The position numbers were made by a program, and so were the translations under genes. Positions 1-64,000 of a stretch of DNA of 64,000 nucleotides are shown here, in pieces. The notes beneath the pieces are model-generated. The model made no database searches, was not told the DNA's origin, and was given only the letters and a program-made list of their open reading frames with translations. The DNA comes from a virus (Duplodnaviria > Heunggongvirae > Uroviricota > Caudoviricetes), in the IMG/VR virus record IMGVR_UViG_3300046000_008568, positions 94,501-158,500 of that record; one strand, given 5' to 3'. Numbering within the stretch: the stretch's first letter is position 1; each line of letters opens with the position of its first letter.

Positions 1-2
1 CT

Positions 3-179
3 CTTACAAGTGTTAAAGTACACGAAGAGTTATTCGACGACTTTAAAGTCGCTAGTATTAAAAACAAATTTAATCTACAAAAACTTACAAACCGCGCAAT
101 GCATCTTTATTTAAACAATGATGAATTTCGCAAACAATTACACAATCACACTGAGTTAGTGTTGAGTGGCAGTCTTTAA
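3..179 (+). CDS. C-terminal fragment of an upstream gene (5' end outside window), hypothetical
   Basis: Open frame 3 from the window edge to TAA at 177-179; the next gene starts 19 nt downstream. Confidence 0.25.
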   Translation, partial: LTSVKVHEELFDDFKVASIKNKFNLQKLTNRAMHLYLNNDEFRKQLHNHTELVLSGSL

Positions 180-197
180 TATCCTTTAAAATTTGTT

Positions 198-1640
198 ATG
201 AAAGAAAATTACATCCCGCAAGAGAAGCGGAAAAAAATCCTGCTATTATCCGATGACATTAGAACAACATCGGGGATAGCTACAATGGCCCGAGAAATCG
301 TATTAGGAACGTGCCATCACTACAATTGGGTAAATTTAGGAGCAACTATCCAAAATCCCGATGAAGGTAAAAAATTAGATTTAAGCGGAGATTCCAACAA
401 CTTTGCTCAAATCACAGATGCAAACGTTATACTCTACCCATCTTCAGGGTATGGTACTATTGAAAGAATTAGAGATCTTTTAAAAACGGAAAAACCAGAT
501 GCAATTATGTTGTTTACAGACCCTCGTTATTGGGAGTGGTTATGGATGCATGAAAGAGAAATACGTTCTCAAGTACCTATTTTATATCTTAATATTTGGG
601 ATTCATTACCTTATCCATTATACAATAAAGGATACTATGAATCCTGTGATCTACTAATGGCTATTTCAAAACAAACTGAAAATATCAACAGATCAGTATT
701 AGGAGAAGCAGCCCATGATAAAGTAATAGGATATGTTCCTCATGGAATTAATGAAAATGTATTTTTTCCTATTAATGAAGGGGATGAAAAATGGAATGAA
801 CTTCAAGAGTTTAAAAAGAATTTATTTGGGATTAAAGAATATGAATTCGTATTAATGTTTAATTCACGAAATATTAGACGTAAATCATTCCCTGATACTC
901 TTCTAGCATGGAAATTATTTGTTGACAGCCTCCCAGAGGACAAAAAAGATAAAGTAGCATTTATTGCCCACACTCAACCAGTAGATGAAAATGGAACAGA
1001 TTTACCAGCAGTAATCGAAATGATCTGGGGTAAAACACCACCTAATGTGTTTCTTACAGGATTAAACCGATTCATTCCCGAACAAATGAATTTATTGTTT
1101 AACTGTGCTGATGCTGGAATATTAATTTCATCAAATGAAGGTTGGGGATTATCATTAACTGAAGCTATGATGTGTGGTAAGCCTATTATTGCAAACGTTA
1201 CTGGAGGTATGCAAGATCAAATGCGTTTTGAAGACGAAAATGGAGATTGGATCAAGTTTACAGAAGAATTTGGATCAAACCATTTTGGAAAATATAAAAA
1301 ATGTGGAGAATGGGCCTTTCCTGTATTCCCTAGCAATATGAGCTTAATAGGCTCCGTACCAACGCCTTATATATTTGATGATAGAGCAGATTTTAGAGAT
1401 GCTGCTAATCAAATCCAAGCAATATACGATTTAAGTTCAGAAGAACGCAAACGTTTAGGAAATTTAGCACGTGAATGGACTTTATCTGATGAAGCTATGA
1501 TGACTTCAACTAATATGGGTAAAAATGTTATTAGATATATTGATCAAACGTTTGATACTTGGATACCAAGAAAATCTCATGATTTCCTTAAAATAGAAGA
1601 ATTAATCGCAAAACAAAATAAAACTGTAATTTCGTTATGA
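198..1640 (+). CDS. glycosyltransferase, GT-B fold (GT4-like)
   Basis: 480 aa; C-terminal EGWGLSLTEAMMCGKPIIA resembles the GT4 E-x7-E nucleotide-sugar binding motif. Confidence 0.55.
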   Translation: MKENYIPQEKRKKILLLSDDIRTTSGIATMAREIVLGTCHHYNWVNLGATIQNPDEGKKLDLSGDSNNFAQITDANVILYPSSGYGTIERIRDLLKTEKPDAIMLFTDPRYWEWLWMHEREIRSQVPILYLNIWDSLPYPLYNKGYYESCDLLMAISKQTENINRSVLGEAAHDKVIGYVPHGINENVFFPINEGDEKWNELQEFKKNLFGIKEYEFVLMFNSRNIRRKSFPDTLLAWKLFVDSLPEDKKDKVAFIAHTQPVDENGTDLPAVIEMIWGKTPPNVFLTGLNRFIPEQMNLLFNCADAGILISSNEGWGLSLTEAMMCGKPIIANVTGGMQDQMRFEDENGDWIKFTEEFGSNHFGKYKKCGEWAFPVFPSNMSLIGSVPTPYIFDDRADFRDAANQIQAIYDLSSEERKRLGNLAREWTLSDEAMMTSTNMGKNVIRYIDQTFDTWIPRKSHDFLKIEELIAKQNKTVISL

Positions 1641-2935
1641 GTAAACCAATTTGTATAGTAAGCTGTCCTATCGACACATTTAGTGGATATGGAGCTAGAT
1701 CACGTGATTTTGTAAGATCACTTATTGCCTCTAAAGGTGAAGAATGGGATATTAGAATTTTATCCCAAAGGTGGGGACAAACCCCATTTGGAGCATTAAA
1801 TGAAAACATTCCTGAGGAAAAAGATTTAAAAGATAGAATTGCAGGAGCATTAACTATGAATCTCCCATCACAACCTGATGTGTGGATTCAAATCACAGTA
1901 CCAAACGAGTTCCAACCAGTAGGAAAATTTAATATTGGAGTAACAGCAGGTATTGAAACTACAATTTGTGATCCTACTTGGATTGAAGGATGTAATAGAA
2001 TGAACCTAATCTTAACATCATCAGATCACTCTAAAAAAGTATTTCAAGCTAGCCGATTTGAACAAAGAAATCAAGCCGGGCAACAAACAGGAGTTACTGA
2101 ATTAAAAACACCAGTTGAAATTCTATTTGAAGGTGCTGATTTAAGTAAATACTTTAAAGCAACTAAAAAGTTAGATTATGATGTGTGTAAAGATTTAGAT
2201 ACCATTCCGGAAAATTTCTGTTATCTATTTGTTGGACATTGGCTTCAAGGTGAGTTTGGAGAAGATAGAAAAAATGTTGGATATACAATTAAAGCATTCT
2301 TAGAAGTATTTAAAAATAAAAAAAATAAACCTGCTTTAATATTAAAAGTATCTCAAGGTGCAACTTCTATTCTAGATAGAGATAGAATTTTAAAAAGAAT
2401 AGATGATGTTAGAAAAACAGTAGCTGGTAAAAATTTACCCAATATTTACGTAATACACGGCGATTTAAGCGATAGTGAAATAAATGCCATATACAATCAT
2501 ACAAAAGTAAAGGCAATGGTTAATCTCACCAAAGGTGAAGGATTTGGACGACCTTTATTAGAATTTAGCGTTGTTGGAAAACCTATTATTGCTTCTGGTT
2601 GGAGTGGTCATATTGATTTCTTACCTTCAGAATTCGCAGGTTTAGTTGGAGGTTCATTACAACAAGTTCACCCAAGTGCGCACGTTCCTAATGTTATACT
2701 ACAAAATAGCCAATGGTTTAAACCAGATGACAATCAAGTAGGACATGCTTTTAATGATGTGTTTGACAAATATAAAGATTATCAAGAAAAAGCAAAACGT
2801 CTTGCTTTTAGAAATAAACAAAATTTCTCATTAGATAAGATGACTGAATCTTTAAGCGAAACATTAGTTAAATATGTACCGGAATTTCCTAAACATATTG
2901 AACTTAAATTACCAAAACTGACAAAAATAAAATAA
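1637..2935 (+). CDS. glycosyltransferase, GT-B fold (GT4-like)
   Basis: 432 aa; EGFGRPLLEFSVVGKPIIAS motif; ATGA overlap with upstream gene. Confidence 0.5.
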   Translation: MSKPICIVSCPIDTFSGYGARSRDFVRSLIASKGEEWDIRILSQRWGQTPFGALNENIPEEKDLKDRIAGALTMNLPSQPDVWIQITVPNEFQPVGKFNIGVTAGIETTICDPTWIEGCNRMNLILTSSDHSKKVFQASRFEQRNQAGQQTGVTELKTPVEILFEGADLSKYFKATKKLDYDVCKDLDTIPENFCYLFVGHWLQGEFGEDRKNVGYTIKAFLEVFKNKKNKPALILKVSQGATSILDRDRILKRIDDVRKTVAGKNLPNIYVIHGDLSDSEINAIYNHTKVKAMVNLTKGEGFGRPLLEFSVVGKPIIASGWSGHIDFLPSEFAGLVGGSLQQVHPSAHVPNVILQNSQWFKPDDNQVGHAFNDVFDKYKDYQEKAKRLAFRNKQNFSLDKMTESLSETLVKYVPEFPKHIELKLPKLTKIK

Positions 2936-2936
2936 A

Positions 2937-3368
2937 ATGGAAGATAATTTAGTAAAATGTGCTCATTGCGATGCAGAAATGTGTTATGAATATCATAATC
3001 CTCAATTTATACAATGGATGTGTTTTAACTGTGGTTACGGAAGTACTTCACATATGGTTAAGGATAGTGACTTTGTAAAATCATCTAAAGAAATATTACC
3101 TGAATTAATTAAAGATTTAGAATTTATTGATGATGCTGGATTTGTTTGGTATCCTAGTACAATTAATGTACCTGAAAAAGGAATACTATTCCCTAATGGA
3201 ACAAGCAAAGATACATGGGGGTGGTCAGTAGCACCATTAACATTAATTAAAGATGAGGAAAAGGCTAAATTCCCTAAAAATCAAACGCATAAAGTTGATC
3301 TAGCAGGTATAGAATACTTTCCAAAAGAATCATATGCATCGGCCGTTACAAGATTAAACGCATTGTAA
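2937..3368 (+). CDS. hypothetical protein with N-terminal CxxC...CxxC zinc-ribbon
   Basis: 143 aa; CAHCDAEMC...CFNCGYG. Confidence 0.4.
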   Translation: MEDNLVKCAHCDAEMCYEYHNPQFIQWMCFNCGYGSTSHMVKDSDFVKSSKEILPELIKDLEFIDDAGFVWYPSTINVPEKGILFPNGTSKDTWGWSVAPLTLIKDEEKAKFPKNQTHKVDLAGIEYFPKESYASAVTRLNAL

Positions 3369-3371
3369 AAT

Positions 3372-3989
3372 ATGAAAATAAGTTATGCAATAACAGTTTG
3401 TAATGAATTAGAGGAAATAAAAAGACTAGTCAATTTCCTTCTTTTAAACAAACGAGAACAAGATGAAATAGTTATACTATTTGATAGTAAAGGTACCAAA
3501 GAAGTTTGGAATTATTTATTAGAGACAGAAGAAAAACTTACCTTTTTACATAAAGATCAATTTAATGATGACTTTGGTAAATGGAAAAATCTACTTACTA
3601 AATTATGTACTGGAGATTTTATCTTTCAAATAGATGCTGATGAGATTCCTTGCACACCTATTATAGAATCTTTACCTTTTATTTTAGAATCAAATCCTGA
3701 ATTAGATGTGTTATTAGTACCTAGAGTAAATACTGTAGAAGGACTTACACAAGAACATATACAAAAATGGGGATGGAATATAAATTCAGAAGGATGGGTT
3801 AACTGGCCAGATTATCAATGGAGAATTTATAGAAATACTTCAAAAATACAATGGGTTAATAAAGTTCATGAAAGATTAGAAGGATTTAAAAATTATACGA
3901 CTTTACCAATGGAAGAAGATTATTCGTTATATCATCCAAAGACAATCGATAGACAAGAAAAACAAAATAAATATTACGATACATTATGA
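3372..3989 (+). CDS. putative glycosyltransferase (GT2-like, DxD)
   Basis: 205 aa; N-term YAITVCNE resembles GT2 start; QIDADE DxD-like motif. Confidence 0.4.
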   Translation: MKISYAITVCNELEEIKRLVNFLLLNKREQDEIVILFDSKGTKEVWNYLLETEEKLTFLHKDQFNDDFGKWKNLLTKLCTGDFIFQIDADEIPCTPIIESLPFILESNPELDVLLVPRVNTVEGLTQEHIQKWGWNINSEGWVNWPDYQWRIYRNTSKIQWVNKVHERLEGFKNYTTLPMEEDYSLYHPKTIDRQEKQNKYYDTL

Positions 3990-4603
3990 AAGCATTAATA
4001 CCTTGTGCTGGATTCGGCACTAGAATGAGAATGGCCCCACATCAAGCTAAAGAATTAATTCCTGATGAAACTGGAGCTCCTACTATTGAATGGTCTTTAA
4101 ATATATGTAAAAAATATAATATAGAACCTATTATTATTACTCGCCCTGAGAAGGAAGAATTTAATAAGTATTTAGACCAAAAACAAATCACTTATGTGTT
4201 TGATGATGGAAACTCAGTAGGAGAATCATTATTAAAAACACAACCATATTGGGATGCAACAAATATTGTAATTCTTCCCGATACTCGTTTTGATTATCCT
4301 GAAAATTTCTTTTTAGACGTTGATAAATGTATGAAAGCAGGCAATGATTATGTATTTGGGTTATTTGAAGTATCAGATCACCAAAATTGGGGTATTATAT
4401 GTAATAATGTATTCTTTGAAAAACCTAAACATAAATTTACTGAGTATGATTATGCGTATGCTTGGGGGACTATAGCATTTAGGAAGTCTACAGGAAAATC
4501 ATTACTTGAAAATTATAATTTAGTTTCTAAACCTTTCGAATTAAAAAATGCAGGTTATCTGTTTATAGACAATTTTAGAGATATTAGTAGAAAATATATA
4601 TAA
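3986..4603 (+). CDS. sugar-phosphate nucleotidyltransferase
   Basis: 205 aa; N-terminal LIPCAGFGTRMR matches the G-x-G-T-R NTP-transferase signature; ATGA overlap. Confidence 0.5.
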   Translation: MKALIPCAGFGTRMRMAPHQAKELIPDETGAPTIEWSLNICKKYNIEPIIITRPEKEEFNKYLDQKQITYVFDDGNSVGESLLKTQPYWDATNIVILPDTRFDYPENFFLDVDKCMKAGNDYVFGLFEVSDHQNWGIICNNVFFEKPKHKFTEYDYAYAWGTIAFRKSTGKSLLENYNLVSKPFELKNAGYLFIDNFRDISRKYI

Positions 4604-4605
4604 CT

Positions 4606-5250
4606 ATGGCAAACGGAATTTATAAAATAACAGAAGACTTTGAAAAAGCTTTAGCCGATTATACCGGAGCAAAATATGTAGTTACTTTAGATAATATGAG
4701 TAATGGATTATTCTTAGCATTATATTATGAAAATTACGTAAAAAAGAGTATAACTTCTCCAACAATAAAAATACCTAATAGAACTTATCCTTCTGTACCG
4801 TGTGAAATTATTCACGCTGGTTTAAAAGTAGAATTTGAACCTGTTAAAGGAAAAACTATAAAAGGAGCATATAATTTAAAAGGAAGTAATGTTTGGGATT
4901 CTGCTTTATCTTTTACAGCAGATATGTACAAATCTAAAACTCATATGTGTGTTTCATTTACAGGGCCTTACAAACATTTTAAATTAAGTAAAGGAGGAGC
5001 TATCTTAACTGATGACTATGAAGCATATCTTTGGTTCAAACGAGCTAGATATAGTGGAAGAAGAGAATGTTCATATCATGATGATAATCTAGATATGTTA
5101 GGATGGAATTTCTACATGATGCCTGAACTAGCTGCTCGAGGAATACTCCTAATGAACCAGTTCTATAACATAGATGGGACTAAAAAACATAATGCTGATT
5201 TAGAATTACCTTATCCGGATCTATCTAAGTTTGAAATTTATACTAAATGA
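4606..5250 (+). CDS. short DegT/DnrJ/EryC1/StrS-like aminotransferase homologue
   Basis: 214 aa; LADYTGAKYVVTLDNMSNGLFLAL and a later K-containing segment parallel the DegT N-term and active-site regions, but the middle domain is missing. Confidence 0.35.
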   Translation: MANGIYKITEDFEKALADYTGAKYVVTLDNMSNGLFLALYYENYVKKSITSPTIKIPNRTYPSVPCEIIHAGLKVEFEPVKGKTIKGAYNLKGSNVWDSALSFTADMYKSKTHMCVSFTGPYKHFKLSKGGAILTDDYEAYLWFKRARYSGRRECSYHDDNLDMLGWNFYMMPELAARGILLMNQFYNIDGTKKHNADLELPYPDLSKFEIYTK

Positions 5251-5822
5251 AAAAAGCTTTAATAGGATTTGGAGGGCATGCTAGAGAAGTATTAGCTCAA
5301 ATAGGAGAGAATCTTATATGTTTTGTAGATGATGATTATATAATAGAAGGTACTCAACCTCTTTCTTCTTTTGACCCAACAGAATATGAAGTAATAATAG
5401 CAGTTGGGTCTTCTAAAGATAGATATGACATTGTTCAAAAACTTCCAAAACAAACAAAATACTTTACCTTTATACATCCTACAGCTCTTGTACTGGATAA
5501 TGTTGAAATAGGAGAAGGTAGTTTTATAGGAGCTTATTCAATCCTTACTACTAACATTAAAATAGGCAAACATGCTTTACTAAATAGGAGTAGTCAGATA
5601 GGACATGACTGTATAGTAGGAGATTATTTTAGTGCAATGCCTGGAGCTATTATATCCGGTAATGTAAGAATATATGATTGTGTGTATATGGGAACAAATG
5701 CTTCAATTAAAGAAAAAATAACAATACATAGTTTCACTACAATTGGATCTAATGCTGCTGTAGTAAAACACATTGAAGAACCAGGAACATACACAGGAAC
5801 ACCAGCTAAAAAAATAAAATGA
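5247..5822 (+). CDS. PglD/NeuD/PerB-like hexapeptide-repeat sugar N-acetyltransferase
   Basis: 191 aa; N-terminal LIGFGGHAREV Rossmann-like start followed by left-handed beta-helix hexapeptide repeats (IGEGSFIGAYSIL, IGHDCIVGDY). Confidence 0.55.
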   Translation: MKKALIGFGGHAREVLAQIGENLICFVDDDYIIEGTQPLSSFDPTEYEVIIAVGSSKDRYDIVQKLPKQTKYFTFIHPTALVLDNVEIGEGSFIGAYSILTTNIKIGKHALLNRSSQIGHDCIVGDYFSAMPGAIISGNVRIYDCVYMGTNASIKEKITIHSFTTIGSNAAVVKHIEEPGTYTGTPAKKIK

Positions 5823-6496
5823 TACACATAATATATAGACATACAAGCAATGCTAGTGGTATAGGAAAAAACAGACCACATTGGTTTTCCTACGAAAAAA
5901 GTTTAAATAATATTTTATCAACAATTGATGGAATAAATTTTGTTAAATTTCATCTAGTATATGATGGTGAATATAAAGGAAATGATTCTAGAATACACCA
6001 CATAGAAAATTTTCAAGGAGGATCAGATTGGTTATCCTATGTTCATGCTTGGAATTATGCTAAAACATTACTATTAGAAGATAATGATTTAATTTACTTT
6101 GTAGAAAATGATTATGCCTTTATCCCTAATTGGCCTTACAAAGTACAAGAATTATTTAACTTATATGAAGGACTAGACTATATCACACCATATGACCACC
6201 CAGACTTCTATAATCCTAATAATTACCCGGGATTGATGACTTATATGATAGTAACGAAAACTCATCATTGGAAAACTGTCCCTAGTTCAACTGGTAGTAT
6301 TATTATATCTAAAAGAATACTAAATGAAGACTTTGATATACATACTTCTAACCCAAGTGATAGAGGTCGATTTGAATTTTTAAGTGCTACTAAAGGCAGA
6401 AATGTACTAGCACCAATACCAAGCTTAACTACACATTGTGAAGTAGAATGGTTAGCTCCTGTAATTGATTGGGAAACAATTTATAAAAATTATTAA
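5819..6496 (+). CDS. hypothetical protein (glycosylation island)
   Basis: 225 aa ORF, ATGA overlap with upstream gene. Confidence 0.35.
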   Translation: MIHIIYRHTSNASGIGKNRPHWFSYEKSLNNILSTIDGINFVKFHLVYDGEYKGNDSRIHHIENFQGGSDWLSYVHAWNYAKTLLLEDNDLIYFVENDYAFIPNWPYKVQELFNLYEGLDYITPYDHPDFYNPNNYPGLMTYMIVTKTHHWKTVPSSTGSIIISKRILNEDFDIHTSNPSDRGRFEFLSATKGRNVLAPIPSLTTHCEVEWLAPVIDWETIYKNY

Positions 6497-6497
6497 T

Positions 6498-7226
6498 ATG
6501 AAAACATTAGTAGCAATACTTCAATACAACACTTATGAGCTAACAGATAGTTTATACGAAAATTTAAAACCATATGAAAAAGATATCTATGATCTAATAG
6601 TAGTAGATAACGGTTCTAACTCTGATAAAATAAGTAAATATACCACTCACGCCTTAGAACAAAATGTATTTTATGGAGGGGGTGTAAGTGTTATATTAGA
6701 TTTATTTCTTGAATCACCTCAATATGATTCTGTTATAATATTGAACAATGATTTACACTTACATGGTTATGATTATATTAAAACATTACGAGAAGAAATG
6801 TTTAAAGGTGATTTTAAGTTAATTTCCCCTTGCGTATTAGAACCTCATACAGGTGAACAGTCTATTTGGAAAACTATGAGACCTTGGCATACTGGAACTA
6901 CTCGAGAAGTATCGTACATTGATTATCAAGCTCCTATGTTCTCTAGAGAATTAGCTGAAAAAATCCATCCAATTCCTGAACAATTAATCTATGGGTGGGG
7001 TATTGACTTCCTTTCTAGTATAATATGTGAAGAAAATAATTGGAAAATGGGAGTATGTGATAAAACACCTACAATACATCTAATCAGCCAAACTCTTAAA
7101 CTAAATTCAGAATTATCCCAAGTTAGTAATTTAGCTGAAAGAAATATGTTCGAATATTTTGAAAAATCAGGAAAATTTAGTAAATTTATGGAGATCAGAA
7201 ATAAAACTCTTAATTATGAAATCTAA
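6498..7226 (+). CDS. glycosyltransferase family 2
   Basis: LVAILQYNTYEL...VVDNGSN GT2-A N-terminal signature; the ATG at 6498 is preferred over the track start at 6465, which overlaps the upstream gene. Confidence 0.5.
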   Translation: MKTLVAILQYNTYELTDSLYENLKPYEKDIYDLIVVDNGSNSDKISKYTTHALEQNVFYGGGVSVILDLFLESPQYDSVIILNNDLHLHGYDYIKTLREEMFKGDFKLISPCVLEPHTGEQSIWKTMRPWHTGTTREVSYIDYQAPMFSRELAEKIHPIPEQLIYGWGIDFLSSIICEENNWKMGVCDKTPTIHLISQTLKLNSELSQVSNLAERNMFEYFEKSGKFSKFMEIRNKTLNYEI

Positions 7227-8085
7227 CACATTAGCAACACTACATATAATGTGGTACGAAAGTCAAATGATTAACGAAACATTAGACTCAATACAACAAG
7301 CAATATCAAACGCAACTCAACCTGTAGATCTGGTACTATGTTTAAATTCCCAAACATATATTGAAAAACCAGACGAAGGATTTATCCCTGAACAAATGTT
7401 TGATATATTTTTAGATCACCCTGTATTAGAAAATGCTAGTATAATAAAAAAAACAGATAGTGAACCTTTCTATAATATAGGGGATTGGGCTCGAGAAGCA
7501 TATAAGAGTGAAGCAAAGTACACAGTATGGTTAGAGAGTGATTGTTTAGTTCCTGAAGATTATTTTTTCTTATTAGAAAATATTAATATAGAACAACCAC
7601 ATCTTGTATCTTTATCAAATAGAAAAATGTGGGACTCTACTTGGGACGAAGTAGAACACCCTATCGTACAGCAAATACCAAGAACAGGACCTCCTGAAGA
7701 ACCTCAGAGAAATACACCTGAACCATTTGGAGTAGGGCATTACATAAATCAAGAAGACCTAAATAAATTTAATCAGCAATACGAACCTGTTCTAGTTAAA
7801 TTATCTCAACCTAAAGTGGATGGAGCACTAGCTGCTGTATCTAGTGACTTTCCTTACCCTTTTATAGTAGAAGGTGTTCATTTAGGTGGTCATGATTACT
7901 ATATGGAGTTGTTTATGAAAAAGAATAATATTTCTCAATACCATATTCCTACTAGACTAAAAGGACACAATTGTACACATCCTAAAAAAAGATTAGGAAC
8001 TAGTACTGCTAGAGGAGGTGTAGTATATAAAAAATACGAAAAGCAATGTAATGAGCTTATTCATAAACTAGTAACTACTGCCTAG
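7216..8085 (+). CDS. hypothetical protein (glycosylation island)
   Basis: The ATG at 7216 is preferred over 7159, which lies inside the upstream gene. Confidence 0.4.
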   Translation: MKSNTLATLHIMWYESQMINETLDSIQQAISNATQPVDLVLCLNSQTYIEKPDEGFIPEQMFDIFLDHPVLENASIIKKTDSEPFYNIGDWAREAYKSEAKYTVWLESDCLVPEDYFFLLENINIEQPHLVSLSNRKMWDSTWDEVEHPIVQQIPRTGPPEEPQRNTPEPFGVGHYINQEDLNKFNQQYEPVLVKLSQPKVDGALAAVSSDFPYPFIVEGVHLGGHDYYMELFMKKNNISQYHIPTRLKGHNCTHPKKRLGTSTARGGVVYKKYEKQCNELIHKLVTTA

Positions 8086-8151
8086 TATACTGCTATATAA
8101 AATTTGGATAATTAAAAAATAATCATTATATTTAAAAATAAAATAAAATAA

Positions 8152-9315
8152 ATGAAAAAAATAGAGTTAATTCAAGACACAATAGATAATCAAGATATTG
8201 ATAATTTAGTAGATTGGTTAAAAACATATCCAAGATTAACAAAAGGGGATAGAACAATTGAATTTGAAAATAAGTGGAGTAATTGGTTAGGAACTAAACA
8301 CTCTATCTTTGTTAATTCGGGATCATCTGCAAATCTTTTAATGCTATACACTCTTAGAGTATTGGGAAAAATGAAAAATGATAAAGTATGCGTACCTTCA
8401 CTATGTTGGGCAACTGACCTATCACCTGTCTTACAATTAAATATGACACCTTTACTAATCGATTGTAATCTAGATAACTTATCAGTTGATTTAAATCATT
8501 TAGAAAACATATTTATTGAACAAAATCCTTCTGTTTTACTATTAGTTTCTGTTTTAGGTCTTTCTCCGGATATGGAAAAAATTGTAGAATTATGTAACAA
8601 ATATGATGTAATTCTGCTTGAAGATAATTGTGAGTCTCAAGGAACTAAATATAATGATGTTAAATTAGGTAATTTTGGATTAATGTCTTCATTTTCAACC
8701 TACTTTGGACATACAATGTCTACAATTGAAGGTGGTATTATTTCAACAAACGATGATGAAGTATATTATACATTACTTCAACTTAGAAGTCATGGATGGG
8801 ATAGAGATTTACCTAAAACTCAACAAACAAATCTTAGAGAAGAATGGAAAATATCCGAATTCTCTTCATTATATACATTTTATATTCCTGGTTTTAATTT
8901 AAGAAGTACTGATTTGCAAGCCTATCTTGGATTACTTCAATTAAATAAAGTAGATCAAATGATTAATAATAGAGCTGAGAATTTTCAATATTACAAATCA
9001 AAATTAGAAGGCAAAGTTTGGTTTCCTAAAACTTTTAAAAATGAATTTATTGCAAATTTTGCACTTCCATTTATAGCCAAAACTGCTCAAGATAGAGAAA
9101 ATCTAATCAAAGAATTAACAGATAATAACATTACCTGCAGACCTTTAATTTCAGGATCTATGGGAACACAACCTTTTTATAAAAAATTGTATGGTGAGAA
9201 AATATTACCAAACTGCTCAATTATAGATGAAAGAGGTATCTATGTACCAAATCATGATAAATTAGCTAAGGAAGATATTGATAAAATTTGTAACATTCTT
9301 TTAAAATATAAATAA
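8152..9315 (+). CDS. DegT/DnrJ/EryC1/StrS-family PLP-dependent sugar aminotransferase
   Basis: 387 aa; KWSNWLGTKHSIFVNSGSSANLL ... FSTYFGHTMSTIEGGII resemble the aminotransferase class-V/DegT fold with its lysine region. Confidence 0.6.
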   Translation: MKKIELIQDTIDNQDIDNLVDWLKTYPRLTKGDRTIEFENKWSNWLGTKHSIFVNSGSSANLLMLYTLRVLGKMKNDKVCVPSLCWATDLSPVLQLNMTPLLIDCNLDNLSVDLNHLENIFIEQNPSVLLLVSVLGLSPDMEKIVELCNKYDVILLEDNCESQGTKYNDVKLGNFGLMSSFSTYFGHTMSTIEGGIISTNDDEVYYTLLQLRSHGWDRDLPKTQQTNLREEWKISEFSSLYTFYIPGFNLRSTDLQAYLGLLQLNKVDQMINNRAENFQYYKSKLEGKVWFPKTFKNEFIANFALPFIAKTAQDRENLIKELTDNNITCRPLISGSMGTQPFYKKLYGEKILPNCSIIDERGIYVPNHDKLAKEDIDKICNILLKYK

Positions 9316-9316
9316 T

Positions 9317-10192
9317 ATGATAACATACGCACTATCTACATTCAATACTTTAAATTATTTAAAATTAGCAGTACAATCCGCTAGAGAAAACGGATATTAT
9401 AAAGACGCTTTATTCGTTATACATGCTGAGAATTGCACTGACGGTACTAATGAATGGTTAGAAGAAAATAAAGAACGATATAATTTAGAAATTTATATTG
9501 AAAAAAACGAAATACCAAGAGGTATTGGAGGTGGAATGAATTTCTGCGCTAGTAAAGTTAAAACTAAATATATTGGGTTTTTATCTTCAGATTTTTACAT
9601 GGCTAGAAATTGGGATAAAGAATTGGTAGATATATGCGAAAATAACTCACAAGACAAAATATGGTCATTTAGTTATAGAATAGAACCAGACATATTTAAT
9701 GATCCTAATAGCAGACCAGGAGTAGTAAAAGTTCCAGTTGATGCCTTTGGTGAATTTCATCATAATTTTAATAGTGACTTTTTTACAGAATGGAGTAATG
9801 AATTTGCTGCTTCAAATGATATAATGTTTGATGTTCCTCAAGGAGTAAGTGGAGTTATTAAAAAAGAAGATTGGGATTACATAGGAGGTAATGATGATAG
9901 ATTTGCACCAATGTATTGGGAAGACGCCGATATTTTTATTAGAATGTTAAATGAAGGTTTTAAATTTAAACTTACCAGTAAGTCTGTACTTTATCACTTC
10001 GCTTCTAGAACAAGCCGATTTCCCGATGATAATTTAAACCAAAGACCAGCTCATTTAGCAGCATATGAGCAAAGAAGTTTGCAACGTTTTGTAGAAAAAT
10101 ACGGAAAGTTACCATTACATGGACCTTTAGGTCAATATACGCCTATGCCTATTGCTGATAGTTCACCAAATAGAATAAATCAAAATAATTAA
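9317..10192 (+). CDS. glycosyltransferase family 2-like
   Basis: 291 aa; N-term MITYALSTFN, DxD-like region. Confidence 0.4.
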   Translation: MITYALSTFNTLNYLKLAVQSARENGYYKDALFVIHAENCTDGTNEWLEENKERYNLEIYIEKNEIPRGIGGGMNFCASKVKTKYIGFLSSDFYMARNWDKELVDICENNSQDKIWSFSYRIEPDIFNDPNSRPGVVKVPVDAFGEFHHNFNSDFFTEWSNEFAASNDIMFDVPQGVSGVIKKEDWDYIGGNDDRFAPMYWEDADIFIRMLNEGFKFKLTSKSVLYHFASRTSRFPDDNLNQRPAHLAAYEQRSLQRFVEKYGKLPLHGPLGQYTPMPIADSSPNRINQNN

Positions 10193-10193
10193 T

Positions 10194-11159
10194 ATGAAAA
10201 CAGCGTTAATAACAGGAATAAACGGAATGGATGGAAGTCATTTAGCTGACTTTTTACTAGAAAAGGGATATACTGTCTACGGATTAGAAAGACGTAGTTC
10301 TAGTGAAAACCGAACAAATATACTACATATACAAGATAAAATTAAATTTATAAAAGGAGACTTAACAGATCAAAATTCTCTTTTAAGAGCCCTAAAAGAA
10401 GCTAACCCCGATGAAGTATATAATCTGGCTGCTCAATCATTTGTGGGAGAAAGCTGGAACACCCCAGAACAAACTAGTGATGTAACAGGATTAGGAGTGT
10501 TAAGAATGTTAGAAGCCATTCGTGAATATGGCTCGGATAAAATTAAATTTTACCAAGCATCATCCTCAGAAATGTTTGGACGTATGGTTGAAAACCCAGC
10601 AACAGAAAATACACCATTTTACCCTCGTTCGCCTTATGGTGTAGCTAAATTATATGGACATTGGATAACTAAAAATTATAGAGAATCTTATGATATGTTT
10701 ACTTGTTCTGGTATACTATTTAACCATGAATCAGAACGACGTGGTTTAGAATTTGTAACTAGAAAAATAACTAATGGTGTAGCTAAAATTCATTTAGGAT
10801 TAGCAAATCATATTTCATTGGGTAATTTAGATGCAAAACGTGATTGGGGTTATGCTCCTGATTATGTTGAAGCGATGTGGTTAATATTACAACAAGATAC
10901 ACCAGATGATTATGTTATTGCTACTAACTGCACTTATTCTATTAGAGACTTCTTAGATGAAGCATTCATAGCAATCGGAATTGCAGATTGGGAACCATAC
11001 ATTCAAATAGATCCTCAATTTATAAGACCAGCAGAAGTAGATGTGTTAAGAGGAAATGCTACTAAAGCATATAAACAATTAGATTGGTCTCCAAAAACAG
11101 ATTTTAAACAAATGGTACATATAATGGTACAAAACGATATAAAATTATTAAGTAAATAA
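10194..11159 (+). CDS. gmd: GDP-mannose 4,6-dehydratase
   Basis: ALITGINGMDGSHLADFLLEKGYTVYG, YNLAAQSFV, SSSEMFG, SPYGVAKLYGHWIT, LFNHESERRG are textbook Gmd/SDR motifs. Confidence 0.8.
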   Translation: MKTALITGINGMDGSHLADFLLEKGYTVYGLERRSSSENRTNILHIQDKIKFIKGDLTDQNSLLRALKEANPDEVYNLAAQSFVGESWNTPEQTSDVTGLGVLRMLEAIREYGSDKIKFYQASSSEMFGRMVENPATENTPFYPRSPYGVAKLYGHWITKNYRESYDMFTCSGILFNHESERRGLEFVTRKITNGVAKIHLGLANHISLGNLDAKRDWGYAPDYVEAMWLILQQDTPDDYVIATNCTYSIRDFLDEAFIAIGIADWEPYIQIDPQFIRPAEVDVLRGNATKAYKQLDWSPKTDFKQMVHIMVQNDIKLLSK

Positions 11160-11160
11160 A

Positions 11161-11730
11161 ATGGCTCATAAAGAACAAATTGATTACGTTAACAAAATAA
11201 AAAATCAATTTCCTCAATTTTTTACCAATAAAAAAGTGTTAGGTATAGGTACCTTTAATGTATGTGGTACTGAAGATGAATATTTTGAAAATTGTGACTA
11301 TCAAGGATTAGATTTAGGACCAGGACCAGGAGTTAATATTGTTTGTCCCGCTCAAGAGTATGATGCTCCTGATAATACATTTGACATAATTATTTCATGT
11401 GAATGTTTTGAACACAATCCATTTTATAAAAAAACCATACAAAATGCTGTTAGAATGTTAAAACCAAATGGTATGTTTCTATTCACTTGTGCTACTACAG
11501 GAAGACCAGTTCATGGAATTAAATCATTAGAAGAAGAAAGTAAAAAGAAATTTACTAATTGGAAAACAATGCCCAATGTAGTTAAAGAAAACTGGGATAA
11601 TGAGTACTATAAAAATTTAACTGAAGAAGATATTAGAGAATGTCTTGATTTTGATAAAGAATTTCTTTTATATAAATTTGAAGTTGAACCTAACCATTGC
11701 GATTTATTTTTCTGGGGAATTAAAAAATAA
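11161..11730 (+). CDS. class I SAM-dependent methyltransferase
   Basis: VLGIGTFNVCG glycine-rich motif I, LKPNGMFLF post-II motif. Confidence 0.5.
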   Translation: MAHKEQIDYVNKIKNQFPQFFTNKKVLGIGTFNVCGTEDEYFENCDYQGLDLGPGPGVNIVCPAQEYDAPDNTFDIIISCECFEHNPFYKKTIQNAVRMLKPNGMFLFTCATTGRPVHGIKSLEEESKKKFTNWKTMPNVVKENWDNEYYKNLTEEDIRECLDFDKEFLLYKFEVEPNHCDLFFWGIKK

Positions 11731-11733
11731 TTT

Positions 11734-12774
11734 ATGATATCACTAATAATACCTGCTACAACATCTAATTCGAATTATAATACTAATATAGTTCGTAATA
11801 TTAGAGATTTATATCCAAATGAGAATGAAGTTGAAATTATCCTAGAAATAAATGACGAAGTTAGTTTAGGTATCAATTACAACAATGCCGTTGCTCGCGC
11901 TAATGGTGAGAAAATAATATTATTACATAATGATATGGTTCTACCTAAAGGTTTTATAGAAACCATGGATAAACATATAAGTAAACGCGTAATAACGACG
12001 TATACTCGCATAGAACCTCCTATTTATATGGACACATATCCTGGTAAGATTATTAAAGATTGTGGCTCGGATTTAGGTACATTTGATGAAAGATTATTTA
12101 GTCAACTTCAATTTGAAGAAAGTCTAGTAGATGGTGGTTCACAATTATTCTTTGGGTGTATGAAAGAAGATTACATTGGAATAGATGGATATACATTTAC
12201 TAAATTTTGTGAGGATGATGATTTACATTTAAGATACAAATTAGCAGGTTTTGAACATAAAGTATCATCAGCACATGTGTATCATTTTGTAAGCAAAACA
12301 TCTCGTGTGGGTGACTACCAGAGTATTGAAATGAAATCAAATAAAAATTTTATACGTAAATGGGGGTCTAGAACTCCTAGTGTAAAATATAACATTGCTT
12401 ATATTGTTCATAATTGCCAATTACAGGCTTTAGAAACATTAGAATTATTTTGTGATAGAATATATGTTAATGAGAAATTTGAAATTGGTAGAATGTGGGA
12501 TTATGTTGAATTAGAACAAGAAAATACGTCGTTTGATTTATCTAAACGAGTATTAACTATAAAAAATAATGATCCAATATTAGAAAATGATATTGTAGTT
12601 GAGTTTGATCTTTTAAAATTTAATCCTGAATCTTTTAATATTTTACAACAGTTGCCTAACATAATTAAAGAAAGTGGTGAGATTGGTACATTTGAATTAG
12701 ATATATTTACAATTACTATTAATTCAATGACTGAATACCAAAATGATCTAATATTTATATCAAAACAACAATAA
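11734..12774 (+). CDS. glycosyltransferase family 2-like
   Basis: 346 aa; MISLIIPATT N-term, DDDL motif. Confidence 0.4.
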   Translation: MISLIIPATTSNSNYNTNIVRNIRDLYPNENEVEIILEINDEVSLGINYNNAVARANGEKIILLHNDMVLPKGFIETMDKHISKRVITTYTRIEPPIYMDTYPGKIIKDCGSDLGTFDERLFSQLQFEESLVDGGSQLFFGCMKEDYIGIDGYTFTKFCEDDDLHLRYKLAGFEHKVSSAHVYHFVSKTSRVGDYQSIEMKSNKNFIRKWGSRTPSVKYNIAYIVHNCQLQALETLELFCDRIYVNEKFEIGRMWDYVELEQENTSFDLSKRVLTIKNNDPILENDIVVEFDLLKFNPESFNILQQLPNIIKESGEIGTFELDIFTITINSMTEYQNDLIFISKQQ

Positions 12775-13184
12775 TGAAAGAAATTAGTATATTAGAAGAA
12801 TTACAATTATTCTTAGAAGCAGAAGGTGAAGCAGATATTACAGCAGCCGATGCCGCTATAGAGTCAGATATGGAAAATCCTAGAACACCTAAATTAAGAT
12901 TAGATGTAAACCCAAACCCAACTAAAAAAGGTATTAAAGTACAATTTATATTACCTAAAGGATATTCTACAAATCAAAAAGAAGATTTAACTCAAAAGTT
13001 AAAAACCAAATTAAATGCAGGACTAGCTCCTCATATGTTAAGTGTAGATGTTGATTTAGATGTACCTTACGAAAATGTAATTGGATTTTTAATTAGATTA
13101 AGTAATATCAAAATGTTAGTTAAATCTGCTCTAGAAGGAGGAACAACATCTCCAAATTCAGGAGAAAATGTACCTCAAATATAA
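12774..13184 (+). CDS. hypothetical protein
   Basis: 136 aa ORF, ATGA overlap. Confidence 0.4.
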   Translation: MKEISILEELQLFLEAEGEADITAADAAIESDMENPRTPKLRLDVNPNPTKKGIKVQFILPKGYSTNQKEDLTQKLKTKLNAGLAPHMLSVDVDLDVPYENVIGFLIRLSNIKMLVKSALEGGTTSPNSGENVPQI

Positions 13185-13201
13185 ATTTTAATAAATTAGT
13201 T

Positions 13202-13630
13202 ATGGAAAACCAAGATCCACTAAAAAAGCTTCAAGATCAAATGAAAAATTTGATTGGATCGGATAGCACTGTTAAACGTCGTAAAAAAACTAAAGAAGAT
13301 ACTCAACGAGAATTATTTTTAACTAATATACCTTTATTAGAACATATTCTTGCTAGAGGTGTCATGTTGGATAGTGATTATGGTTTTAATACTATTAAAT
13401 ACGACGAACCTTTTTATCAGATTATTGATAGTTTAATTTATATGCATTTTGATGAAGATGCTGCTGAATTGATCATGTTCTATCTATACGAACGAATAAA
13501 CCCAGATGGAACACTTAATACTGTTACTGATATAAATGGGGATGAATTTCTTTTGGAGAACGCAGAAGATCTATGGTCATTTGTACAACAAATAACAGAA
13601 GAAAATAAAGCCGACGATGCCAGCGCCTAA
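13202..13630 (+). CDS. hypothetical protein
   Basis: 142 aa ORF. Confidence 0.4.
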   Translation: MENQDPLKKLQDQMKNLIGSDSTVKRRKKTKEDTQRELFLTNIPLLEHILARGVMLDSDYGFNTIKYDEPFYQIIDSLIYMHFDEDAAELIMFYLYERINPDGTLNTVTDINGDEFLLENAEDLWSFVQQITEENKADDASA

Positions 13631-14273
13631 ACCATTAAGTAAAGAAGATATATTACGAGCAATGCGGTTTACAAAATCAAATCGCGCTGCCGCTCGATAT
13701 TTAAGTGTATCTTATCAGCATTATAAACCTTGGGCTAAACAATATAAAATAAACGATGGTGATATAGAAGCATTAACTCTATTTGATCTTCATAAAAATC
13801 AGTGCGGTAAAGGTATTCCTAAATTTTTACCTAATAGACGAAAAGATCCTAATGTTAAAGATATAATTGAAACAGGAACAGGATGGGAATCATTTACACC
13901 TGAGAAAATTAAATCTAGATTAATAGCTGAGGCATATTTAAAAGATGAGTGTTATCAATGCGGGTTTAATGAACGTAGAGTAACAGATTATAAAACACCA
14001 TTACTACTCCATTTTAAAGATGGAAATAAATGCAATTATTTATTAGATAATTTAGATTTACAATGCTACAATTGTTACTTTCTATATGTTGCCGATCCAT
14101 TAACACCAGACCAGATCAGACATATCGAAGACAATACAGAAGTAAAAGCAACAGCATATGAATGGGATTTAACCCCAGAACAAATATCGGCCATGAAAGA
14201 ATCGGGTTTATGGGATGATAATAAAGCTGATGAAGACGAACCCGGATCAGAATTTATATCTTATATAAAGTAA
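13617..14273 (+). CDS. hypothetical protein with C-terminal Cys/His cluster
   Basis: 218 aa; CYQCG...H...CNYL...CYNC resembles a zinc-binding or HNH-like module. Confidence 0.4.
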   Translation: MPAPKPLSKEDILRAMRFTKSNRAAARYLSVSYQHYKPWAKQYKINDGDIEALTLFDLHKNQCGKGIPKFLPNRRKDPNVKDIIETGTGWESFTPEKIKSRLIAEAYLKDECYQCGFNERRVTDYKTPLLLHFKDGNKCNYLLDNLDLQCYNCYFLYVADPLTPDQIRHIEDNTEVKATAYEWDLTPEQISAMKESGLWDDNKADEDEPGSEFISYIK

Positions 14274-14301
14274 ATATTTATAAACAACCAAAATAAAGAT
14301 T

Positions 14302-14514
14302 ATGTACGAAAACAAGTATTACATCGTTAAAGTTGAATTTCAATCAATTGACGATAAAGGAAAAACAAAAAGACAAAAGCTAGACTATTTAGTAGATGCT
14401 GTGTCTGTAACAGAAGCCGAAGTTAAAATAACTAAATGGTTAACCGACAATGGTGAACGCAACTTTGAAATCAAAGCAGCAATAACTTCACCTATTGTAG
14501 AAGTAATAGAATAA
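14302..14514 (+). CDS. hypothetical protein
   Basis: 70 aa ORF. Confidence 0.35.
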   Translation: MYENKYYIVKVEFQSIDDKGKTKRQKLDYLVDAVSVTEAEVKITKWLTDNGERNFEIKAAITSPIVEVIE

Positions 14515-14519
14515 TAAAA

Positions 14520-14669
14520 ATGGCAGAACCTTGTTCAAATTGTGGAACCACATTATCTTGTGGTTGTCAAAAAAGAGTAGCTACGGATGGCTCCTTATGT
14601 TGTGATCAATGTATTCAATCCTATGAGCAACATCTTGTAGCAATTAAAGTAATCACAACAAATGGCTAA
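14520..14669 (+). CDS. small Cys-rich protein (49 aa), not in ORF track
   Basis: Eleven Cys in 49 aa (CSNCGTTLSCGCQ...LCCDQC); fills an otherwise empty gap. Confidence 0.3.
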   Translation: MAEPCSNCGTTLSCGCQKRVATDGSLCCDQCIQSYEQHLVAIKVITTNG

Positions 14670-15048
14670 AAAACACATTACATTTACTCCTCTACTTCTT
14701 CAAGTAGACAACCCTTCTGATGTTTTTGATAAACATAGATTGGAGTTATCAAAATCGGCTGTAGAGGCAGTATCGTATTGTGTTAATAATAAGCTAACTA
14801 ATATCGTATTTGTTGAAATTGAAACGATACCATCGTTATCAACTTTGCAATTACGTGTTGATCAACAATCCTTTTTAGATGTTTTAGATAAAAATTTAGA
14901 AACATTGGAAAAGTTTGAAGAATATGAGTTATGTGCCGAAATACTTAGATTAAAAGAAAAAATAGCTAAAGATGTGGCTAAAAAAACTCGTACACGAAGA
15001 AAAAATAGATCTATAGATGATTTAATTAATGTCATAAAAGATCTATAA
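14662..15048 (+). CDS. hypothetical protein
   Basis: 128 aa ORF. Confidence 0.4.
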   Translation: MAKKHITFTPLLLQVDNPSDVFDKHRLELSKSAVEAVSYCVNNKLTNIVFVEIETIPSLSTLQLRVDQQSFLDVLDKNLETLEKFEEYELCAEILRLKEKIAKDVAKKTRTRRKNRSIDDLINVIKDL

Positions 15049-15081
15049 TATTTATAATAAACTAATTTAAAATAATATATT

Positions 15082-15849
15082 ATGGCAAATAATCCTGGGC
15101 TTTGGCAACATTTCCTACAAAGAGCGGATAATATAGGTATTCCTGTAGATCAAGCTCAACGAAAATATTTAATTGAGGTAAATCAATTTGAAGAATCATT
15201 ATCTAACTTCTTAGCTTTTGGTGCCGGTGGGGGTACTGCTCATCCTAATCCAATTACAGTTGAAGAGGTATTAGCTCAACAAGCAGCATGGTCTCAAGCA
15301 GTAGTTAATATAGGAGCAGCATACACAAACACCTCTGGTAGTTATCTTACTAAACAAGCTGCTGCATCCGCTGTTGCTACTACTGTAATTGCTAGTGCTT
15401 ATAATTATGATTTAGGACCTTGTTTCTTTAGACCCACATTAACCAACACACCTTATACCTTTAGAAACACATCAGAAGGAGCTCTATCTTACTTCGTAGG
15501 ACCAGACAATGACCCAGCAGGACCAGCATCAGGTTCAAACCCAAACTACCCAGATGATACTGGATTTGCTTTGAATGGTTGGAATAATGTTGTATTTGAT
15601 AATGATCCAATGAATACTGGTAATCCATATGCCGGGATAAATTGTATGGGTAATATAGCATTAACTATGGGTTATGTTACTTTTAGTGGCAGTGCTTCAT
15701 TCCCAAGTGGATCTCAACCAGTTCAAGTAGATAAAACATTCGGATATTACAAATATCCAAGTGGAGAAATCAAAATTATACTTCACTTCTCAGCAATAAC
15801 CAATTTAACTGACCAAGCTCCAGATTACAACGATGTGGATCCCGTATAA
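15082..15849 (+). CDS. hypothetical protein (Gly/Asn/Pro-rich, possibly virion-associated)
   Basis: 255 aa ORF followed by a strong terminator. Confidence 0.45.
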   Translation: MANNPGLWQHFLQRADNIGIPVDQAQRKYLIEVNQFEESLSNFLAFGAGGGTAHPNPITVEEVLAQQAAWSQAVVNIGAAYTNTSGSYLTKQAAASAVATTVIASAYNYDLGPCFFRPTLTNTPYTFRNTSEGALSYFVGPDNDPAGPASGSNPNYPDDTGFALNGWNNVVFDNDPMNTGNPYAGINCMGNIALTMGYVTFSGSASFPSGSQPVQVDKTFGYYKYPSGEIKIILHFSAITNLTDQAPDYNDVDPV

Positions 15850-15871
15850 TATTTAAAAAATATAAATTTTC

Positions 15872-15902
15872 TTGGGGAGCTATTTGGCTCCCCAATTTAT
15901 TA
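15872..15902 (+). terminator. rho-independent terminator
   Basis: TTGGGGAGC-TATTT-GCTCCCCAA hairpin followed by a T-rich tail. Confidence 0.6.
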
Positions 15903-15951
15903 TTCATACATTTATATTGTTAAATTACCGTTCGTAAAAACAAATAAAATT

Positions 15952-16233
15952 ATGGAACAATTATTAGCATTTATTTTAGGGGCAGGTACAGGTCTCATTA
16001 TATGGGGAGTTGTGGTAGCGTTTAGAACAGCAAAGCAAGTAAAATTATTACAAGTAAATATAACTGACATTTACCAAGTTATAAATCAAAACGATGCAAT
16101 GGTTAACAGAAGAGTTGATCAAGAAATCAATAGAACAGATAGTGCAGTATCAAACATATACTCAGCTATGGACTCTAGGTTCGATAAATTAGAAGCAAAG
16201 ATTACAAAAGAAAAACAATTAATAAAAGGATAA
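15952..16233 (+). CDS. small membrane protein (N-terminal TM helix plus coiled coil)
   Basis: 93 aa; LAFILGAGTGLIIWGVVVAF TM segment. Confidence 0.4.
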   Translation: MEQLLAFILGAGTGLIIWGVVVAFRTAKQVKLLQVNITDIYQVINQNDAMVNRRVDQEINRTDSAVSNIYSAMDSRFDKLEAKITKEKQLIKG

Positions 16234-16298
16234 ATTAAATAGAACGGTAATTTAATTTTTTCATAATTTATATATATTTATAGACATAAAATAATAAA

Positions 16299-16439
16299 AT
16301 GCAAGCACTTCAAAACATACATCAACAACTGAGCACAGCGAGTAGAGCCAATAATATTTGGTCGGATTCGTTATGTGGAGATGTGATTATGGGCTTTACG
16401 TATAATAACGAACCGAAACAAACCAAAACCGGGATATGA
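16299..16439 (+). CDS. small hypothetical protein (46 aa), not in ORF track
   Basis: ATG 16299, TGA 16437-16439; followed by a terminator. Confidence 0.25.
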   Translation: MQALQNIHQQLSTASRANNIWSDSLCGDVIMGFTYNNEPKQTKTGI

Positions 16440-16475
16440 TGTAAAATTAATTACACATATAAATTCTAATAAGAA

Positions 16476-16509
16476 GCCCGGATCAAAAAAAGATTCGGGT
16501 TTTTTTTTA
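16476..16509 (+). terminator. rho-independent terminator
   Basis: CCCGGATC-A7-GATTCGGG hairpin followed by T9. Confidence 0.55.
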
Positions 16510-16599
16510 AATAAATTTGGTTACTTAAAATAACAATCGTATCTTTATAAAAGATTAAAAAGTATAAATTGTTCATTGACATATTGGATAAGATTAAAT

Positions 16600-16683
16600 G
16601 GAAGGCATCCGGCAGGATCAGGAGCTGCTCTTGAAAAGCAGTAGCGGGTTAAACCGTTGTGAGTTCGAGTCTCACGCCTTCTT
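16600..16683 (+). tRNA. tRNA-Ser (anticodon TGA), class II
   Basis: Acceptor GGAAGGC/GCCTTCT; anticodon stem CTGCT/AGCAG with loop CTTGAAA; long variable arm; T-arm GTGAG-TTCGAGT-CTCAC. Confidence 0.6.
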
Positions 16684-16689
16684 CAATAT

Positions 16690-16761
16690 TGGTCTATGGT
16701 ATAACGGTTATTACACTTGACTTTGACTCAAGCAATCGTGGTTCGATTCCACGTAGACCAA
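16690..16761 (+). tRNA. tRNA-Gln (TTG)
   Basis: Acceptor TGGTCTA/TAGACCA; anticodon stem CTTGA/TCAAG with loop CTTTGAC; T-arm CGTGG-TTCGATT-CCACG. Confidence 0.6.
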
Positions 16762-16771
16762 CAAATAATTT

Positions 16772-16847
16772 CTGGATGTAGAGGAGCCCGGTTTATCTCG
16801 CTGGCCTTGGACGCTAGAGCACGCAGGTTCGAATCCTGCCATCCAGA
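16772..16847 (+). tRNA. tRNA-Pro (TGG)
   Basis: Acceptor CTGGATG/CATCCAG; anticodon stem CTGGC/GCTAG with loop CTTGGAC; T-arm GCAGG-TTCGAAT-CCTGC. Confidence 0.55.
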
Positions 16848-17048
16848 CTATAGACTGTTACTAATTCATAGATCACTGCCTAATAAGCACCGACGCATAG
16901 AATTAGATTTTGCCCTTTAGGCTTTAAAGTGAAGCACGATACTTTTAATATCGGGAAGTAGGAGCATTACCTACAAGGGGTACAAATTAGACTGTTAAGG
17001 TAGGACGTCAGTCAAAGAGAGGTGAGCCATACCTAAACCTCTTACCAG

Positions 17049-17119
17049 CCCCACATGGCGTAATGGTAGCGTGATTGTTTTACATGCAATAGGCGGTGGT
17101 TCGATTCCACCTGAGGGGA
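17049..17119 (+). tRNA. tRNA-Val (TAC)
   Basis: T-arm GGTGG-TTCGATT-CCACC; anticodon stem ATTGT/GCAAT with loop TTTACAT; acceptor has one mismatch. Confidence 0.5.
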
Positions 17120-17167
17120 CAATCAAGTGGTTATCACTAAACAATGGATTAAAAAGGAAGTGAATAA

Positions 17168-17238
17168 GGGGACAACAGGCAAGGTGCCGAGCAGCTCTGT
17201 AAAAGCTCACTGGGTAGGTTCGATTCCTACTGGCCCCA
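17168..17238 (+). tRNA. tRNA-Tyr (GTA), class-I-like
   Basis: T-arm GTAGG-TTCGATT-CCTAC; anticodon loop CTGTAAA; acceptor GGGGACA/TGGCCCC with one mismatch. Confidence 0.45.
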
Positions 17239-17301
17239 CAAAGTATGGAATAACATCGCTCCCGTAATGCCATGGCTCGTATACGAGTGACGGGAGACAA
17301 T

Positions 17302-17374
17302 GGACCTTTTGTATAGCTGGTGCGTACGCTAGTCTGAAGAACTAGAGGAGTAGGTTCGATTCCTACAGGGTCCA
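17302..17374 (+). tRNA. tRNA-Phe (GAA)
   Basis: Acceptor GGACCTT/AGGGTCC; anticodon stem CTAGT/ACTAG with loop CTGAAGA; T-arm GTAGG-TTCGATT-CCTAC. Confidence 0.65.
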
Positions 17375-17382
17375 CAATAAAT

Positions 17383-17457
17383 TGGTCTGAAGCTTAAGAG
17401 GTATATAGCGGAGGTTTGTTAAACCTAGGATAGCAGGTTCGAGTCCTGTCAGACCAG
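17383..17457 (+). tRNA. tRNA-Asn (GTT)
   Basis: Acceptor TGGTCTG/CAGACCA; anticodon loop TTGTTAA; T-arm GCAGG-TTCGAGT-CCTGT. Confidence 0.55.
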
Positions 17458-17464
17458 CAAAAAT

Positions 17465-17538
17465 AGGTAATTAGCTCAATTGGTTAGAGCACTCGCCTGA
17501 TACGTGAGAGGTTATAGGTTCGATTCCTATATTACCTA
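17465..17538 (+). tRNA. tRNA-Ile (GAT)
   Basis: Acceptor AGGTAAT/ATTACCT; D-arm GCTC..GAGC; anticodon stem CTCGC/GTGAG with loop CTGATAC; T-arm ATAGG-TTCGATT-CCTAT. Confidence 0.65.
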
Positions 17539-17544
17539 CAAAAT

Positions 17545-17629
17545 GGAAAGTAAATCAACATGGTGTTGAGTCCGCCTGCTAAGCGAGGCGTTCGGGTAAC
17601 CGGATTCAGTTCGATTCTGATTCTTTCCT
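17545..17629 (+). tRNA. tRNA-Ser-like (GCT), class II, imperfect
   Basis: 85 nt; anticodon loop CTGCTAA; long variable arm; T-loop TTCGATT; mismatches in the acceptor and T stems. Confidence 0.35.
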
Positions 17630-17920
17630 CTTTAAAAACCTGGTCCCTGTCCTCATAACGTGTTTAAGGAACACAGGAGTTGAATGTGCAATCGGGGCGG
17701 ATAGTGGTGGGACACTGATAAATAAAATCTTAAGCACAAAGATAAGTTAACGGGTTCTTATCAAACTACCGACTTGATCTAGGATCGAGAATATTTCATA
17801 AGTATTCCCAGACAAGAGCGTAACTTGTAGTCGGTACAATATGGTGTTCGAAGCTTTTTAGTGAAGCGCAAGACTGTGAATCTTGAGAAGATGGGGCGGT
17901 ACCGTTCTTACACCCAAAAT

Positions 17921-17994
17921 GCCCCTATGGTGAAACTGGTAAACACAACGGTTTTAAGCGCCGTAAGCTGTAGGTTCGAGTCCTACTGGGGGCA
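17921..17994 (+). tRNA. tRNA with anticodon TAA (Leu codon UUA) but a short variable arm
   Basis: Acceptor GCCCCTA/TGGGGGC; anticodon stem ACGGT/GCCGT with loop TTTAAGC; variable arm AAGCT (5 nt); T-arm GTAGG-TTCGAGT-CCTAC. Confidence 0.5.
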
Positions 17995-17999
17995 CAACT

Positions 18000-18071
18000 G
18001 GTCTTATAGTTTAATTGGAAAAACTTATCGCTACGAACGATAGAACGTAGGTTCGACTCCTACTAAGACCT
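18000..18071 (+). tRNA. tRNA-Arg (ACG)
   Basis: Acceptor GGTCTTA/TAAGACC; D-arm GTTT..AAAC; anticodon stem TATCG/CGATA with loop CTACGAA; T-arm GTAGG-TTCGACT-CCTAC. Confidence 0.65.
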
Positions 18072-18231
18072 CAAAATATAATTACAAAGCGTAGGTAAGA
18101 AGACGTGGAGAGACGTTGCGCAAGGGTACACACTAAGGATAAGTATTTATACTCAACTCTCTAATGGTGTGTGAAGCACTAAGAAATTAGAACCCAGATT
18201 CCTGATAAAACTTACTAATTATATTTTACTT

Positions 18232-18303
18232 GCCCGTATAGTTTAATTGGAAGAACTAAACGCTTCTAACGTTTCAGTCCTGGTTCAAGTCCAGGTATGG
18301 GTT
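18232..18303 (+). tRNA. tRNA-Arg (TCT)
   Basis: Anticodon stem AAACG/CGTTT with loop CTTCTAA; T-arm CCTGG-TTCAAGT-CCAGG; acceptor has two G-U pairs. Confidence 0.55.
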
Positions 18304-18310
18304 CAAAAAT

Positions 18311-18381
18311 GCGGGTCACAGACAAGGTGTCGGTACGGTCTCCAAAACTGCTACGGGTAAGTTCGATTCTTACGGCCTGCG
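18311..18381 (+). tRNA. tRNA-Trp-like (CCA), atypical D-arm
   Basis: Acceptor GCGGGTC/GGCCTGC with G-U pairs; T-arm GTAAG-TTCGATT-CTTAC; anticodon loop CTCCAAA; D-arm is irregular. Confidence 0.4.
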
Positions 18382-18447
18382 CAAAATTATTAATTATGAA
18401 AAAGAAATTCGATATGCATTAAGTTTATTAACTTAAAATGCATAAAA

Positions 18448-18630
18448 ATGAGAATCAAAAATCATACTCAGAAAGAGTATAAAAAAGAAAAAAGAAAACA
18501 ATCCAAAGATGGTGGAATGTGGTTTGAAGACTATTGGAGTAAATGTAAATCCGGAATATGGGCCTTCAAGTACAGAGAATACAGAACCTGGAAGTATAAC
18601 AGAAAAACACAATACAAACCTTTAAAATAA
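18448..18630 (+). CDS. small basic protein
   Basis: 60 aa, Lys/Arg/Tyr/Trp-rich; sits between the tRNA sub-arrays. Confidence 0.3.
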   Translation: MRIKNHTQKEYKKEKRKQSKDGGMWFEDYWSKCKSGIWAFKYREYRTWKYNRKTQYKPLK

Positions 18631-18636
18631 GTTATC

Positions 18637-19143
18637 ATGAGTAAGTACCAAAGAACACTGGTAATTGATTCAAGCTTTATGGCAAGATCCATTATCTCTA
18701 CCGAAAGAGCTTTCGTGATTTCGTATAAGGGTAATGCAGAAGTTATAGCTGAACATCCAGAAACATTCGGATTAGTAAATCCAAAACTAGAAATTTTTAA
18801 ACCTTCAATCATTAGGGTTTACAAATACGTAAAACAAAACATTCAAAAAGTTCCTCTAACAAGAGAGAATGTTTATCGAAGAGATAACTATGAATGTGTT
18901 TATTGTGGATCAAGTTATTTAAAATCACTAACTTTAGATCACGTTATTCCACAATCAAAAGGTGGAGCAAATGCTTGGGATAATTTAGTAACAGCATGTA
19001 GAAGTTGCAATTCACAAAAAGCAGATTTAACACTGGAGGAATATGGTAAAGAAATAGTAGAACCAAAAAGACCTCATTACTTAATGCTTATGAAACAACT
19101 AACATATGTTCCAAAAGAATGGGAAACATTTTTATTCTTTTAA
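18637..19143 (+). CDS. HNH homing-type endonuclease
   Basis: 168 aa; CVYCGSSY...LDHVIPQSKGG...WDNLVTACRSCNSQK is the classic HNH C-x2-C / H-N-H / C-x2-C pattern. Confidence 0.7.
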   Translation: MSKYQRTLVIDSSFMARSIISTERAFVISYKGNAEVIAEHPETFGLVNPKLEIFKPSIIRVYKYVKQNIQKVPLTRENVYRRDNYECVYCGSSYLKSLTLDHVIPQSKGGANAWDNLVTACRSCNSQKADLTLEEYGKEIVEPKRPHYLMLMKQLTYVPKEWETFLFF

Positions 19144-19190
19144 TTGGTTATTAAAAATATTGTTCGTATATTTAAGTATAATAAAGAGAT

Positions 19191-19376
19191 ATGAAAACCG
19201 AACAACAAATTAGAGAAAAGTACGAAGAGATGCTAAAGCATACAGAAGACTTGGATGATATGGTTCAAAACCCAAGTAAATATAGTGGTATTAATATTGA
19301 CAATATTCAAGATCATATAAAAGTAAGGGAAGAACAATATAAAATGAATACTCTGATTGAGTGGATTTTAAAATAA
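19191..19376 (+). CDS. hypothetical protein
   Basis: 61 aa ORF. Confidence 0.3.
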   Translation: MKTEQQIREKYEEMLKHTEDLDDMVQNPSKYSGINIDNIQDHIKVREEQYKMNTLIEWILK

Positions 19377-19453
19377 TAAATCACCTACTACATAACACGG
19401 CGCCAAATTAATTGTGACATGTACTGTCTGGAAGGTCAGGCTAGGTGATAAAT

Positions 19454-19523
19454 GGGCAGGATGGTTATGGAGACCGGCGGGATTGCAAACTCCGCAGAGT
19501 AAGTTCGATTCTTACCTTGCCCT
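19454..19523 (+). tRNA. tRNA-Cys (GCA)
   Basis: Acceptor GGGCAGG/CTTGCCC; anticodon loop TTGCAAA identical to canonical Cys; T-arm GTAAG-TTCGATT-CTTAC. Confidence 0.55.
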
Positions 19524-19618
19524 CATTTAAGGTTCGACCTTCTACCAAATGTGTTACACCCACAGATGGACATCGAGAGGGAGCTACCGATTGATAAGTG
19601 ACCGCACATGCGGTAAAT

Positions 19619-19692
19619 GCCCGAGTAGCCGAATTGGTATAGGCGCTAGACTTAGGATCTAGATTTTGCGAGTTCGAGTCTCGCCTTGGGTA
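19619..19692 (+). tRNA. tRNA with anticodon TAG (Leu codon CUA) but a short variable arm
   Basis: Anticodon stem CTAGA/TCTAG with loop CTTAGGA; variable arm ATTTT; T-arm GCGAG-TTCGAGT-CTCGC; acceptor GCCCGAG/CTTGGGT. Confidence 0.5.
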
Positions 19693-19851
19693 CGATAGTA
19701 GGACCGGGTTACCGGATATGGGTTCCTTAATTGGGCAGAAGGATTGGACGCCAAGCGCCTGGCCGCCTACAGATAAAATTAGAGTTAGCTTATAGTAAAG
19801 CAGCAGGGGCTAACCTGCAGAACGGATACGAAAACCGACTCTAATTTACTT

Positions 19852-19925
19852 GCTCTCGACGCACAAATGGTGGTGCACCGGATTTGTAACCCGGAATAGA
19901 GCCAGTTCGATCCTGGCCGAGAGCT
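19852..19925 (+). tRNA. tRNA-Thr (TGT)
   Basis: Acceptor GCTCTCG/CGAGAGC; D-arm GCAC..GTGC; anticodon loop TTTGTAA; T-arm GCCAG-TTCGATC-CTGGC. Confidence 0.6.
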
Positions 19926-19933
19926 CAATAATT

Positions 19934-20006
19934 GCGAATGTCGTATAACGGCTAATTATTCTTGACTTCCAATCAAGGGATGAGGGTTCGATTCCCTCCA
20001 TTCGCT
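19934..20006 (+). tRNA. tRNA-Gly (TCC)
   Basis: Acceptor GCGAATG/CATTCGC; anticodon stem CTTGA/TCAAG with loop CTTCCAA; T-arm GAGGG-TTCGATT-CCCTC. Confidence 0.65.
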
Positions 20007-20012
20007 CAAAAT

Positions 20013-20084
20013 GGCCCTATCGTCTATCGGTTAGGACACATGGTTTTCATCCATGAAAGTCGGGTTCGACTCCCGGTGGGGCTA
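20013..20084 (+). tRNA. tRNA-Glu (TTC)
   Basis: Anticodon stem CATGG/CCATG with loop TTTTCAT; T-arm TCGGG-TTCGACT-CCCGG. Confidence 0.6.
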
Positions 20085-20089
20085 CAATT

Positions 20090-20161
20090 GGGGCTATAGT
20101 ATAACGGCTATTACAATGGTTTTGCAAATCATAAATTGGAGTTCGATTCTCCATAGCTCCA
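20090..20161 (+). tRNA. tRNA-Ala (TGC)
   Basis: Acceptor GGGGCTA/TAGCTCC; anticodon stem ATGGT/ATCAT with loop TTTGCAA; T-arm TGGAG-TTCGATT-CTCCA. Confidence 0.6.
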
Positions 20162-20235
20162 CAAAATCGATCATAAGAGGATTGACCTATGAGGCTAATA
20201 GGTAAGTGATTGACAACTTGGAAAGACAGGTAACT

Positions 20236-20310
20236 GGTCCTATCGTTCAACGGCTAGGATGTAAGCTTGTCACGCTTATGATGAGGGTTCGATTCCCTCT
20301 AGGACCGCCA
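20236..20310 (+). tRNA. tRNA-Asp (GTC), with encoded 3' CCA
   Basis: Acceptor GGTCCTA/TAGGACC; anticodon stem TAAGC/GCTTA with loop TTGTCAC; T-arm GAGGG-TTCGATT-CCCTC; discriminator G followed by CCA. Confidence 0.65.
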
Positions 20311-20313
20311 TAT

Positions 20314-20387
20314 TGCGGGTTGGTAGAAGTTGGTATCTCGTGAGCCTCATAAGCTTAAGGTCGGGGGTTCGAGTCCCTCACCCGCTA
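20314..20387 (+). tRNA. tRNA-Met (CAT), with unpaired 1:72
   Basis: Anticodon stem TGAGC/GCTTA with loop CTCATAA; T-arm GGGGG-TTCGAGT-CCCTC; first acceptor base pair is a T-T mismatch. Confidence 0.5.
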
Positions 20388-20394
20388 CTAAATC

Positions 20395-20468
20395 GTCCTT
20401 TTAGCTCAGTTGGTCAGAGCAGCTCGCTCATAACGAGAAGGTCACAGGTTCGAGCCCTGTATAGGACA
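20395..20468 (+). tRNA. tRNA-Met or tRNA-Ile2 (CAT)
   Basis: D-arm GCTC-AGTTGGTCA-GAGC; anticodon loop CTCATAA; T-arm ACAGG-TTCGAGC-CCTGT. Confidence 0.55.
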
Positions 20469-20531
20469 CTAAATTTATTCAATATGAGGTCAATTCCTTC
20501 ATCTCCAATGTAGGTTAGCTATTGCTAACTT

Positions 20532-20765
20532 ATGACTCAAAAATTGAGAATTTGGAGAGTAGTCCCTACCAGTATGACTGGTGTTCAGGCTCCCACGTTT
20601 TTTGTAGAAACTACAGAAAATGGTAGAGAAGAAGCAGTAAGATCTGCAAACCTACAGGCTAGACAAAAATCTGGCTTGGGTAAGTTTAACCATTGGAATT
20701 TCGAATTGACTAAAATGAATGTCCGAGTTGACAGACATGGAAAGTATATTCGTCATCACCAATAA
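20532..20765 (+). CDS. hypothetical protein
   Basis: 77 aa ORF directly after the tRNA array, followed by a hairpin. Confidence 0.35.
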   Translation: MTQKLRIWRVVPTSMTGVQAPTFFVETTENGREEAVRSANLQARQKSGLGKFNHWNFELTKMNVRVDRHGKYIRHHQ

Positions 20766-20848
20766 GAAAGTATTTGAAGAGAGGTTTGGATACCTGAACC
20801 TTTCTTCTTATATTTAGATAAGAAATAAAAACAACAAAAATCATAGTT

Positions 20849-21760
20849 ATGAAAAATTCATTAGCATCAAAAGGGTTATCAATGTCACAAGCAGCATCAA
20901 TCTCTAACTTGTGTAATCAACGTTCAAAAGATATTACAGCACAATTAGCTGATATTAATAACGTTTCTAAAGAATTAGTAATAGGTACCGAAACCTATAT
21001 AGAAACTCAGGCTAATCCAATCCCCTTAAACGTAGTACAATTACTACAAGACAAAGCAAGATTATCTGCTACTCAAGCATTCTTGATGGAGAATATTAAG
21101 GCTAAGGATGAATTAATCAATAAAATCAAATACGAAGGATTCGAATATGATATAGAGGTTCCAATACGCCCTACAATCATCTCAGAAACACTTCCAAGTC
21201 AAGTGGATGAAGATTTTGGTTGGGATACTTTAACCACAGCCGAGTACAATGAATTCATAGAAGCAGAGGCTTATGCTTCACATATTGGACAATTTATCCA
21301 TAAAGGAGGTAAATTAGATAAGTTGAGAGCAGAACTTCCTACCATTAAAACTTTAGAGTTTATGGAAATTGAAGTAGGAAAGAAAACTCCTATGAAAGTA
21401 TCTATTCACCATACACCTGAGCAATTGCTTATAATTCACGAAGAGTTAGCAGCACTTCATAGAGGGTATGAGCAAAAAGTAAATTACTTTAAATCTAAAG
21501 TAAAAAATGCTACTACCTCTGAGAACGCTAGAGTTCAGAAAGAAAGAGGTGAGATCCAAGCAAGAGTAAATCAACAAAATGCAGATCTAGCAAATGCTTA
21601 TAAATTAGCATATGAGCAATGGACGGCTGAGCAACGTAAAGCTCAACACGATTTTGAAGAAAAACGTCAAAATAAAATTCAAGATGCTGTTAATTTAAAA
21701 ATTGAAGTAGCAGAAAGATTCCAAGACGTAGTAAATGAATTCTTGAATCAATTAAAATAA
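20849..21760 (+). CDS. hypothetical protein
   Basis: 303 aa ORF with phage-like composition. Confidence 0.5.
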   Translation: MKNSLASKGLSMSQAASISNLCNQRSKDITAQLADINNVSKELVIGTETYIETQANPIPLNVVQLLQDKARLSATQAFLMENIKAKDELINKIKYEGFEYDIEVPIRPTIISETLPSQVDEDFGWDTLTTAEYNEFIEAEAYASHIGQFIHKGGKLDKLRAELPTIKTLEFMEIEVGKKTPMKVSIHHTPEQLLIIHEELAALHRGYEQKVNYFKSKVKNATTSENARVQKERGEIQARVNQQNADLANAYKLAYEQWTAEQRKAQHDFEEKRQNKIQDAVNLKIEVAERFQDVVNEFLNQLK

Positions 21761-22146
21761 TTTGGTGCTAAGAAGGTAAGCACAAGCTGATCCTTTAGAG
21801 CTTTATGCTGGGGTAGTGGAGTTTTAAAAAAACTATATAAAAATGACTTTTAATCATTCTATGACAGACATAAATGGCCCCGTGCCCTTTGTAAACCGCT
21901 TCCCTACAAACTTAAACCCAAACTGAGATAGAACTCAACAGCTAGACAGGTTACATCCCATAATGGGTGATTGGTTAGCGAAACTGAGACTTAGTTTTTG
22001 TCCTTGCCCTTGTGGTAGTGGAAGGTTTTTGACTTTGATTTTGCATTTGACCTAGTCTATATGCTTTACACCCCAGTAACAAAATAATTAATAAAAAGCT
22101 TGCTTATGCAGGCTTTTATTTGTATATTTATAAAAAATTTAAAAGT

Positions 22147-22224
22147 TATGAAACAGATTAAAACATTTGCAATTACATTTGTAGCAATGCTAATACTAAT
22201 GATTATTGTAGTAAATTTAAGATA
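22147..22224 (+). CDS. tiny hydrophobic peptide (25 aa), not in ORF track
   Basis: MKQIKTFAITFVAMLILMIIVVNLR, a single TM helix. Confidence 0.25.
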
Positions 22225-22226
22225 AC

Positions 22227-22346
22227 ATGGAAACATATTTAGAATTTTTAGCAGTAACGCTAATGACATCAACTACCTTAGGGGTAGTTATTATAATAGT
22301 AGCAGGAGGTTATATGATTTACAAATATATTAAAGAAGAGTATTAA
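22227..22346 (+). CDS. tiny hydrophobic peptide (39 aa), not in ORF track
   Basis: METYLEFLAVTLMTSTTLGVVIIIVAGGYMIYKYIKEEY; its stop overlaps the start of the next gene (TAATG). Confidence 0.3.
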   Translation: METYLEFLAVTLMTSTTLGVVIIIVAGGYMIYKYIKEEY

Positions 22347-22963
22347 TGGAAGATTTTTTTGAAGAATTAAGCAACAGACCAAGACCAAACTTCTTTAGAA
22401 GAATATATCTTTGGTGGGAACATGACGGAAAGTATTACTATAAGTACTTTAAACAAGGAGTAAAAAACATTTGGTACTGGTTTCCAGTTATCTGGAAAGA
22501 TAGAGATTGGGATGGACATTATATTTTTGAAATACTACAGCATAAATTAACAGCACAAGCCAATTATATTGGTAGAAGAGATTTTCATACTAGAGCACAA
22601 CAAGATGCTCGTAGAATGAGACTATGTGTTAAGTTGATTAAAAAAGTACAAGAAGAAGACTATACAATGGAGTACATGGATTATCATAAAGACAGAGTAT
22701 GGTTTACAGATGTTGAAGACAGACCAGGAAATTCTTTATATAATTCGGAAGAGGTATGGGAAAAGTATGATGATTATTTTGCTAAATATCCTTTAGTTTA
22801 TAAAAAGGTATTAAAAGGTGAAGGAGTATTTACTTTGGATGGTAAAAATGAAGCTGATATGAAAAGAGTTATAGCAATGAATATTGCACATTTGAATCAC
22901 GATCGAGCAAGAAAATTGCTATTTAAAATAATGGAAGAAAATATAGAAGGATGGTGGGATTAG
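22346..22963 (+). CDS. hypothetical protein
   Basis: 205 aa ORF. Confidence 0.45.
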   Translation: MEDFFEELSNRPRPNFFRRIYLWWEHDGKYYYKYFKQGVKNIWYWFPVIWKDRDWDGHYIFEILQHKLTAQANYIGRRDFHTRAQQDARRMRLCVKLIKKVQEEDYTMEYMDYHKDRVWFTDVEDRPGNSLYNSEEVWEKYDDYFAKYPLVYKKVLKGEGVFTLDGKNEADMKRVIAMNIAHLNHDRARKLLFKIMEENIEGWWD

Positions 22964-23062
22964 TATGTGGTATAATGGGACTGCTAGTTGCAGTCGCAGT
23001 ATGGGTAGAAGGGATTGATTCTATGAATAAAAATTATCCTGACTATAAAGGAGAAGAATTGT

Positions 23063-23503
23063 TTGGAGAAGACGAAGAAAAAAAAGAAAAAGATGAGCAA
23101 GATTAAAATATACTTAGATGATGTAAGAACACCAGTTGATCCATCTTGGACTGTAGTAAGAAACTACGAACAATTTGTTGATACTGTTACTTATATTAGG
23201 TTGGAAAACATAGATGTAATCTCTTTAGATCACGATTTAGGTGATTCAGCAATGGCTGAATGGCATAAGAATGTTTACCATAATTACGAATTAAATTATG
23301 ATAATATTACAGAGAAGACTGGAATGGATTGCACAAAATGGTTGGTTAATCAATGGTTGGATGGAGCTTGTGTTGTTGATGTTGTAATACATTCGGCAAA
23401 TGCCGTTGGTAGTGCAAATATGATGGGATATATAAACAACTACAGGCATATTCATAGATTACCTCAAAACTGTGTAAGAGTACAAATTGAACATACAGTA
23501 TGA
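23063..23503 (+). CDS. hypothetical protein
   Basis: 146 aa; an alternative ATG at 23093 follows a Lys run. Confidence 0.4.
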   Translation: MEKTKKKKKKMSKIKIYLDDVRTPVDPSWTVVRNYEQFVDTVTYIRLENIDVISLDHDLGDSAMAEWHKNVYHNYELNYDNITEKTGMDCTKWLVNQWLDGACVVDVVIHSANAVGSANMMGYINNYRHIHRLPQNCVRVQIEHTV

Positions 23504-24051
23504 AAGTAATATTTCTAGATAATGACGGAGTAATCTGCCTAGCCAATAATTGGGGTAGTAGATTTAAAAAGCAGACAAAAAGCATAGCTAAAACTGTTGC
23601 TGACAAAGATCTACCTGTTGAACTTCGTTTTGATAACTTTGACCAAAAAGCAATTAAAGTACTAAATCAAATCCTAGAAGAAACAGGAGCAGAAATAGTA
23701 ATATCCTCAGATTGGAGAACATGGGCTACATTAGAGGAATTAGGAGAGTTTTATTTATCACAAGGGATAATAAAAAAACCAATAGCACTTACTCCGTTAT
23801 TGAAAAACTTTGATGATAGTGCTTTTCAATTATTTTGGTATAAAAGGTGGTTGGAGAAAATTAGAATCTTAGAAATCCAAGAATGGTTAGAAAATAATCA
23901 AGTTGATAAATGGGTAGCTATTGATGATTTAAACATGAGTCTACAATTTAATGGAGGTTATGGATTAGAGAATTTTGTTTTAACTCCTCGTTCAACTGAA
24001 GGAATAAAACAGTCAGGAATAAAAGAACAAATACTACAATATTTAGAATAA
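23500..24051 (+). CDS. HAD-superfamily phosphatase (candidate polynucleotide 3'-phosphatase)
   Basis: N-terminal FLDNDGVI matches the HAD motif I DxDG(T/V); ATGA overlap. Confidence 0.4.
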   Translation: MKVIFLDNDGVICLANNWGSRFKKQTKSIAKTVADKDLPVELRFDNFDQKAIKVLNQILEETGAEIVISSDWRTWATLEELGEFYLSQGIIKKPIALTPLLKNFDDSAFQLFWYKRWLEKIRILEIQEWLENNQVDKWVAIDDLNMSLQFNGGYGLENFVLTPRSTEGIKQSGIKEQILQYLE

Positions 24052-24146
24052 AATGAAATATTTTCTAATTTGGGTAGGGTATGAATTTATAAGACCAAAA
24101 TTTATTTGGTTGTGGTATTATTTAATAAAAAAAGGATCAGAATAAA

Positions 24147-24863
24147 GTGAGAATAACAGTATTATCAGACACACATACAAGACATGGATTAATTCCTATG
24201 GAAGATCTACCAGGTGGAGATTTATTACTCCATGCTGGAGATTTAATGAACTCAGGGTATAATAAACATGATATTCATAGTTTCTGTACCTGGTTTCAAT
24301 CATTGAAACAATATGAAGATAAAGTATTCATAGCAGGTAATCACGATCGTTTATTTGAAAATGAACCACATGAAGTAGAAGGATACTTAAAAGATTATCC
24401 GCTAATCGATTACCTTCAAGATGCTGAGTTAGTTTTGTATGGAGATGGTCCAAATGGAGATATGCCTGAAAATAACATTCGCATTTACGGATCACCTTGG
24501 CAACCGGAATTCTATTCTTGGGCATTCAATTTACCAAAAAATGGAATTGAAATAGCAGGTAAGTGGGAAGGTATTCCTAACAACACAGACATTCTTATCA
24601 CACATGGTCCTGCATTTGGAACTTTAGATACAGTAGCAGGAAGACCTTGGGACGGATTAGGATGCGAGTTATTAGCTCAAAGAATTGAAGTCGTAAAACC
24701 AAAAATTCACATCTGTGGTCACATTCATTCAGGATATGGTTATGAGTTTAAAGATGGTACTCACTTCTTCAATGCATCAGTATTGGACGAGGCTTACGAA
24801 TACACTCAAAAACCAATGACGTTTGATTGGGATAAAGAAACAAATACAATAAATTTCATTTAA
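24147..24863 (+). CDS. calcineurin-like metallophosphoesterase
   Basis: GTG start; VLSDTH, GDL, GNHD, ITHGP, CGHIH metal-binding motifs. Confidence 0.6.
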   Translation: MRITVLSDTHTRHGLIPMEDLPGGDLLLHAGDLMNSGYNKHDIHSFCTWFQSLKQYEDKVFIAGNHDRLFENEPHEVEGYLKDYPLIDYLQDAELVLYGDGPNGDMPENNIRIYGSPWQPEFYSWAFNLPKNGIEIAGKWEGIPNNTDILITHGPAFGTLDTVAGRPWDGLGCELLAQRIEVVKPKIHICGHIHSGYGYEFKDGTHFFNASVLDEAYEYTQKPMTFDWDKETNTINFI

Positions 24864-24921
24864 AATTAGGCTTATAAGTATATAGGTTGTAATTTTATAA
24901 AAGATTTAAAAATATAAGGTT

Positions 24922-25572
24922 ATGAGAATTACATTAGAAAAAGGACAAAGATTGTTCTTCACATCAGACACACATTACGCTCACTCAAACATTTGTAGTG
25001 CTACTACAAACTGGTCTGTGAACGATGGATACGCTCGTACATTCAATTCACTTGATCATATGAATGCTACTCTAATTAATAACATTAATTGTATGGTTGG
25101 TGAAGATGATATCTTAATTCACTTAGGAGATTGGTCATTTGGAGGATTTGATAAAGTACAAGAATTTAGAGATAGAATACTTTGTAAAAATATTCACTTG
25201 ATATTTGGAAATCACGATCACCACATTGAAAGAAACAAAGAAGGTATCCAATCATTATTTTCTTCAGTACAAAACTACTTGAGATTAGAAGTAAAAAGAC
25301 CAATCAATAAAGCAACAACTGAAAAGTTTACTTTCGTTTGTATGCACTATCCAATTGCGTCCTGGCATGATATGAACCAAGGAGTAATTCACTTACATGG
25401 TCACGTTCATCTACCACCACATCTAAGATTAGCAGATGGTAAAGCAATGGATGTTGGAGTAGATGGAAACGGTTTAGAGCCTTTATCAATGAATGAGATA
25501 TTATCGATAATGAAAGATCGTCCAATTAAAAAATTAGCCTTACCAAAGGATCACCATGAGCAAAGAATCTAA
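24922..25572 (+). CDS. metallophosphoesterase (second copy)
   Basis: TSDTHYAH, HLGDW, GNHDHH, HGHVH motifs. Confidence 0.55.
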   Translation: MRITLEKGQRLFFTSDTHYAHSNICSATTNWSVNDGYARTFNSLDHMNATLINNINCMVGEDDILIHLGDWSFGGFDKVQEFRDRILCKNIHLIFGNHDHHIERNKEGIQSLFSSVQNYLRLEVKRPINKATTEKFTFVCMHYPIASWHDMNQGVIHLHGHVHLPPHLRLADGKAMDVGVDGNGLEPLSMNEILSIMKDRPIKKLALPKDHHEQRI

Positions 25573-25822
25573 TATAAAATATGGAATAATTTTTACAAGT
25601 GCTTTAATTATAGAGATTTGTTCAACGTTCTATATTCGCTTTACAGCAGAAGCCAATACAATGGGGATGGTATTCTTTGCTTTTATTGGCCCGTTTTTAG
25701 CTTTACCATTTGCAGGTTATATGGTAGAATCTAAATTTTGGAATGAACGTATAAGAATGGCTTTTGCTTTAGCATTAGGTTACGCTCTTGGAGCATTAGT
25801 AGTTAATATTATAAAAATATAA
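25556..25822 (+). CDS. small membrane protein
   Basis: 88 aa with 3 predicted TM helices. Confidence 0.35.
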   Translation: MSKESNIKYGIIFTSALIIEICSTFYIRFTAEANTMGMVFFAFIGPFLALPFAGYMVESKFWNERIRMAFALALGYALGALVVNIIKI

Positions 25823-25825
25823 GAT

Positions 25826-26209
25826 ATGAAAGAGTTATTTTTATTAAGAGGATTACCTGGATCAGGAAAATCAACATTGGCAGAATCATTAGGAAATATG
25901 ACTATAGAAGCAGACCAATATTTTACATATAATGGTAAGTATGAATTTGATGCCTCTAAATTAAAAGATGCACATGCTTGGTGTCAAAATACTGCGAAAG
26001 TTTGGATGACAAATGATGTTAAGAAAATAATAGTATCAAATACATTTACTCAGACTTGGGAAATGGACTACTACTTTGACTTAGCAGAAAAGTACGGATA
26101 CAGAGTTTATTCTTTGATTGTAGAAAATAGACATGGAGGAGTAAATGAGCATGGAGTACCAGAAGAGAAATTAGTACAAATGAAAGATAGATTTGAAATA
26201 AAATTATAA
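25826..26209 (+). CDS. P-loop kinase (polynucleotide 5'-kinase-like)
   Basis: LLRGLPGSGKST Walker A at the N-terminus; 127 aa; sits immediately upstream of the RNA ligase. Confidence 0.5.
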   Translation: MKELFLLRGLPGSGKSTLAESLGNMTIEADQYFTYNGKYEFDASKLKDAHAWCQNTAKVWMTNDVKKIIVSNTFTQTWEMDYYFDLAEKYGYRVYSLIVENRHGGVNEHGVPEEKLVQMKDRFEIKL

Positions 26210-26212
26210 AAA

Positions 26213-27358
26213 ATGGAAAACAATAATTCAGTTTGCTTTATAGCAAAAATAAATGAAGTAAAAGCAATCGAAGGTGCTGATAACATCGAACTTGTAATCG
26301 CAGGTGGATGGAATGCTATCACTAGAAAAGGAGAATTTAAAGTAGGTGATGAGACAATCATTGCAACTACTGATGCAGTTATACCAGAAAAACTTTCTGA
26401 AGAAATGGGAGTTACTTCTTACCTAAGAAAAGGAGGTAGAGTAAGAACTGTAAAACTAAGAGGAGTTTATTCTGAATGTTTAATCATTCCAATGAAATAC
26501 CTTAGTGGTAAAACCACTATGGGTGACTTTGATTTGAAAGAAGGAAGCGACTGTATGGAGTTCTTAGGAATTATCAAATACGAACCACCAGTTAAACAAA
26601 TTCAACTTGCTTCAGGTAGAAAGATTAAATGGAGAGACAATCAGAACTTCCATATCTATTACAAATTCCCAAACCTTAAAAACGTTGAAGGAATGTTTAC
26701 ACCAGAAGATACAGTAGAGATTTCTCGTAAGATTCATGGTACAAATGCTAGATACGGTATTGTAAAAAAATCTAAATTGTCATTCTGGGATAAAGTAAAA
26801 AAATTCTTTAGACTAGCTGATAAGTGGATTGACTATGAATACATTTACGGTTCACATAATTGTGAGAAAGGATCTGACTCTCAAGGATTTTATTCTGAAG
26901 ATGTTTGGAAAACAATAGCTGAGAAGTATGATATTAAAGCTAAGCTTTGGGATGAAGTTAAAAATGGAGTAGCTAGTCTTGTAGATATTGGAAGTGGATT
27001 TGTAATCTATGGAGAAATTTATGGAGCAGGTATTCAAAAGAACTATGACTATGGATTAGATGATATTAGATTTATAGGATTTGATACAACTATTAGAGGT
27101 GCTTACAACTCACCAGCTGGTACTTTCGGTACATTTCATTCACTAGACTTACCTTATATTGAAGTACTTTATTTTGGACTTTGGAATCAAGAAGTACAGG
27201 ATAGGTTTACATTTAACAACTTCATTGAAGGAACAAAAGTACCACATGAAGGAATTGTAATTAAACATTCATCAGGTGATAGAAAGAAAGTAGCAAAGGT
27301 AATCAATCCCGACTATTTGATCTACGGAGAGAAGAATGATGTAGGAGATTCACATTAA
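26213..27358 (+). CDS. Rnl2-family RNA ligase
   Basis: RKIHGTN (motif I, cf. T4 Rnl2 EKIHGTN), IYGEIYGAGIQKNYDY (cf. T4 VFGEFAGPGIQKNVDY), EGIVIK, KVINPDY. Confidence 0.75.
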   Translation: MENNNSVCFIAKINEVKAIEGADNIELVIAGGWNAITRKGEFKVGDETIIATTDAVIPEKLSEEMGVTSYLRKGGRVRTVKLRGVYSECLIIPMKYLSGKTTMGDFDLKEGSDCMEFLGIIKYEPPVKQIQLASGRKIKWRDNQNFHIYYKFPNLKNVEGMFTPEDTVEISRKIHGTNARYGIVKKSKLSFWDKVKKFFRLADKWIDYEYIYGSHNCEKGSDSQGFYSEDVWKTIAEKYDIKAKLWDEVKNGVASLVDIGSGFVIYGEIYGAGIQKNYDYGLDDIRFIGFDTTIRGAYNSPAGTFGTFHSLDLPYIEVLYFGLWNQEVQDRFTFNNFIEGTKVPHEGIVIKHSSGDRKKVAKVINPDYLIYGEKNDVGDSH

Positions 27359-27373
27359 AATAATTGATAAAAG

Positions 27374-27400
27374 GCTTGTTTACACGAGCCTTTCTTCGTA
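27374..27400 (+). terminator. hairpin terminator
   Basis: AAGGCT-TGTTTACACG-AGCCTT followed by a T-rich tail; same architecture as the one at 32460. Confidence 0.4.
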
Positions 27401-27429
27401 ATTTTATATCAAAGTTAAAAATAAAAGTT

Positions 27430-27774
27430 ATGTTTAAAAGATTTTTTAAGTACACACCAACATCTCAAGAGCAACAATTCATAGACATTATATCTAAATT
27501 GCTGGAGCATCCTAAAACATCGTTACGGATGACACCTCTAACGGATAAATATTTTCTTATTAATGAACAGAAACATTATTACATTTTACTTCAAAATACA
27601 GGTATTCAACTAACAAATACAAAATTCTCCTTTTGTAAATCGTTGCATCCAAAAGCATATGATATGGTTATAGAAAATATCCACGCTCATATTGAAGCAA
27701 ACAGACAAGCCCTAGAAGCTAAATTATTTAAAAACGAAACAACTATGCTGGATACAGTATTAAACAATTTATAG
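27430..27774 (+). CDS. hypothetical protein
   Basis: The ATG at 27430 is preferred because the track start at 27364 lies inside the upstream terminator. Confidence 0.4.
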   Translation: MFKRFFKYTPTSQEQQFIDIISKLLEHPKTSLRMTPLTDKYFLINEQKHYYILLQNTGIQLTNTKFSFCKSLHPKAYDMVIENIHAHIEANRQALEAKLFKNETTMLDTVLNNL

Positions 27775-27775
27775 A

Positions 27776-27994
27776 ATGGAACAATTCACAGCATCAGTTA
27801 TTGTAAATGGTAATGAAATTAGATTAGTAACAAAAGATAATGGATATTTTATTTATTGGGGTGAAGAAGGTAAAGCAAGAGCGGTAAAGGAATTATTAAC
27901 ACCGACGGGAAAAAAACCATCACAAGAAAACGCTCATAAACAATTTTTAGAAGCAGTAGAAGCAACCCGACACCTAAAATTCAGTAAATTGTAA
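27776..27994 (+). CDS. hypothetical protein
   Basis: 72 aa ORF. Confidence 0.35.
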   Translation: MEQFTASVIVNGNEIRLVTKDNGYFIYWGEEGKARAVKELLTPTGKKPSQENAHKQFLEAVEATRHLKFSKL

Positions 27995-28179
27995 TGGCAG
28001 CACTAACAGACAACAAGTACGATGTATACAAGTGGATTCAAAAAGTAATAGATTCATGTAAAACATTCCACCATTTCCACAAAGTACATAGACTTATAGA
28101 TAATTTCTATAACAGGTATAAAGATATGGAAATGTCCGGACGACTAAGAGACCATGCACATCATCGAGAATTCAAATAA
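27994..28179 (+). CDS. hypothetical protein
   Basis: 61 aa ORF, TAATG overlap. Confidence 0.35.
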   Translation: MAALTDNKYDVYKWIQKVIDSCKTFHHFHKVHRLIDNFYNRYKDMEMSGRLRDHAHHREFK

Positions 28180-28180
28180 A

Positions 28181-28270
28181 ATGAAAAAAGATTATACAAA
28201 AGCAATAGTTTGGATCTCATTAGGGATCATTACAATTGCAATATGGACAACAATTTACAATTTAATATTT
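28181..28270 (+). CDS. tiny membrane peptide (29 aa), not in track
   Basis: MKKDYTKAIVWISLGIITIAIWTTIYNLIF. Confidence 0.25.
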
Positions 28271-28277
28271 TAAGGTT

Positions 28278-28424
28278 ATGGCAACAGAAACAAAGAAAAA
28301 AACAACAAAACCGTTTTGGGAACTAAATTTAAACCCTATTACAATGTATCCTCCTATTAAAGAGAGTTACAAAGAAAATAGCACCAAACGATATTATACT
28401 AAAACACAACCTGACGTAAAATGA
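28278..28424 (+). CDS. small hypothetical protein (48 aa), not in track
   Basis: AAGGTTATG leader; its stop overlaps the next start (ATGA). Confidence 0.3.
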   Translation: MATETKKKTTKPFWELNLNPITMYPPIKESYKENSTKRYYTKTQPDVK

Positions 28425-28618
28425 GAGATTTAATTACATTAAAAAATAGTCAAATTGAAGAGCTACAAGCTCAATTAGGTAAGGCAAACAGTAAAATAAC
28501 TCAATTAGAGACTTACATATTTGAATTATGTGATAAGAAATGTCCTGAAGCATATAAAGAAGTAATTCAAAGTGAAGTATTCAAGCATTTAAAAAAACAT
28601 AACATATACAATGGATAG
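28421..28618 (+). CDS. hypothetical protein
   Basis: 65 aa coiled-coil ORF. Confidence 0.35.
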   Translation: MRDLITLKNSQIEELQAQLGKANSKITQLETYIFELCDKKCPEAYKEVIQSEVFKHLKKHNIYNG

Positions 28619-28820
28619 TATAGTAGCAAGCGTCATTAGTAAGTTTAGACATAGAGCTGAATTTGGAAAGAAAAAATATGGTGTTGATTTAGATCGTACT
28701 GATTTAGATTTGGAAGATTACTTACAACATGCGTTGGAAGAGCATATGGATGCTATTTTATATTTAACTAAAGCATTAAAGTTAGAAAGAGAAAGAAAAG
28801 AGCGAGAAAAGCTTGGTTAG
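28611..28820 (+). CDS. hypothetical protein
   Basis: 69 aa ORF. Confidence 0.35.
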   Translation: MDSIVASVISKFRHRAEFGKKKYGVDLDRTDLDLEDYLQHALEEHMDAILYLTKALKLERERKEREKLG

Positions 28821-28832
28821 GCGATTTCTCTA

Positions 28833-28860
28833 TCGTAAATTTATAGCATAATTTAAAACA
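28833..28860 (+). promoter_or_regulatory. conserved early promoter cassette, copy 1
   Basis: TCGTAAATTTATAGCATAATTTAAAACA, then TATAAAGGTTATG 11 nt before the ORF start. Confidence 0.5.
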
Positions 28861-28870
28861 TATAAAGGTT

Positions 28871-29662
28871 ATGAAAATTACAAATCAAAGAATACCCATG
28901 GTGCTTCCCGAAGTACAAGCAGTTTGCCCAAGTGCGTTCACAACTACCGTAGCGCCTCATTTATCCCAAAATTATACTCATATCCCTACCTCACAGGTAG
29001 TAATGGATATGATTGAGTTGGGTTGGACACCAGTTAGTGCCCAAGAAGTTAGATCCCGTAAGTCAATAGGGTTCCAAAAACACATTATTAGATTCCAAAA
29101 TCAAAACATCACTATTAAAGGTGCTAATAATGATGATGTGTTTCCGGAATTGTTATTAACTAATTCACACGATGGTAAAAATGCATTTCATTTACGAGTA
29201 GGATTATATAGAACGGTATGTTCTAATGGTCTAGTAGTAGCTGATGCTGAATTTAGTAACGTAGCAATTCGTCATTCGGGTTATACGTTTGAACAATTGC
29301 GTGCCCAAGTATTAGTTATGATTGAAAATTTACCTAATCTAGTAAATAAAATCAACTCATTCAGAGATGTATCATTGTCAGATGAGCAACAAATTGAATT
29401 TGCTATAAGAGCAGCCCAAATCAGATGGAAAAACCAAGACATAACAGTAAATGCTGATGAATTACTATTAGCTGAACGTAACTTAGATATGGGTTCAGAT
29501 TTATGGGCAGTATTTAATAGAGTGCAAGAGAAGTTAGTAAATGGTGGGATTAGCTACAATAAGGGTAGAAAAACACGTAAAGTACGAGCTTTAAAAAATT
29601 TCACCGCAGATATGTATTTCAATGGTGAATTATGGCAATTAGCAGAAGAATATATTAACTAA
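28871..29662 (+). CDS. hypothetical protein
   Basis: 263 aa ORF behind cassette 1. Confidence 0.5.
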   Translation: MKITNQRIPMVLPEVQAVCPSAFTTTVAPHLSQNYTHIPTSQVVMDMIELGWTPVSAQEVRSRKSIGFQKHIIRFQNQNITIKGANNDDVFPELLLTNSHDGKNAFHLRVGLYRTVCSNGLVVADAEFSNVAIRHSGYTFEQLRAQVLVMIENLPNLVNKINSFRDVSLSDEQQIEFAIRAAQIRWKNQDITVNADELLLAERNLDMGSDLWAVFNRVQEKLVNGGISYNKGRKTRKVRALKNFTADMYFNGELWQLAEEYIN

Positions 29663-29676
29663 AATAAAATAGAGAA

Positions 29677-29931
29677 ATGGATATTTACGATCAATTATTT
29701 GAAATTCACTCACAGTTAGAAAACGATGAGATGTGGTTAACCATTATTGAAGGTTACTTTGAAGAATATGAAGTAGACAATATAGATGACTTTATAGATA
29801 AGTTAGCTGAAGCCGAAATAGAAGGTGTTGTTTATACTTTAATCAACGAAGGTGAAAATTTACTATCACTTAAAGAAACAGACGAGTGGTTTGATGACGA
29901 TTATGGTAATGACGATTACGACAACTATTAA
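29677..29931 (+). CDS. acidic hypothetical protein
   Basis: 84 aa, Asp/Glu-rich. Confidence 0.4.
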   Translation: MDIYDQLFEIHSQLENDEMWLTIIEGYFEEYEVDNIDDFIDKLAEAEIEGVVYTLINEGENLLSLKETDEWFDDDYGNDDYDNY

Positions 29932-29940
29932 AACAAACTT

Positions 29941-29962
29941 GGAGGCGCAAGCCTCCTTTTGT
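29941..29962 (+). terminator. rho-independent terminator
   Basis: GGAGGC-GCAA-GCCTCC followed by TTTTG. Confidence 0.55.
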
Positions 29963-29986
29963 AATTTTATAGCATAATTTAAAACA
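29959..29986 (+). promoter_or_regulatory. conserved early promoter cassette, copy 2
   Basis: TTGTAATTTTATAGCATAATTTAAAACA + TATAAAGGTTATG. Confidence 0.5.
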
Positions 29987-29996
29987 TATAAAGGTT

Positions 29997-30299
29997 ATGA
30001 ATAAAGAAATCAAATCAATAGCATACACATTTTTATTTTTATTAATATACTTTTGGGCATCAAAAGGTATTGTTAAACTATTTTTTAATACTAATGATAA
30101 ACGTAAATTTGATAACCAAGTCAAGTTTCTTAATTATTGTTTTGTATTATTTTCATTAGTCTATCTTATAGGAATTTACCACATAGTAGGCCCCTTCCAC
30201 ACAGCAGGTTTTTATAAAGCATTTGTTATATTTAATCTTATTTACTTAACTTTAGGAAATATATTTAACTCATTACCAATAAACAACTTTAAAAATTAA
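29997..30299 (+). CDS. membrane protein
   Basis: 100 aa with 3 TM helices. Confidence 0.4.
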   Translation: MNKEIKSIAYTFLFLLIYFWASKGIVKLFFNTNDKRKFDNQVKFLNYCFVLFSLVYLIGIYHIVGPFHTAGFYKAFVIFNLIYLTLGNIFNSLPINNFKN

Positions 30300-30303
30300 T
30301 ATT

Positions 30304-30585
30304 ATGACAAAACGTATCCAAATTGAGTCAACATTAGCTAAAATAGCAAATGTAGTATTTGAAACTAAAGATTTCAAATTAGCACAACAAACTGCACTTG
30401 ATCACTTAGCTGAAAGTAGTATTAAAGAATCGGATAGATTAAAAATGATCGAAGAGATATCTAAAGCTAAAAACCTACAACGCTTACAAATATATTGTGC
30501 TAATGCATTATTAAAGTATGAAGGATTAGGTGTAGGTAGACCACAATCAAATAAAACAGAACCAACCGATGATAGTGAAATATAA
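30304..30585 (+). CDS. hypothetical protein
   Basis: 93 aa ORF. Confidence 0.4.
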   Translation: MTKRIQIESTLAKIANVVFETKDFKLAQQTALDHLAESSIKESDRLKMIEEISKAKNLQRLQIYCANALLKYEGLGVGRPQSNKTEPTDDSEI

Positions 30586-30720
30586 AACCATAGAACATTC
30601 ACTTGTGGCTCGTTTAGATGATGAGATAACACAACACCTCCAATTAGGTTGGGAATTATACGGAGCACAATATTATACAGGGTTCCGTTATGTGCAAGTA
30701 GTAACTTTAAAAGAAGAATA

Positions 30721-30921
30721 ATGAATAAATTAGAAGTAGTATTAACAGCATTAGGAGTATTAGCAGTAACAGCAGTTATTTTAGCTTGGCCAACACAATG
30801 GCTTTGGAATAACGCTCTAGTAGGAGCTATAGATGGGATCAATCCAATAGGATTTTGGCAGGCATTAGGTATTAATTTCTTATTTGGAATTTTAATAAAA
30901 AATAATTCAAATAGCAATTAA
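30721..30921 (+). CDS. small membrane protein
   Basis: The internal ATG at 30721 (MNKLEVVLTALGVLAV...) is preferred over the track start at 30649. Confidence 0.35.
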   Translation: MNKLEVVLTALGVLAVTAVILAWPTQWLWNNALVGAIDGINPIGFWQALGINFLFGILIKNNSNSN

Positions 30922-30922
30922 A

Positions 30923-31177
30923 ATGAAGACAAAAACAATTTTAAAGACAATTGGATTTTTAATAGGATGGATAGTATCTTTCCAATTGATAGGTGTGGGA
31001 ACATCCTTAATGAATCAACCAAGCAATCTTTCATTTACATTTGGGGTAATATGCTTCCTATTGATTGTGATATCAATTTTTACATGTGCCTATAAATTCT
31101 CACAGGCCGCAGTACAATTAATAACAGAGTATAGAGAGAGTAAAGAAGTTAAACAAGAAAAAGAAGAAAAGTTATGA
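30923..31177 (+). CDS. small membrane protein
   Basis: 84 aa with 2 TM helices. Confidence 0.4.
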   Translation: MKTKTILKTIGFLIGWIVSFQLIGVGTSLMNQPSNLSFTFGVICFLLIVISIFTCAYKFSQAAVQLITEYRESKEVKQEKEEKL

Positions 31178-31536
31178 TATTATTAATAATAATTTTAGTA
31201 GCGTTAGTAATTATATCCTTAATAGTACTAGGAATGTTTCTATCTGAGTATGATGGTATATTAAATGATCAAATTATAAAAGATTATCTAGATAAATTAG
31301 GAGATAAGTATACTGTGTACATTGGAGAATATACTCAGAGAATACAACCTACTTACTCAGCAACTGTAAAAAAGGATATTGAAAGGTCTCCTGCATTCAT
31401 TCGATTAGTTTTTCCATATCACATAGAGTATGTAGGAGTAATTCCAGCCTGGAGTAAGTCAAAGTCTAGAATTGATGCAATGTTTGGACAAGGAACAAAA
31501 AGTAATTGGAAGAGAAAAAAATTAGGATTAGAATAA
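31174..31536 (+). CDS. membrane-anchored protein
   Basis: 120 aa with an N-terminal TM helix; ATGA overlap. Confidence 0.4.
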   Translation: MILLIIILVALVIISLIVLGMFLSEYDGILNDQIIKDYLDKLGDKYTVYIGEYTQRIQPTYSATVKKDIERSPAFIRLVFPYHIEYVGVIPAWSKSKSRIDAMFGQGTKSNWKRKKLGLE

Positions 31537-31579
31537 TAAATAAAAATAAACAATTAAATCAATTTAAACAAAAGTAGTT

Positions 31580-32437
31580 ATGAACAGAATTTTAGTAGCA
31601 GTAGCAGTAGTTTTAGTAGTGTTAGGATTAGCAGGATCATGTAAGATTGCCGATTCGGCAGAAGTAGCATTGGTAGTAGATCAGATTGGAACCAATAAAG
31701 GAGTTCCCAACATTGAAATGGCAAGTGGATTTATCTTCTATTTCCCACCAACACAGGACGTGTTTATGTATCCAACATCAGTTCAGCATAAAGTATGGAC
31801 AGCAGATTCAAATGAAGACTCTCCAACAGATGAACATATTGATGTAACGTCGGCAGATGGAGCTACATTTGGATTAGATGTATCTATTAACTTACAATTG
31901 CAGAGAGCAAGAGCAGCTGAGTTATTTATCAAGTATAGAGTTGATATGGAAGATTTAATCAATTCAAGAGTAAGAACTATAGTTAGAAAAGAGTTACTAG
32001 ACAATGCAGTTAACTTCGCTTCAGATAGCTTATTACAGCACAGAAATGTGTATGAAGGTAATGTAACAAGATCTTTAACAGCTTCTTTAGAGAAGGAAGG
32101 ATTTACATTAAACAATATTGCAATTCTTAAAATGCAATTGCCTAAATCATACAAAGCAGCTATTGAAAGAAAGATTGCAGTACTACAAGAAACAGCAACT
32201 ATTATATCACAAACTAAACAAGCTGAACAAACCGCATTAAAGAAAGTAGCATTAGCAAAAGGTAACTACGAAGCAGCACAGTATGATGCTAAAACAAAAG
32301 AAATCTTATCACAACCTAAATTACTTGAATTATATAAAGCAGAGACAGCACGTATCAGAGCAACAAATGGTACATCTGAATATGGTTCAAACAACGTATT
32401 TGGTTCAGCAGGTAATATTTTGCTAAATAGAAATTAA
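31580..32437 (+). CDS. SPFH/band-7 (prohibitin/HflKC-like) domain protein, probable lipoprotein
   Basis: Signal peptide ending LAGSC (lipobox-like); central region matches the SPFH pattern followed by a coiled-coil tail. Confidence 0.45.
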   Translation: MNRILVAVAVVLVVLGLAGSCKIADSAEVALVVDQIGTNKGVPNIEMASGFIFYFPPTQDVFMYPTSVQHKVWTADSNEDSPTDEHIDVTSADGATFGLDVSINLQLQRARAAELFIKYRVDMEDLINSRVRTIVRKELLDNAVNFASDSLLQHRNVYEGNVTRSLTASLEKEGFTLNNIAILKMQLPKSYKAAIERKIAVLQETATIISQTKQAEQTALKKVALAKGNYEAAQYDAKTKEILSQPKLLELYKAETARIRATNGTSEYGSNNVFGSAGNILLNRN

Positions 32438-32459
32438 AATATTCAAAGATAATTGATTG

Positions 32460-32485
32460 AAGGCTTGCTAACGCGAGCCTTTTTT
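32460..32485 (+). terminator. rho-independent terminator
   Basis: AAGGCT-TGCTAACGCG-AGCCTT followed by TTTTTCAT. Confidence 0.55.
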
Positions 32486-32508
32486 CATATCTTTATAAAA
32501 AATTAGAT

Positions 32509-32703
32509 ATGGCAGGATTATACAACATGATGGATAACGGTATCGCAAATGAATTGGGAGTTGATCTTTATACTTACATTAAAATAATAGAACATAAATG
32601 TACTGAAGACGAAGCAGGTTTTATTATTATGACTATTTTAACAGAAGATAAAGATAATCTAGAAAAAGCAAAAGAAACATTTAATAAGTATTTAGATAAA
32701 TAA
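32509..32703 (+). CDS. hypothetical protein
   Basis: 64 aa ORF. Confidence 0.35.
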   Translation: MAGLYNMMDNGIANELGVDLYTYIKIIEHKCTEDEAGFIIMTILTEDKDNLEKAKETFNKYLDK

Positions 32704-32706
32704 CAC

Positions 32707-33045
32707 ATGAATTTTATACTAGGATTATTATACGGAGCGTTTGCTCAAATACTTACATTTATACAACTACAAGGTCAATTCAAATACACTTGGATGAAAG
32801 ATAATCCATTAATAATGGCAGCATTTGGTTTTCCATTATCGCTATTGTATTTACTATCTGTAAAACATATGGTTGCTTATTTTGAGGGAAATTTATGGCC
32901 TTCTCGTTTAGTAGGTTTTGCTGTCGGAGCTATTGTATTTACCTTTATGTCTTGGATTTGGTTCCGAGAACCAATTACATTAAAAACAGGGATATGTCTA
33001 ATCCTATCTCTAGCGATAATGGGGGTGCAAATATTTTGGAAATGA
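32707..33045 (+). CDS. membrane protein
   Basis: 112 aa with 4 TM helices. Confidence 0.4.
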   Translation: MNFILGLLYGAFAQILTFIQLQGQFKYTWMKDNPLIMAAFGFPLSLLYLLSVKHMVAYFEGNLWPSRLVGFAVGAIVFTFMSWIWFREPITLKTGICLILSLAIMGVQIFWK

Positions 33046-33263
33046 TAAATTTAGAGTATATTATAGATGGAGTATATGTTGTATATTTCAATACAAAAAA
33101 GATAGGTGAGTTCACAGTACAGGATGATGGATTCTTTGGATTTTACCCTAATGAACTTTCAGGGTATTGGAGCTCGTATGCTTTAAGACTTATAGCAGAT
33201 AAGCTAGATGAACTAAATAAAGAATGGGACGAACACATTAAGAAAAATTTAGGAAATGAGTAA
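33042..33263 (+). CDS. hypothetical protein
   Basis: The ATG at 33042 (ATGA overlap) is preferred over the track start at 32895, which overlaps the upstream gene. Confidence 0.4.
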   Translation: MINLEYIIDGVYVVYFNTKKIGEFTVQDDGFFGFYPNELSGYWSSYALRLIADKLDELNKEWDEHIKKNLGNE

Positions 33264-33561
33264 ACTAGAAAAATGTCACCACTGCGGTGAAGAAAAAGAA
33301 GATTGTTATCACGGATTCATAGCAATGTGTCTTCCTATTCCGGAAGCAGAAGATAAAATCAAGAAGTGGGGTGGAGAAGGTTGGTGGAAGAATTTAGAAC
33401 GAACCGATCTTACAGATGAGGAAGCAAAAGAATTAGATGATCTTTGCTCATACGACCAATTTCTAAACACAGTTGGACGAGGCATTCAATGTGATGATTG
33501 TGGTAAATTAGAAGCGGAATTATATGCAAAATACTATCCGGAACAATATAAGTCCGAATAA
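33256..33561 (+). CDS. Cys-rich hypothetical protein
   Basis: 101 aa; CHHCGEEKEDC...C...CDDCGK zinc-ribbon-like. Confidence 0.4.
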   Translation: MSKLEKCHHCGEEKEDCYHGFIAMCLPIPEAEDKIKKWGGEGWWKNLERTDLTDEEAKELDDLCSYDQFLNTVGRGIQCDDCGKLEAELYAKYYPEQYKSE

Positions 33562-33616
33562 AGCATAAACAAAGCTTGCAGTAACACAACACAATACAAA
33601 CATACGTATATACGAG

Positions 33617-33808
33617 ATGATAAGAAAATTATATTACAAACTAGTTAGATTTATTGGATACTCAATTTTAATACACGATTATTACAATCCAGAGACATTT
33701 GAGTTGGAAAAGAAATATGCTTATGTGGGACTTTATAAGTACTTAGGCAATTACAAGCACGATGGTAGTTTAAAAATGATTCAAATTTGGGAAATTAAAA
33801 TCAGATAA
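33617..33808 (+). CDS. hypothetical protein
   Basis: 63 aa. Confidence 0.3.
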   Translation: MIRKLYYKLVRFIGYSILIHDYYNPETFELEKKYAYVGLYKYLGNYKHDGSLKMIQIWEIKIR

Positions 33809-33811
33809 GAT

Positions 33812-34003
33812 ATGGTAAAAGTTAGAATGGTTATAATGAGACAGGGTCATGAGGATTATGATTTCGAAACAGAGATAATAAAGCCTAGAATAGGAGAGTT
33901 AATCTCCATAGGAGGTAATCATTATGAAGTACGGTTTATACAATACCTTTTCGATGATGAGAAACAATTCAAACACTTACTTGTAACAGCAATAAAAGTA
34001 TAA
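33812..34003 (+). CDS. hypothetical protein
   Basis: 63 aa. Confidence 0.3.
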   Translation: MVKVRMVIMRQGHEDYDFETEIIKPRIGELISIGGNHYEVRFIQYLFDDEKQFKHLLVTAIKV

Positions 34004-34005
34004 AA

Positions 34006-34143
34006 ATGAAACTAACACAAAAAGCAAGGAAAATTCTAGAGATGTTAAGTGATAGAAGTGGATTCGGAGATGTAATAAGTAATCTTGATGAGGATATCTT
34101 AGATGAAATTGTAGAAGAAATTGTAGACATAATTAAACAATAA
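34006..34143 (+). CDS. small acidic protein (45 aa), not in track
   Basis: ATG 34006, TAA 34141. Confidence 0.25.
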   Translation: MKLTQKARKILEMLSDRSGFGDVISNLDEDILDEIVEEIVDIIKQ

Positions 34144-34146
34144 ATC

Positions 34147-34380
34147 ATGACAGTAAAACAACTAATCGAGCAACTAAGCACTATTGAAAATCAAGATGTA
34201 TTTATAATGACTCCAGGGTATGAAGGAGGATACAATGATGTTGATAATATAAATACATTACAAGTAGATATAGCTTTGAATGTAAATACAGAATGGTATT
34301 ATGGTAATCATGAAAGAGCAGAAATGTTAATATATGAAGATAGAGAAAAATACCAAGTAGTAAAAGCAATCATAATTTAG
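34147..34380 (+). CDS. hypothetical protein
   Basis: 77 aa. Confidence 0.35.
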   Translation: MTVKQLIEQLSTIENQDVFIMTPGYEGGYNDVDNINTLQVDIALNVNTEWYYGNHERAEMLIYEDREKYQVVKAIII

Positions 34381-34400
34381 GTTGGCTTATAGGAATTGTA

Positions 34401-34429
34401 TTCGTAAATTTATAGCATAATTTAAAACA
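34401..34429 (+). promoter_or_regulatory. conserved early promoter cassette, copy 3
   Basis: TTCGTAAATTTATAGCATAATTTAAAACA + AAGGTTATG. Confidence 0.5.
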
Positions 34430-34435
34430 AAGGTT

Positions 34436-34819
34436 ATGGATAAGTTTCAATTACTAGAAAAAATAAAAGCAGGTAAATACAACCCAGAACAACTAATGTC
34501 ATGGGTAGGTTGTTTACCAGTACCATCAGAGAAGAGAAAGCCTAAATTTAATAAAGTAGGAGATGTTTATATGCATACAATATTTAATCATCCCTATATC
34601 CTATTGGAGAAACGAGATGACTTTTGGGTATGTGGATTAATGACAAGTGAAAGTAAATGCCCCGAAATATTAGAAGAATGTCATTCTAGATTCTTTCAAG
34701 GATATATAACAAAGACATTATTTACAGCAAGTGAAATCTCAGGTAGCTTTATAAACAGCTATGACAATACAAGGCACTTGAAAAAAGTATTAGCTAAATT
34801 AAGAGAAACATTAAAATAA
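34436..34819 (+). CDS. hypothetical protein
   Basis: 127 aa. Confidence 0.45.
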   Translation: MDKFQLLEKIKAGKYNPEQLMSWVGCLPVPSEKRKPKFNKVGDVYMHTIFNHPYILLEKRDDFWVCGLMTSESKCPEILEECHSRFFQGYITKTLFTASEISGSFINSYDNTRHLKKVLAKLRETLK

Positions 34820-34825
34820 AAGGTT

Positions 34826-35098
34826 ATGATAGTAGACAGATCAGAATTAGTAGTAGGTAAAAAGTATTACATAGACAATAGAAAAGATATAATCGGTACA
34901 CTTGTAGATAAAAATGAAGATTCACTTTATTTTGATTGTGGAAAGCAAGACAGATACACACCGTCTAATATTAGAGAGGGATTAATTCCATTCCATAATG
35001 TAGGAGGAGAGGGATTTGATGAGGTATTGATTGGAGATGATCTTACAGATGAAAATCTAGAATTGATAGAATCTATATTAGAAGACACTAAAAAATAA
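34826..35098 (+). CDS. hypothetical protein
   Basis: 90 aa. Confidence 0.4.
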   Translation: MIVDRSELVVGKKYYIDNRKDIIGTLVDKNEDSLYFDCGKQDRYTPSNIREGLIPFHNVGGEGFDEVLIGDDLTDENLELIESILEDTKK

Positions 35099-35128
35099 TT
35101 GTTACATATTCTCTTACATTGTAAGGTC

Positions 35129-35197
35129 TGTTGTGAGGCGTATTGGTATACGCACCGATCGAAAGGGAGATAGTAGGTTCGATTCCTACCACAACAT
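35129..35197 (+). ncRNA. isolated degenerate tRNA-like element
   Basis: Acceptor TGTTGTG/CACAACA; D-arm GCGT-ATTGGTAT-ACGC; T-arm GTAGG-TTCGATT-CCTAC; no foldable anticodon arm; lies 15 kb from the tRNA array. Confidence 0.4.
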
Positions 35198-35214
35198 CAA
35201 ATAATTTAAAACAA

Positions 35215-35532
35215 ATGGTTATGGAAATTCACGAAAAGTATGATTGCGTTAGAGAAGTGGTTAGAGAATATTTCACTCAAAACGGAACACCAGAAAATTT
35301 AGGTAGCATGTTTCAAAGCGATGATGAAATAGAACACATCATTGAGATAGGAACAAGCATATTAATGACTAAATGGGGTATAGGTTATCCGGGAGGTAGC
35401 TTTGTACAAGCGATTGTGGATAATGACTTACAAGAAGCAATTGGTAGAGCAGATAGTGTTAATATTAAAGCACTTAAATTCTATGTTCAATTGAAGTACA
35501 ATACAGGAATGCCTCGAGCAATAATGAATTAA
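35215..35532 (+). CDS. hypothetical protein
   Basis: The ATG at 35215 is preferred; the track start at 35143 lies inside the tRNA-like element. Confidence 0.4.
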   Translation: MVMEIHEKYDCVREVVREYFTQNGTPENLGSMFQSDDEIEHIIEIGTSILMTKWGIGYPGGSFVQAIVDNDLQEAIGRADSVNIKALKFYVQLKYNTGMPRAIMN

Positions 35533-35541
35533 AATAAGGTT

Positions 35542-35700
35542 ATGGAGGAAATCAAAGAAATACATTCTATACTTCAAGAAGCCAAAAAATATGGTTTAGA
35601 GACCGAAGTAATTTGGTCGGCACTAAACTCACTAAAAAACAATCCTACTCAAACAATAATTGAGGCGATGGAGAATGGAATGAACGAATGGATAAAATAA
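35542..35700 (+). CDS. small hypothetical protein (52 aa), not in track
   Basis: AAGGTTATG leader. Confidence 0.25.
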   Translation: MEEIKEIHSILQEAKKYGLETEVIWSALNSLKNNPTQTIIEAMENGMNEWIK

Positions 35701-35948
35701 GACAAATGGATACTCAGCTAAATAAAATAGATACAGAAAGAATTGTGTATAAGGGTAAACAATATATAATTGACATACCGATGAGAGATCTAGTTGAAGC
35801 ACCACATCAAACTAATAAATGGCAACGACAACAAATGGAACACGCTATAGCGAGACAGGATTGGGTAACGGTGGATAATAGAATAATAAATGGACTGAGA
35901 TTTATGTGGTTATGGGAGTTGGATGATAATGGGAATAGGGTACCGTAG
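35688..35948 (+). CDS. hypothetical protein
   Basis: 86 aa. Confidence 0.35.
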   Translation: MDKIRQMDTQLNKIDTERIVYKGKQYIIDIPMRDLVEAPHQTNKWQRQQMEHAIARQDWVTVDNRIINGLRFMWLWELDDNGNRVP

Positions 35949-35949
35949 G

Positions 35950-36700
35950 TTTTTTTTGTTTAACGCATTGTTTTTTTGTTGTACACAACGCCATGTATAA
36001 TTGGAGTTCATTGAAACTATCGCGTATTTTTGCGCAATAAACGCGGTTTTTTTGTTGCTTAAGCAGTATAGTAACGTTTGTAGAACAAGACGCAAGTAGG
36101 TCAAACAGTTTGTGTGGTAATGGTTTTTTTGTAACAAATGCATTATAGTATATGGAATGCTATATAATAATGGGTATTGTGGTTTGTTGTGTAGGGGCAA
36201 ATCCCCGCCCCGCTCCGTCCCGTTTCCTTCGAAACCAAAACGTATATACAACGTTTCGTAACGCTTTGTTCAATATTTGTGCGATGTTTTGTTGTTTTAT
36301 TGCAGTATCCTCAGTCGCCACACGCGGAAGGAATTCTCATTCACAATGAAGTGGCGATTTTGTTGTGAACAATGCAATTTCGGCGACAAATTTGGTTACC
36401 TCAAGTTTTTTTTGTATATTATATTAAACATAAAATAAATTTTATATGCCTATTATCGTACCGTTTCCCGTTTATGGATTGCTTTTTGGAATACAATATG
36501 TCGCTGGCGACGTAGATGAGAATTTTGATCTAGACGACGACGTCCACATGGTCCAAATTGCACTTGGTTTTTTTGGTTTATCCATTATGTGGTAAGACCG
36601 TAGTGTTTTTTTTTTGTTCACAACTTTTTTTGCTAGAAATTTGGCTACGTTATTTTTGTGTCGTAATTTTATAGCAGAGTTAAAATAAACAAATATTAAC
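35950..36700. other. 750-bp non-coding region with iterated T7-8G(T) tracts and CACAA/TTGTG inverted repeats
   Basis: At least eight TTTTTTTGT copies, some after short hairpins (e.g. CGCGT...ACGCG at 36026-36055); the track ORFs in this region are short with odd composition. Confidence 0.4.
36661..36686 (+). promoter_or_regulatory. conserved early promoter cassette, copy 4
   Basis: TCGTAATTTTATAGCAGAGTTAAAAT + AAAGGTTATG. Confidence 0.5.
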
Positions 36701-36716
36701 ATTAAATTTAAAGGTT

Positions 36717-37040
36717 ATGACACGTAATGAAATCATTGCAACAGTAAAAGAAATGGGTATCAAAACGCAACGCCCAGCACATCAAATGAAAACAGAAGCT
36801 CTTCAAGCGCTGTTAGACGCCCACACAAGCGAGACAAAAGCTCGTGGACGTAAAATTAATTTGGGTAGCGCCCGCCAAGCCAGATTAGCTGCCAGAGCGG
36901 CTCTTGAGCTAGAGGGACCAGTCCAAAAAGGCCGACGCGTCAATACAGCTAGTGCTCGTCAACAACGATTAGCTGCTTTTGAGGCACGCAAGGCGAATGG
37001 TGAGACCATCAAGCGAGGAAGACCGGCTCTGGCAATGTAA
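36717..37040 (+). CDS. basic protein with SAP/Rho_N-like N-terminus and internal repeats
   Basis: 107 aa; two copies of (K/R)GR(K/R)xNxxSARQxRLAAxxA; higher GC than its neighbours. Confidence 0.45.
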   Translation: MTRNEIIATVKEMGIKTQRPAHQMKTEALQALLDAHTSETKARGRKINLGSARQARLAARAALELEGPVQKGRRVNTASARQQRLAAFEARKANGETIKRGRPALAM

Positions 37041-37068
37041 AAGCCACTCAAACGCACTCATGAGGATT

Positions 37069-37097
37069 GACCCGACAGAAATGTTGGGTCTTTTTTT
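37069..37097 (+). terminator. rho-independent terminator
   Basis: GACCC-(12 nt)-GGGTC followed by TTTTTTTG. Confidence 0.5.
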
Positions 37098-37263
37098 GTC
37101 GTACATAATATTTTTGTTCGTAATTGTTCATAAGCAATTTTTGTTTTACTAGGATATATCAGAAATTTTTCGTACCTTTACCCCAATTTAAAGAAGAAAA
37201 AAACAACACAATAAAACAAAGCGAAAATGAATTGAGAAAAACTTGGTTGCCGGGTAAAAAGAT

Positions 37264-37290
37264 ATTAATTTTATGCCTGAGTTAAAAACA
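37264..37290 (+). promoter_or_regulatory. early promoter cassette variant
   Basis: ATTAATTTTATGCCTGAGTTAAAAACA + AAGGTTATG. Confidence 0.4.
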
Positions 37291-37321
37291 ACAATTAAAA
37301 ATTAAATTAAAAATTAAGGTT

Positions 37322-37636
37322 ATGAAAAAACAAGACGTATTAAACCGTGTATTGAATTCTGAGAGTTCTATTTTTAGCAAAGACGACGTCGTTCGTTTAA
37401 TTGAGTCTCTAGACGATGTGACAAACGTTACGGTAACAGAAATCGGAGCAGCAATTGATAGAATAATAGATACTCTTGCCCGCATGGGAGATGATTTGTT
37501 AGATCTGAGCACGGCTGAGTTTGATTTGAATGGAAACGAGATTCAATTAATCAATGTAGATGTAGATTTAGATTGCATCAGGGAACAAATGGAAGATAAG
37601 TTGATGCCGTTGGGTGAGGTTGATCAGAATAATTAA
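37322..37636 (+). CDS. acidic hypothetical protein
   Basis: 104 aa. Confidence 0.4.
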   Translation: MKKQDVLNRVLNSESSIFSKDDVVRLIESLDDVTNVTVTEIGAAIDRIIDTLARMGDDLLDLSTAEFDLNGNEIQLINVDVDLDCIREQMEDKLMPLGEVDQNN

Positions 37637-37639
37637 TTA

Positions 37640-37664
37640 AAGCGCTTCGGCGCTTTTTTTTTAT
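37640..37664 (+). terminator. rho-independent terminator (AGCGCTTCGGCGCT family)
   Basis: AGCGC-TTCG-GCGCT tetraloop hairpin followed by T10. Confidence 0.65.
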
Positions 37665-37690
37665 CTATGTTTGGTTTATAGAAATACAAT

Positions 37691-37717
37691 TCGTAATTTT
37701 ATAGCAGAGTTAAAAAC
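37691..37717 (+). promoter_or_regulatory. conserved early promoter cassette, copy 5
   Basis: TCGTAATTTTATAGCAGAGTTAAAAAC. Confidence 0.5.
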
Positions 37718-37743
37718 AATAATAACAATTAAAAAATTAAATC

Positions 37744-38016
37744 ATGAAGGGATTAGAAGACATTTTAAACAAAGTACACCAGAGAGCAGGCTTATTAGCA
37801 GTTATAACTGGTGTTTTACAGACGTCTAGCTGTGAGGCAACTAAAAAATCAATCGCAAGCACTTTAAAGCACATTTTTGATGAGTACTCAGTGAATGATG
37901 ACATTGAAAGAATGACTAAACGTGCTATGAATGAAGTGCTGGAACAGAAAGAAGACAGTGCTGAGGACCAGTTAAAATTAATGATTAATATGATGAGAGA
38001 AGCTTTAAAAGATTAA
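37744..38016 (+). CDS. hypothetical protein
   Basis: 90 aa. Confidence 0.4.
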   Translation: MKGLEDILNKVHQRAGLLAVITGVLQTSSCEATKKSIASTLKHIFDEYSVNDDIERMTKRAMNEVLEQKEDSAEDQLKLMINMMREALKD

Positions 38017-38020
38017 GGTT

Positions 38021-38194
38021 ATGAAAAACGAAATTAAAAATTTAGCTGATGATCTAGAATTAGGAGACGATACTATCGAAAGAGATGCGTTTATTAGAGA
38101 ATTTGAAGAAGCTGTAGATTTAATGAGAGAAGACGATTGGGATCAGTTTTATGCTTTCGCCGACATTATAATGCAGAAATATTAATTAAAGCGC
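38021..38194 (+). CDS. small acidic protein (57 aa), not in track
   Basis: AAGGTTATG leader; followed by a terminator. Confidence 0.3.
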
Positions 38195-38197
38195 TTC

Positions 38198-38220
38198 GGC
38201 GCTTTTTTTTGTTTACACGA
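38198..38220 (+). terminator. rho-independent terminator (AGCGCTTCGGCGCT family)
   Basis: Identical hairpin followed by T8G. Confidence 0.65.
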
Positions 38221-38227
38221 GATATGA

Positions 38228-38256
38228 TTCGTATCTTTATATCATAGTAATTTAAA
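38228..38256 (+). promoter_or_regulatory. conserved early promoter cassette, copy 6
   Basis: TTCGTATCTTTATATCATAGTAATTTAAAA + AAGGTCATG. Confidence 0.45.
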
Positions 38257-38267
38257 AAATTAAGGTC

Positions 38268-38462
38268 ATGAAAGAAACAGTTAGAGATGTTATTGATTAT
38301 TTTGATAAGGAATATCCTTACGTTGATTTAGGAATGTTATCTGAAAATTCTATAAGTGGGTTTTTGGTACAAGATTATATAGTAAATTTATCGTTTGAAC
38401 GAAAGATGGATTGTTTGTATGATTACATTCTCTCACAAGATTTGTGTGGTGTAGAAGAATAA
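38268..38462 (+). CDS. hypothetical protein
   Basis: 64 aa. Confidence 0.35.
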   Translation: MKETVRDVIDYFDKEYPYVDLGMLSENSISGFLVQDYIVNLSFERKMDCLYDYILSQDLCGVEE

Positions 38463-38465
38463 ATA

Positions 38466-38516
38466 AAGCGCTTAGGCGCTTTTTTTGTCCCAACGTGTTT
38501 GGGACATTTTTTTGTC
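38466..38516 (+). terminator. tandem pair of rho-independent terminators
   Basis: AGCGCTTAGGCGCT+T7 followed immediately by GTCCCAACGTGTTTGGGAC+T7. Confidence 0.6.
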
Positions 38517-38540
38517 GTACATTTATAGCCTAATTTAAAA
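38515..38540 (+). promoter_or_regulatory. conserved early promoter cassette, copy 7
   Basis: TCGTACATTTATAGCCTAATTTAAAA. Confidence 0.45.
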
Positions 38541-38549
38541 TTGAATAAA

Positions 38550-39110
38550 ATGAAAACATTAGTTATACACCCTAAAGACAAATCAACTGATTTCCTCAAG
38601 CCAATCTACGCCGGCCTAGATGAGGTCACTCTAGTGACTGGGGGCCTGAACCAAGAAGATATACTTCAGGCAATCCAGACGCACGATCAAGTGATGATGA
38701 TGGGGCATGGGAGTCCAAGCGGGTTGTTTGCCGTGGGGCAATTTCCATTCGCCCGGCCCTATTCGGGCTATGTGATCGGGGCTGATCTAGTTGAGGCGCT
38801 GAGCCAGAAGGACAACAACATTTTTATCTGGTGTAACGCAGACCAGTTTGTCAACCGACATGAGCTCAAGGGCTTCTATAGCGGGATGTTTGTCTCTGAG
38901 ACCGGCGAGGCTTTTTATTGCGGCGTCAAGACATTTGATCAGGTGTCCGTAACCGAATCGAATGACACGTTCGCCCGCCTGCTCGGGGAGTGTCTTCAGG
39001 CCACGCGCGCGCCAGAAGAGATCCACAGCCAGATAAAAGAACAGTATGGCTCTCTAGCCGGCACTAACCTTATAGCGGCATATAATCATCAACGTCTTTA
39101 TTTGAATTAA
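38550..39110 (+). CDS. GC-rich (about 50%) horizontally acquired gene of unknown function
   Basis: 186 aa from the ATG at 38550 (the track start at 38541 is TTG); uses GGG/GCC/CGC codons rare elsewhere in the window; flanked by cassette promoter 7 and a normal terminator. Confidence 0.5.
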   Translation: MKTLVIHPKDKSTDFLKPIYAGLDEVTLVTGGLNQEDILQAIQTHDQVMMMGHGSPSGLFAVGQFPFARPYSGYVIGADLVEALSQKDNNIFIWCNADQFVNRHELKGFYSGMFVSETGEAFYCGVKTFDQVSVTESNDTFARLLGECLQATRAPEEIHSQIKEQYGSLAGTNLIAAYNHQRLYLN

Positions 39111-39141
39111 TTTATGTTTTGTTTTGTTGTGTTATAATTTA

Positions 39142-39170
39142 TTCGTATCTTTATAACAGAGTTAATAACA
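39142..39170 (+). promoter_or_regulatory. conserved early promoter cassette, copy 8
   Basis: TTCGTATCTTTATAACAGAGTTAATAACA + AAAGTTATG. Confidence 0.45.
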
Positions 39171-39189
39171 ACAATTAAAAATTAAAGTT

Positions 39190-39429
39190 ATGTTAAAATT
39201 TAAAGAAAATGTTTATGGTTTTGTTTATGATTCAAGTATTGGTAGTGTAAAGAAAATTTACAATAGACAATTAACTGAAGATGAAATAGAATTAATAAAT
39301 GAAGTAATTAGTGAAGATGATGTTTTACTTACAAACATTGAAGATGTAAGAGAATTATTTGAAATAACATCTAAAGAACATTTAACAAGTGATGAAGAAG
39401 GTTTAAATGAAGTATTTGATTTTGTTTAA
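39190..39429 (+). CDS. acidic hypothetical protein
   Basis: 79 aa. Confidence 0.4.
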   Translation: MLKFKENVYGFVYDSSIGSVKKIYNRQLTEDEIELINEVISEDDVLLTNIEDVRELFEITSKEHLTSDEEGLNEVFDFV

Positions 39430-39438
39430 TTAAAATTT

Positions 39439-39465
39439 AAAGACTCTTAATTGAGTCTTTTTTTG
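39439..39465 (+). terminator. rho-independent terminator (AGACTCTTAATTGAGTCT family)
   Basis: AGACTC-TTAATT-GAGTCT followed by T7G. Confidence 0.6.
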
Positions 39466-39491
39466 TCTCTATTTGGTTTATAGAAATACAA

Positions 39492-39520
39492 TTCGTATCT
39501 TTATATAAGAGTTAAAAACA
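39492..39520 (+). promoter_or_regulatory. conserved early promoter cassette, copy 9
   Basis: TTCGTATCTTTATATAAGAGTTAAAAACA. Confidence 0.45.
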
Positions 39521-39547
39521 TAATAATAACAATTAAAAAATTAAATT

Positions 39548-39850
39548 ATGAATGAAGATCAAAACCCAGAAACAGACGAGAACGTATTAGAAGATTGTTT
39601 GTTTCATTTAACAGTAAAAGACGGTGTAACGTCTCTTAAAGTAGAAGGTACATTAGGAGGTATATCAGAAGCATTTGCTAATGCCGCCTTACAGAGCCCT
39701 CAACTAGATGAGGTACTTAAAATGGTTACTTATATGTTGTTTGAACATCATATGGAAAATAAAGACGAGCCAAATGATAATGAAGATGATGTACCAGCTG
39801 AAGCAACAGAAATGTTAAAGAAACTGTTTGGTCAAATGGGTGAAGCTTAA
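39548..39850 (+). CDS. acidic hypothetical protein
   Basis: 100 aa. Confidence 0.4.
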   Translation: MNEDQNPETDENVLEDCLFHLTVKDGVTSLKVEGTLGGISEAFANAALQSPQLDEVLKMVTYMLFEHHMENKDEPNDNEDDVPAEATEMLKKLFGQMGEA

Positions 39851-39881
39851 TTAAAGTAGATTTGGTGGGGCGAAAGCCTCA

Positions 39882-39907
39882 CCGTATCTTTATATCAAAG
39901 TTAAACA
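39882..39907 (+). promoter_or_regulatory. conserved early promoter cassette, copy 10
   Basis: CCGTATCTTTATATCAAAGTTAAACA preceded by a GTGGGGCGAAAGCCTCAC hairpin. Confidence 0.4.
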
Positions 39908-39920
39908 ACAAATAAAAGTT

Positions 39921-40133
39921 ATGAAAGCAAAAATTAAAATCAAAAACGGTTATTGGACGTACAATGGAGTTCCTGTTAAGAACTGTTCATTTCCAATTCA
40001 AACATTAGTTGCCTCGTTTATTAAAACACAAGTGTTCAATAATGAGGTTAAAGCAGTGCAGGTGTCTAGACCGACTGAGATAAATTTAGGTCAGGTTTTT
40101 TGTTCCACACCAGTTTTTATACCAGTACAATAA
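39921..40133 (+). CDS. hypothetical protein
   Basis: 70 aa. Confidence 0.35.
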   Translation: MKAKIKIKNGYWTYNGVPVKNCSFPIQTLVASFIKTQVFNNEVKAVQVSRPTEINLGQVFCSTPVFIPVQ

Positions 40134-40525
40134 TGTCAACGAGATCATACATTGGGACTCTTAAAGAGGATAAACAGGTGTTTTTTGTGTACTGTCATTT
40201 CGACGGTTACCCTACAGGTGTAGGTAGAATATTAAGAGAGTATTATGACAGACCTGAGCGTGTAATTAAATTGCTTTCTTTTGGTAACATAAGTTCATTA
40301 GCTACCTTAATTGATGATACTGTCTTTTACGGGCGTGACAGAAATGAGCCAAACCAAGAACAACAACAAACAACCATTTATGAATACCTCCCAAGTGCGG
40401 GATCAGAAGATTCTGGAGTGGATTACAAATACTTGTTTGATGAATATAGTGAAGAGTGGTCTTGTTACAACATGCGAGGCGACCTAATTGAAATACCTAC
40501 TGATGATCTAGACATAATCAGGTAG
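40133..40525 (+). CDS. hypothetical protein
   Basis: ATG at 40133 (TAATG overlap), 130 aa. Confidence 0.4.
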   Translation: MSTRSYIGTLKEDKQVFFVYCHFDGYPTGVGRILREYYDRPERVIKLLSFGNISSLATLIDDTVFYGRDRNEPNQEQQQTTIYEYLPSAGSEDSGVDYKYLFDEYSEEWSCYNMRGDLIEIPTDDLDIIR

Positions 40526-40596
40526 TTATGCTTTAATTTTTTAATGTTGTTTTGAGACGGCTCATCAGAAATGGTGAGCCGCCTCTATTTATAGCC

Positions 40597-40803
40597 ATGA
40601 AGTACAAGACATTTATTACATTTTTGATCGTCTGGATCGCTGAGAATCTGGCGGTGCCATTTTGGGTGGTAGGGCATGTCCATCTTACAATGAACATTTA
40701 TAAGGACATTCATGAGGTGATTGCCTCATTTGGGATGAACATTATAGTGCTTATAGGGATATGGCTTGGGTGGAAAAAAAATTTAAAAGAAAATGAAAAA
40801 TAA
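40597..40803 (+). CDS. small membrane protein
   Basis: ATG at 40597 (MKYKTFITFLIVWIAENL...), 2 TM helices. Confidence 0.35.
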   Translation: MKYKTFITFLIVWIAENLAVPFWVVGHVHLTMNIYKDIHEVIASFGMNIIVLIGIWLGWKKNLKENEK

Positions 40804-40833
40804 TTATAATAATGTTTGGTTATATTATGTTTA

Positions 40834-40863
40834 GTTTATATCTTTATATAAGAGTTAAAAACA
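40834..40863 (+). promoter_or_regulatory. conserved early promoter cassette, copy 11
   Basis: GTTTATATCTTTATATAAGAGTTAAAAACA + AAGGTTATG. Confidence 0.45.
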
Positions 40864-40890
40864 ACAATTAATAATTAAAAAATTAAGGTT

Positions 40891-41196
40891 ATGGAAATTA
40901 AATTAATGAATTTTACAGACAATTTAAACGATGTTAATAAATTTAACAGTAAAAAGTTTAATTGTGAAATTGACGATGCAGTAAATAATGTTTACTGTTG
41001 TGAGTTACAATTAAAAGATTGTGATGGTAGCTGTTTAGAGAGTATATTAGCTGATATAGTTTATAGTGAGTTAAGTTGTATAGTTGTTATAAATAATAAT
41101 GATCATTATACTGTAAATAATGATAATGATCGTGATAATGTTTATAATGAAATTAAATTAAAATATAATTTAACTGATTTGGAAATTTGGAGTTAA
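40891..41196 (+). CDS. Asn/Asp-rich hypothetical protein
   Basis: 101 aa, very C-poor coding sequence. Confidence 0.4.
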   Translation: MEIKLMNFTDNLNDVNKFNSKKFNCEIDDAVNNVYCCELQLKDCDGSCLESILADIVYSELSCIVVINNNDHYTVNNDNDRDNVYNEIKLKYNLTDLEIWS

Positions 41197-41210
41197 AAAT
41201 AATAAAAATT

Positions 41211-41236
41211 AAAGACTCTTAATTGAGTCTTTTTTA
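41211..41236 (+). terminator. rho-independent terminator (AGACTCTTAATTGAGTCT family)
   Basis: Same hairpin followed by a T-run. Confidence 0.6.
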
Positions 41237-41325
41237 ATCTATATTAACCCAAAGCTATATTTAGTTATTTAGAATGAATATAAATGGTAAAATAATTGTA
41301 AATATATTTTGTTATGTTGTGTTTT

Positions 41326-41352
41326 ATTATTATCTTTATAGTGTTAAAATAA
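41326..41352 (+). promoter_or_regulatory. early promoter cassette, C-depleted variant (copy 12)
   Basis: TTATTATCTTTATAGTGTTAAAATAA + AAGGTTATG. Confidence 0.4.
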
Positions 41353-41376
41353 ATAATTAATTAAAAAATTAAGGTT

Positions 41377-41616
41377 ATGAAAAAATTAAGTTTTGGGTTT
41401 TGCTTTTATGGTAGTAAAAAAGGTTTAAAAGATTGTGAGAAATGTGAGAATGTTTTATTAGAAAATAATATTGAATTTGAAAGAAATGATAGAATGTATA
41501 ATTTTAAAAGTTTCTTTAAAAGTAAAGATTTATTAAATGATAAAATTAATAATGTTAGAAATTTAATGTTAGAAAATGATATAATAAAATATGTTATTTT
41601 TGAGGGTGAGAAATAA
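41377..41616 (+). CDS. hypothetical protein lacking Ala/Thr/Pro/His/Gln
   Basis: 79 aa; only 2-3 cytosines in the gene. Confidence 0.4.
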   Translation: MKKLSFGFCFYGSKKGLKDCEKCENVLLENNIEFERNDRMYNFKSFFKSKDLLNDKINNVRNLMLENDIIKYVIFEGEK

Positions 41617-41652
41617 ATAAATTAAAATAAGGTTGGAGGTGTAAGCCTCCTT

Positions 41653-41680
41653 CCTTAATTTTATATCAGAGTTTAAAACA
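41653..41680 (+). promoter_or_regulatory. conserved early promoter cassette, copy 13
   Basis: CCTTAATTTTATATCAGAGTTTAAAACA preceded by a GGAGG-TGTAA-GCCTCC hairpin. Confidence 0.4.
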
Positions 41681-41705
41681 ACAATTAATAATTAAAATTA
41701 AAGTT

Positions 41706-41906
41706 ATGAAAAATTATTTAGTAATTAGTATTGAAGACGTAAATGACACTTTTGAAGTTAATGATTTAGATGAATTAATTAAAGATATGTACTCACAAGA
41801 ATTATTTGATGGTTCATTTGAAACAGTTAAAAAGTGGTTTTTTAATAATTACAATGTTTATGAAAGTGAAAGTGAAATTAAATTATTAAAATTAGAAGAC
41901 TCTTAA
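41706..41906 (+). CDS. acidic hypothetical protein
   Basis: 66 aa. Confidence 0.4.
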   Translation: MKNYLVISIEDVNDTFEVNDLDELIKDMYSQELFDGSFETVKKWFFNNYNVYESESEIKLLKLEDS

Positions 41907-41920
41907 TTGAGTCTTTTTTT
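41896..41920 (+). terminator. rho-independent terminator (AGACTCTTAATTGAGTCT family)
   Basis: Same hairpin followed by T7G. Confidence 0.6.
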
Positions 41921-41974
41921 GTCTAATAATATATTAAAAATATTTTGTGATTTGTTTGTTTATATGGAATTAAT

Positions 41975-42000
41975 ATGTTAATTTTATAGTGTTAAAATAA
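41975..42000 (+). promoter_or_regulatory. early promoter cassette, C-free variant (copy 14)
   Basis: ATGTTAATTTTATAGTGTTAAAATAA. Confidence 0.4.
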
Positions 42001-42027
42001 TTAAATAATAATTAAAAAATTAGTGTT

Positions 42028-42444
42028 ATGGAAAAGTATTTAGGTAAAATGTTAGGTAAAGAAGTTAAGTTAGAATTAGAGAATGTTTATGAGAAGTATT
42101 GTTGGAATGATTTAGGTGTTGGGGATGATAGTAGAATGGATAGAGATGAGTGGAGTAAAATGTTGGAGAAGTTTGTTGATTTTAGATTATATGTTAGTGG
42201 GGGAAGGTATGGTTGTAGTATGGGAAGTGTTGGTTGTGAGAGTGTAAGTGGGTTTTTAAATGAGATATTTTTATTTGATAATATGATGTGTGATTGGGGT
42301 GGGTGTTATAGAGGTGATTTTAGTTATGAGTGTTTAGATGGGTTAATTGAATTATTAAATGAAAGTAGTTTAAGTGATGATATTAAGGAGATGATAATTG
42401 ATGGGTATAAAGAAGAGAATGGATTAAATGATGATGAAGAATAA
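42028..42444 (+). CDS. hypothetical protein encoded without any C-containing codon
   Basis: 138 aa with no Ala, Thr, Pro, His or Gln; Gly/Asp/Glu/Cys-rich. Confidence 0.45.
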   Translation: MEKYLGKMLGKEVKLELENVYEKYCWNDLGVGDDSRMDRDEWSKMLEKFVDFRLYVSGGRYGCSMGSVGCESVSGFLNEIFLFDNMMCDWGGCYRGDFSYECLDGLIELLNESSLSDDIKEMIIDGYKEENGLNDDEE

Positions 42445-42520
42445 AAATAAATAATGTAAGTATAAATGATGAAATAGTTTGAAAATAATTTATATTTAGT
42501 TAGGTTATGTTGAATTAAAG

Positions 42521-42547
42521 TTGTAATTTTATAGTGTTAAAAAATAA
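42521..42547 (+). promoter_or_regulatory. early promoter cassette, C-free variant (copy 15)
   Basis: TTGTAATTTTATAGTGTTAAAAAATAA. Confidence 0.4.
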
Positions 42548-42572
42548 TATTAATAATTAAAAATTAGAAAAA

Positions 42573-42824
42573 ATGGAAGAAATTTTAATTGATTTATTTG
42601 GTTGTGGAAATGATAATGAGTATGAAAGTGGAGAAAGAGTTGAATGTTTATTTGAAGATGAGGAGTATAATGATAGAGAAAATTATGATGATGAGTTTGT
42701 AGATGATTGGATTGAGTTAAAGAATAGGTTAAAAAATGGAATGATTGTAAATAAAGAATTTAATGGTGATATTAATTTTGAATTAGTAGGTGAAGATATA
42801 TTAATGTGGTTTATAGAAGAATAA
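42573..42824 (+). CDS. acidic hypothetical protein encoded without any C-containing codon
   Basis: 83 aa with no Ala/Thr/Pro/His/Gln. Confidence 0.45.
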   Translation: MEEILIDLFGCGNDNEYESGERVECLFEDEEYNDRENYDDEFVDDWIELKNRLKNGMIVNKEFNGDINFELVGEDILMWFIEE

Positions 42825-42895
42825 TTTAGTATAAGTATAAATGATGAAATAGTTTGAAAATAATTTATATTTAGTTTGGTTTATAGATTTATAGT

Positions 42896-42924
42896 TTGTA
42901 ATTTTATATCTGAGTTTAAAACAA
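42896..42924 (+). promoter_or_regulatory. conserved early promoter cassette, copy 16
   Basis: TTTGTAATTTTATATCTGAGTTTAAAACA. Confidence 0.45.
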
Positions 42925-42951
42925 CAATTAACAATTAAAACAATTAAAATT

Positions 42952-43122
42952 ATGTCTACATTAAAATTTAGTGACGGAGAAGAATTCGATTTAACAGGCG
43001 AATTAAGAACAGAAGAACGATACGACGGATGGTATGTGTTAGGAGAAAACCAAATGATACCTGTATGCGATGAAGAAGATGCATTACGTACGATTGATAA
43101 ATTAAACATGCTAAAGCAATAA
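42952..43122 (+). CDS. small acidic protein (56 aa), not in track
   Basis: ATG 42952 behind cassette 16; TAA 43120. Confidence 0.3.
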   Translation: MSTLKFSDGEEFDLTGELRTEERYDGWYVLGENQMIPVCDEEDALRTIDKLNMLKQ

Positions 43123-43149
43123 CGCTATGAAAAGACAAGACATAAATGC

Positions 43150-43560
43150 AGGAATATTCATTATCATATGGATATCAGCAATAGTAACAGCTATAGCGTT
43201 CACTTAATAGGATACGCGCGTACACTAAACAACAACACACAACACGATAGAGGCGGCCAAATGGTCGCCTTCGTTAATCTAGCGCGCGCGCGCATGCCTG
43301 AAATAAAAGAGACACGGGAGCCGGGCCTGCGACAAAAAAGATCGCCGGATCTGGGGCTCTGGAGGGAGGAAGGTCTTTTCTGATCCGCTAGCGCTGCGCG
43401 CGCGCTGCGACGGCGAAATGGCCCCACGGTAATTGCGGTCCATCGACGCTGCGCTACAAAAATGTGAGAAGGCCCCGTCCCTACAGATAAACGACAAAAA
43501 CCCGCCCGCGCATTTCATATATACAAATATACCATAAAAATCATTATAACCCCTTTAGCC
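43150..43560. other. GC-rich (about 60%) non-coding island with alternating (GC)n tracts
   Basis: CTAGCGCGCGCGCGCATG at about 43277 and CTAGCGCTGCGCGCGCGCTGCG at about 43388; the track ORFs here overlap one another on both strands. Confidence 0.6.
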
Positions 43561-43666
43561 ACAAAATCCGAGGGGGTGAACTCCTTCTCTCTACAAAATT
43601 TCTTTCAAAGCCGAAACGTATATACGAGAGTGTGGATTATAAAAAGACTATTCGTATATTTAGAGC

Positions 43667-43918
43667 ATGAAAATAAGAACTATGGAAGAACAAGGTATAT
43701 TATTAGAACACGCATCATTTAGTTTCTCACAAGACGCCAATTGTCTATCAGATCAAGACGAATATGAATTTTTAGAGATAAAAGCACATTCAAGTATAGG
43801 AATAGATAGAGATGAAGATTGTTTCTTTGTATTAAAAACAGAGAAATGGTCAGTAGATTCGGCAAAAGACCTAGAAGAGTTATTTGATAGAATAAGACAA
43901 GTAGTAATAAAAAAATAA
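43667..43918 (+). CDS. hypothetical protein
   Basis: 83 aa; upstream TTCGTATATTTAGAGC is a promoter-cassette variant. Confidence 0.4.
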   Translation: MKIRTMEEQGILLEHASFSFSQDANCLSDQDEYEFLEIKAHSSIGIDRDEDCFFVLKTEKWSVDSAKDLEELFDRIRQVVIKK

Positions 43919-43921
43919 ATT

Positions 43922-44263
43922 ATGTCAACACTAGAATCACAATACAAAGAGTTCATTAAATTAAACCCAAGGGCCGACTTATCGTTTGAAGAATGGGAGA
44001 AGATAAATGCTAGATTAATTAAACAAGCTCTAATCAATATGATGAAAGCGGATGAGGATTTAGGATTGTATGACGAAACAACTAAATGTTATTGTGGGCA
44101 TACTACAACTTGTGATTGTGGACCCGAAGAACCTAAACAAGAAACACTTTATAGTGAGGAAGAAGTTATAGACATAGCAAAACAAGCTTTTGTACTTGGA
44201 AAAGATTTTGGATTAATAGGTACATTTAAAGAATGGTTTGACACAGTTAAAAAGAAATCATGA
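43922..44263 (+). CDS. hypothetical protein with Cys cluster
   Basis: 113 aa; CYCGHTTTCDC. Confidence 0.4.
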   Translation: MSTLESQYKEFIKLNPRADLSFEEWEKINARLIKQALINMMKADEDLGLYDETTKCYCGHTTTCDCGPEEPKQETLYSEEEVIDIAKQAFVLGKDFGLIGTFKEWFDTVKKKS

Positions 44264-44509
44264 TAATATACATGAACGCTACCATAGAATGGGCCGGTCC
44301 TCTTTATCCGGAATATTTTAAAAAAATAATGGCCGAGGGTGAATTACGCCACACAAAAGATGATGTACCATACTTAGTGTTAGAGGATAAACCGGCGCAA
44401 ATAACGCAAGTATAGCGCAAATTCGCGCGTGTCAAGTATTTTTACACGGTCTTATATTCATATGGTTTCAATATATTTATACCCAGCATTTAATATAAAT
44501 TAAAAAATA

Positions 44510-44992
44510 ATGACCAATAACTTTGATTTAAAATCGTTTTTAATAAAAAATAAAATGACCCGCAATTCAAAGCTTCTAGCTGAGGGTTCTGATAGTTTCA
44601 ATGAGCAAGATGAGGAAATAATAGTTGAACTTGACGATTACTTAATTAATAAAGCTTTAGATTTTAATGATGTAGATTGTGACGAGAAAGTTGAATTTCG
44701 TAAAACTCATTTTAAATGTACATATAGAGTAGAGACATCTGAATTGAATTACTCTTTAATACTTAGTACTACTTTTCTTTTTGATGGTGATGAAGATGGT
44801 GGTTTTCAAGGAGATTATATTACACTTACTGATTTTGACAAAATAGGTCCTTCATGGGAAGAATATGAAGATGAGTTGATAGATTTTGATGATGTTGATA
44901 TCGAATCATTAAATCGTAAAACACAAAATAGATTAGAACAAATTTTTGAGGAATTAAAAACCGATTGGTACGACGATCAATTTAATAATTAA
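44510..44992 (+). CDS. acidic hypothetical protein
   Basis: 160 aa. Confidence 0.45.
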   Translation: MTNNFDLKSFLIKNKMTRNSKLLAEGSDSFNEQDEEIIVELDDYLINKALDFNDVDCDEKVEFRKTHFKCTYRVETSELNYSLILSTTFLFDGDEDGGFQGDYITLTDFDKIGPSWEEYEDELIDFDDVDIESLNRKTQNRLEQIFEELKTDWYDDQFNN

Positions 44993-44994
44993 TT

Positions 44995-45279
44995 ATGGCA
45001 GAATATATATTACAAGATAAAGATAAAGCAGCATTTATAAATCGTATGAATAAAGTCCTATCTCAAATCGGATCTGGATTTGGTTTAGATCAAAGTAGCT
45101 TTGTTGACGTACCAGAGACGGAAGATGATGATAAATGTATCTTTATTGCTTCAACTGATGTTGAGGAAAAAGTAGTTGATTCTATGATCGACAAAAATGC
45201 GTTCACATATAAAGTAAAGAAAATTAGTGTAAACGAGATATTGAGAGAAATTAAACAACAACTACAAACTAAAAAATAA
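44995..45279 (+). CDS. hypothetical protein
   Basis: 94 aa. Confidence 0.4.
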   Translation: MAEYILQDKDKAAFINRMNKVLSQIGSGFGLDQSSFVDVPETEDDDKCIFIASTDVEEKVVDSMIDKNAFTYKVKKISVNEILREIKQQLQTKK

Positions 45280-45575
45280 TGAAAAAACAATTTATAACTG
45301 AAGCTAAACGCCTTCAAAAACTAGCTGGTATTATTACTGAATCCAAAGTGTTAAGCGAAGCTGTAACATTAGATGGAAAACAAGTAGATATTAATTCAAT
45401 TGAAATTGATAATATTGAAATGGAAGATTTTCCGGATTTTTCTGATGCTCAAATATCATATGCTGAATTTAAAGATGGTACTCCATTATCTGAAGATGAA
45501 TTAATGAGATTAGAAGATGAAAATTATGGTATCACTAATGAGTTAATTCACGATAAACAATTATACGATAGATAA
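45279..45575 (+). CDS. hypothetical protein
   Basis: 98 aa, ATGA overlap. Confidence 0.4.
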   Translation: MKKQFITEAKRLQKLAGIITESKVLSEAVTLDGKQVDINSIEIDNIEMEDFPDFSDAQISYAEFKDGTPLSEDELMRLEDENYGITNELIHDKQLYDR

Positions 45576-45608
45576 GAAATCTCCCCTTTGCGTTCTATTG
45601 CATTGGCT

Positions 45609-45637
45609 AACCCGTCCCTAAAAAGACGGGTTTTTTT
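45609..45637 (+). terminator. rho-independent terminator
   Basis: ACCCGTC-CCTAAAAA-GACGGGT followed by T7G. Confidence 0.6.
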
Positions 45638-45771
45638 GTCTTGCATCGTCTTGTATATATGTATTTATTGATGATGTATTGTGTCTGCTGCTCCTAAAAA
45701 TAATTTGGAAAAAACGTGGTTGCTCCAATTCCGCTTCGTATATTAAATTAAACCTTATAAATAATAAAAAA

Positions 45772-45957
45772 ATGAAATACAAAGAACAAGCCCTTAGAAA
45801 AATTGAAAAAATTGATCACAAAGTTGCTGCTTTAGAGAGTACAATTAGTCGTAGTGAAGATATGAGCGTTATCGCTGGTGCCTTTAGAGAAATGAGAGAA
45901 GCTGTGGCTAGCTTAAGAGATACTATCTCTATCGAGAATGATGAAATGAATTACTAA
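45772..45957 (+). CDS. hypothetical coiled-coil protein
   Basis: The ATG at 45772 is preferred over the track start at 45679; 61 aa. Confidence 0.35.
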   Translation: MKYKEQALRKIEKIDHKVAALESTISRSEDMSVIAGAFREMREAVASLRDTISIENDEMNY

Positions 45958-45959
45958 AT

Positions 45960-46241
45960 ATGATTACCTTTATTATTATATTAATCCTTTTAGCAGGTGT
46001 ATTAGGTTATACTTCCTATAACTTATTTAAAAAAGTAGAGACACTAGAGAAAATGGTTGATGGTCAAGATAGATACATCCAACAGTTTTCTAATGCTGTT
46101 GACGTTACTAATAGAAGATTGGGAGAAATTGATGACAAGGGAACATTTCAATCTGATGATGAAATAGGATGGTTTTTCGAAAGCATTAAAACACTTCAGA
46201 ATGAACTAAACGACTTTAACCTTAATGGAACTAGAAACTAA
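45960..46241 (+). CDS. membrane-anchored protein
   Basis: 93 aa with an N-terminal TM helix. Confidence 0.4.
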   Translation: MITFIIILILLAGVLGYTSYNLFKKVETLEKMVDGQDRYIQQFSNAVDVTNRRLGEIDDKGTFQSDDEIGWFFESIKTLQNELNDFNLNGTRN

Positions 46242-46980
46242 TATACCCGTTATCGAGCTGACCAAATCTGGTCAGCCTCGTAAACGTAAACCCAAAACAT
46301 CCAATACTTACTTTACTGAAGATACTCAAAATGCTATTTTAGAATATGTGGCTTCAACTAACCAGGACTTTAGAGATAAGGTGTATCGTGAGCGTATAGA
46401 ATATGGGTTCTTTAAATTAACACAAAATATCATACATACTTTTAAGTTTTACTATACTGATGGTGAATCTATAGAAGATGTGCAGCAGGAAGTAATTGCT
46501 TTTTTACTTGAAAAACTTAGATTATATAAACCGGAGAAAGGTAAAGCATATTCCTATTTTGGAACCATTACTAAACGTTATTTAATTCTTAAAAATAAGA
46601 AAAATTATCAAAAACTTCAAAACAAAGGTGACTTACTTGAAGTAGATGAGGATAAAACTATTAAAGAAGAAATTATAAACGATTATTACGGTAAAGATTA
46701 TAGCGTAAGTGAATTTATGGGTTTGTATATCAAATATATTGATAAACATCTTAATAGATTATTTCCTAAAGACCTTGATGCTAAAACAGCAGACGCTATT
46801 GTTGAACTGTTTCGTAAATGTGAATCGCTAGATATATTTAATAAAAAAGCACTTTACATATACATCCGTGAAATAGTAGATGTCGATACTCCCCAGATCA
46901 CTAAAATTATCAAAAAATTAAAAGTCACTTACGTTGAGCTATACAGCCAGTATTATTCAGACGGATATGTAAGAATATAG
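46225..46980 (+). CDS. late-transcription sigma factor, T4 gp55-like
   Basis: KGKAYSYFGTITKRY parallels the gp55 KKYSYFVHNVY core; it sits directly upstream of the baseplate genes. Confidence 0.45.
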   Translation: MELETNIPVIELTKSGQPRKRKPKTSNTYFTEDTQNAILEYVASTNQDFRDKVYRERIEYGFFKLTQNIIHTFKFYYTDGESIEDVQQEVIAFLLEKLRLYKPEKGKAYSYFGTITKRYLILKNKKNYQKLQNKGDLLEVDEDKTIKEEIINDYYGKDYSVSEFMGLYIKYIDKHLNRLFPKDLDAKTADAIVELFRKCESLDIFNKKALYIYIREIVDVDTPQITKIIKKLKVTYVELYSQYYSDGYVRI

Positions 46981-47017
46981 AGTTTTATAGCTTTTATATT
47001 TATAACCAAAAATAATT

Positions 47018-47374
47018 ATGGATTTTGAACAAGTAATGTGGGGTAATAAGAAATTTTCTGATTTACTCAAGGACATTTATAATAACTCAAAAGAGAAGGA
47101 AAAACAAATCAAAGAATTAATTGAGACATTAAAACCATTAGTTACTAATTCTCAATCAGCTCTTATGATTGTTCCTTTAATCGCCGAACATCTTAATATA
47201 AGCGTAAAGAATGATGACCAATTAATTAAATTGGCTAGTATAGTACAACGCGCTATGAATACTTCTTCTTCAGATGAAGCTGCTCATATGATTTTAAGCG
47301 AAGCAGAAAAACAACAACTATTCTCAGCGGTAAACGAAATCGGAGGTACTATTAACGGACCTAAAGCAGAGTAA
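47018..47374 (+). CDS. hypothetical protein
   Basis: 118 aa. Confidence 0.4.
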   Translation: MDFEQVMWGNKKFSDLLKDIYNNSKEKEKQIKELIETLKPLVTNSQSALMIVPLIAEHLNISVKNDDQLIKLASIVQRAMNTSSSDEAAHMILSEAEKQQLFSAVNEIGGTINGPKAE

Positions 47375-47376
47375 CT

Positions 47377-48576
47377 ATGAGAGTAAGAGATGGTTTAGCT
47401 CCTATTACGGCTAATATGGGGAATAACAATTACCAAACCCCTCAGGGATATAAAGTTGGTAAGGTTTATGCTGTTATGTTAAGTCCTTCTAGCGTTCCTA
47501 AAAAAATATGGGAAGATAACGGTGGTTGGGGTGGTATAGGTACTATTATTTATCAAGAATACAGAGAAGATATTGAGATATCTTTAAAAGATTTAACAGA
47601 TGAAGTGTTACTTACATTTAATACGGCTCTTCCTTTTTATCCTAATCAAAAATATTTTCCTTTACCCGGAGAAATAGTGTTATTGATGGATTTACCTTCT
47701 GCGCCATCCCCAATAACTAATAAAACAAATGAGACATACTACCAAAGTCCCATTAATGCTTGGAACAGTCCGCAATTTAACGGATTATTCTTAGATGATG
47801 ATAAAAATATACTTTATAATTCATTTATTGAAGATGGTGAATTTAGAGGTTTACAAACATTTGAAGGCGATTATATATTAGAAGGTCGATTTGGAAACTC
47901 AATTCGTTTCGGAAGTACAAATAAATCAGGAAATGAAGACTTATCTCCATGGTCTACTAACCCTATTGAATTAGCCAGTAACCCTATCATACTTCTATCC
48001 AACCAGCATAATTTTAAATTACCTGATTCTGAGTTGAATGTTGAAGATATTAATAAAGATGGGTCATCCATCTACCTAACATCCGACCAATCTATACCAT
48101 TAAACATAGGGAATGTTGCTCTAAGCAGTATAACCAACCCTATTAACTTAGCCGATTATACGAGCCCACAAGTTATTATAAATGCTGATAGGACGGTAAT
48201 TTCTTCTAAATCAGATGAAATTTTAATGTTTGGTAAGACGGGTATTGAATTATACTCACAAGGTCCTGTATATCTACAGAGTGCTAACGTCGGGTTAACA
48301 ATGCAGGATAATCAAATATATTTGGGTCCTTTTAGTAACAATTCAACAAGTCCGGAGCCTTTAGTTTTAGGACTCCAACTTCAAGAATGGCTTTCCGATT
48401 TAACAGTAGCCTTAAGTACGTTTGCTACCGTTTTAGGACCAACATTTTCTCAAGCAGAAGGAACTCTTCTTGAATCAGTAAATTCAGCCGCTAGTGCTCT
48501 CCAAGATTCTGTGGATAAATTGAATACAAGAATAGTAAAAGAAACCTTAATATCTAAAGTAACATATACAACATAA
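47377..48576 (+). CDS. putative baseplate hub/spike protein
   Basis: 399 aa; assigned from position at the head of the baseplate module, no motif-level support. Confidence 0.35.
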   Translation: MRVRDGLAPITANMGNNNYQTPQGYKVGKVYAVMLSPSSVPKKIWEDNGGWGGIGTIIYQEYREDIEISLKDLTDEVLLTFNTALPFYPNQKYFPLPGEIVLLMDLPSAPSPITNKTNETYYQSPINAWNSPQFNGLFLDDDKNILYNSFIEDGEFRGLQTFEGDYILEGRFGNSIRFGSTNKSGNEDLSPWSTNPIELASNPIILLSNQHNFKLPDSELNVEDINKDGSSIYLTSDQSIPLNIGNVALSSITNPINLADYTSPQVIINADRTVISSKSDEILMFGKTGIELYSQGPVYLQSANVGLTMQDNQIYLGPFSNNSTSPEPLVLGLQLQEWLSDLTVALSTFATVLGPTFSQAEGTLLESVNSAASALQDSVDKLNTRIVKETLISKVTYTT

Positions 48577-49919
48577 TGGCTGAAATTACTAAAGAACAAA
48601 AAATTGCTGCTGCTAAAAAGGCTCTAGAGGAAGCCAAAAAGGTATCCGATACTGCTCAGGCGCAATATACTAAAGCAGAAGCCTTATATAATAAAGCTAA
48701 AGTTGCGGCTTTGGCTATTCAAGCATTAGCCGCGGGAGCTGCCGCGGGTGTTGCTAGTGCGGCTAGTGGTCTTGCCTCTTCGGTTTCAAATGCCGCTGTT
48801 GCTAGTCAAGGAGCCGCAGCCGCTGCAGGATCTGCTATCGGTTCAGGTATAGGAGCCGCTCTTAGTCTTTTATCCCCGGAGGAAAGAGATAAAGAGATAA
48901 AGAAATATAAAGATGAGGCTAAAAAATTAGAAAGAAAAGCTCAAAAGGAATTAGAAAAAGCTAAAAAAGCTTATGATGGTGCCAAAAAACGTATTATTGT
49001 AATACAAGAGCAACTTAATATTTTATTTACTAAACGAACATTAAAAGAAAAAGCCGAACAGCAAAAAATATTATCTAAACAAAAAAATAAAAGAAATGGT
49101 GAAAAAGTAAAAAGGAATAAAGCTAAATTAAAAAAAGGATTAAAAAAAGTTCTTAAAGCAGCAGGCCCAATAGCTATTATATTTGCATTTGGAAAAATTT
49201 TAAATATTTATGTTACTCGATTATCTGATACGGTTTCTCAATTAAGTATATTAGTAGATAAAACTAACGATATTATACAAGCCGCTATAACTAAGCAAGA
49301 TATTCAAAAAGCAAAAGTATCACGAGACGCTGCTTTAGCTACTCTATCCGCTGCCGAGTCTCAGGTAAAAAGTTTTGAAAAGACTATTGAATCCATGGGA
49401 TTAGTAATTAATGTTATAACATTATTATTAAATATCGTGGCGGCTCTACCTACAGCCCCTTATCAAACAGCTACTATTGGTATATTAGCTACTCGAATAT
49501 TAGCTAAATTTAACCCTATTTTATTATCATTAAGTATTCTATTACAAGTATCTCAAGTTACCCTTGATAGTTTTTTATCTAGTATTGCCTACGAACGTTC
49601 TAGATTACTTCCTTTAAATGATGTTTTAGAACAAGCAGATGCTCAAGACCTAACACCAGAAGAAGTACGTGGATTATTAGCAGCCGCTAATAGTGGATTA
49701 GGTCCTGTGGTAGGAGTTGAATATAATGGATTTACTTTTTCTATAATTGAAGAAGAAGACCCTAACTTTGTGGTAGCAGGTAATAAACGTAGATACGCTG
49801 TTGCTCTAGATCGAAGTGGATTTGTAGTACTACAGTCTCCTCCGTCATTTACATTAGATCCTAATGTACTTATTGAAGAATTAAAATTAGAAATTAATAA
49901 ACGAAATCTTGAAGCTTAA
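48576..49919 (+). CDS. coiled-coil/transmembrane virion protein (tape-measure-like or internal protein)
   Basis: 447 aa; Ala/Lys-rich coiled coils and two hydrophobic segments; ATGA overlap. Confidence 0.35.
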   Translation: MAEITKEQKIAAAKKALEEAKKVSDTAQAQYTKAEALYNKAKVAALAIQALAAGAAAGVASAASGLASSVSNAAVASQGAAAAAGSAIGSGIGAALSLLSPEERDKEIKKYKDEAKKLERKAQKELEKAKKAYDGAKKRIIVIQEQLNILFTKRTLKEKAEQQKILSKQKNKRNGEKVKRNKAKLKKGLKKVLKAAGPIAIIFAFGKILNIYVTRLSDTVSQLSILVDKTNDIIQAAITKQDIQKAKVSRDAALATLSAAESQVKSFEKTIESMGLVINVITLLLNIVAALPTAPYQTATIGILATRILAKFNPILLSLSILLQVSQVTLDSFLSSIAYERSRLLPLNDVLEQADAQDLTPEEVRGLLAAANSGLGPVVGVEYNGFTFSIIEEEDPNFVVAGNKRRYAVALDRSGFVVLQSPPSFTLDPNVLIEELKLEINKRNLEA

Positions 49920-49930
49920 TATTTATAGAC

Positions 49931-50305
49931 ATGAAAACAAACGAATTAAAAAATCTTATTAAAGACGCCGTAAGAGAAGTTCTTAAGGAAGAATTAGCAG
50001 AATTAGGTAAACAAAAAATTAATGAATCTCTATCTAGAGGATTACCTTACAATCAAGTCCAATCTAATAACGGTAATGAGGCTTGGCCTACTATGAATTT
50101 CAATTCTAGTAACATTAATCCGGCTGCTAGTAAAGAAAGTATTCGCCAAACATTAATGGATCAAATGGGTATTGACGCACCACCTACGGCAGCTCCAACA
50201 ACATTCCAAGAAAAACAGAATGTTTATCAAAGCTTGCTTGCTCAAGTAGCAAATGATATGAGAAATAATCCTGCTGATTTAAGCAATTTTAGAAACGTTC
50301 AATAA
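49931..50305 (+). CDS. hypothetical structural protein
   Basis: 124 aa. Confidence 0.35.
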   Translation: MKTNELKNLIKDAVREVLKEELAELGKQKINESLSRGLPYNQVQSNNGNEAWPTMNFNSSNINPAASKESIRQTLMDQMGIDAPPTAAPTTFQEKQNVYQSLLAQVANDMRNNPADLSNFRNVQ

Positions 50306-50715
50306 TGGCTTATATAAGAAGTAATAGGGTTGACCCTAGGGATTTCCAAATCAATACTGCTATTGGGGTTGCATTACCTTTTAGTGCTCCTGGTGTCTTT
50401 AGTAGTGTATATTCTACTAGGGATCAAGTCAAATACAATCTTATAAACCTAATAATGACCTCTCAAGGAGAAAGAATTGAAAATCCTAATTTTGGTACAA
50501 TTCTAAAACAACAATTATTTGAGCAAATCTCAGAGCAAACATTTCCTATTATTAAAAGTAGTATAACCAATGCTGTTGAACAATATATGCCCGAAGTTGC
50601 TATAGATTCTATTGACATAGTACCATATGCCGATGATAATACTTTAGTAGTAACAATAAATTATAGAATACTTCTTTCTAATCAACCCGATATTATAACA
50701 ATTAACCTAGTATAA
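50305..50715 (+). CDS. baseplate wedge protein, gp25/GPW-like
   Basis: 136 aa; TSQGERIENPNFGTILKQQLFEQ fits the gp25-family core; ATGA overlap. Confidence 0.55.
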   Translation: MAYIRSNRVDPRDFQINTAIGVALPFSAPGVFSSVYSTRDQVKYNLINLIMTSQGERIENPNFGTILKQQLFEQISEQTFPIIKSSITNAVEQYMPEVAIDSIDIVPYADDNTLVVTINYRILLSNQPDIITINLV

Positions 50716-52526
50716 TGGCTCAAAACAAAAATATATCTTATCTAAATAAGAATTTTCTTCAATATAAAGCATCTCTTATTGAGTTTGCTAAAAATTACTT
50801 TCCGAACACATATACTGACTTTTCAGAAGCATCACCTGGTACTATGTTTATTGAAATGTCTTCATATGTTGGGGATGTTTTGTCATTTTATACAGATACC
50901 CAAATACAAGAAAATTTTGTATTAACGGCTAAAGAAAAGGAAAACTTATTGAATATGGCTTATTCTTTAGGATATCGTCCTAAGGCATCATATGCTTCTG
51001 TTACTACAGTTGATTTTTATCAAAGAGTTCCTATTTTAAATGGTGCTCCTAATTTAGATTACGCATTAATTATTCCTGAGAATACTCCTTTACAATCTAA
51101 TTCTTCTCAAACCAACTTTATAACTACTAAAAAGGTTGATTTTACTGACACGGGTTCGGTAAGTATTAGTTTGTATGATGGTAACAATTACTTATTTAAA
51201 AAATCAGTTAAAGCTATTTCTGCTACTATACAAACTGCAACTTTCTCATTTGGAGCTCCTGTAAAATTTAATTCTGTTGAAATAAATGATCCTAACTTTC
51301 TTCAAGTACTTCAAGTTACAGGAAGTGATGCTAGTCAGTGGTATGAAGTACCTTATTTAGCTCAATCTAATATAATAAATAGAACTACTAATACTGGTCC
51401 TTCACTTAACCAAGTACCTTATTTGCTAAGTTTATTAGAAACTCCTAATAGATATGTATCAAGAATTAGAACGGATGATATTATAGAATTACAATTTGGT
51501 TCAGGTATGTATGTAAACGACCCAGATAATGTACTTATTCCTACCCCAGATGCAATTCAATTAGGAATGGTTCCTTCTGTTGATACTTCTGATTTGATTA
51601 ATAACTACAATCAAGCTGCTGTATTTTACACTAAACAATATGGTACGGTGCCATCAAATATATCATTAACAGTTCAATATCTTTCAGGTGGTGGAGTTGG
51701 TGCTAACGTGACAGCAAATGATATTACTATAGTTGCTTCTAATGCTGGTATAACTGCTCTTAACCCAACATATACCAATGCGTCTCTCGCGACTTTACTC
51801 GTGAATAACGCAATACCTGCTACAGGTGGTAGAAGTGGTGATACAGTAGAAGAAATACGTTTAAACACGCTAAATGCATTTTCGGCACAATTAAGAGCTG
51901 TAAGTAAAGATGATTATATGAATCGTGCTTTAAGTATGCCTTCTGATTTTGGTACTATATCTAAAGTGTATGTTGAGCAAGCTTCTGCATTATCTGTTAA
52001 TACTGGTAATGATCCTTTAATTGATAATAATCCTTTAGCGTTATCAATGTATGTGTTGGCTTATGATGATAATAAAAAATTAGTTAACGCAACTACGGAT
52101 TTAAAAACTAACTTAAAAGAATATTTAGAACCATTTAGAATGGTTACAGATGCGGTTATTATTAAAGATGCCTATTATATTAATTTAGGTTTAAACTTTG
52201 ATATAACAGTTATTCCTGGGTTGAGTAATAATCAAATATTAACAGATTGTATAACTGCATTAGTTAACTATTTTGATATAGATAAATGGCAAATTAATCA
52301 ACCTATTATACTATCAAATATTAATGCTCTATTATTACAAATAAAAGGAGTACAATCATTAGTAAAACTTGAATTTACGAACAAATCCGGAGGTAATTAT
52401 TCTCCATATAGTTATGATGTTTCTGGTGCTTTTAGAAGTGGAGTTTTATATCCTTCTTTAGATCCGGCTACATTTGAAATAAGATACCCTGATTTAGACA
52501 TACAAGGTAGAGTTGTAACTTTTTAA
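50715..52526 (+). CDS. baseplate J/gp6-like protein
   Basis: 603 aa immediately after the gp25-like gene, with a TAATG overlap. Confidence 0.4.
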   Translation: MAQNKNISYLNKNFLQYKASLIEFAKNYFPNTYTDFSEASPGTMFIEMSSYVGDVLSFYTDTQIQENFVLTAKEKENLLNMAYSLGYRPKASYASVTTVDFYQRVPILNGAPNLDYALIIPENTPLQSNSSQTNFITTKKVDFTDTGSVSISLYDGNNYLFKKSVKAISATIQTATFSFGAPVKFNSVEINDPNFLQVLQVTGSDASQWYEVPYLAQSNIINRTTNTGPSLNQVPYLLSLLETPNRYVSRIRTDDIIELQFGSGMYVNDPDNVLIPTPDAIQLGMVPSVDTSDLINNYNQAAVFYTKQYGTVPSNISLTVQYLSGGGVGANVTANDITIVASNAGITALNPTYTNASLATLLVNNAIPATGGRSGDTVEEIRLNTLNAFSAQLRAVSKDDYMNRALSMPSDFGTISKVYVEQASALSVNTGNDPLIDNNPLALSMYVLAYDDNKKLVNATTDLKTNLKEYLEPFRMVTDAVIIKDAYYINLGLNFDITVIPGLSNNQILTDCITALVNYFDIDKWQINQPIILSNINALLLQIKGVQSLVKLEFTNKSGGNYSPYSYDVSGAFRSGVLYPSLDPATFEIRYPDLDIQGRVVTF

Positions 52527-52559
52527 TAACTCTATATTTATAGCAAATAAATAATATAA

Positions 52560-53696
52560 ATGGCCGTTTATAAAATATTTCCCGAAAAGGACACAACTAT
52601 CTATTCTGAATTTCCTGATCTTAATACAGGATTGGATTCTATATTAGAAGTAAAGAATACTGTTCCTACTTTAAATAGTGATACTCAAGTATCTAGAACA
52701 TTAATTCAATTTCCTTCTGATAAGATGTTAGAAGTTTCTGCTTTAATTTTTAATACAAATACTATCCCTGTTGTTGGTCCTGTTCCTCCATCTACTCCTA
52801 CGGGAATGTATAGTGCCTCTTTAAAATTATTCATAGCAGAAGCATATAACCTACCAGATAATTATACTTTATATTGCTACGCAACTTCACAATCATGGCA
52901 AGCAGGAACAGGAAGATATTTATATGATCCTCCTTATACTCAAGATTGTAATTGGTATAATAGAGATAACAGTAATGCGTGGCCTACTTCTAGTTTCTTT
53001 ACTGATACTACTGCTTCCTTTAACTTTAATACTCCTGGGGGTGGTGTTTGGTGGGATATATATTTTGGATCTCAATCGTTTATAATAAACACTACTAAAG
53101 ATACTAATATAAATGTTACTGATATTGTAGAGACATTTAATACTCCTGGTTTTTTAGAGAATAATGGATTCCTATTAAAATTTGAAGACCTGTATGAATT
53201 TAATGCTTCGTCTTCTTATTCATTAAAATTTTTTTCTAAAGACACTCATACTATATATCTTCCTCAACTTGAATTTGGTTGGGATGATAGTGTTTATAAT
53301 ACGGGATCATTATCTGTATTAGGAGATCAAAATGTAGCCGTTACTTTAGGTAATAATGTAGGGTTTTATAATGTAAATGATGTATGCCAATTCAGAGTAA
53401 ATGCACGACCTATTTATCCTCCTCGTCAATTTACAACCCAATCGGTATTTACTCTAAATAGTGCTTTACCTTCATCTTCTTATTATGCTATACAGGATTT
53501 AGACACAGAAGAATATGTTGTAAATTTTAGTGAAGAACATACCAAAATAAGTTGTGATACCGCAGGGAACTTTTTTACGTTATACACTGCTGGGTTTCAA
53601 CCCGAAAGATATTATAAAATATTGATTAAATCTACATTTAGTAATGGTTCATCTGTTATATATAATAACGATTATATTTTTAAAATAAATAAATAA
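52560..53696 (+). CDS. baseplate/tail-fibre-associated structural protein
   Basis: 378 aa, Asn/Thr/Ser-rich. Confidence 0.35.
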   Translation: MAVYKIFPEKDTTIYSEFPDLNTGLDSILEVKNTVPTLNSDTQVSRTLIQFPSDKMLEVSALIFNTNTIPVVGPVPPSTPTGMYSASLKLFIAEAYNLPDNYTLYCYATSQSWQAGTGRYLYDPPYTQDCNWYNRDNSNAWPTSSFFTDTTASFNFNTPGGGVWWDIYFGSQSFIINTTKDTNINVTDIVETFNTPGFLENNGFLLKFEDLYEFNASSSYSLKFFSKDTHTIYLPQLEFGWDDSVYNTGSLSVLGDQNVAVTLGNNVGFYNVNDVCQFRVNARPIYPPRQFTTQSVFTLNSALPSSSYYAIQDLDTEEYVVNFSEEHTKISCDTAGNFFTLYTAGFQPERYYKILIKSTFSNGSSVIYNNDYIFKINK

Positions 53697-54046
53697 TGGC
53701 TGAAATAATTCCGGTTCAGAATTTAATTTACAATAAGGGGACATTTACTAGAGTGATTAATACACAATTTAGTGAATTAAATTCTCCTCCAATTGTTATT
53801 CCTGAGACAACAGTAGATGCCTTTTTTGAATTATATGATGAATTATTTCCTATTATACCTAATGAAGGTGATATAAATTCGCATAGAGCAATTTTATTAA
53901 GAGAAGCTGAGTATTTAAATGTGCAATTAGCCGATGAAGCTGAAGTACAGGCTTTGCTACAGGAAATAACAGATTTAAGACAACAATTATTAGAAGCTGA
54001 AGTAAACACTGTTACAACATTAGCTCAAAATAATTTAAACATATAA
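53696..54046 (+). CDS. coiled-coil structural protein
   Basis: 116 aa with a C-terminal heptad coiled coil. Confidence 0.35.
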   Translation: MAEIIPVQNLIYNKGTFTRVINTQFSELNSPPIVIPETTVDAFFELYDELFPIIPNEGDINSHRAILLREAEYLNVQLADEAEVQALLQEITDLRQQLLEAEVNTVTTLAQNNLNI

Positions 54047-54063
54047 TAAACAAATAACTGTTA

Positions 54064-55668
54064 ATGGCAGATAATATAAAAATAATAGGACAAGTTTTAG
54101 ATACAAGCCGAGTAAATCGTTATGATTTACAGGATGAACAACTACTTCTTCCTATTGTACAACAAGAAACCTTCGGGAAACCAGAAGACTATGTTGAATA
54201 CTTTGTATTTGATCTAGGAGGAAATGTATTAAATTCAAATTATAACTATAATTCATATAAATTACCTTCAAATTACGGTTATTCCCAAAGTTATCTCCCT
54301 ACACTAGAAATAGACCCAATCCAGGATATTGAAAATTTAGGATATGAATCCGGTGAAGTTACCTCTAGATATAATTTCTTTAGAAAAGTATCAGGAGAGC
54401 CTTTTAGTTCCCAACTCTTTATATCCCAAATATCATCAGACCGAACTGAATTAAGAGTAGGCTCTACTGAGTTAGATGATATTGCTTTAATTGATGTTGC
54501 TAGTAATTTTGCTGATAAGCAATTGGCTGTTCCTTATTATTATTACGTTATACTTAATTTTGGTAATAATAACCAAGTAGTAGCAGTTAATGTATTAAGT
54601 GAAGTAAATGCTTTAGGAGAAGCAAGTTTATTATTTAAATTATACGAAGCACTTCCATCTAATATTACATTAAAAGATAAATTTTGGATTGTAGAAGAGA
54701 TAGTTAATCCTTATATCTATGACCTTAGTTTAAGTAAAGTAATTACTCCTTTACCTCAACCTTATTTAAAAGGACCTAATTTTAATATTGATTTAGAATT
54801 TAAAGATGTAGTACCTACCCAATATAGCAATTTAAATCAATTAATTAACCCATCTGCTGGTCCTTCTTATCCAGTAACACCATCAATAAGTGTTACTCCT
54901 AGTGTAACTATTACTCCTAGTGTAACTGTTACCCCTAGTGTAACACCATCTATAACAGTCAGTGTTACTCCTAGTGTAACTATTACTCCTAGTGTAACAC
55001 CAACAATTTCAGTAAGTGTTACTCCTAGTGCATCACCAGGAAATTCAGTAAGTGCTACTCCTAGTATAACACCGTCAATATCGATTTCGTCTACTCCTAG
55101 TATAACACCGTCAATATCGATTTCGTCTACTCCAAGTGTAACACCGTCAATAACAATCAGTGCTACTCCTAGTGTAACGCCTACAATTTCAATTAGTGCA
55201 ACACCAAGTGTAACACCATCAATATCGATTTCGTCTACTCCTAGTATAACGCCTACAATTTCAATTAGTGCAACACCAAGTGTAACACCATCAATATCGA
55301 TTTCGTCTACTCCTAGTATAACACCTACAATAACAGTAAGTGTTACTCCTAGTATAACACCGTCTTCTTCTGAACCACCAGCAATATTGTTGAAAGAATT
55401 TTTAATATCAAATCTTTCAGATGAGTCTAATGCCTGTAGTCTTCCTATTTCAAACACAGTTTATGTCACTAATACTACTATTGATGGAGGAAATACTACT
55501 GCAACAACTACCTCAGAAATTTATACAAATCCAGCAGGTACAATAACTTTTACTGGTGATGGTGATTATTATGCTCTTTTTTGTGATGACTTAACCAATA
55601 CATTGACAACAAATCAAAGGATTACTCCAGTAGGTACAATAAATGGTAGTGTTGGTGTATGTCTTTAA
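54064..55668 (+). CDS. tail fibre/adhesin protein with a (T/S)PS(I/V)T linker array
   Basis: 534 aa; residues 270-440 consist of TPSVTPSITISATPSV repeats. Confidence 0.5.
   Translation: MADNIKIIGQVLDTSRVNRYDLQDEQLLLPIVQQETFGKPEDYVEYFVFDLGGNVLNSNYNYNSYKLPSNYGYSQSYLPTLEIDPIQDIENLGYESGEVTSRYNFFRKVSGEPFSSQLFISQISSDRTELRVGSTELDDIALIDVASNFADKQLAVPYYYYVILNFGNNNQVVAVNVLSEVNALGEASLLFKLYEALPSNITLKDKFWIVEEIVNPYIYDLSLSKVITPLPQPYLKGPNFNIDLEFKDVVPTQYSNLNQLINPSAGPSYPVTPSISVTPSVTITPSVTVTPSVTPSITVSVTPSVTITPSVTPTISVSVTPSASPGNSVSATPSITPSISISSTPSITPSISISSTPSVTPSITISATPSVTPTISISATPSVTPSISISSTPSITPTISISATPSVTPSISISSTPSITPTITVSVTPSITPSSSEPPAILLKEFLISNLSDESNACSLPISNTVYVTNTTIDGGNTTATTTSEIYTNPAGTITFTGDGDYYALFCDDLTNTLTTNQRITPVGTINGSVGVCL
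54880..55380 (+). repeat. in-frame tandem DNA repeats (about 60-nt units) encoding the Thr-Pro-Ser linker
   Basis: Near-identical 60-nt units at 55141-55200, 55201-55260 and 55261-55320; the same unit family recurs at 62880-63470. Confidence 0.6.
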
Positions 55669-55708
55669 TATTAATTAGGAAATTGTTCATTTGAAAATAA
55701 AATAAAAT

Positions 55709-58700
55709 ATGTCAATATACGCAACTTTAAACTCACTTACCAATCAAGAAATAAACATAAATATAGATTATAGTTTATTAAACGATTTTATTCATTATAG
55801 CTCAGCTGTAAGTAGAATAAATAATTTTATGTATAAGATTGGGGAGATTGAAGGGTATCAATATGAAATTACTACTTTTTCTCCTTTAACATCAAGTAAT
55901 GCTTCTTTAATAAACCAAATAAATAAAGCAAGTTCTAGTTTAAACACAACTATTGCGAATTTTGATGGGTTTGAATCTTATTTATATTTTAATTCTAGTT
56001 CATTAACCTCTTCTATTATACAATATACTTTAGATACGGGTTCATATTTAACATATAATATAGCTCCTTATCCTAAATCAAATCTTGTTCAACCATATAT
56101 TTTATATCCATCATCATCTGTTACTGTTACAAATTGGTATCAAGATGCCATTGAAGTAGCAAGTAATTATGATATAGAAAATAAAGACATATTAATTAAT
56201 ACTATACCTTCCTATATCCTAGATGACCCAGGTAATTATTTACCTTATATTGTTTTTGTTAATATGATAGGCCAATATTTCGATAACATTTGGGTTTACA
56301 TCGATAAAGTAACTGATGTATGGGATAATAATAATAATTTAAACGAAGGTATATCTCAAGATTTAGTATATGATTGGTTGAGATCATTTGGGATGAAATT
56401 ATATAATTCTCAGGGTGACCAAAGTGTATTGGATTATAATGTTGGTGGGTATAGTGGTAGTGTTGAATTTGCTCCAAATTGTCGTACTTACGAATTTACT
56501 AATATTACTAGTTCTCCTTTAACTCAAACTTGGATTAATTGTAATAATACTTTAGGAAGCGCAAATATTTCTGGTTTATTTGCAAGTGTACAAGCCTGTG
56601 CTATATCGGGAAGTTATTCTCCTTTAACCGCAGGTATAACAGTAACAGATTTAGGTCCTTGTTATGATGGAAATTATTCACCATCGAGTAGTTTCTTAAA
56701 TAATATTCCTAAAAAAGAATTAGTATTAGATACTTATAAAAGACTTTATCATAATTTACCTTATTTATTTAAAGGAAAAGGTGCCCATGGTGGTTTACAA
56801 GGACTAATTACATTATTTGGTATTACAGGTTCAATTCTTCCTATTAAAGAATATGGTGGAACAAATGATTATCAAGATTTAAAAGGATATTCACTAAACA
56901 AAATATCATTAGGATCAAATAATCTTACAGGAAGTATATTATCTCCTATAAAACGATTTGAAACTACTACAACATCATCTAGAGCAGTTAAAAGTCAAGA
57001 TTTACATTTTATTGATGTATCTTTTTCTCCTCAAACCCAAATTGATAGCGAAGTATCTGCTTCTATCACAGCAGTAAACCCTAATTGGGTCATTGATGAT
57101 TATATTGCCTACCCAGAAGCGCTTTATTTAGATACTTATCCTTCACTATCATTTCAACGAGATTATTGGTTTGGGCAAACCTTTACACACCCAAATGAAG
57201 GATTTGATTATGCTGGGTTTATTAGATTAATTCAATTCTTTGATAATTCATTATTTAAAATGGTCAAAGATTTTACTCCGGCTAGAGGTAATACTTGGAC
57301 TGGGGTATCTATTAAGTCACCTGTGTTAGAACGTCCTAAGGTACCGGAAGCTAAGCCTATATTTACTGCTTATCCTGATTTGGAAGGTGAAGTTACAGGG
57401 GCTGCTTTAATACCCGTTTATGATCCTTACTATTTTTATTTAGCAGGAGATAAAGAACCTTACTACAATGGTAATATTACAGGATCATTTATTGACACTT
57501 ATGCTCAATTTGAAGAATTAAACAGAAACCCATATTTAGTAAACAATACAGTTGGATATATCCCACCAGGATTTGTTAATGGTAATACAGATTTTATTTT
57601 AGACACTACAGCACCAGCATACGAAAATTTCTTTATTAATTCAGATTTTAATGCCTTACAAAATAATGAATTTGTAAGTTTAACTTCTAAATATAGAAAA
57701 AAATTAATTCCTATATTATCTACAGATTCTTTAGGAAGAGCATTTACTTCTTATTCAATAACAGGAGCTGTTCAACTTCAAGATTCATATTTAAGTGATA
57801 CATCATATGTTAATTCAAGATATAATGGTGTACAACTTTATAGCACTATTTATAATACATGGACTGAGGGAGACCGATCATATGGTCTTACCCCAGTAAT
57901 AAATTATAATACTAAAAAACTTGGTTTATTTACTGAGGTTGTAGATAGTGTATTGCCTTATAAAAGTAATGTTACTTTAAAATATTTAGTTGATGAAGAC
58001 GGAAAACTTACTGAATTGAATCAACGTAATAGAAACTGGTGTGAGGTTCAAAATACATTTGAAACTGGGGAAACATTAAATGTATCTTTATTTAATACAC
58101 AACAATATTCAAATCAATATGCTACTAATGGTAATAGAGTAATCCATGAAAGCGGGTATGCTTACTACCCAGTACTATATTTTTTTGGTGCTTCTGCACC
58201 AACTGCATCTCAATTTATACCTTTTTATAATCCAACAGGCCAATTAGGAGTATTAGGTACTAATTTCTTTAATAATCATCCCTCAGGAGGTAACTTTATT
58301 CCTGCTGCAAATTATACTTCTGCTAGTAATGGGGGGTCATATGAAGTATGGAATATGTTTAATATAACAGGTTCACCAGGAGCCCAACCAATTTCACTAT
58401 TTTCTCAAGTTAATTTCCCTACAAGTTATTTTGGTGATTCATTCTTTACAGGTTCTGGGCCTGGTGTTGTTGATGATAATGGATTAAGAGTTACTTCTTC
58501 ATATTATATAGTTCCAAGTACTGGAGTTTATGATTTTTCACATGATTTTGAAGTAACTGTAACTGGAGATGTTGGGGCTATTTTTACAGGTAGTATGGAA
58601 ATCTGGTTGAGTAGTTCAATAAATCAAACATTTTCTAAACAAATTTCTACTGAATTATCAGTTAAAATAGAGCCGGGAGTATGGAATGGATTATTAGGCA

Positions 58701-59782
58701 ATCAAAACTGGCTGGCATCCTCTCAAAATTCTTACATTGTAGATACTGGGGAGTTTGTTACTATATTTAACCAGTATGTTATAAATGAATATGGTGGAAT
58801 ATCTGCAACTTGTGGACAATCTCCTGATAGTACATTTCTAGTAAACCCTTCAGATACTATATATAGAAAATATAATGCATATTTTGATAGAGATTACCAA
58901 GCTGTACTTTGGGGTACTTTTTGGATAGCTGATGATCTTAATCCTCTTCAAAATGATAATTGGAGAACATGTAAAAAATATAAAGACTTATCTCTATGTT
59001 CTGGAAACCCAACATCAACATTAAGATTTACAAATAACTGGCTACTTGATACTAATCAATCTGCTACATTTGGGGTTGGAGATATTGTATCTTTTAGATT
59101 TTTATGCCAAACTACATCCTCAGGGGCTAATAAAATAGAATCAGCATCGTTAAGTTCATTTATTGAAAGTACAGCATATACTCCTTTTTGGGTATTTTCT
59201 GGGACTAGTTATTCTCCCGGAGTATTAAAAGTTACTCCTACTAATAATGCTCAAGTAGCAACAGCTTCTATTTGTACAGATCAACCCAATAATTCATTTG
59301 TTTTAGGACAGAATTTATCTAATTTTTATTCCCCAGATTATTTTTTCAATCCATTAGCTACAAACTACTCAGCATCATATGCTACCTTATATCAAGAATA
59401 TGGTTATATTGCTTATCCTTTTCAATTAGAATCTTATGATAAAATATTAATTCAAATTGAAGGAGCTAATGGTTTTCTATTTGAATATAATATAGATCAA
59501 GTAGCTATTGATGGTAATGGTAATCTTAATATATTAATAAAGGAAGATATAAATGGGTATTTTAGAGACAAAACATGTAATACATTTTATAAAATAGTAT
59601 TTTTAAAACGAGTCCCTGATGAAACTAGTATTTTTATTAATCTAATAAAACCACCAGGAAAAACATCTTATGGATTTATAATTCCCGAAAATATATCCTT
59701 AGATGTAATGAATAACATAGATAACATTACTAAAAACGTTAAATTACAGTTATTAGATGCTGGAAGTAATGTAATTGTATAA
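55709..59782 (+). CDS. large tail fibre/baseplate structural protein
   Basis: 1357 aa, Asn/Ser/Thr/Tyr-rich. Confidence 0.5.
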   Translation: MSIYATLNSLTNQEININIDYSLLNDFIHYSSAVSRINNFMYKIGEIEGYQYEITTFSPLTSSNASLINQINKASSSLNTTIANFDGFESYLYFNSSSLTSSIIQYTLDTGSYLTYNIAPYPKSNLVQPYILYPSSSVTVTNWYQDAIEVASNYDIENKDILINTIPSYILDDPGNYLPYIVFVNMIGQYFDNIWVYIDKVTDVWDNNNNLNEGISQDLVYDWLRSFGMKLYNSQGDQSVLDYNVGGYSGSVEFAPNCRTYEFTNITSSPLTQTWINCNNTLGSANISGLFASVQACAISGSYSPLTAGITVTDLGPCYDGNYSPSSSFLNNIPKKELVLDTYKRLYHNLPYLFKGKGAHGGLQGLITLFGITGSILPIKEYGGTNDYQDLKGYSLNKISLGSNNLTGSILSPIKRFETTTTSSRAVKSQDLHFIDVSFSPQTQIDSEVSASITAVNPNWVIDDYIAYPEALYLDTYPSLSFQRDYWFGQTFTHPNEGFDYAGFIRLIQFFDNSLFKMVKDFTPARGNTWTGVSIKSPVLERPKVPEAKPIFTAYPDLEGEVTGAALIPVYDPYYFYLAGDKEPYYNGNITGSFIDTYAQFEELNRNPYLVNNTVGYIPPGFVNGNTDFILDTTAPAYENFFINSDFNALQNNEFVSLTSKYRKKLIPILSTDSLGRAFTSYSITGAVQLQDSYLSDTSYVNSRYNGVQLYSTIYNTWTEGDRSYGLTPVINYNTKKLGLFTEVVDSVLPYKSNVTLKYLVDEDGKLTELNQRNRNWCEVQNTFETGETLNVSLFNTQQYSNQYATNGNRVIHESGYAYYPVLYFFGASAPTASQFIPFYNPTGQLGVLGTNFFNNHPSGGNFIPAANYTSASNGGSYEVWNMFNITGSPGAQPISLFSQVNFPTSYFGDSFFTGSGPGVVDDNGLRVTSSYYIVPSTGVYDFSHDFEVTVTGDVGAIFTGSMEIWLSSSINQTFSKQISTELSVKIEPGVWNGLLGNQNWLASSQNSYIVDTGEFVTIFNQYVINEYGGISATCGQSPDSTFLVNPSDTIYRKYNAYFDRDYQAVLWGTFWIADDLNPLQNDNWRTCKKYKDLSLCSGNPTSTLRFTNNWLLDTNQSATFGVGDIVSFRFLCQTTSSGANKIESASLSSFIESTAYTPFWVFSGTSYSPGVLKVTPTNNAQVATASICTDQPNNSFVLGQNLSNFYSPDYFFNPLATNYSASYATLYQEYGYIAYPFQLESYDKILIQIEGANGFLFEYNIDQVAIDGNGNLNILIKEDINGYFRDKTCNTFYKIVFLKRVPDETSIFINLIKPPGKTSYGFIIPENISLDVMNNIDNITKNVKLQLLDAGSNVIV

Positions 59783-59827
59783 AAGACATAAAACACAAAT
59801 ATTTATAAACAAATAATTAATTAATAA

Positions 59828-60490
59828 ATGGCTATATTAAATAACAATACTGTAACAATTGATGCAGTTTTAACAGCTAAAGGTAGAGAATTGCTAGCTA
59901 GAAACGATGGTTCTTTTAGAATTACACAATTCTCTTTGGCAGACGACGAAGTGGATTATACATTATATAATCCATCGCAACCATCAGGATCTGCGTTTTA
60001 CGGACAAGCAATTGAAGCTATGCCTGTAATGGAAGCATTCCCAGATGATACGCAAATTATGATTTATAAATTAGTAACTTTACCTAGAGGTACAGCTAAA
60101 TTACCTGTAATTAATGTTGGATACAATAGTATCTCATTAAAACAAGGAGCTACATTAACCATTACTCCTCAAACATTAAATTACTTAGGTGCTACTAGTA
60201 CATTTGAAGCTAATGGGTACGCTATTACAATTGCTGATGTTAGATTCTTATCTACATTCTCGGCAACAGGCGTCCCAGGCTCAACAACTACACCAACAGG
60301 TGTTACGTCAACAGTAGGTTCACAATTAAGCCAAACTATTATAGGTACTTCGTTTACATTAACTGGTACTACAATTAATACATTATTTGGTTCTGGTTTA
60401 AATCAAATTACAACTACTTTAACAGTACTAGGTAGAGATTCAGGAGCCAGAATTACAATTCCAGTAACAATCACAAAATCAAATTCATAA
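59828..60490 (+). CDS. virion structural protein
   Basis: 220 aa. Confidence 0.4.
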   Translation: MAILNNNTVTIDAVLTAKGRELLARNDGSFRITQFSLADDEVDYTLYNPSQPSGSAFYGQAIEAMPVMEAFPDDTQIMIYKLVTLPRGTAKLPVINVGYNSISLKQGATLTITPQTLNYLGATSTFEANGYAITIADVRFLSTFSATGVPGSTTTPTGVTSTVGSQLSQTIIGTSFTLTGTTINTLFGSGLNQITTTLTVLGRDSGARITIPVTITKSNS

Positions 60491-60496
60491 TAATAT

Positions 60497-61519
60497 ATGT
60501 CATTCGTAAGATATAACCCAGAAGACTCAGTAGTAAGTACAGAAACCGTAGTAAGACCAATGTGGAGTGGTGACCTTAACACATTAACTACTTTTTATAC
60601 TTCTAGTGTAATTACTAGCTCATTTTATATAAATGTATATAGTGCATATCCCGGAGCCCTAAATGCTACTACAGAATCGGTTCAAATGGCCATTCAATAT
60701 GGAAACAAATATGGTAGTGGTTCATCCTATATAAACCCCGCTGCAACTACTATAATGCCGGATGGTTCATCTTTAACTACTTCTAGAGTTGTTTACGGAC
60801 AATATAGAACATTATTGTTAGGAACAGAAAGTGGAAGTTTTGATTTTGGAAATGATAATCCAAATGATATTTATATTATAAATGTTGCTAGAAATAGATA
60901 TAAAGAACACCTTCAACCGGGTTCTATGACATTAAATCTAAAAAATGGTGCCGCAACAATTGTTTTAACAGATAATAGTCAAATAACATCTACAACTAAC
61001 TACACAACTGCTGGTACTTTATATTATACTTTAATTTCAGGTAGTGCCGGGGCTGCGGCTACGGCGGCTAATTCAGCCTCTATTTATGGTTATATGTATC
61101 CGGACAGTGATATTATTATTCTTAATCCAACAGCATTAAGCAAATCAATACCAGATGGTGGTTTAGCTTTTACTCCAACCGTATCCTCTCCGGGGACTAA
61201 TAATAGCATTCAACAAGGATTTTATCAAATAATGTCCGCTAGTGCTAATTTTGCTCTTCAATCAGCTGAAAATGTATCTGCTCATTATTTCTTTACAAGA
61301 GTAAAAAATCAAGATTTTAACTATACCACTAATCCTTCTATTATAGATGCTAATGGTAATTTAATTTATACTACATTAATTAATAATCCACAAACGTTTA
61401 TAACAACTGTTGGATTATATAATGATACTAATGAATTGTTAGCCGTAGCTAAATTAAGTAGACCGTTAGTAAAAGACTTTACTAAAGAAGCCCTTATAAA
61501 AGTAAAATTAGACTATTAA
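60497..61519 (+). CDS. virion structural protein
   Basis: 340 aa. Confidence 0.4.
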   Translation: MSFVRYNPEDSVVSTETVVRPMWSGDLNTLTTFYTSSVITSSFYINVYSAYPGALNATTESVQMAIQYGNKYGSGSSYINPAATTIMPDGSSLTTSRVVYGQYRTLLLGTESGSFDFGNDNPNDIYIINVARNRYKEHLQPGSMTLNLKNGAATIVLTDNSQITSTTNYTTAGTLYYTLISGSAGAAATAANSASIYGYMYPDSDIIILNPTALSKSIPDGGLAFTPTVSSPGTNNSIQQGFYQIMSASANFALQSAENVSAHYFFTRVKNQDFNYTTNPSIIDANGNLIYTTLINNPQTFITTVGLYNDTNELLAVAKLSRPLVKDFTKEALIKVKLDY

Positions 61520-61540
61520 TCTAAATAATAATGTTACTAC

Positions 61541-64000
61541 ATGGGATCATTCAAACAGTTAAAATCATCAGATGTTATAACAGTACCCGTTATAGCCAAT
61601 AAAACTTGGAATTTTAACTACTGTCCTATTCCATCTACTGATCCTTATATTTCAGTGTATAATGGGACTAACTATACTAATTCTTTTAATCCGGGTAATG
61701 AGCCTTCGACTAATACACATTACGATAGGTTAACCTATAGACAAATTAATCAGTTATTTTATCATCAATACTCAGGAAGTCTAAATACGGCTTCCTTGGC
61801 TTCTTCTATTCATTATTTATCTGCTAGCAGTCAACATCCATCGGCTTCGTTTTTTAATTTTAATAACGATCCTGCTTTTATTTCATATTTTCCTACAGGA
61901 GCAAATGAAACTATTAGGGTAATTCAGATATCTCCGGATGCTTATGGTAATAAGGTTTTACCATATTCATTTCAAATGTCATCGTCTCAATATAGTTTTT
62001 ATGATGATGGTAAAGGAAATATTTATGATAATTTTAGTGGTCCTACTCCTATTTTTGTAGGTAATATATTTTATCCTGAAGGTACTATTGTTATTACAAG
62101 TCAAACTTATCAGAATGTATTTGTTTTACCGGCAGTTGCTTATGATGATGTTTACACTATAGTAAGAAATGATTATCTAAATCCTGCTACATTTTCTTTT
62201 TATCCATTAATAAATGATGATTTACGAGGAAATACACTAGTAAATAATTCAATTCAAATATTTGGAGGTAATGCTAGTTTCTTTAGTACGGGTTCAAATA
62301 ATTCCGTGTCTTTATCTTTCTCTGGTCTAGGCATAGGAACATATCAGACATTTTATACATTTTTTACTACAGGCTCTTATTGTGCTCCCTTAATGAGTAG
62401 CACAGCTAGTATTACTGTTAATGTAACTGATCCTGATTGTGAATTTGAAATTAAAATTATAATTCCTCCCCCATATCCACCTAGTTTATCTCCTAGCCCA
62501 ACAGTTACACCATCAATAACAGTAACTCCATCAATTACCGTTACTCCTAGCTTAACACCTAGTAGAACAATAACACCAACAGTTACACCATCAATAACAG
62601 CAACGCCAACAGTAACACCAACACCATCTCCTTCAACACCATTTGAATTTAGAGATGCTAAAGGATGTTGTGATGGATCGTATCAAGTAATATCTATACC
62701 GGCAGCCTATGGTGGTGGGTGGTATGTTACCACTACTGGTCAATGTTATAGTGTAGGAGATGATCCAACACCAGGGCCAGCAACTATTATTTGGGATGGA
62801 GGAACATTATATGCTGATTGTGCTGCTTGTACAAGTGTTAATTTATGTCCTTCACCATCACCAACACCTACAAAATCAGCTACTCCAAGTGTAACGCCAT
62901 CTATAACAGTGTCTCCTAGTGTAACACCATCTAAAACACCAAGTGTAACGCCTACAATATCAATTAGTAGAACACCTAGTGTAACTCCGTCTTCTTCGCC
63001 ACCGGTTGATTGTAATTGTTATGAATATGAATTTGAAGCACTTTCAGATGGGTATGTTTGTTATACAGATTGTATTAGTGGAGATAATATTTGTGATTTC
63101 TATGCTGCTGGAACTTATACATCTAATTGTGTAAGGGCAAATACTTTAGGTGGAAATATTTCAATTGAAACCGCTACGCTTTGTGGTAATTGGTGTGTTT
63201 CCTCAAGTCCAACTCCAACACCAACTAAGACTCAAACACCATCAATTTCAATAACACCTACTATTTCGATTAGTAGAACACCTAGTGTAACGCCTACAAT
63301 TAGTATAACTCCGTCTATATCAATTAGTATAACACCGACAGTAACGCCAACAATTTCAATTAGTGCTACTCCTAGTATAACACCGTCAATAACAATCAGT
63401 GCTACTCCAAGTGTAACGCCTACAATTTCAATTAGTGCTACTCCTAGTGTAACGCCTTCTCCTTCTACAACTACTATATCCTCTCCAACCTCACTAAATA
63501 TAGGAGAAACCAGTAACCAAGCTTGTTCTGGAACTGGGGGAGCAGCACTTGTTTGTTTTGTTGGTGGTATTGATTTATGTACTGCTACTTCATTAAGAGA
63601 TAGTGATGGAGTTATTTGTTTCTTAACTCCTCCTCAAGATGGGTGGTATTCAGATGGGTTTGATGTTCGATATTGGGACGGGTCAGCATTTACAACAAGT
63701 TGTACTGTATGTTTATCACCATCACCATCACCAACACCAACACCAACAAAAACTGTCACACCAACCCCTAGTATAACACCATCTCCATCAGGGCCAGCAT
63801 GTGAAATTATTACATTTAACTTTGGTGTAACTAAAACTGGGGCTTGCTCAGAATTTGCAGACTTTGCTGATTTTGGTTTATTAGATGGAGATTTTTTATG
63901 TAGTGGAGGAATGACTTTACTAAATAGTAATGGAGTCAGTTGTTTGGGGGTTGCTAGCTCTATTTGGATAGCTACTCTTGGTGGTGGTTCGGGTGCTGAT
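61541..64000 (+). CDS. large modular adhesin/fibre protein, 3' end outside window
   Basis: Frame open from the ATG at 61541 to the window end (820 codons); not in the ORF track because it has no stop; four Cys-rich modules separated by PTPT/TPSITPS linkers. Confidence 0.5.
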   Translation, partial: MGSFKQLKSSDVITVPVIANKTWNFNYCPIPSTDPYISVYNGTNYTNSFNPGNEPSTNTHYDRLTYRQINQLFYHQYSGSLNTASLASSIHYLSASSQHPSASFFNFNNDPAFISYFPTGANETIRVIQISPDAYGNKVLPYSFQMSSSQYSFYDDGKGNIYDNFSGPTPIFVGNIFYPEGTIVITSQTYQNVFVLPAVAYDDVYTIVRNDYLNPATFSFYPLINDDLRGNTLVNNSIQIFGGNASFFSTGSNNSVSLSFSGLGIGTYQTFYTFFTTGSYCAPLMSSTASITVNVTDPDCEFEIKIIIPPPYPPSLSPSPTVTPSITVTPSITVTPSLTPSRTITPTVTPSITATPTVTPTPSPSTPFEFRDAKGCCDGSYQVISIPAAYGGGWYVTTTGQCYSVGDDPTPGPATIIWDGGTLYADCAACTSVNLCPSPSPTPTKSATPSVTPSITVSPSVTPSKTPSVTPTISISRTPSVTPSSSPPVDCNCYEYEFEALSDGYVCYTDCISGDNICDFYAAGTYTSNCVRANTLGGNISIETATLCGNWCVSSSPTPTPTKTQTPSISITPTISISRTPSVTPTISITPSISISITPTVTPTISISATPSITPSITISATPSVTPTISISATPSVTPSPSTTTISSPTSLNIGETSNQACSGTGGAALVCFVGGIDLCTATSLRDSDGVICFLTPPQDGWYSDGFDVRYWDGSAFTTSCTVCLSPSPSPTPTPTKTVTPTPSITPSPSGPACEIITFNFGVTKTGACSEFADFADFGLLDGDFLCSGGMTLLNSNGVSCLGVASSIWIATLGGGSGAD
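62460..63480 (+). repeat. Thr-Pro-Ser linker repeats homologous at DNA level to those at 54880-55380
   Basis: AGTGTAACGCCTACAATTTCAATTAGTGCTACTCCTAGT units shared with the gene at 54064-55668. Confidence 0.55.

What the first reader, a model, noticed from the sequence alone, without database searches (positions are those of the whole stretch)
23500..27358. Complete RNA heal-and-seal cassette placed directly after the tRNA array
An Rnl2-type RNA ligase (26213-27358) carries near-identical T4 Rnl2 motifs. It sits with a P-loop kinase (25826-26209), two metallophosphoesterases (24147-24863 and 24922-25572) and a HAD phosphatase (23500-24051). Together these supply the 5'-kinase, 2',3'-phosphatase and ligase activities needed to repair tRNAs cleaved by host anticodon nucleases (PrrC, RloC or VapC-type). 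The position right after the tRNA genes is suggestive. Two phosphoesterases plus a HAD phosphatase is more than the canonical T4 Pnkp/Rnl set, so the split arrangement may be a variant pathway.
Basis: partly seen in the sequence, partly recalled or inferred. Interest (0 to 1): 0.65.

Follow-up and report, generated by a model that had tools for sequence, protein, structure and literature searches.

The report
Phage RNA break-repair gene cassette
A bacteriophage carries, a few genes after its tRNA genes, four phosphate-removing enzymes, a small kinase and an RNA ligase that together look able to mend RNA cut by bacterial defence nucleases; such systems have already been predicted by computation, but this one uses a ligase type whose natural job is still unknown.

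Summary
The genes are real and sit at the stated coordinates, but three details are wrong. The ligase is not Rnl2-type. It has the Rnl5 (DraRnl/NgrRnl) architecture: an N-terminal OB domain, a nucleotidyltransferase domain and no C-terminal domain. Only motif I (KIHGTN) copies T4 Rnl2. The cassette starts 2.6 kb after the tRNA array, not directly after it. A seventh component was missed: a cREC "cyclic-phosphate processing receiver" gene at 23093-23503.

Comparison with 80 related viral loci shows two modules. The core is MPE2-kinase-ligase, bracketed by a repeated hairpin/promoter-like element. It stays together in permuted orders, and in some relatives it begins under 100 nt after the last tRNA. 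In unrelated phages the same kinase and phosphoesterase families flank Rnl1-type ligases instead. The accessory module is cREC-HAD-MPE1. The nearest cultured phage, Flavobacterium phage immuto, keeps cREC, MPE1 and MPE2 but has no kinase, ligase or HAD. The six-gene contiguity is a local rearrangement.

The best reading is an RNA end-healing and sealing system. tRNA as the substrate is plausible but unproven. It is a new variant of a computationally predicted kind, of moderate interest.

The parts
16600..20469 (+). tRNA array: 18 tRNAs by ARAGORN and one more by Rfam at 17383-17457. An HNH endonuclease ORF lies inside it at 18637-19143.
22081..22144 (+). Copy of a 64-nt repeated intergenic element (hairpin plus promoter-like motif). 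It marks the start of module A. In relatives the MPE2-kinase-ligase block is inserted at this junction.
22346..23106 (+). Two ORFs of unknown function (22346-22963 and 22951-23106). They travel with cREC in 29 and 15 related loci respectively.
23093..23503 (+). cREC (cyclic-phosphate processing receiver domain) protein, 136 aa. It is a predicted metal-independent 2',3'-cyclic-phosphate or cyclic ADPr-phosphate esterase. The true start is the ATG at 23093, not the TTG at 23063.
23500..24051 (+). Stand-alone HAD phosphatase of the 'Swiss Army Knife' RNA-repair family. Predicted 2'/3'-phosphomonoesterase.
   Evidence: Pfam HAD_SAK_2, E 1.4e-22. Invariant DxD (D7, D9), S69, S70, D142, D143.
24147..24863 (+). 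MPE1: a metallophosphoesterase close to mammalian MPPED2. It is the component least tied to the ligase.
   Evidence: PDB 3rl4, E 4.8e-36. Metal ligands invariant. Homologues in other phages lack a ligase context.
24849..24911 (+). Copy of the repeated promoter-like element immediately upstream of MPE2. It is the boundary between modules A and B.
24922..25572 (+). MPE2: a metallophosphoesterase of the aq_1665 / phrog_547 family. It is the phosphoesterase partner of the kinase-ligase pair and the predicted 3'-end healing enzyme.
   Evidence: Synteny. Adjacent to the same kinase family in distant phages.
25556..25822 (+). 88-aa ORF with three hydrophobic segments. Conserved (94% identity) only in loci L020-L022. 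Role unknown.
25826..26209 (+). Minimal (127 aa) P-loop kinase of the polynucleotide-kinase clade. Predicted 5'-OH polynucleotide kinase.
   Evidence: AAA_33, E 1.6e-11; phrog_505 (PNK), E 2e-7. The family profile's best PDB hit is T4 Pnk, E 3.8e-5, followed among other weaker hits by PSTK, Pnkp1 and the CthPnkp kinase domain. Lies within 1.5 kb upstream of the ligase in 41 of 57 arrangements.
26213..27358 (+). ATP-dependent RNA ligase with Rnl5 architecture: N-terminal OB domain, NTase domain, no C-terminal domain. Lys173 is the predicted adenylylation site.
27357..27420 (+). Hairpin plus promoter-like repeated element immediately after the ligase stop codon. It closes module B. The next gene probably starts at the ATG at 27430.

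Best explanation
The region encodes a phage RNA end-healing and sealing system made of two transcription modules.

Module B (MPE2, a small membrane ORF, kinase, ligase; 24922-27358) is the core. After a host ribonuclease leaves a 2',3'-cyclic phosphate and a 5'-OH, the proposed steps are:
1. The binuclear metallophosphoesterase MPE2 opens and/or removes the 3'-terminal phosphate.
2. The 127-aa PNK-like kinase phosphorylates the 5'-OH.
3. The Rnl5-type ligase is adenylylated on Lys173 and seals 3'-OH to 5'-PO4.

Module A (cREC, Swiss-army-knife HAD, MPPED2-like MPE1; 23093-24863) supplies additional or alternative end-processing. cREC would open cyclic phosphates. HAD would remove the resulting 2'- or 3'-monophosphate. 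MPE1's role is uncertain.

The likely purpose is to reverse RNA cleavage by host defence nucleases. tRNAs are the favoured but unproven substrate.

What is shown: gene presence, family membership, intact catalytic residues, conserved linkage and module boundaries. What is inferred: every enzymatic step, the substrates and the biological target.
For: Family assignments and catalytic residues:
- Domain hits.
- Ligase equivalents of the NgrRnl residues are conserved: D54, K122, K173, E268, E346, K362. NgrRnl D172 is His (H175) here (NgrRnl residues from PMC7261155 and PMC9931718).
- The kinase has the P-loop and an invariant Asp30 aligned to T4 Pnk Asp35. Its profile's best PDB hit is T4 Pnk, followed among other weaker hits by PSTK, Pnkp1 and the CthPnkp kinase domain.
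- HAD DxD motif, MPE metal ligands and cREC Asp residues are all invariant.

Linkage across 80 related viral loci (63 distinct arrangements):
- A kinase lies within 1.5 kb upstream of the ligase in 41 of 57 informative arrangements.
- Pairs adjacent within 150 nt: kinase-ligase 23, MPE2-kinase 11, ligase-MPE2 6.
- The triad survives in permuted orders: MPE2-KIN-LIG, KIN-LIG-MPE2, LIG-MPE2-KIN.
- HAD or cREC is inserted directly into the core in other lineages: HAD-MPE2-KIN-LIG in L049 and L064; MPE2-cREC-KIN-LIG in L069 and L079; LIG-cREC in L066; HAD-KIN in L071.

Non-orthologous ligase displacement: the same kinase family (48-54% identity) and MPE2-like phosphoesterases sit next to Rnl1-type ligases (PF09511) in Aeromonas phage 2L372X and Pseudomonas phage Pyxpy02. 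In Vibrio phage Ceto the neighbouring ligase is only annotated 'RNA ligase/tail attachment protein' and gave no Pfam hit.

Module B is bracketed by a repeated hairpin/promoter-like element here and in L007, L003 and L042.

tRNA linkage:
- 25 of 58 related loci hold at least 5 tRNAs within 8 kb of the ligase.
- In L006, L011 and L024, MPE2-KIN-LIG begins 70-90 nt after the last tRNA.
- The ligase N-domain weakly resembles tRNA-binding OB folds.

Literature predicts these roles for cREC, SAK-HAD, calcineurin-like enzymes and kinases next to phage RNA ligases (PMC7824862, PMC9503650).
Against: - No activity was or could be tested here.
- Characterised Rnl5 enzymes seal nicks in duplexes, not anticodon-loop breaks. 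Their physiological substrates are unknown, and DraRnl loss gives a DNA-repair phenotype (PMC4408790, PMC5397189).
- The complete genome of the closest cultured phage (immuto) has cREC (80% identity), MPE1 (68%) and MPE2 (79%) but no kinase, ligase or HAD. These phosphoesterases therefore have a use without ligation.
- MPE1 homologues elsewhere sit in nucleotide-metabolism or replication contexts.
- The kinase's similarity to T4 Pnk is weak (E 3.8e-5, and only with a profile).
- The ligase scores below the TIGR02306 curated cut-off (98.5 against 151 bits).
- The AF2 ligase model is poor (pLDDT 59.8).
- The related loci are phylogenetically non-independent, so the synteny counts overstate the number of independent events.
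- No host anticodon nuclease is known for this phage.
Confidence: 0.6

Rival explanations
1. Module A (cREC, HAD, MPE1), and perhaps MPE2, is not an RNA end-healing set. It would instead degrade small phosphorylated molecules: cyclic nucleotides, 2',3'-cNMPs, ADP-ribose cyclic phosphates or other defence signals, or nucleotide-pool intermediates. Only the kinase-ligase pair would be RNA repair.
For: - Phage immuto keeps cREC, MPE1 and MPE2 but has no kinase, ligase or HAD anywhere in its 160 kb genome.
- MPE1 is a close homologue of MPPED2 (E 4.8e-36). From my own knowledge, MPPED2 is a cyclic-nucleotide phosphodiesterase-type metallophosphoesterase.
- MPE1 homologues occur in ~60-kb Flavobacterium phages in an early/replication region, with no ligase within 4 kb. 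In phage Tunturi_5 one sits next to a dNMP kinase and a nucleoside deoxyribosyltransferase.
- The literature proposes that cREC may also process cyclic ADPr derivatives, and it is often fused to Nudix (PMC7824862, PMC9503650; one search shows Nudix-annotated hits).
- A promoter-like element separates module A from module B.
Against: - HAD_SAK_2 and cREC are defined by their RNA-repair contexts (PMC7824862).
- In other lineages HAD and cREC sit directly between or beside MPE2, the kinase and the ligase.
- MPE1-like genes lie directly after the ligase in L053 and L067, and about 1 kb after a distant Rnl5 homologue in L094.
- MPE2 is the most constant partner of the kinase, both here and in distant phages.
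Confidence: 0.2
2. The ligase, kinase and phosphoesterases repair DNA or RNA-DNA junctions rather than RNA. They would process nicks with 3'-phosphate/5'-OH ends or ribonucleotide patches in phage DNA, made during replication or by host nucleases.
For: - Rnl5 enzymes seal nicks in which only the 3'-OH strand must be RNA.
- Deleting DraRnl sensitises Deinococcus to ionising radiation and delays genome reassembly (PMC5397189; PMC4408790).
- PNK-type kinases and 3'-phosphatases also heal DNA ends (general knowledge).
Against: - The same kinase and phosphoesterase pair partners with Rnl1-type ligases (PF09511) elsewhere. From my own knowledge, the founding Rnl1 enzyme (T4 Rnl1) is a tRNA repair ligase.
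- The SAK-HAD and cREC families are defined by RNA-repair contexts.
- Linkage with tRNA arrays recurs.
- Some phages with the related triad carry a separate DNA ligase gene nearby.
Confidence: 0.12
3. The P-loop protein is a nucleoside, dNMP or other small-molecule kinase, and the cluster is ordinary nucleotide metabolism that happens to lie beside a ligase.
For: - Single-sequence similarity to any solved kinase is confined mostly to the P-loop.
- NCBIfam gives only sub-threshold P-loop hits, including adenylate kinase.
- Sources name the protein only 'predicted kinase' or 'ATPase'.
Against: - The profile search puts T4 polynucleotide kinase first over 106 positions; weaker hits further down the list include PSTK, Pnkp1 and the CthPnkp kinase domain.
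- PHROG hits include polynucleotide kinase and a kinase-ligase fusion family.
- The gene ends 3-9 nt before the ligase start in many loci.
- It is paired with RNA ligases of two unrelated families.
Confidence: 0.05
4. The contiguity is a chance by-product of shuffling in a hypervariable accessory region and carries no functional meaning.
For: - The six-gene order is unique to this window among the 80 relatives.
- It arose by relocation of the MPE2-kinase-ligase block between copies of a repeated intergenic element.
- The region is full of small ORFs of unknown function, each with its own promoter-like element.
Against: The same families re-associate in many different orders and in distant phage lineages. 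Chance does not predict this.
Confidence: 0.03

Closest known systems
Bacteriophage T4 Pnkp + Rnl1 tRNA repair (countermeasure to the PrrC anticodon nuclease)
   Same: The logic is the same: 5'-kinase, 3'-phosphate removal and an ATP-dependent RNA ligase, all encoded by a phage that also carries tRNA genes. The kinase is of the same P-loop clade. A DxD HAD phosphatase is present.
   Different: The kinase is a free-standing 127-aa protein, not fused to the phosphatase. The constant phosphoesterase partner is a calcineurin-type metallophosphoesterase. The ligase is Rnl5-type (N-terminal OB domain), not Rnl1. cREC and a second metallophosphoesterase are extra.
Bacterial Pnkp (of the Pnkp/Hen1 RNA repair system, e.g. 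Clostridium thermocellum)
   Same: The three activities have the same fold types: a P-loop kinase, a binuclear calcineurin-type metallophosphoesterase and a lysine-adenylylating NTase ligase. The CthPnkp kinase domain appears among the kinase profile hits.
   Different: Here the three activities are on separate polypeptides. The ligase has an Rnl5 architecture. No Hen1 methyltransferase partner is present in the cassette. The only methyltransferase in the window (11161-11730) lies next to a weak glycosyltransferase-like ORF.
Rnl5 family RNA ligases (Deinococcus radiodurans DraRnl, Naegleria gruberi NgrRnl)
   Same: The proteins are collinear: an N-terminal OB domain plus an NTase domain, with the motif I lysine at 173 against 170 and no C-terminal domain. 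Most NgrRnl active-site residues are conserved.
   Different: Identity is only about 18-20%. The score is below the TIGR02306 cut-off. Motif I is KIHG (His, as I recall for T4 Rnl2) instead of KLDG. There is an insertion of about 40 residues between motifs I and III. The gene is operonic with end-healing enzymes; I found no report of that for the characterised Rnl5 members in the papers I could read.
Computationally predicted phage RNA-repair neighbourhoods with cREC, Swiss-army-knife HAD, calcineurin-like phosphoesterase, kinase and ligase (Iyer et al. 2021 PMC7824862; Iyer et al. 2022 PMC9503650; Burroughs and Aravind 2016, cited there)
   Same: The domain families and the proposed division of labour are the same: cyclic-phosphate opening, linear phosphate removal, 5' phosphorylation and ligation.
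   Different: The neighbourhoods described in those papers centre on T4-like (Rnl1/Rnl2) ligases or RtcB, often with sirtuin, Nudix, KptA or macro genes. No such NAD-linked genes were found among the 30 ORFs I scanned between 11 and 48 kb. The ligase here is Rnl5-type.
Phosphoesterase / Rnl1-like ligase / kinase triads in Aeromonas phage 2L372X, Vibrio phage Ceto and Pseudomonas phage Pyxpy02
   Same: The kinase family is the same (48-54% identity) and the phosphoesterase family is the same (phrog_547-like). Both are adjacent to an RNA ligase.
   Different: The ligase there is a ~300-aa protein. It hits PF09511 (Rnl1) in 2L372X and Pyxpy02; the Ceto ligase gave no Pfam hit. The 2L372X ligase shows no BLASTP similarity to the window ligase (E 0.71). 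Those phages often have NAD-salvage genes nearby.
Mammalian MPPED2 metallophosphoesterase (PDB 3rl4)
   Same: MPE1 aligns over its whole length (E 4.8e-36), and all metal-binding motifs are conserved.
   Different: MPE1 is a phage protein in an RNA-repair-like neighbourhood. Its substrate is unknown.

Membership tests
Rnl2 family RNA ligase (T4 Rnl2) | A C-terminal domain following the NTase domain, and no N-terminal OB module | tested here: not met
   Only 19 residues follow motif V Lys362. An N-terminal PF21189 OB domain is present.
Rnl2 family RNA ligase (T4 Rnl2) | Family-level sequence model (TIGR02307) | tested here: not met
   16.3 bits against a cut-off of 197; E 5e-3. T4 Rnl2 matches the NTase core only.
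Rnl5 family RNA ligase (DraRnl/NgrRnl) | An N-terminal OB domain fused to a C-terminal NTase domain, with no C-terminal appendage | tested here: met
   PF21189 at residues 10-94 plus PF09414 at 167-364. The profile hits NgrRnl at E 1.1e-38 across both domains. The top 13 Foldseek hits are all NgrRnl.
Rnl5 family RNA ligase (DraRnl/NgrRnl) | NTase motifs with the lysine nucleophile and metal/ATP-binding residues (NgrRnl K170, E227, E312, K326; N-domain D53, K121) | tested here: met
   K173, E268, E346, K362, D54 and K122 are conserved. The D172 position is His175.
Rnl5 family RNA ligase (DraRnl/NgrRnl) | Curated equivalog score (TIGR02306) | tested here: not met
   98.5 bits against a cut-off of 151.15, although the alignment is full length and E is 3.4e-28. 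The protein belongs to a diverged subfamily.
Rnl5 family RNA ligase (DraRnl/NgrRnl) | Seals 3'-OH RNA / 5'-PO4 nicks in duplexes | not testable with these tools
   Needs biochemistry.
Polynucleotide 5'-kinase (T4 Pnk clade of P-loop kinases) | Walker A P-loop and a catalytic Asp (T4 Asp35) downstream of it | tested here: met
   GLPGSGKST, and an invariant Asp30 aligned to T4 Asp35.
Polynucleotide 5'-kinase (T4 Pnk clade of P-loop kinases) | Significant family-level similarity to characterised PNKs over the kinase domain | tested here: inconclusive
   The profile hits T4 Pnk at E 3.8e-5 over positions 1-106. Pnkp1 and the CthPnkp kinase score E 0.02-0.1. phrog_505 (PNK) scores E 2e-7. The C-terminal Arg motif was not aligned.
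Polynucleotide 5'-kinase (T4 Pnk clade of P-loop kinases) | Phosphorylates 5'-OH RNA or DNA ends | not testable with these tools
   Needs biochemistry. Context supports it.
T4 Pnkp-type bifunctional end-healing enzyme | Kinase and HAD phosphatase fused in one polypeptide | tested here: not met
   The kinase (127 aa) and the HAD (183 aa) are separate genes 1.8 kb apart.
HAD_SAK_2 (Swiss Army Knife RNA-repair HAD phosphatase) | Pfam gathering score and the HAD catalytic motifs (DxD, S/T, DD) | tested here: met
   81 bits against 27.5. D7, D9, S69, S70, D142 and D143 are invariant.
cREC (PF20274) | Pfam gathering score, a receiver fold, conserved acidic residues and no histidine-kinase partner | tested here: met
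cREC (PF20274) | Cyclic-phosphate esterase activity | not testable with these tools
   The activity is only predicted in the literature (PMC9503650). No solved structure or assay was found.
Calcineurin-like binuclear metallophosphoesterases (MPE1, MPE2) | Metal-binding motifs DxH, GD, GNH(D/E), H and GHxH | tested here: met
   MPE1: D8, H10, D32, N65, H66, H153, H192, H194. MPE2: D16, H18, D70, N97, H98, H142, H161, H163.
Bacterial Pnkp/Hen1 RNA repair system | A Hen1 2'-O-methyltransferase partner and a single kinase-phosphatase-ligase polypeptide | tested here: not met
   The three activities are on separate genes, and there is no methyltransferase in or beside the cassette.

The most novel reading that the evidence does not exclude
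The upstream block (cREC, Swiss-army-knife HAD, MPPED2-like MPE1) may be an independent counter-defence module. It would destroy cyclic-phosphate, cyclic-nucleotide or ADP-ribose-derived immune signals, or 2',3'-cyclic-phosphate RNA fragments that act as alarm signals, rather than preparing RNA ends for ligation. Its present position next to the kinase-ligase block would then be a recent, element-mediated juxtaposition. That would make a calcineurin-fold enzyme and the uncharacterised cREC fold new classes of phage anti-signalling enzymes.
Probability: 0.15. Interest if true: 0.65.

Novelty: new variant of a known kind. Interest (0 to 1): 0.4.

Why it matters
Rnl5 ligases are widespread in bacteria, phages, archaea and protists. 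Their discoverers state that the physiological substrates are unknown (PMC4408790, PMC5397189).

In this phage lineage an Rnl5-type ligase is welded to a polynucleotide-kinase-like gene and a metallophosphoesterase. It often lies beside a tRNA array, and it is interchangeable with Rnl1-type ligases in the same triad. That gives a concrete, testable hypothesis: at least the phage Rnl5 enzymes seal healed 2',3'-cyclic-phosphate/5'-OH RNA breaks.

The locus also provides compact, separately encoded candidates for two activities that are predicted but never assayed: cREC and the Swiss-army-knife HAD. It offers a natural comparison as well, because phage immuto lacks the kinase, ligase and HAD but keeps the other three.

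The practical payoff would be new RNA-end-processing enzymes and a clearer picture of how phages answer RNA-cleaving defences. The general idea is not new.

Tried and rejected
- AF2 model of the ligase from a shallow alignment (at least 80% identity): poor (pLDDT 59.8). I used it only for ranking Foldseek hits, not for structural claims.
- Single-sequence PDB search of the kinase: only P-loop matches. A profile was needed.
- PDB profile search for MPE2: only the uncharacterised Aquifex aq_1665, so no substrate inference was possible.
- Sigma-70 promoter scan: not above chance (38 found against 44 ± 6 expected). The host is probably Bacteroidota, where that consensus does not apply. The repeated element found later is more informative. 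The terminator scan listed two of the four local hairpin copies. My interim conclusion of 'no terminator between 22118 and 28900' was therefore dropped.
- Other RNA-repair or NAD-linked genes (RtcB, KptA, 2H, Nudix, sirtuin, macro, RlaP, CCA-adding enzyme): none among the 30 ORFs scanned between 11 and 48 kb. The window was not scanned exhaustively.
- Rfam: only tRNAs.
- Burroughs and Aravind 2016 (NAR) and the NgrRnl structure paper (PNAS 2015) are not held in the library. Their content is cited only through papers that cite them.
- Cellular genomes with distant Rnl5 homologues: 77 of 80 loci show no homologue of the kinase or phosphoesterases within 6 kb by tblastn. This is an insensitive test and a weak negative.
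- I considered the 189-aa methyltransferase (11161-11730) as a Hen1 analogue and rejected it. It lies 12 kb away, next to a weak glycosyltransferase-like ORF.

Full report
**What is there**

All genes in the window are on the + strand. Between 23063 and 27358 the ORF list shows seven consecutive ORFs.

| Gene | Coordinates | Evidence |
|---|---|---|
| HAD | 23500-24051 | Pfam HAD_SAK_2, E 1.4e-22 |
| MPE1 | 24147-24863 | Metallophos, E 2e-13; phrog_1649 |
| MPE2 | 24922-25572 | Metallophos, E 3e-7; phrog_547, E 7e-43 |
| small ORF | 25556-25822 | 88 aa, no family hit |
| kinase | 25826-26209 | AAA_33, E 1.6e-11; phrog_2071; weaker phrog_505 'polynucleotide kinase'; weaker hit to a 737-aa 'RNA ligase' phrog whose N-terminus is this kinase |
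| ligase | 26213-27358 | PHA02142 OB-fold PF21189 at residues 10-94; RNA_ligase PF09414 at residues 167-364; phrog_968 |

- Gene spacing is tight. cREC overlaps HAD by 4 nt. The kinase starts 3 nt after the small ORF, and the ligase starts 3 nt after the kinase.
- The cassette's G+C content (32.5%) equals that of the window (32.2%), so nothing marks it as a recent foreign insert.
- The tRNA array spans 16600-20469: 18 genes by ARAGORN and one more by Rfam.
- The first cassette gene therefore begins 2.6 kb after the last tRNA. A 303-aa ORF, a 205-aa ORF, a 51-aa ORF and two hairpin/terminator-like sites lie between.

**The ligase**

Tests do not bear that out.

- NCBIfam gives TIGR02306 (RNA_lig_DRB0094, the Deinococcus family) at E 3.4e-28, aligned over residues 10-368 against model positions 5-338 of 341. 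TIGR02307 (Rnl2) scores E 5e-3.
- The best solved relative is Naegleria gruberi RNA ligase, the structural prototype of Rnl5:
  - single sequence, E 1.5e-11;
  - close-homologue profile, E 2e-16;
  - profile of 37 diverse representatives, E 1.1e-38, covering both the N domain with motif I and motifs III-V.
- T4 Rnl2 reaches only E 2.6e-11, and only over the NTase core.
- The AF2 model was poor (pLDDT 59.8). Even so, its 13 best Foldseek matches are all NgrRnl (E about 1e-14), followed by T4 Rnl2 at E 2e-5.
- Only 19 residues follow motif V, so the C-terminal domain that defines Rnl2 is absent.
- The NgrRnl active-site residues (PMC7261155, PMC9931718) have conserved equivalents: D54 (D53), K122 (K121), K173 (K170), E268 (E227), E346 (E312) and K362 (K326).
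- The exception is D172, which is His175 here. The resulting motif I, KIHGTN, matches T4 Rnl2 motif I as I recall it from memory.
- The family is large. There are 6565 clusters at 50% identity with E ≤ 1e-3, mostly 340-400 aa and collinear.

The ligase is a diverged member of Rnl5 by architecture. It falls below the curated equivalog score (98.5 against 151 bits).

**The kinase**

- A single-sequence search finds little beyond the P-loop.
- A profile of 22 orthologues puts T4 polynucleotide kinase first (E 3.8e-5, positions 1-106). Weaker hits further down the list include L-seryl-tRNA(Sec) kinase, Pnkp1 and the kinase domain of Clostridium thermocellum Pnkp.
- The invariant Asp30 aligns with the catalytic Asp35 of T4 Pnk.
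- This is suggestive rather than decisive. The stronger evidence is context, described below.

**The phosphoesterases**

- MPE1 is a full-length homologue of mammalian MPPED2 (E 4.8e-36). All its metal ligands are invariant.
- MPE2 resembles only the uncharacterised Aquifex aq_1665. Its metal ligands are also invariant.
- HAD has the DxD nucleophile motif and the other HAD motifs, all invariant.
- cREC:
  - It is very conserved, at 69-96% identity across relatives.
  - It keeps the acidic residues of receiver domains (YLDD, SLDHDLG).
  - It models confidently (pLDDT 81.6).
  - It has no close solved relative (best Foldseek E 0.06).
  - I found no experimental study of cREC. PMC9503650 says it is uncharacterised.

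**Relatives and gene order**

A scan of IMG/VR returned 80 loci whose ligase is 65-92% identical. tblastn of the window's proteins against them gave 63 distinct arrangements.

- A kinase homologue is present in 50 arrangements.
- It lies within 1.5 kb upstream of the ligase in 41 of the 57 arrangements that have enough flank, often 3-9 nt away.
- MPE2 is present in 39 arrangements.
- Pairs adjacent within 150 nt: kinase-ligase 23, MPE2-kinase 11, ligase-MPE2 6.
- The triad occurs as MPE2-KIN-LIG, KIN-LIG-MPE2 (L055, L056, L060, L063, L076), LIG-MPE2-KIN (L075) and KIN-MPE2...LIG (L072).
- MPE1 (20 arrangements), cREC (18) and HAD (11) are less constant. In other lineages they are nevertheless placed directly into the core:
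  - HAD-MPE2-KIN-LIG (L049, L064)
  - MPE2-cREC-KIN-LIG (L069, L079)
  - HAD-KIN (L071)
  - LIG-cREC (L066)
  - cREC-LIG (L080)
  - LIG-MPE1-HAD (L053)
  - LIG-MPE1 (L067)
  - MPE1-MPE2-KIN-LIG (L050)
- No relative has the window's order. All six families occur within ±8 kb only in L004, L033 and L042, where the order is MPE2-KIN-LIG ... cREC-HAD-MPE1.

**How the window's order arose**

- DNA alignment to L007, L003, L014 and L042 shows that the sequence just upstream of MPE2 in relatives matches window 21754-22154.
- The sequence just downstream of their ligase matches window 22081-22250.
- The MPE2-KIN-LIG block is therefore missing from that junction in the window and sits instead between MPE1 and the next gene.
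- Both junctions carry a 64-nt repeated element: a G+C-rich hairpin followed by a conserved motif (TTTGG...CGTAATTTTATA...GTTAAAA). Copies lie at 20767, 22081, 24849 and 27357.
- An nhmmer model of this element finds about 20 copies in the window. All but one weak hit are on the + strand. The copies I checked against the ORF list lie roughly 15-35 nt upstream of ORF starts, and one weak copy lies just before the tRNA array.
- I read the element as a phage promoter, preceded in some copies by a terminator hairpin. This is inference.
- The same bracket surrounds MPE2-KIN-LIG in L007, L003 and L042.
- The finding is therefore two units:
  - module A: o22346, o22951, cREC, HAD, MPE1;
  - module B: MPE2, small ORF, kinase, ligase.
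- Module B behaves as a relocatable block. From my own knowledge, this resembles the promoter-stem-loop-mediated shuffling described for T4-type phages. I did not test that comparison.

**Evidence from unrelated phages**

- The kinase has homologues of 48-54% identity in 626 isolate genomes. MPE2 has homologues in 1072.
- In Aeromonas phage 2L372X the order is phosphoesterase, RNA ligase, kinase.
- In Vibrio phage Ceto it is ligase, small ORF, kinase, phosphoesterase.
- In Pseudomonas phage Pyxpy02 it is phosphoesterase, two small ORFs, ligase, kinase.
- The ligases of 2L372X and Pyxpy02 are about 300 aa and hit Pfam RNA_lig_T4_1 (Rnl1). The Ceto ligase gave no Pfam hit. The 2L372X ligase shows no BLASTP similarity to the window ligase (E 0.71).
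- The same kinase and phosphoesterase families therefore work beside ligases of two different families. This is the strongest argument that they are end-healing partners of an RNA ligase, and not nucleotide-metabolism enzymes.

**Evidence that complicates the picture**

- The closest cultured phage is Flavobacterium phage vB_FspM_immuto; MPE2 is 82% identical at the DNA level.
- I fetched its whole 160-kb genome and searched it. It encodes cREC (80%), MPE1 (68%) and MPE2 (79%), but nothing resembling the kinase, ligase or HAD (all E > 1).
- Its MPE2 starts 11 nt after a tRNA gene.
- These three phosphoesterases must therefore be useful without a phage ligase.
- MPE1 homologues in other phages lie beside a dNMP kinase and a nucleoside deoxyribosyltransferase (phage Tunturi_5), or in the early/replication region of ~60-kb Flavobacterium phages.
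- Characterised Rnl5 enzymes seal nicks in duplexes where the 3'-OH strand is RNA. Their natural substrates are unknown, and DraRnl loss causes radiation sensitivity and delayed genome reassembly (PMC4408790, PMC5397189).
- None of this refutes RNA repair. It does lower confidence that every gene belongs to one pathway and that tRNA is the target.

**The tRNA link**

- Of the 58 related loci scanned, 25 have at least five tRNAs within 8 kb of the ligase.
- In L006, L011 and L024, MPE2-KIN-LIG begins 70-90 nt after the last tRNA.
- In another lineage (L012, L018, L029-L031, L035) the array lies several kb (about 4-7 kb) downstream of the ligase.
- Linkage therefore persists through rearrangement. 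The loci are related to one another, however, and both features lie in a variable early region.
- The ligase N-domain gives weak matches to tRNA-binding OB folds (YgjH/Trbp111, PheRS beta, the MetRS C-domain): E 0.004-0.01 by sequence profile and 1e-4 to 1e-2 by Foldseek. This is a hint, not evidence of tRNA binding.

**Other checks**

- No RtcB, KptA, 2H, Nudix, sirtuin, macro or RlaP genes were found among the 30 ORFs scanned between 11 and 48 kb.
- Rfam finds only tRNAs.
- Distant Rnl5 homologues in 77 of 80 cellular loci show no nearby homologue of the kinase or phosphoesterases by tblastn. This test is insensitive.
- Two MAG contigs assigned to Bacteroidetes and Sediminibacterium carry the phage-type block. 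Together with the immuto host, this points to a Bacteroidota host.

**Verdict**

- The best explanation is a phage RNA end-healing and sealing system with a conserved core (MPE2, PNK-like kinase, Rnl5-type ligase) and an accessory phosphoesterase module (cREC, HAD, MPE1). Confidence is 0.6.
- The main rival is that the accessory module, or part of it, acts on small phosphorylated signals or nucleotides instead (0.2).
- The kind of system is already predicted in PMC7824862 and PMC9503650, and in Burroughs and Aravind 2016 as cited there.
- This is a variant in which an Rnl5-type ligase takes the place of Rnl1 and the healing activities are on separate small proteins.
- Interest is moderate (0.4). 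It comes mainly from the locus making the unknown physiology of Rnl5, and the unassayed cREC and SAK-HAD activities, directly testable.

Noticed in passing
window 20767-20830, 22081-22144, 24849-24911, 27357-27420, and about 15 more copies between 28807 and 42916: A repeated intergenic element of about 50-64 nt: an optional G+C-rich hairpin followed by TTTGG...CGTAATTTTATA...GTTAAAA. All copies but one weak hit are on the + strand. The copies checked lie about 15-35 nt upstream of ORF starts. It is probably the phage's early or middle promoter. Copies bracket the MPE2-kinase-ligase block here and in relatives, and they look like the recombination points for module shuffling.
   Followed up: partly
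window 18637-19143: An HNH endonuclease ORF (PF14279/PF01844, E about 1e-16) lies inside the tRNA array, between tRNA-Arg(tct) and tRNA-Cys. It is probably a homing endonuclease.
   Followed up: no
window 17383-17457 and 35129-35198: Rfam finds a tRNA at 17383-17457 (51.8 bits) that ARAGORN missed. Conversely, ARAGORN's isolated tRNA-Ser(cga) at 35129-35198 and its tRNA-Ser(tga) at 16600-16684 are absent from the Rfam gathering-score list.
   Followed up: no
window 25556-25822: An 88-aa ORF with three hydrophobic segments sits between MPE2 and the kinase and overlaps the MPE2 stop by 17 nt. It is conserved (94% identity) only in L020-L022. Other relatives have 217-457 nt gaps at this position.
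   Followed up: partly
proteins P0443, P0445, P0446, P0448, P0478 (ligase relatives of 710-750 aa): In some ligase homologues the match is split into two stretches, and about 350 extra residues are inserted just after motif I (around query residues 177-183). This would fit an intein or other insertion at the active site.
   Followed up: no
L064 1734-2119 and L079 7212-7592: Related phage contigs encode tmRNA genes next to their tRNA arrays.
   Followed up: no
L012 14262-14351, L029 9130-9219, L030 9517-9606, L031 14662-14751: A conserved 90-nt tRNA-like gene that ARAGORN reads with a four-base anticodon (ttga). It could be a frameshift or suppressor tRNA, or an intron-containing tRNA.
   Followed up: no
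window 22346-22963 and 22951-23106: Two ORFs of unknown function (205 aa, weak phrog_15483 hit; 51 aa) travel with cREC in most relatives and in phage immuto. They may belong to the same functional module.
   Followed up: no
window 27364-27774: The ORF listed from the TTG at 27364 overlaps the repeated element. Its real start is probably the ATG at 27430 (MFKRFFKY...), which gives a protein of about 114 aa with unknown function. In relatives this gene follows MPE1, not the ligase.
   Followed up: partly
window 28871-29662, 31580-32437, 46225-46980: A DUF932 protein (E 8e-35), an SPFH/Band 7 protein (E 1e-17) and a protein with a sigma-70 region 2 match (E 2e-5) lie downstream.
   Followed up: no
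L091 and L092 (MAG contigs CAIWBA010000291.1, 254 kb, and JBBAJS010000010.1, 112 kb): Contigs binned as Bacteroidetes and Sediminibacterium genomes carry the phage-type ligase (67-68% identity) with kinase and MPE2 homologues. They are probably phage or prophage sequence and give a host clue.
   Followed up: no

Follow-up and report, generated by a model that had tools for sequence, protein, structure and literature searches.

Gene cassettes headed by putative Bacteroidetes-type promoters in the probable early region of a Flavobacterium-type phage

The probable early region of a phage with a Bacteroidota host (Flavobacteriia, Flavobacterium-type) was found to be divided into gene cassettes headed by a conserved box that appears to be a strong version of the housekeeping (sigma-ABfr type) promoter of the host. 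Host-type promoters, terminators and shuffling of the cassettes probably explain the whole arrangement, and a MotA-like factor is not needed to account for the box. The layout is an already known, shuffle-prone arrangement of phage early genes, the PeSL (promoter-early stem-loop) cassettes of T4-type phages being functionally the same as those described here. The phage itself seems to be virulent and myovirus-like, and the early, pre-structural timing of the region is suggested by its gene content and position.

A total of 25 box sites were found in the window, i.e., the whole 64-kb stretch analysed, with a position weight matrix made from positions -36 to -3 alone (the -33 region and TAnnTTTATA) at a cut-off of 15.3 bits, the top score across 20 random 64-kb sequences from a Markov model. 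Every site is intergenic and on the + strand of a window that is 82% coding, with no site on the - strand or within genes. A strict-motif search with the 18-mer TTTATAGCAKAGTTAAAA gave ten matches with up to two mismatches against 0.05 expected, and the same box families were recovered independently by a repeat search, confirming that the repeats are genuine and well beyond chance expectation. The initial annotation had counted more than 16 copies between 28833 and 42924, and this count holds, as 17 of the 25 sites and two weaker ones (37173 and 37266) lie there. The array is real, but that range is too narrow, since further sites occur at 15907, 16540, 19167, 20809, 22123, 24890, 27399 and 43655 (Table 1). 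The sites are confined to 15.9-43.7 kb; the glycosyltransferase block at 1-15 kb has none, nor has the baseplate/structural block at 44-64 kb.

The consensus across the sites is gtTTGG-N20-TAnnTTTATA, in which TTTGG (-33) is followed after 20 nt by TAhhTTTA (the -7 element) and then by the clade-specific start region AGTTAAAA. The conserved TTTGG, exactly 20 nt 5' of the -7 element, lies beyond the box as first described, and the 5' half of that box is the -7 element, for which the host-type consensus is TAnnTTTG. Bacteroidetes promoters have TTTG at -33, TAnnTTTG at -12 to -5 and a start 4-5 nt further on (PMC6847099; PMC9723704), and the published refinement TAHHTTTG, with no G at -10/-9, is obeyed by 25 of 25 sites. 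One site, 16540, lies 60 nt 5' of an array of 18 tRNA genes, which argues that the box acts in transcription and not in translation. The uniform + orientation, intergenic position and fixed geometry, together with this tRNA-array copy, indicate that the box behaves as a promoter as had been proposed, although not that a phage-specific factor reads it. The argument that the box is too long and too conserved for a host sigma-A promoter does not stand, as it was measured against the sigma-70/sigma-A elements TTGACA/TATAAT and the Bacteroidota sigma differs; a sigma-70 motif scan of the window gave 103 sites against 103.2 expected, i.e., no enrichment. The predicted leaders of 9-41 nt are similar to the host mean of 33 nt (PMC6847099), and the 25-40 nt originally given from box to ATG describe only the subtype at 36.6-43 kb.

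Recognition by a phage sigma factor, or by host polymerase retargeted through an activator/appropriator as with T4 MotA/AsiA, so that these would be middle-type promoters, is unlikely in our assessment, although several features of the box fit it. Every one of the 25 sites has adenine at -5, a position at which G is "nearly invariant" in F. johnsoniae as well as among F. psychrophilum sigma-A motifs (PMC6847099; PMC9723704). The TCG at -15 to -13, which often closes the 20-nt spacer, the T/A at -4/-3 and the downstream AGTTAAAA (+3 to +10) are conserved beyond what a host promoter needs, and AGTTAAAA is absent from unrelated phages that have the upstream half of the box. On the + strand of the window the canonical TAHHTTTG is no commoner between genes than expected (7 of 36 copies, equal to the non-coding fraction), so the phage seems to use the A variant only. 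In addition, a second motif, ATATTTATA, lacks a -33 element and precedes the structural genes, a hint of phage-directed promoter classes with a common TTTATA core. However, a MotA-type promoter would replace the upstream element, whereas the box keeps the host -33 TTTG at host spacing. The box class also heads every early-looking unit including the tRNAs, which leaves no other promoter to start infection. A scan of 30 proteins of the window revealed none resembling a sigma factor, MotA or AsiA, which is a weak test. The sequence covered is 64 kb of a genome of probably ~160 kb, so a phage sigma or a modifier of RNA polymerase could still be encoded.

The distribution of the architecture in other viruses also favours a host-type promoter over a phage-specific one. 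The pattern TTTGG-N16-TCG-TAnnTTTATA was found in at least 118 viral contigs, many of them unrelated, against 28 with a spacer one base longer. In these loci TTTG-N20-TAHHTTT[G/A] shows a sharp maximum at N20, with 38 G-type and 109 A-type loci (80 of the 109 being present through selection) against 2-14 and 10-30, respectively, at other spacings. G and A at -5 alternate at N20 among homologous promoters of several other phages, and those in L112, L105 and L058 bear TATATTTGTA or TATCTTTATA. The only cultured relative, the distant Flavobacterium phage immuto, has the same kind of hairpin-in-spacer promoters with TAnnTTTA and AGGTTATG, which precede nucleotide-metabolism and replication genes there.

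The description of the array as self-contained mini-operons applies to 36.6-43.1 kb, where 14 units have one to three genes each, but not to 27.4-36 kb, where units have two to eight genes. Most of the ~25 promoters would drive one or a few tiny ORFan genes, and no Pfam family was found for 19 of 20 cassette proteins.

Table 1. Predicted promoters, terminators and other features of the window. Promoters are named by the position of the TA of the -7 element; energies (dG) are in kcal/mol.
Feature	Position	Strand	Score (bits)	Remarks
Promoter 15907	15883-15928	+	20.6	hairpin 15873-15894 overlaps -33 region
Promoter 16540	16516-16561	+	30.9	predicted +1 16552; tRNA array 48 nt on
Array of 18 tRNA genes	16600-20469	+		ARAGORN and Rfam; weaker internal boxes 19167, 20809
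Promoter 19167, weak	19143-19188	+	15.4	
Promoter 20809	20785-20830	+	21.6	spacer hairpin 20776-20807
Promoter 22123	22099-22144	+	32.0	spacer hairpin 22094-22117
Promoter 24890	24866-24911	+	22.8	then AAGGTTATG at 24916
Promoter 27399	27375-27420	+	34.7	terminator 27370-27393 (dG -15) holds -33 TTG
Promoter 28836	28812-28857	+	33.5	first copy in initial annotation; 2-gene unit
Start context AAGGTTATG	28865-28873	+		one of 12 copies
Promoter 29962	29938-29983	+	31.6	7-gene unit
Terminator GGAGGCGCAAGCCTCC	29941-29956			in -33/-7 spacer of 29962; dG -12.4
Terminator	32459-32482			holds -33 TTG of 32488; dG -15
Promoter 32488	32464-32509	+	31.1	8-gene unit
Promoter 34405	34381-34426	+	27.4	5-gene unit including tRNA-Ser(CGA) 35129-35198
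Promoter 36664	36640-36685	+	33.4	single gene 36717-37040
Intrinsic terminator	37069-37090	+		after orf36717; dG -15
Weak box TACCTTTACC, site 37173	37149-37194	+	13.5	no ORF after box here; orthologues in L004, L005, L006, L007
Degenerate box TAATTTTATG, TA 37266	37242-37287	+	9.8	before orf37322; L006 orthologue 24.7 bits
Terminator AAAGCGCTTCGGCGCTTT + T9, copy 1	37639-37656	+		
Promoter 37694	37670-37715	+	32.2	2-gene unit
Terminator AAAGCGCTTCGGCGCTTT, copy 2	38188-38205	+		T-run enters -33 TTTG of next promoter
Promoter 38232	38208-38253	+	34.1	
Tandem terminators AGCGCTTAGGCGCT, TGTCCCAACGTGTTTGGGACA	38465-38506	+		second holds -33 TTTGG of 38518
Promoter 38518	38494-38539	+	24.5	drives GC-rich orf38571-39110
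Promoter 39146	39122-39167	+	30.0	cassette orf39190
Terminator AAAGACTCTTAATTGAGTCTTT + T, copy 1	39439-39460	+		
Promoter 39496	39472-39517	+	33.1	
Promoter 39885	39861-39906	+	29.5	3-gene unit
Hairpin	39863-39884			fills spacer of 39885; dG -19.6; U-tract is -7 T-run
Promoter 40839	40815-40860	+	27.2	recombination junction against L005 (alignment)
Terminator AGACTCTTAATTGAGTCT, copy 2	41211-41232	+		
Promoter 41331, subtype TATAGTGTTAAAA	41307-41352	+	24.8	drives orf41377
Promoter 41656	41632-41677	+	25.3	
Terminator GGAGGTGTAAGCCTCC	41635-41650			in spacer of 41656; dG -14.5
Terminator AGACTCTTAATTGAGTCT, copy 3	41894-41917	+		
Cytosine-free stretch, 986 nt	41924-42909	+		two promoters, two leaders, two ORFs, spacers
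Promoter 41979, C-free subtype	41955-42000	+	21.6	drives orf42028-42444
Promoter 42524, C-free subtype	42500-42545	+	27.1	drives orf42573-42824
Promoter 42899	42875-42920	+	29.2	last copy in initial annotation; drives orf42952
Promoter 43655, weak	43631-43676	+	16.1	predicted +1 is A of ATG 43667

The three recurring terminator families reported at first were recovered, with three copies of AGCGCTTCGGCGCT+T, three of AGACTCTTAATTGAGTCT+T and two of GGAGGCGCAAGCCTCC, each against ~0 expected. Terminator-like sites number 24 against 6.2 in shuffles, and most promoters are paired with one, in agreement with the suggestion that units have their own terminators. The hairpins (dG -9 to -20 kcal/mol, z-scores -3.4 to -6.4) stand directly 5' of promoters or within promoter spacers and probably function as terminators. 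Pairing of the spacer hairpins is preserved by compensatory changes, as in GGTGGGGC/GCCTCACC here against GGTGGAGC/GTTCCACC in the related contig L006, and hairpin 39863-39884 shows such changes in both L005 and L006.

Taken as composite terminator/promoter elements, these repeats would split the early region into ~25 transcription units. Host RNA polymerase, presumably with sigma-A, would start ~5 nt past the -7 element, usually at an A, within a clade-specific, A/T-rich stretch (A-G-A-G-TTAAAA) leading to an unstructured, A-rich leader lacking a Shine-Dalgarno sequence. The preceding unit would be ended by an intrinsic hairpin either 40-80 nt 5' of the start or within the -33/-7 spacer, in which case the -33 TTG lies in the stem and the -7 T-run would serve as the U-tract. 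As the promoter-plus-leader heads of ~60-90 nt and the terminators are near-identical, they provide portable homology for recombination, allowing whole ORFan cassettes to be gained, lost or moved between related phages.

Such shuffling, which the initial annotation had anticipated, is shown by comparison with five related metagenomic phage contigs that carry the same box and terminator elements. Whole cassettes have been gained, lost and transposed across these relatives, with homology switching inside the promoter/leader. For example, L005 and L003 have the orf39190 cassette at a different position, L005 and L006 lack the five cassettes of 40891-42824, and every relative also has cassettes of its own. 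Since the junctions are located in the repeats, and the PeSL repeats of T4-type phages produce mini-circles (PMC2839356), the repeats could be mainly recombination or mobility sites, such as mini-element ends or site-specific targets, with an incidental likeness to promoters. We consider this highly improbable, as all copies are co-oriented with the genes at a fixed short distance before start codons, the host promoter consensus is matched at six or seven positions with the right spacing, one copy drives tRNAs, and no terminal inverted repeats, target-site duplications or recombinase gene were seen.

The leader had been described as fixed, which is true only in part. The motif AAGGTTATG is enriched (12 copies against 0.99 expected) and all 12 lie at a called start codon, one being the copy at 28865-28873 and the others those at 24916, 28272, 29991, 34430, 34820, 35536, 36711, 37316, 38015, 40885 and 41371 (Table 1). 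However, of the 19 genes next to a box between 28833 and 42924, only seven have the exact motif; the remainder have AAAGTTATG, AAGGTCATG or AGTGTTATG, or nothing of the kind. The motif belongs to a start context of the early genes with G at -3, which 31 of the 62 array genes have, compared with 4 of the 41 others; [AG]GTT precedes the start in 20 and 1 of them, respectively (p = 1e-4). Adenine at -3, the host optimum (PMC6847099), is commoner outside the array (28 of 41 genes) than within it (25 of 62). The AAGG located 2 nt before the ATG was rightly judged to be no Shine-Dalgarno sequence; none precedes any gene of the window, as expected from a host phylum that does without them (PMC6847099), and the leaders are rich in A between -12 and -9. 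A start context specific to this class of genes is present, and it could be a device dedicated to initiation, as proposed, or be inherited with the cassette head.

Compatible with a host promoter in the 5' half of the box is a reading of AGTTAAAA, the leader and (A/G)GTTATG as an RNA-level signal of early mRNAs, to which we give a minor but real chance. It could be a site at which a phage translational repressor binds or an endoribonuclease cuts, as T4 RegA and RegB do on early mRNAs, or an enhancer of Shine-Dalgarno-independent initiation through extended pairing with the initiator tRNA (mRNA UUAUG with tRNA CAUAA). GGUUAUG has its complement in CAUAACC, positions 34-40 of the bacterial initiator tRNA. 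In E. coli, experiments support pairing between U at -1 and A37 of tRNA-fMet (PMC10018350), although pairing of C39/C40 requires an opened anticodon stem. The start enrichments given above fit such a signal, as do the four AAGGTTATG copies at internal genes without a promoter (28272, 34820, 35536 and 38015), which come right behind a TAA stop, and the same context at 12 of 88 annotated starts of immuto. The spacing from TATA to GTTAAAA differs by 3 nt among box subtypes, which an RNA element would tolerate better than a polymerase contact. On the other hand, the motif is commoner at genes next to a promoter (13 of 23, compared with 8 of 39) and sits in the repeated cassette head, so its recurrence can to a large extent be put down to common descent and recombination. 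Copies at internal genes resemble cassette heads that have lost their promoter, as where orf37744 overlaps the leader-like TTAAAAGATTAAGGTTATG at its 3' end. The tRNA-array promoter also has AGATTAAAAAG, an argument against a translational role for the part from +1 to +10. In one reporter of F. johnsoniae, translation fell by 70% when A at -3 was changed to G (PMC6847099), and neither a RegA-like nor a RegB-like gene was identified.

Finally, the absence of any cytosine from the + strand of 41924-42909, which spans two cassettes, was unexpected. Two or three units are without a single C. The last C before this stretch is at 41923, and orf41377 has only two in 240 nt. The absence of C is conserved in diverged homologues.

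The initial annotation had described more than 16 small transcription units between 28833 and 42924 of the window, each headed by a promoter-like box. The 18-nt core of this box was found ten times at two or fewer mismatches, against 0.05 matches expected. Alignment of 21 sites revealed that conservation reaches upstream of the box as originally drawn and gave the consensus gtTTGG, 20 nt, (tCG)TAnnTTTATA, followed by n-c-A-g-AGTTaAAAac. A weight matrix was derived from positions -36 to -3 only, which keeps the downstream half independent, and the best score in 20 random 64-kb sequences served as the cut-off. A total of 25 sites scored above this cut-off and all of them are intergenic, on the plus strand and located between 15.9 and 43.7 kb. 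None was found inside genes, on the minus strand, or in the glycosyltransferase or baseplate blocks of the 64-kb window, so the box does not occur at equal density within genes, an outcome that the initial annotation had named as one that would refute its reading. Seventeen of the matrix sites fall between 28833 and 42924 together with two degenerate ones (37173 and 37266), which bears out the count of more than 16 copies.

The -7 element of the box (TAnnTTTA) contains TA and TTT in all 25 sites, and its final base at -5 is A in every site and never G. The -10/-9 dinucleotides are AT (9), TC (8), TA (4), CA (2) and AA (2), with no G, and thus agree at these positions with the refined consensus TAHHTTTG. 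Exactly 20 nt separate the G of the -33 TTG from the TA of the -7 element in the consensus, in keeping with the -33 requirement of a TTTG located 19-21 nt upstream. The predicted +1 is an A in 18 of the 25 sites and corresponds to the central A of TAGC-A-GAG, so that transcripts would begin with the ten bases of AGTTAAAA, a part of the box as first drawn. Leader lengths of 9-41 nt are predicted. One site (16540) sits 60 nt before the first gene of the tRNA array, which argues that the element is transcriptional.

All called genes lie on the plus strand of the window, which has a G+C content of 31% and a coding fraction of 82%. Its main blocks and the other features mentioned in the text are listed in the table. 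The sole cultured relative found by megablast against cultured phages is Flavobacterium phage vB_FspM_immuto (78% identity over 2% of the query), an Immutovirus with a family A polymerase and DnaB.

Positions of blocks, motifs and other features in the window
Feature	Position	Strand	Remark
Glycosyltransferase/sugar-type gene block	0.2-15 kb	+	hardly any intergenic space
18-tRNA array, RNA ligase and ~60 small ORFs	16-44 kb	+	
Baseplate and other structural genes	from ~47 kb	+	
Block of tightly packed or overlapping genes	198-13184		13 kb
tRNA genes of the array	16600-20469		18 genes
Extra tRNA	17383-17457		called by Rfam, missed by ARAGORN
Lone tRNA-Ser(CGA)	35129-35198		within a cassette operon
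Boxes with a hairpin in the promoter spacer	15907, 20809, 22123, 27399, 29962, 32488, 39885, 41656		
(T)ATATTTATA motif	14274, 15049, 44472, 46995, 49915, 52533, 59800		
Weak box TACCTTTAyy	37149-37260		
First non-coding block	35950-36660		~710 nt
Second non-coding block	43200-43650		53% G+C
ACGTATATAC motif	33604, 36240, 43616		contains a palindrome
55-nt direct repeat	42452-42506 and 42827-42881		95% identical
Cytosine-free stretch	41924-42909	+	986 nt
Cytosine-poor zone	41335-41645		
orf36717	36717-37040		~50% G+C
ORF at 38571	38571-39110		~50% G+C

The box was compared with known promoters of Bacteroidetes. In the housekeeping promoter of F. johnsoniae, T-12, A-11, T-8, T-7, T-6 and G-5 are nearly invariant, G is virtually absent at -10/-9, the start follows after 4-5 nt and a TTTG lies near -33 (PMC6847099). 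The same -12 to -5 box occurs in F. psychrophilum (Guerin 2021, PMC9723704), and the Bacteroidetes sigma-ABfr promoter is TTTG / TAnnTTTG (Bayley 2000; Vingadassalom 2005; Chen 2007, cited in PMC6847099). The phage boxes share with this promoter the TA at -12/-11, the TTT at -8 to -6, the lack of G at -10/-9 and a TTTG about 20 nt upstream, and to judge from this match the 5' half of the originally described box is probably the Bacteroidetes housekeeping -7 element. They differ from it in that an A replaces the near-invariant G at -5 and is followed by a conserved TA, in a conserved TCG at -15 to -13, and in a much stronger -33 element (TTTGG), whereas the host -33 is 'much less evident'. The canonical TAHHTTTG showed no enrichment in the intergenic DNA of the window. 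A sigma-70 reading of the box was rejected, with 103 sites found in a scan against 103.2 expected; the unenriched sigma-70 motifs and the lack of a Shine-Dalgarno signal in every gene of the window both fit a Bacteroidota host.

The same promoter architecture was found in many other viral contigs. A scan of IMG/VR with TTTGG-N16-TCG-TAnnTTTATA gave at least 118 contigs, compared to 28 single matches for the N17 version, in which the spacer is one base longer and which served as the negative control. Most of the loci fetched (63 of 80) have no nucleotide similarity to the window. In these 80 loci the motif TTTG-Nx-TAHHTTTG peaks sharply at N20 with 38 occurrences versus 2-14 at other spacings, and TTTG-Nx-TAHHTTTA does likewise with 109 (80 of them by selection) versus 10-30 elsewhere. 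Clearly homologous promoters inside a single contig were found to carry either TATATTTGTA or TATCTTTATA in three other phage loci (L058, L105 and L112). The A variant thus shares its geometry with the canonical promoter, and other phages use the two interchangeably, which favours recognition by the same holoenzyme, and the contigs of these phages suggest that A at -5 is probably tolerated. In immuto, whose host is a cultured Flavobacterium, the same promoters stand upstream of nucleotide-metabolism and polymerase genes. Unrelated phages do not have the downstream AGTTAAAA, which is therefore specific to this clade.

On this comparative evidence the host sigma-A is, in our judgement, quite likely to be what recognises the boxes. 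The initial annotation had instead suggested a phage-specific transcription factor or sigma comparable to T4 MotA. T4 middle promoters, which depend on MotA/AsiA, carry a MotA box at -30 in place of the -35 element. Like them, the boxes form a class of phage promoters in which a long conserved box drives numerous small pre-late genes, but here the upstream host-type element is retained and not swapped for an activator box. With the TTTG(G) kept at the host spacing, the sequence can be explained without an activator, and the data do not require such a factor. No MotA/AsiA-like activator or co-activator was matched among the 30 of about 103 window proteins scanned, and no transcription factor was seen in a PHROGs annotation of ten larger proteins, which returned glycosyltransferases, an RNA ligase, a baseplate wedge and a lipoprotein-like family. 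We regard recognition by a phage-specific factor as improbable. The promoter function itself, as had been proposed, is supported for these predicted promoters by the match to the host promoter, by their orientation and by the copy at the tRNA array. A literature search on promoters of Flavobacterium or Cellulophaga phages returned nothing relevant. The A-for-G change at -5 is a testable deviation that bears on promoter recognition by sigma-ABfr.

Other promoter-like sequences were observed in the window. A second motif, (T)ATATTTATA, has no -33 TTTG; the start codons of structural and late-looking genes follow it after 15-35 nt. It may mark a class of late promoters with the TTTATA core in common, as in the T4 late promoter TATAAATA. 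The 13-kb block at the beginning of the window includes two glycosyltransferase genes, has a single intergenic gap of at least 20 nt and no box promoter, and looks like one long transcription unit of another regulatory class. At the weak box 43655 the predicted start falls on the A of the orf43667 ATG, so that this mRNA may be leaderless; the box heads a long unit running into the structural genes. Another weak box, TACCTTTAyy, is conserved in all relatives and is followed in the window by about 90 nt without an ORF. In two related IMG/VR contigs, L004 (690) and L007 (reverse strand, 256), it is found directly before the orthologue of orf38571. Cassette rearrangement may have left the window copy behind as an orphaned promoter, or the copy may belong to a small RNA.

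The boxes were also said to be followed by a fixed leader dedicated to translation initiation. The leader sequence AAGGTTATG is indeed over-represented, with 12 copies against about one expected, and always lies at a start codon, but it follows only 7 of the 19 boxes between 28833 and 42924; four copies were found at internal genes. Half of the array genes (31/62) have a G at -3 compared to 4 of the 41 genes elsewhere, and [AG]GTT directly precedes the ATG in 20/62 versus 1/41 (p = 1e-4). A purine occupies -3 in 56 of the 62 array genes, half of which have U at -1. Outside the array, A at -3, the host optimum, is found in 28 of 41 genes. The start motif occurs in 13 of the 23 promoter-proximal genes versus 8 of the 39 others and forms part of the repeated head of the cassettes, as the box-headed units are called here. 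Inheritance with the cassette therefore explains much of its recurrence. On the other hand, its presence at internal genes and in the distant immuto (12 of 88 annotated starts) suggests some function. A dedicated leader is not required by the data.

The AAGG of the leader had been judged not to be a Shine-Dalgarno sequence and we agree, as it lies at -6 to -3 and no gene of the window has a Shine-Dalgarno signal. The search for such a motif 5-10 nt upstream found G in at most 8/62 array genes and 3/41 others at any position between -12 and -5. Both the spacing of AAGG and this window-wide lack rule it out as a Shine-Dalgarno sequence. Like Bacteroidetes mRNAs, the phage transcripts are predicted to be leadered without a Shine-Dalgarno sequence, and Bacteroidetes are known to use Shine-Dalgarno-independent, Kozak-like initiation (Baez et al. 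2019, PMC6847099). The array genes share with it an A-rich leader (-14 to -9), the purine at -3 and the U at -1, and their A-rich tract at -12 to -9 is in line with the host rules. They differ in that half of the early genes have G instead of A at -3, and in the extended motif AAGGUUAUG, neither of which is described for the host.

We take GGUUAUG to be complementary to positions 34-40 of tRNA-fMet. In E. coli, a quadruplet pairing of U(-1) with A37 of tRNA-fMet has been reported (Hollerer and Jeschek 2023, PMC10018350). The G(-3)UU-AUG context is a testable deviation and bears on start-site selection in the absence of Shine-Dalgarno pairing. By analogy with T4 RegA or RegB, the start context is possibly the target of a phage translational regulator.

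The tRNA genes of the window include an adjacent tRNA-Met(CAU) pair. The first of these genes has an unpaired 1-72 position and is without the initiator-type GGG/CCC anticodon stem. A role of the phage tRNA-Met genes as special initiator for the GGTTATG context was discarded, because neither contains the three G-C pairs of the initiator anticodon stem.

The three recurring terminator families that had been noted were all recovered, with three, three and two copies respectively. Terminator-like sites are four-fold enriched and fold stably. A stable hairpin was found within -81 to -8 for 14 of 27 boxes, and two groups can be distinguished. In the first group, the -33 element comes after a terminator (AGCGCTTCGGCGCT or AGACTCTTAATTGAGTCT), the T-run of which may extend into the TTTG. 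In the second group, comprising 8-9 of the 14, the hairpin lies inside the promoter spacer, so that the stem takes in the -33 TTG and the U-tract comes from the T-run of the -7 element. Pairing in these spacer hairpins is preserved by compensatory changes between relatives: where the window has GGTGGGGC/GCCTCACC, the related contig L006 has GGTGGAGC/GTTCCACC, and the hairpin at 29941 is rebuilt in L007 as GGAGGGG/CCCCTCC. The same hairpin-in-spacer arrangement occurs in immuto, which indicates that the design is old in this lineage. At the sequence level, these promoters and terminators provide a set for a large uncultured group of Flavobacteriia phages that is directly usable to annotate transcription units in Bacteroidota phage genomes, and the elements could serve as strong, compact expression parts for Flavobacterium.

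The suggestion that genes move as cassettes was upheld by five IMG/VR contigs (L003-L007) with 70-95% identity to parts of the array and the same co-oriented promoters, in which whole units are present or absent, one is transposed and homology switches within the promoter/leader. According to the gene-by-gene map, L005 is without the five cassettes of 40891-42824, contains three cassettes that are absent from the window, and has the orf39190 cassette after orf40597 and not before orf39548. The other four contigs each have yet another combination. In the alignment, L005 matches window 40755-40890 as far as the promoter/leader, from where it matches window 39190 onward, the switch point being inside the shared head of about 85 nt. 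At a second junction, the 3' end of the orf39190 homologue is joined to the hairpin-promoter of window 41635, followed by orf42952. The heads and terminators are the longest repeats of the region.

The two copies of the 55-nt direct repeat adjoin promoters 42524 and 42899 on their upstream side. Neighbouring cassettes are thereby homologous beyond the box, and the same sequence follows homologous genes in three further loci (L155, L157 and L160).

This organisation is comparable to the promoter-early stem-loops (PeSLs) of T4-type phages, which are composite early-promoter/stem-loop cassettes (Arbiol et al. 2010, PMC2839356; Comeau et al. 2014, PMC4122927). In both, a strong early promoter of the host-sigma type and an effective stem-loop terminator make up a small composite element, which recurs many times where small ORFans abound and which bounds insertions, deletions and replacements between close relatives. 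A further trait of PeSLs is the formation of encapsidated mini-circles through recombination of adjacent elements. The differences are that the promoter here is of the Bacteroidetes -33/-7 type and not sigma-70, that the hairpin lies in the promoter spacer in about one third of the copies with the -7 T-run as U-tract, whereas the PeSL stem-loop is located upstream of an AT-rich UP-like region, and that the repeated head takes in the whole leader and start context. Moreover, the phage is immuto-like with no sign of the T4 type. Out of the four PeSL hallmarks testable in silico, three were found (a composite promoter/hairpin, restriction to variable ORFan-rich regions and element-bounded rearrangements). 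The fourth, a T4-type (Tevenvirinae-like) myovirus with a sigma-70 promoter, was not, as the lineage is that of immuto and the promoter is not sigma-70. The array works like PeSLs and is not a member by descent; it represents an architecture already known from phages in an independent variant of the Bacteroidetes type. Shuffling mediated by promoters and terminators has so far been described for T4-type coliphages and vibriophages. That it has arisen independently here, on promoters of an entirely different type, speaks for a general route of accessory-gene exchange among large virulent phages.

The most surprising element of the array is a pair of units without cytosine. A count of base composition gave zero C over the whole cytosine-free stretch. 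Within it lie two promoters of the TATAGTGTTAAAA subtype with their leaders, and two ORFs, orf42028 (138 codons) and orf42573 (83 codons). Both proteins are entirely without Ala, His, Pro, Gln and Thr. The neighbouring orf41377 in the cytosine-poor zone has two C in 240 nt. Outside this cluster the next longest C-free run in the window is 79 nt, and the longest in 896 kb of other phage loci, taken as control, is 96 nt.

The absence of cytosine was found to be conserved in homologues, the loci concerned being L155-L162. Six aligned homologues of the orf42028 protein (P0002, P0004, P0010, P0019, P0021 and P0023; 55-66% identity) lack the same five residues, and the DNA of three of them, from independent metagenomes, is C-free over 408-650 nt next to flanking genes with 10-18% C. 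For orf42573, nine homologues were found and eight retrieved (70-93% identity), all eight of them without the same residues; the DNA is C-free in L160, L161 and L162. A homologue of orf41377 at 51% identity has a single C. At least three cassette families (orf42028, orf42573 and orf41377) are thus C-free or nearly so from promoter to terminator. The C-free runs start in the -7 element or shortly before it and, where a terminator follows, stop at the first C of its hairpin (L158, L159 and L161). Freedom from C is therefore a property of the transcript or, just as well, of a template without G. C-to-T hypermutation was dismissed as an explanation, since the share of G is up at 25-31% without any excess of T, and an assembly artefact was likewise dismissed; the trait is gene-specific and conserved in independent metagenomes.

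To judge from their composition, these mRNAs could be completed without CTP. That C is completely absent and not just low points to a process where any single C is fatal; candidate causes are chain termination by ddhCTP from prokaryotic viperins, a lack of CTP, and a C-directed RNase or deaminase. The absence of C is certain and the adaptive explanation is what we infer from it. One tentative and rather doubtful idea is that the autonomous promoter and terminator units let counter-defence genes be expressed while the host attacks nucleotides or RNA. If so, the C-free mRNAs would be immune to viperin ddhCTP, CTP depletion and C-directed RNases or deaminases, one such RNase being the UC-preferring collateral activity of Flavobacteriia Cas13b, and a new phage counter-measure would be written into nucleotide composition. 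The artificial G-less/C-less cassettes of in vitro transcription are similar in that one nucleotide is missing throughout and transcription can proceed without that NTP; the phage units differ in being natural, protein-coding, located in a phage and conserved across diverged homologues. No natural counterpart of such cassettes and no description of natural cytosine-free genes were found in the literature searched. The AlphaFold model of the orf42028 protein (pLDDT 80) is a five-helix bundle with no significant match in the PDB (best E-value 0.97).

Among 20 cassette proteins searched against Pfam, 19 had no family and the sole match was DUF932 in orf28871. Rfam, run on the whole window at the gathering threshold, found tRNAs only and no known RNA family in the leaders or in the non-coding blocks. 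These two blocks flank the array of single-gene cassettes. The first is 78-85% conserved in L005 and L006 and contains at least eight T7-10-G tracts and short direct repeats, while the second is GC-rich and has palindromes of GCGCGC. An origin, small RNAs or regulatory regions are possible readings of the two blocks. All three copies of ACGTATATAC (0.13 expected) are in non-coding DNA, two of them just upstream of ORFs 33617 and 43667. The ORFs at 36717 and 38571 look foreign in composition and are conserved in all relatives without a Pfam family. The orf36717 protein is very basic and has two GR(K/R)xN..SARQxRLAA repeats. Finally, the first 50 kb of immuto (L008, 1-50 kb) encodes the full 7-deazaguanine DNA-modification set QueC, QueD, QueE, QueF, FolE and DpdA beside promoters of the same type, and such a modification of G, should the phage of the window have it, could be relevant to the avoidance of G at -5 or to the G-free templates.
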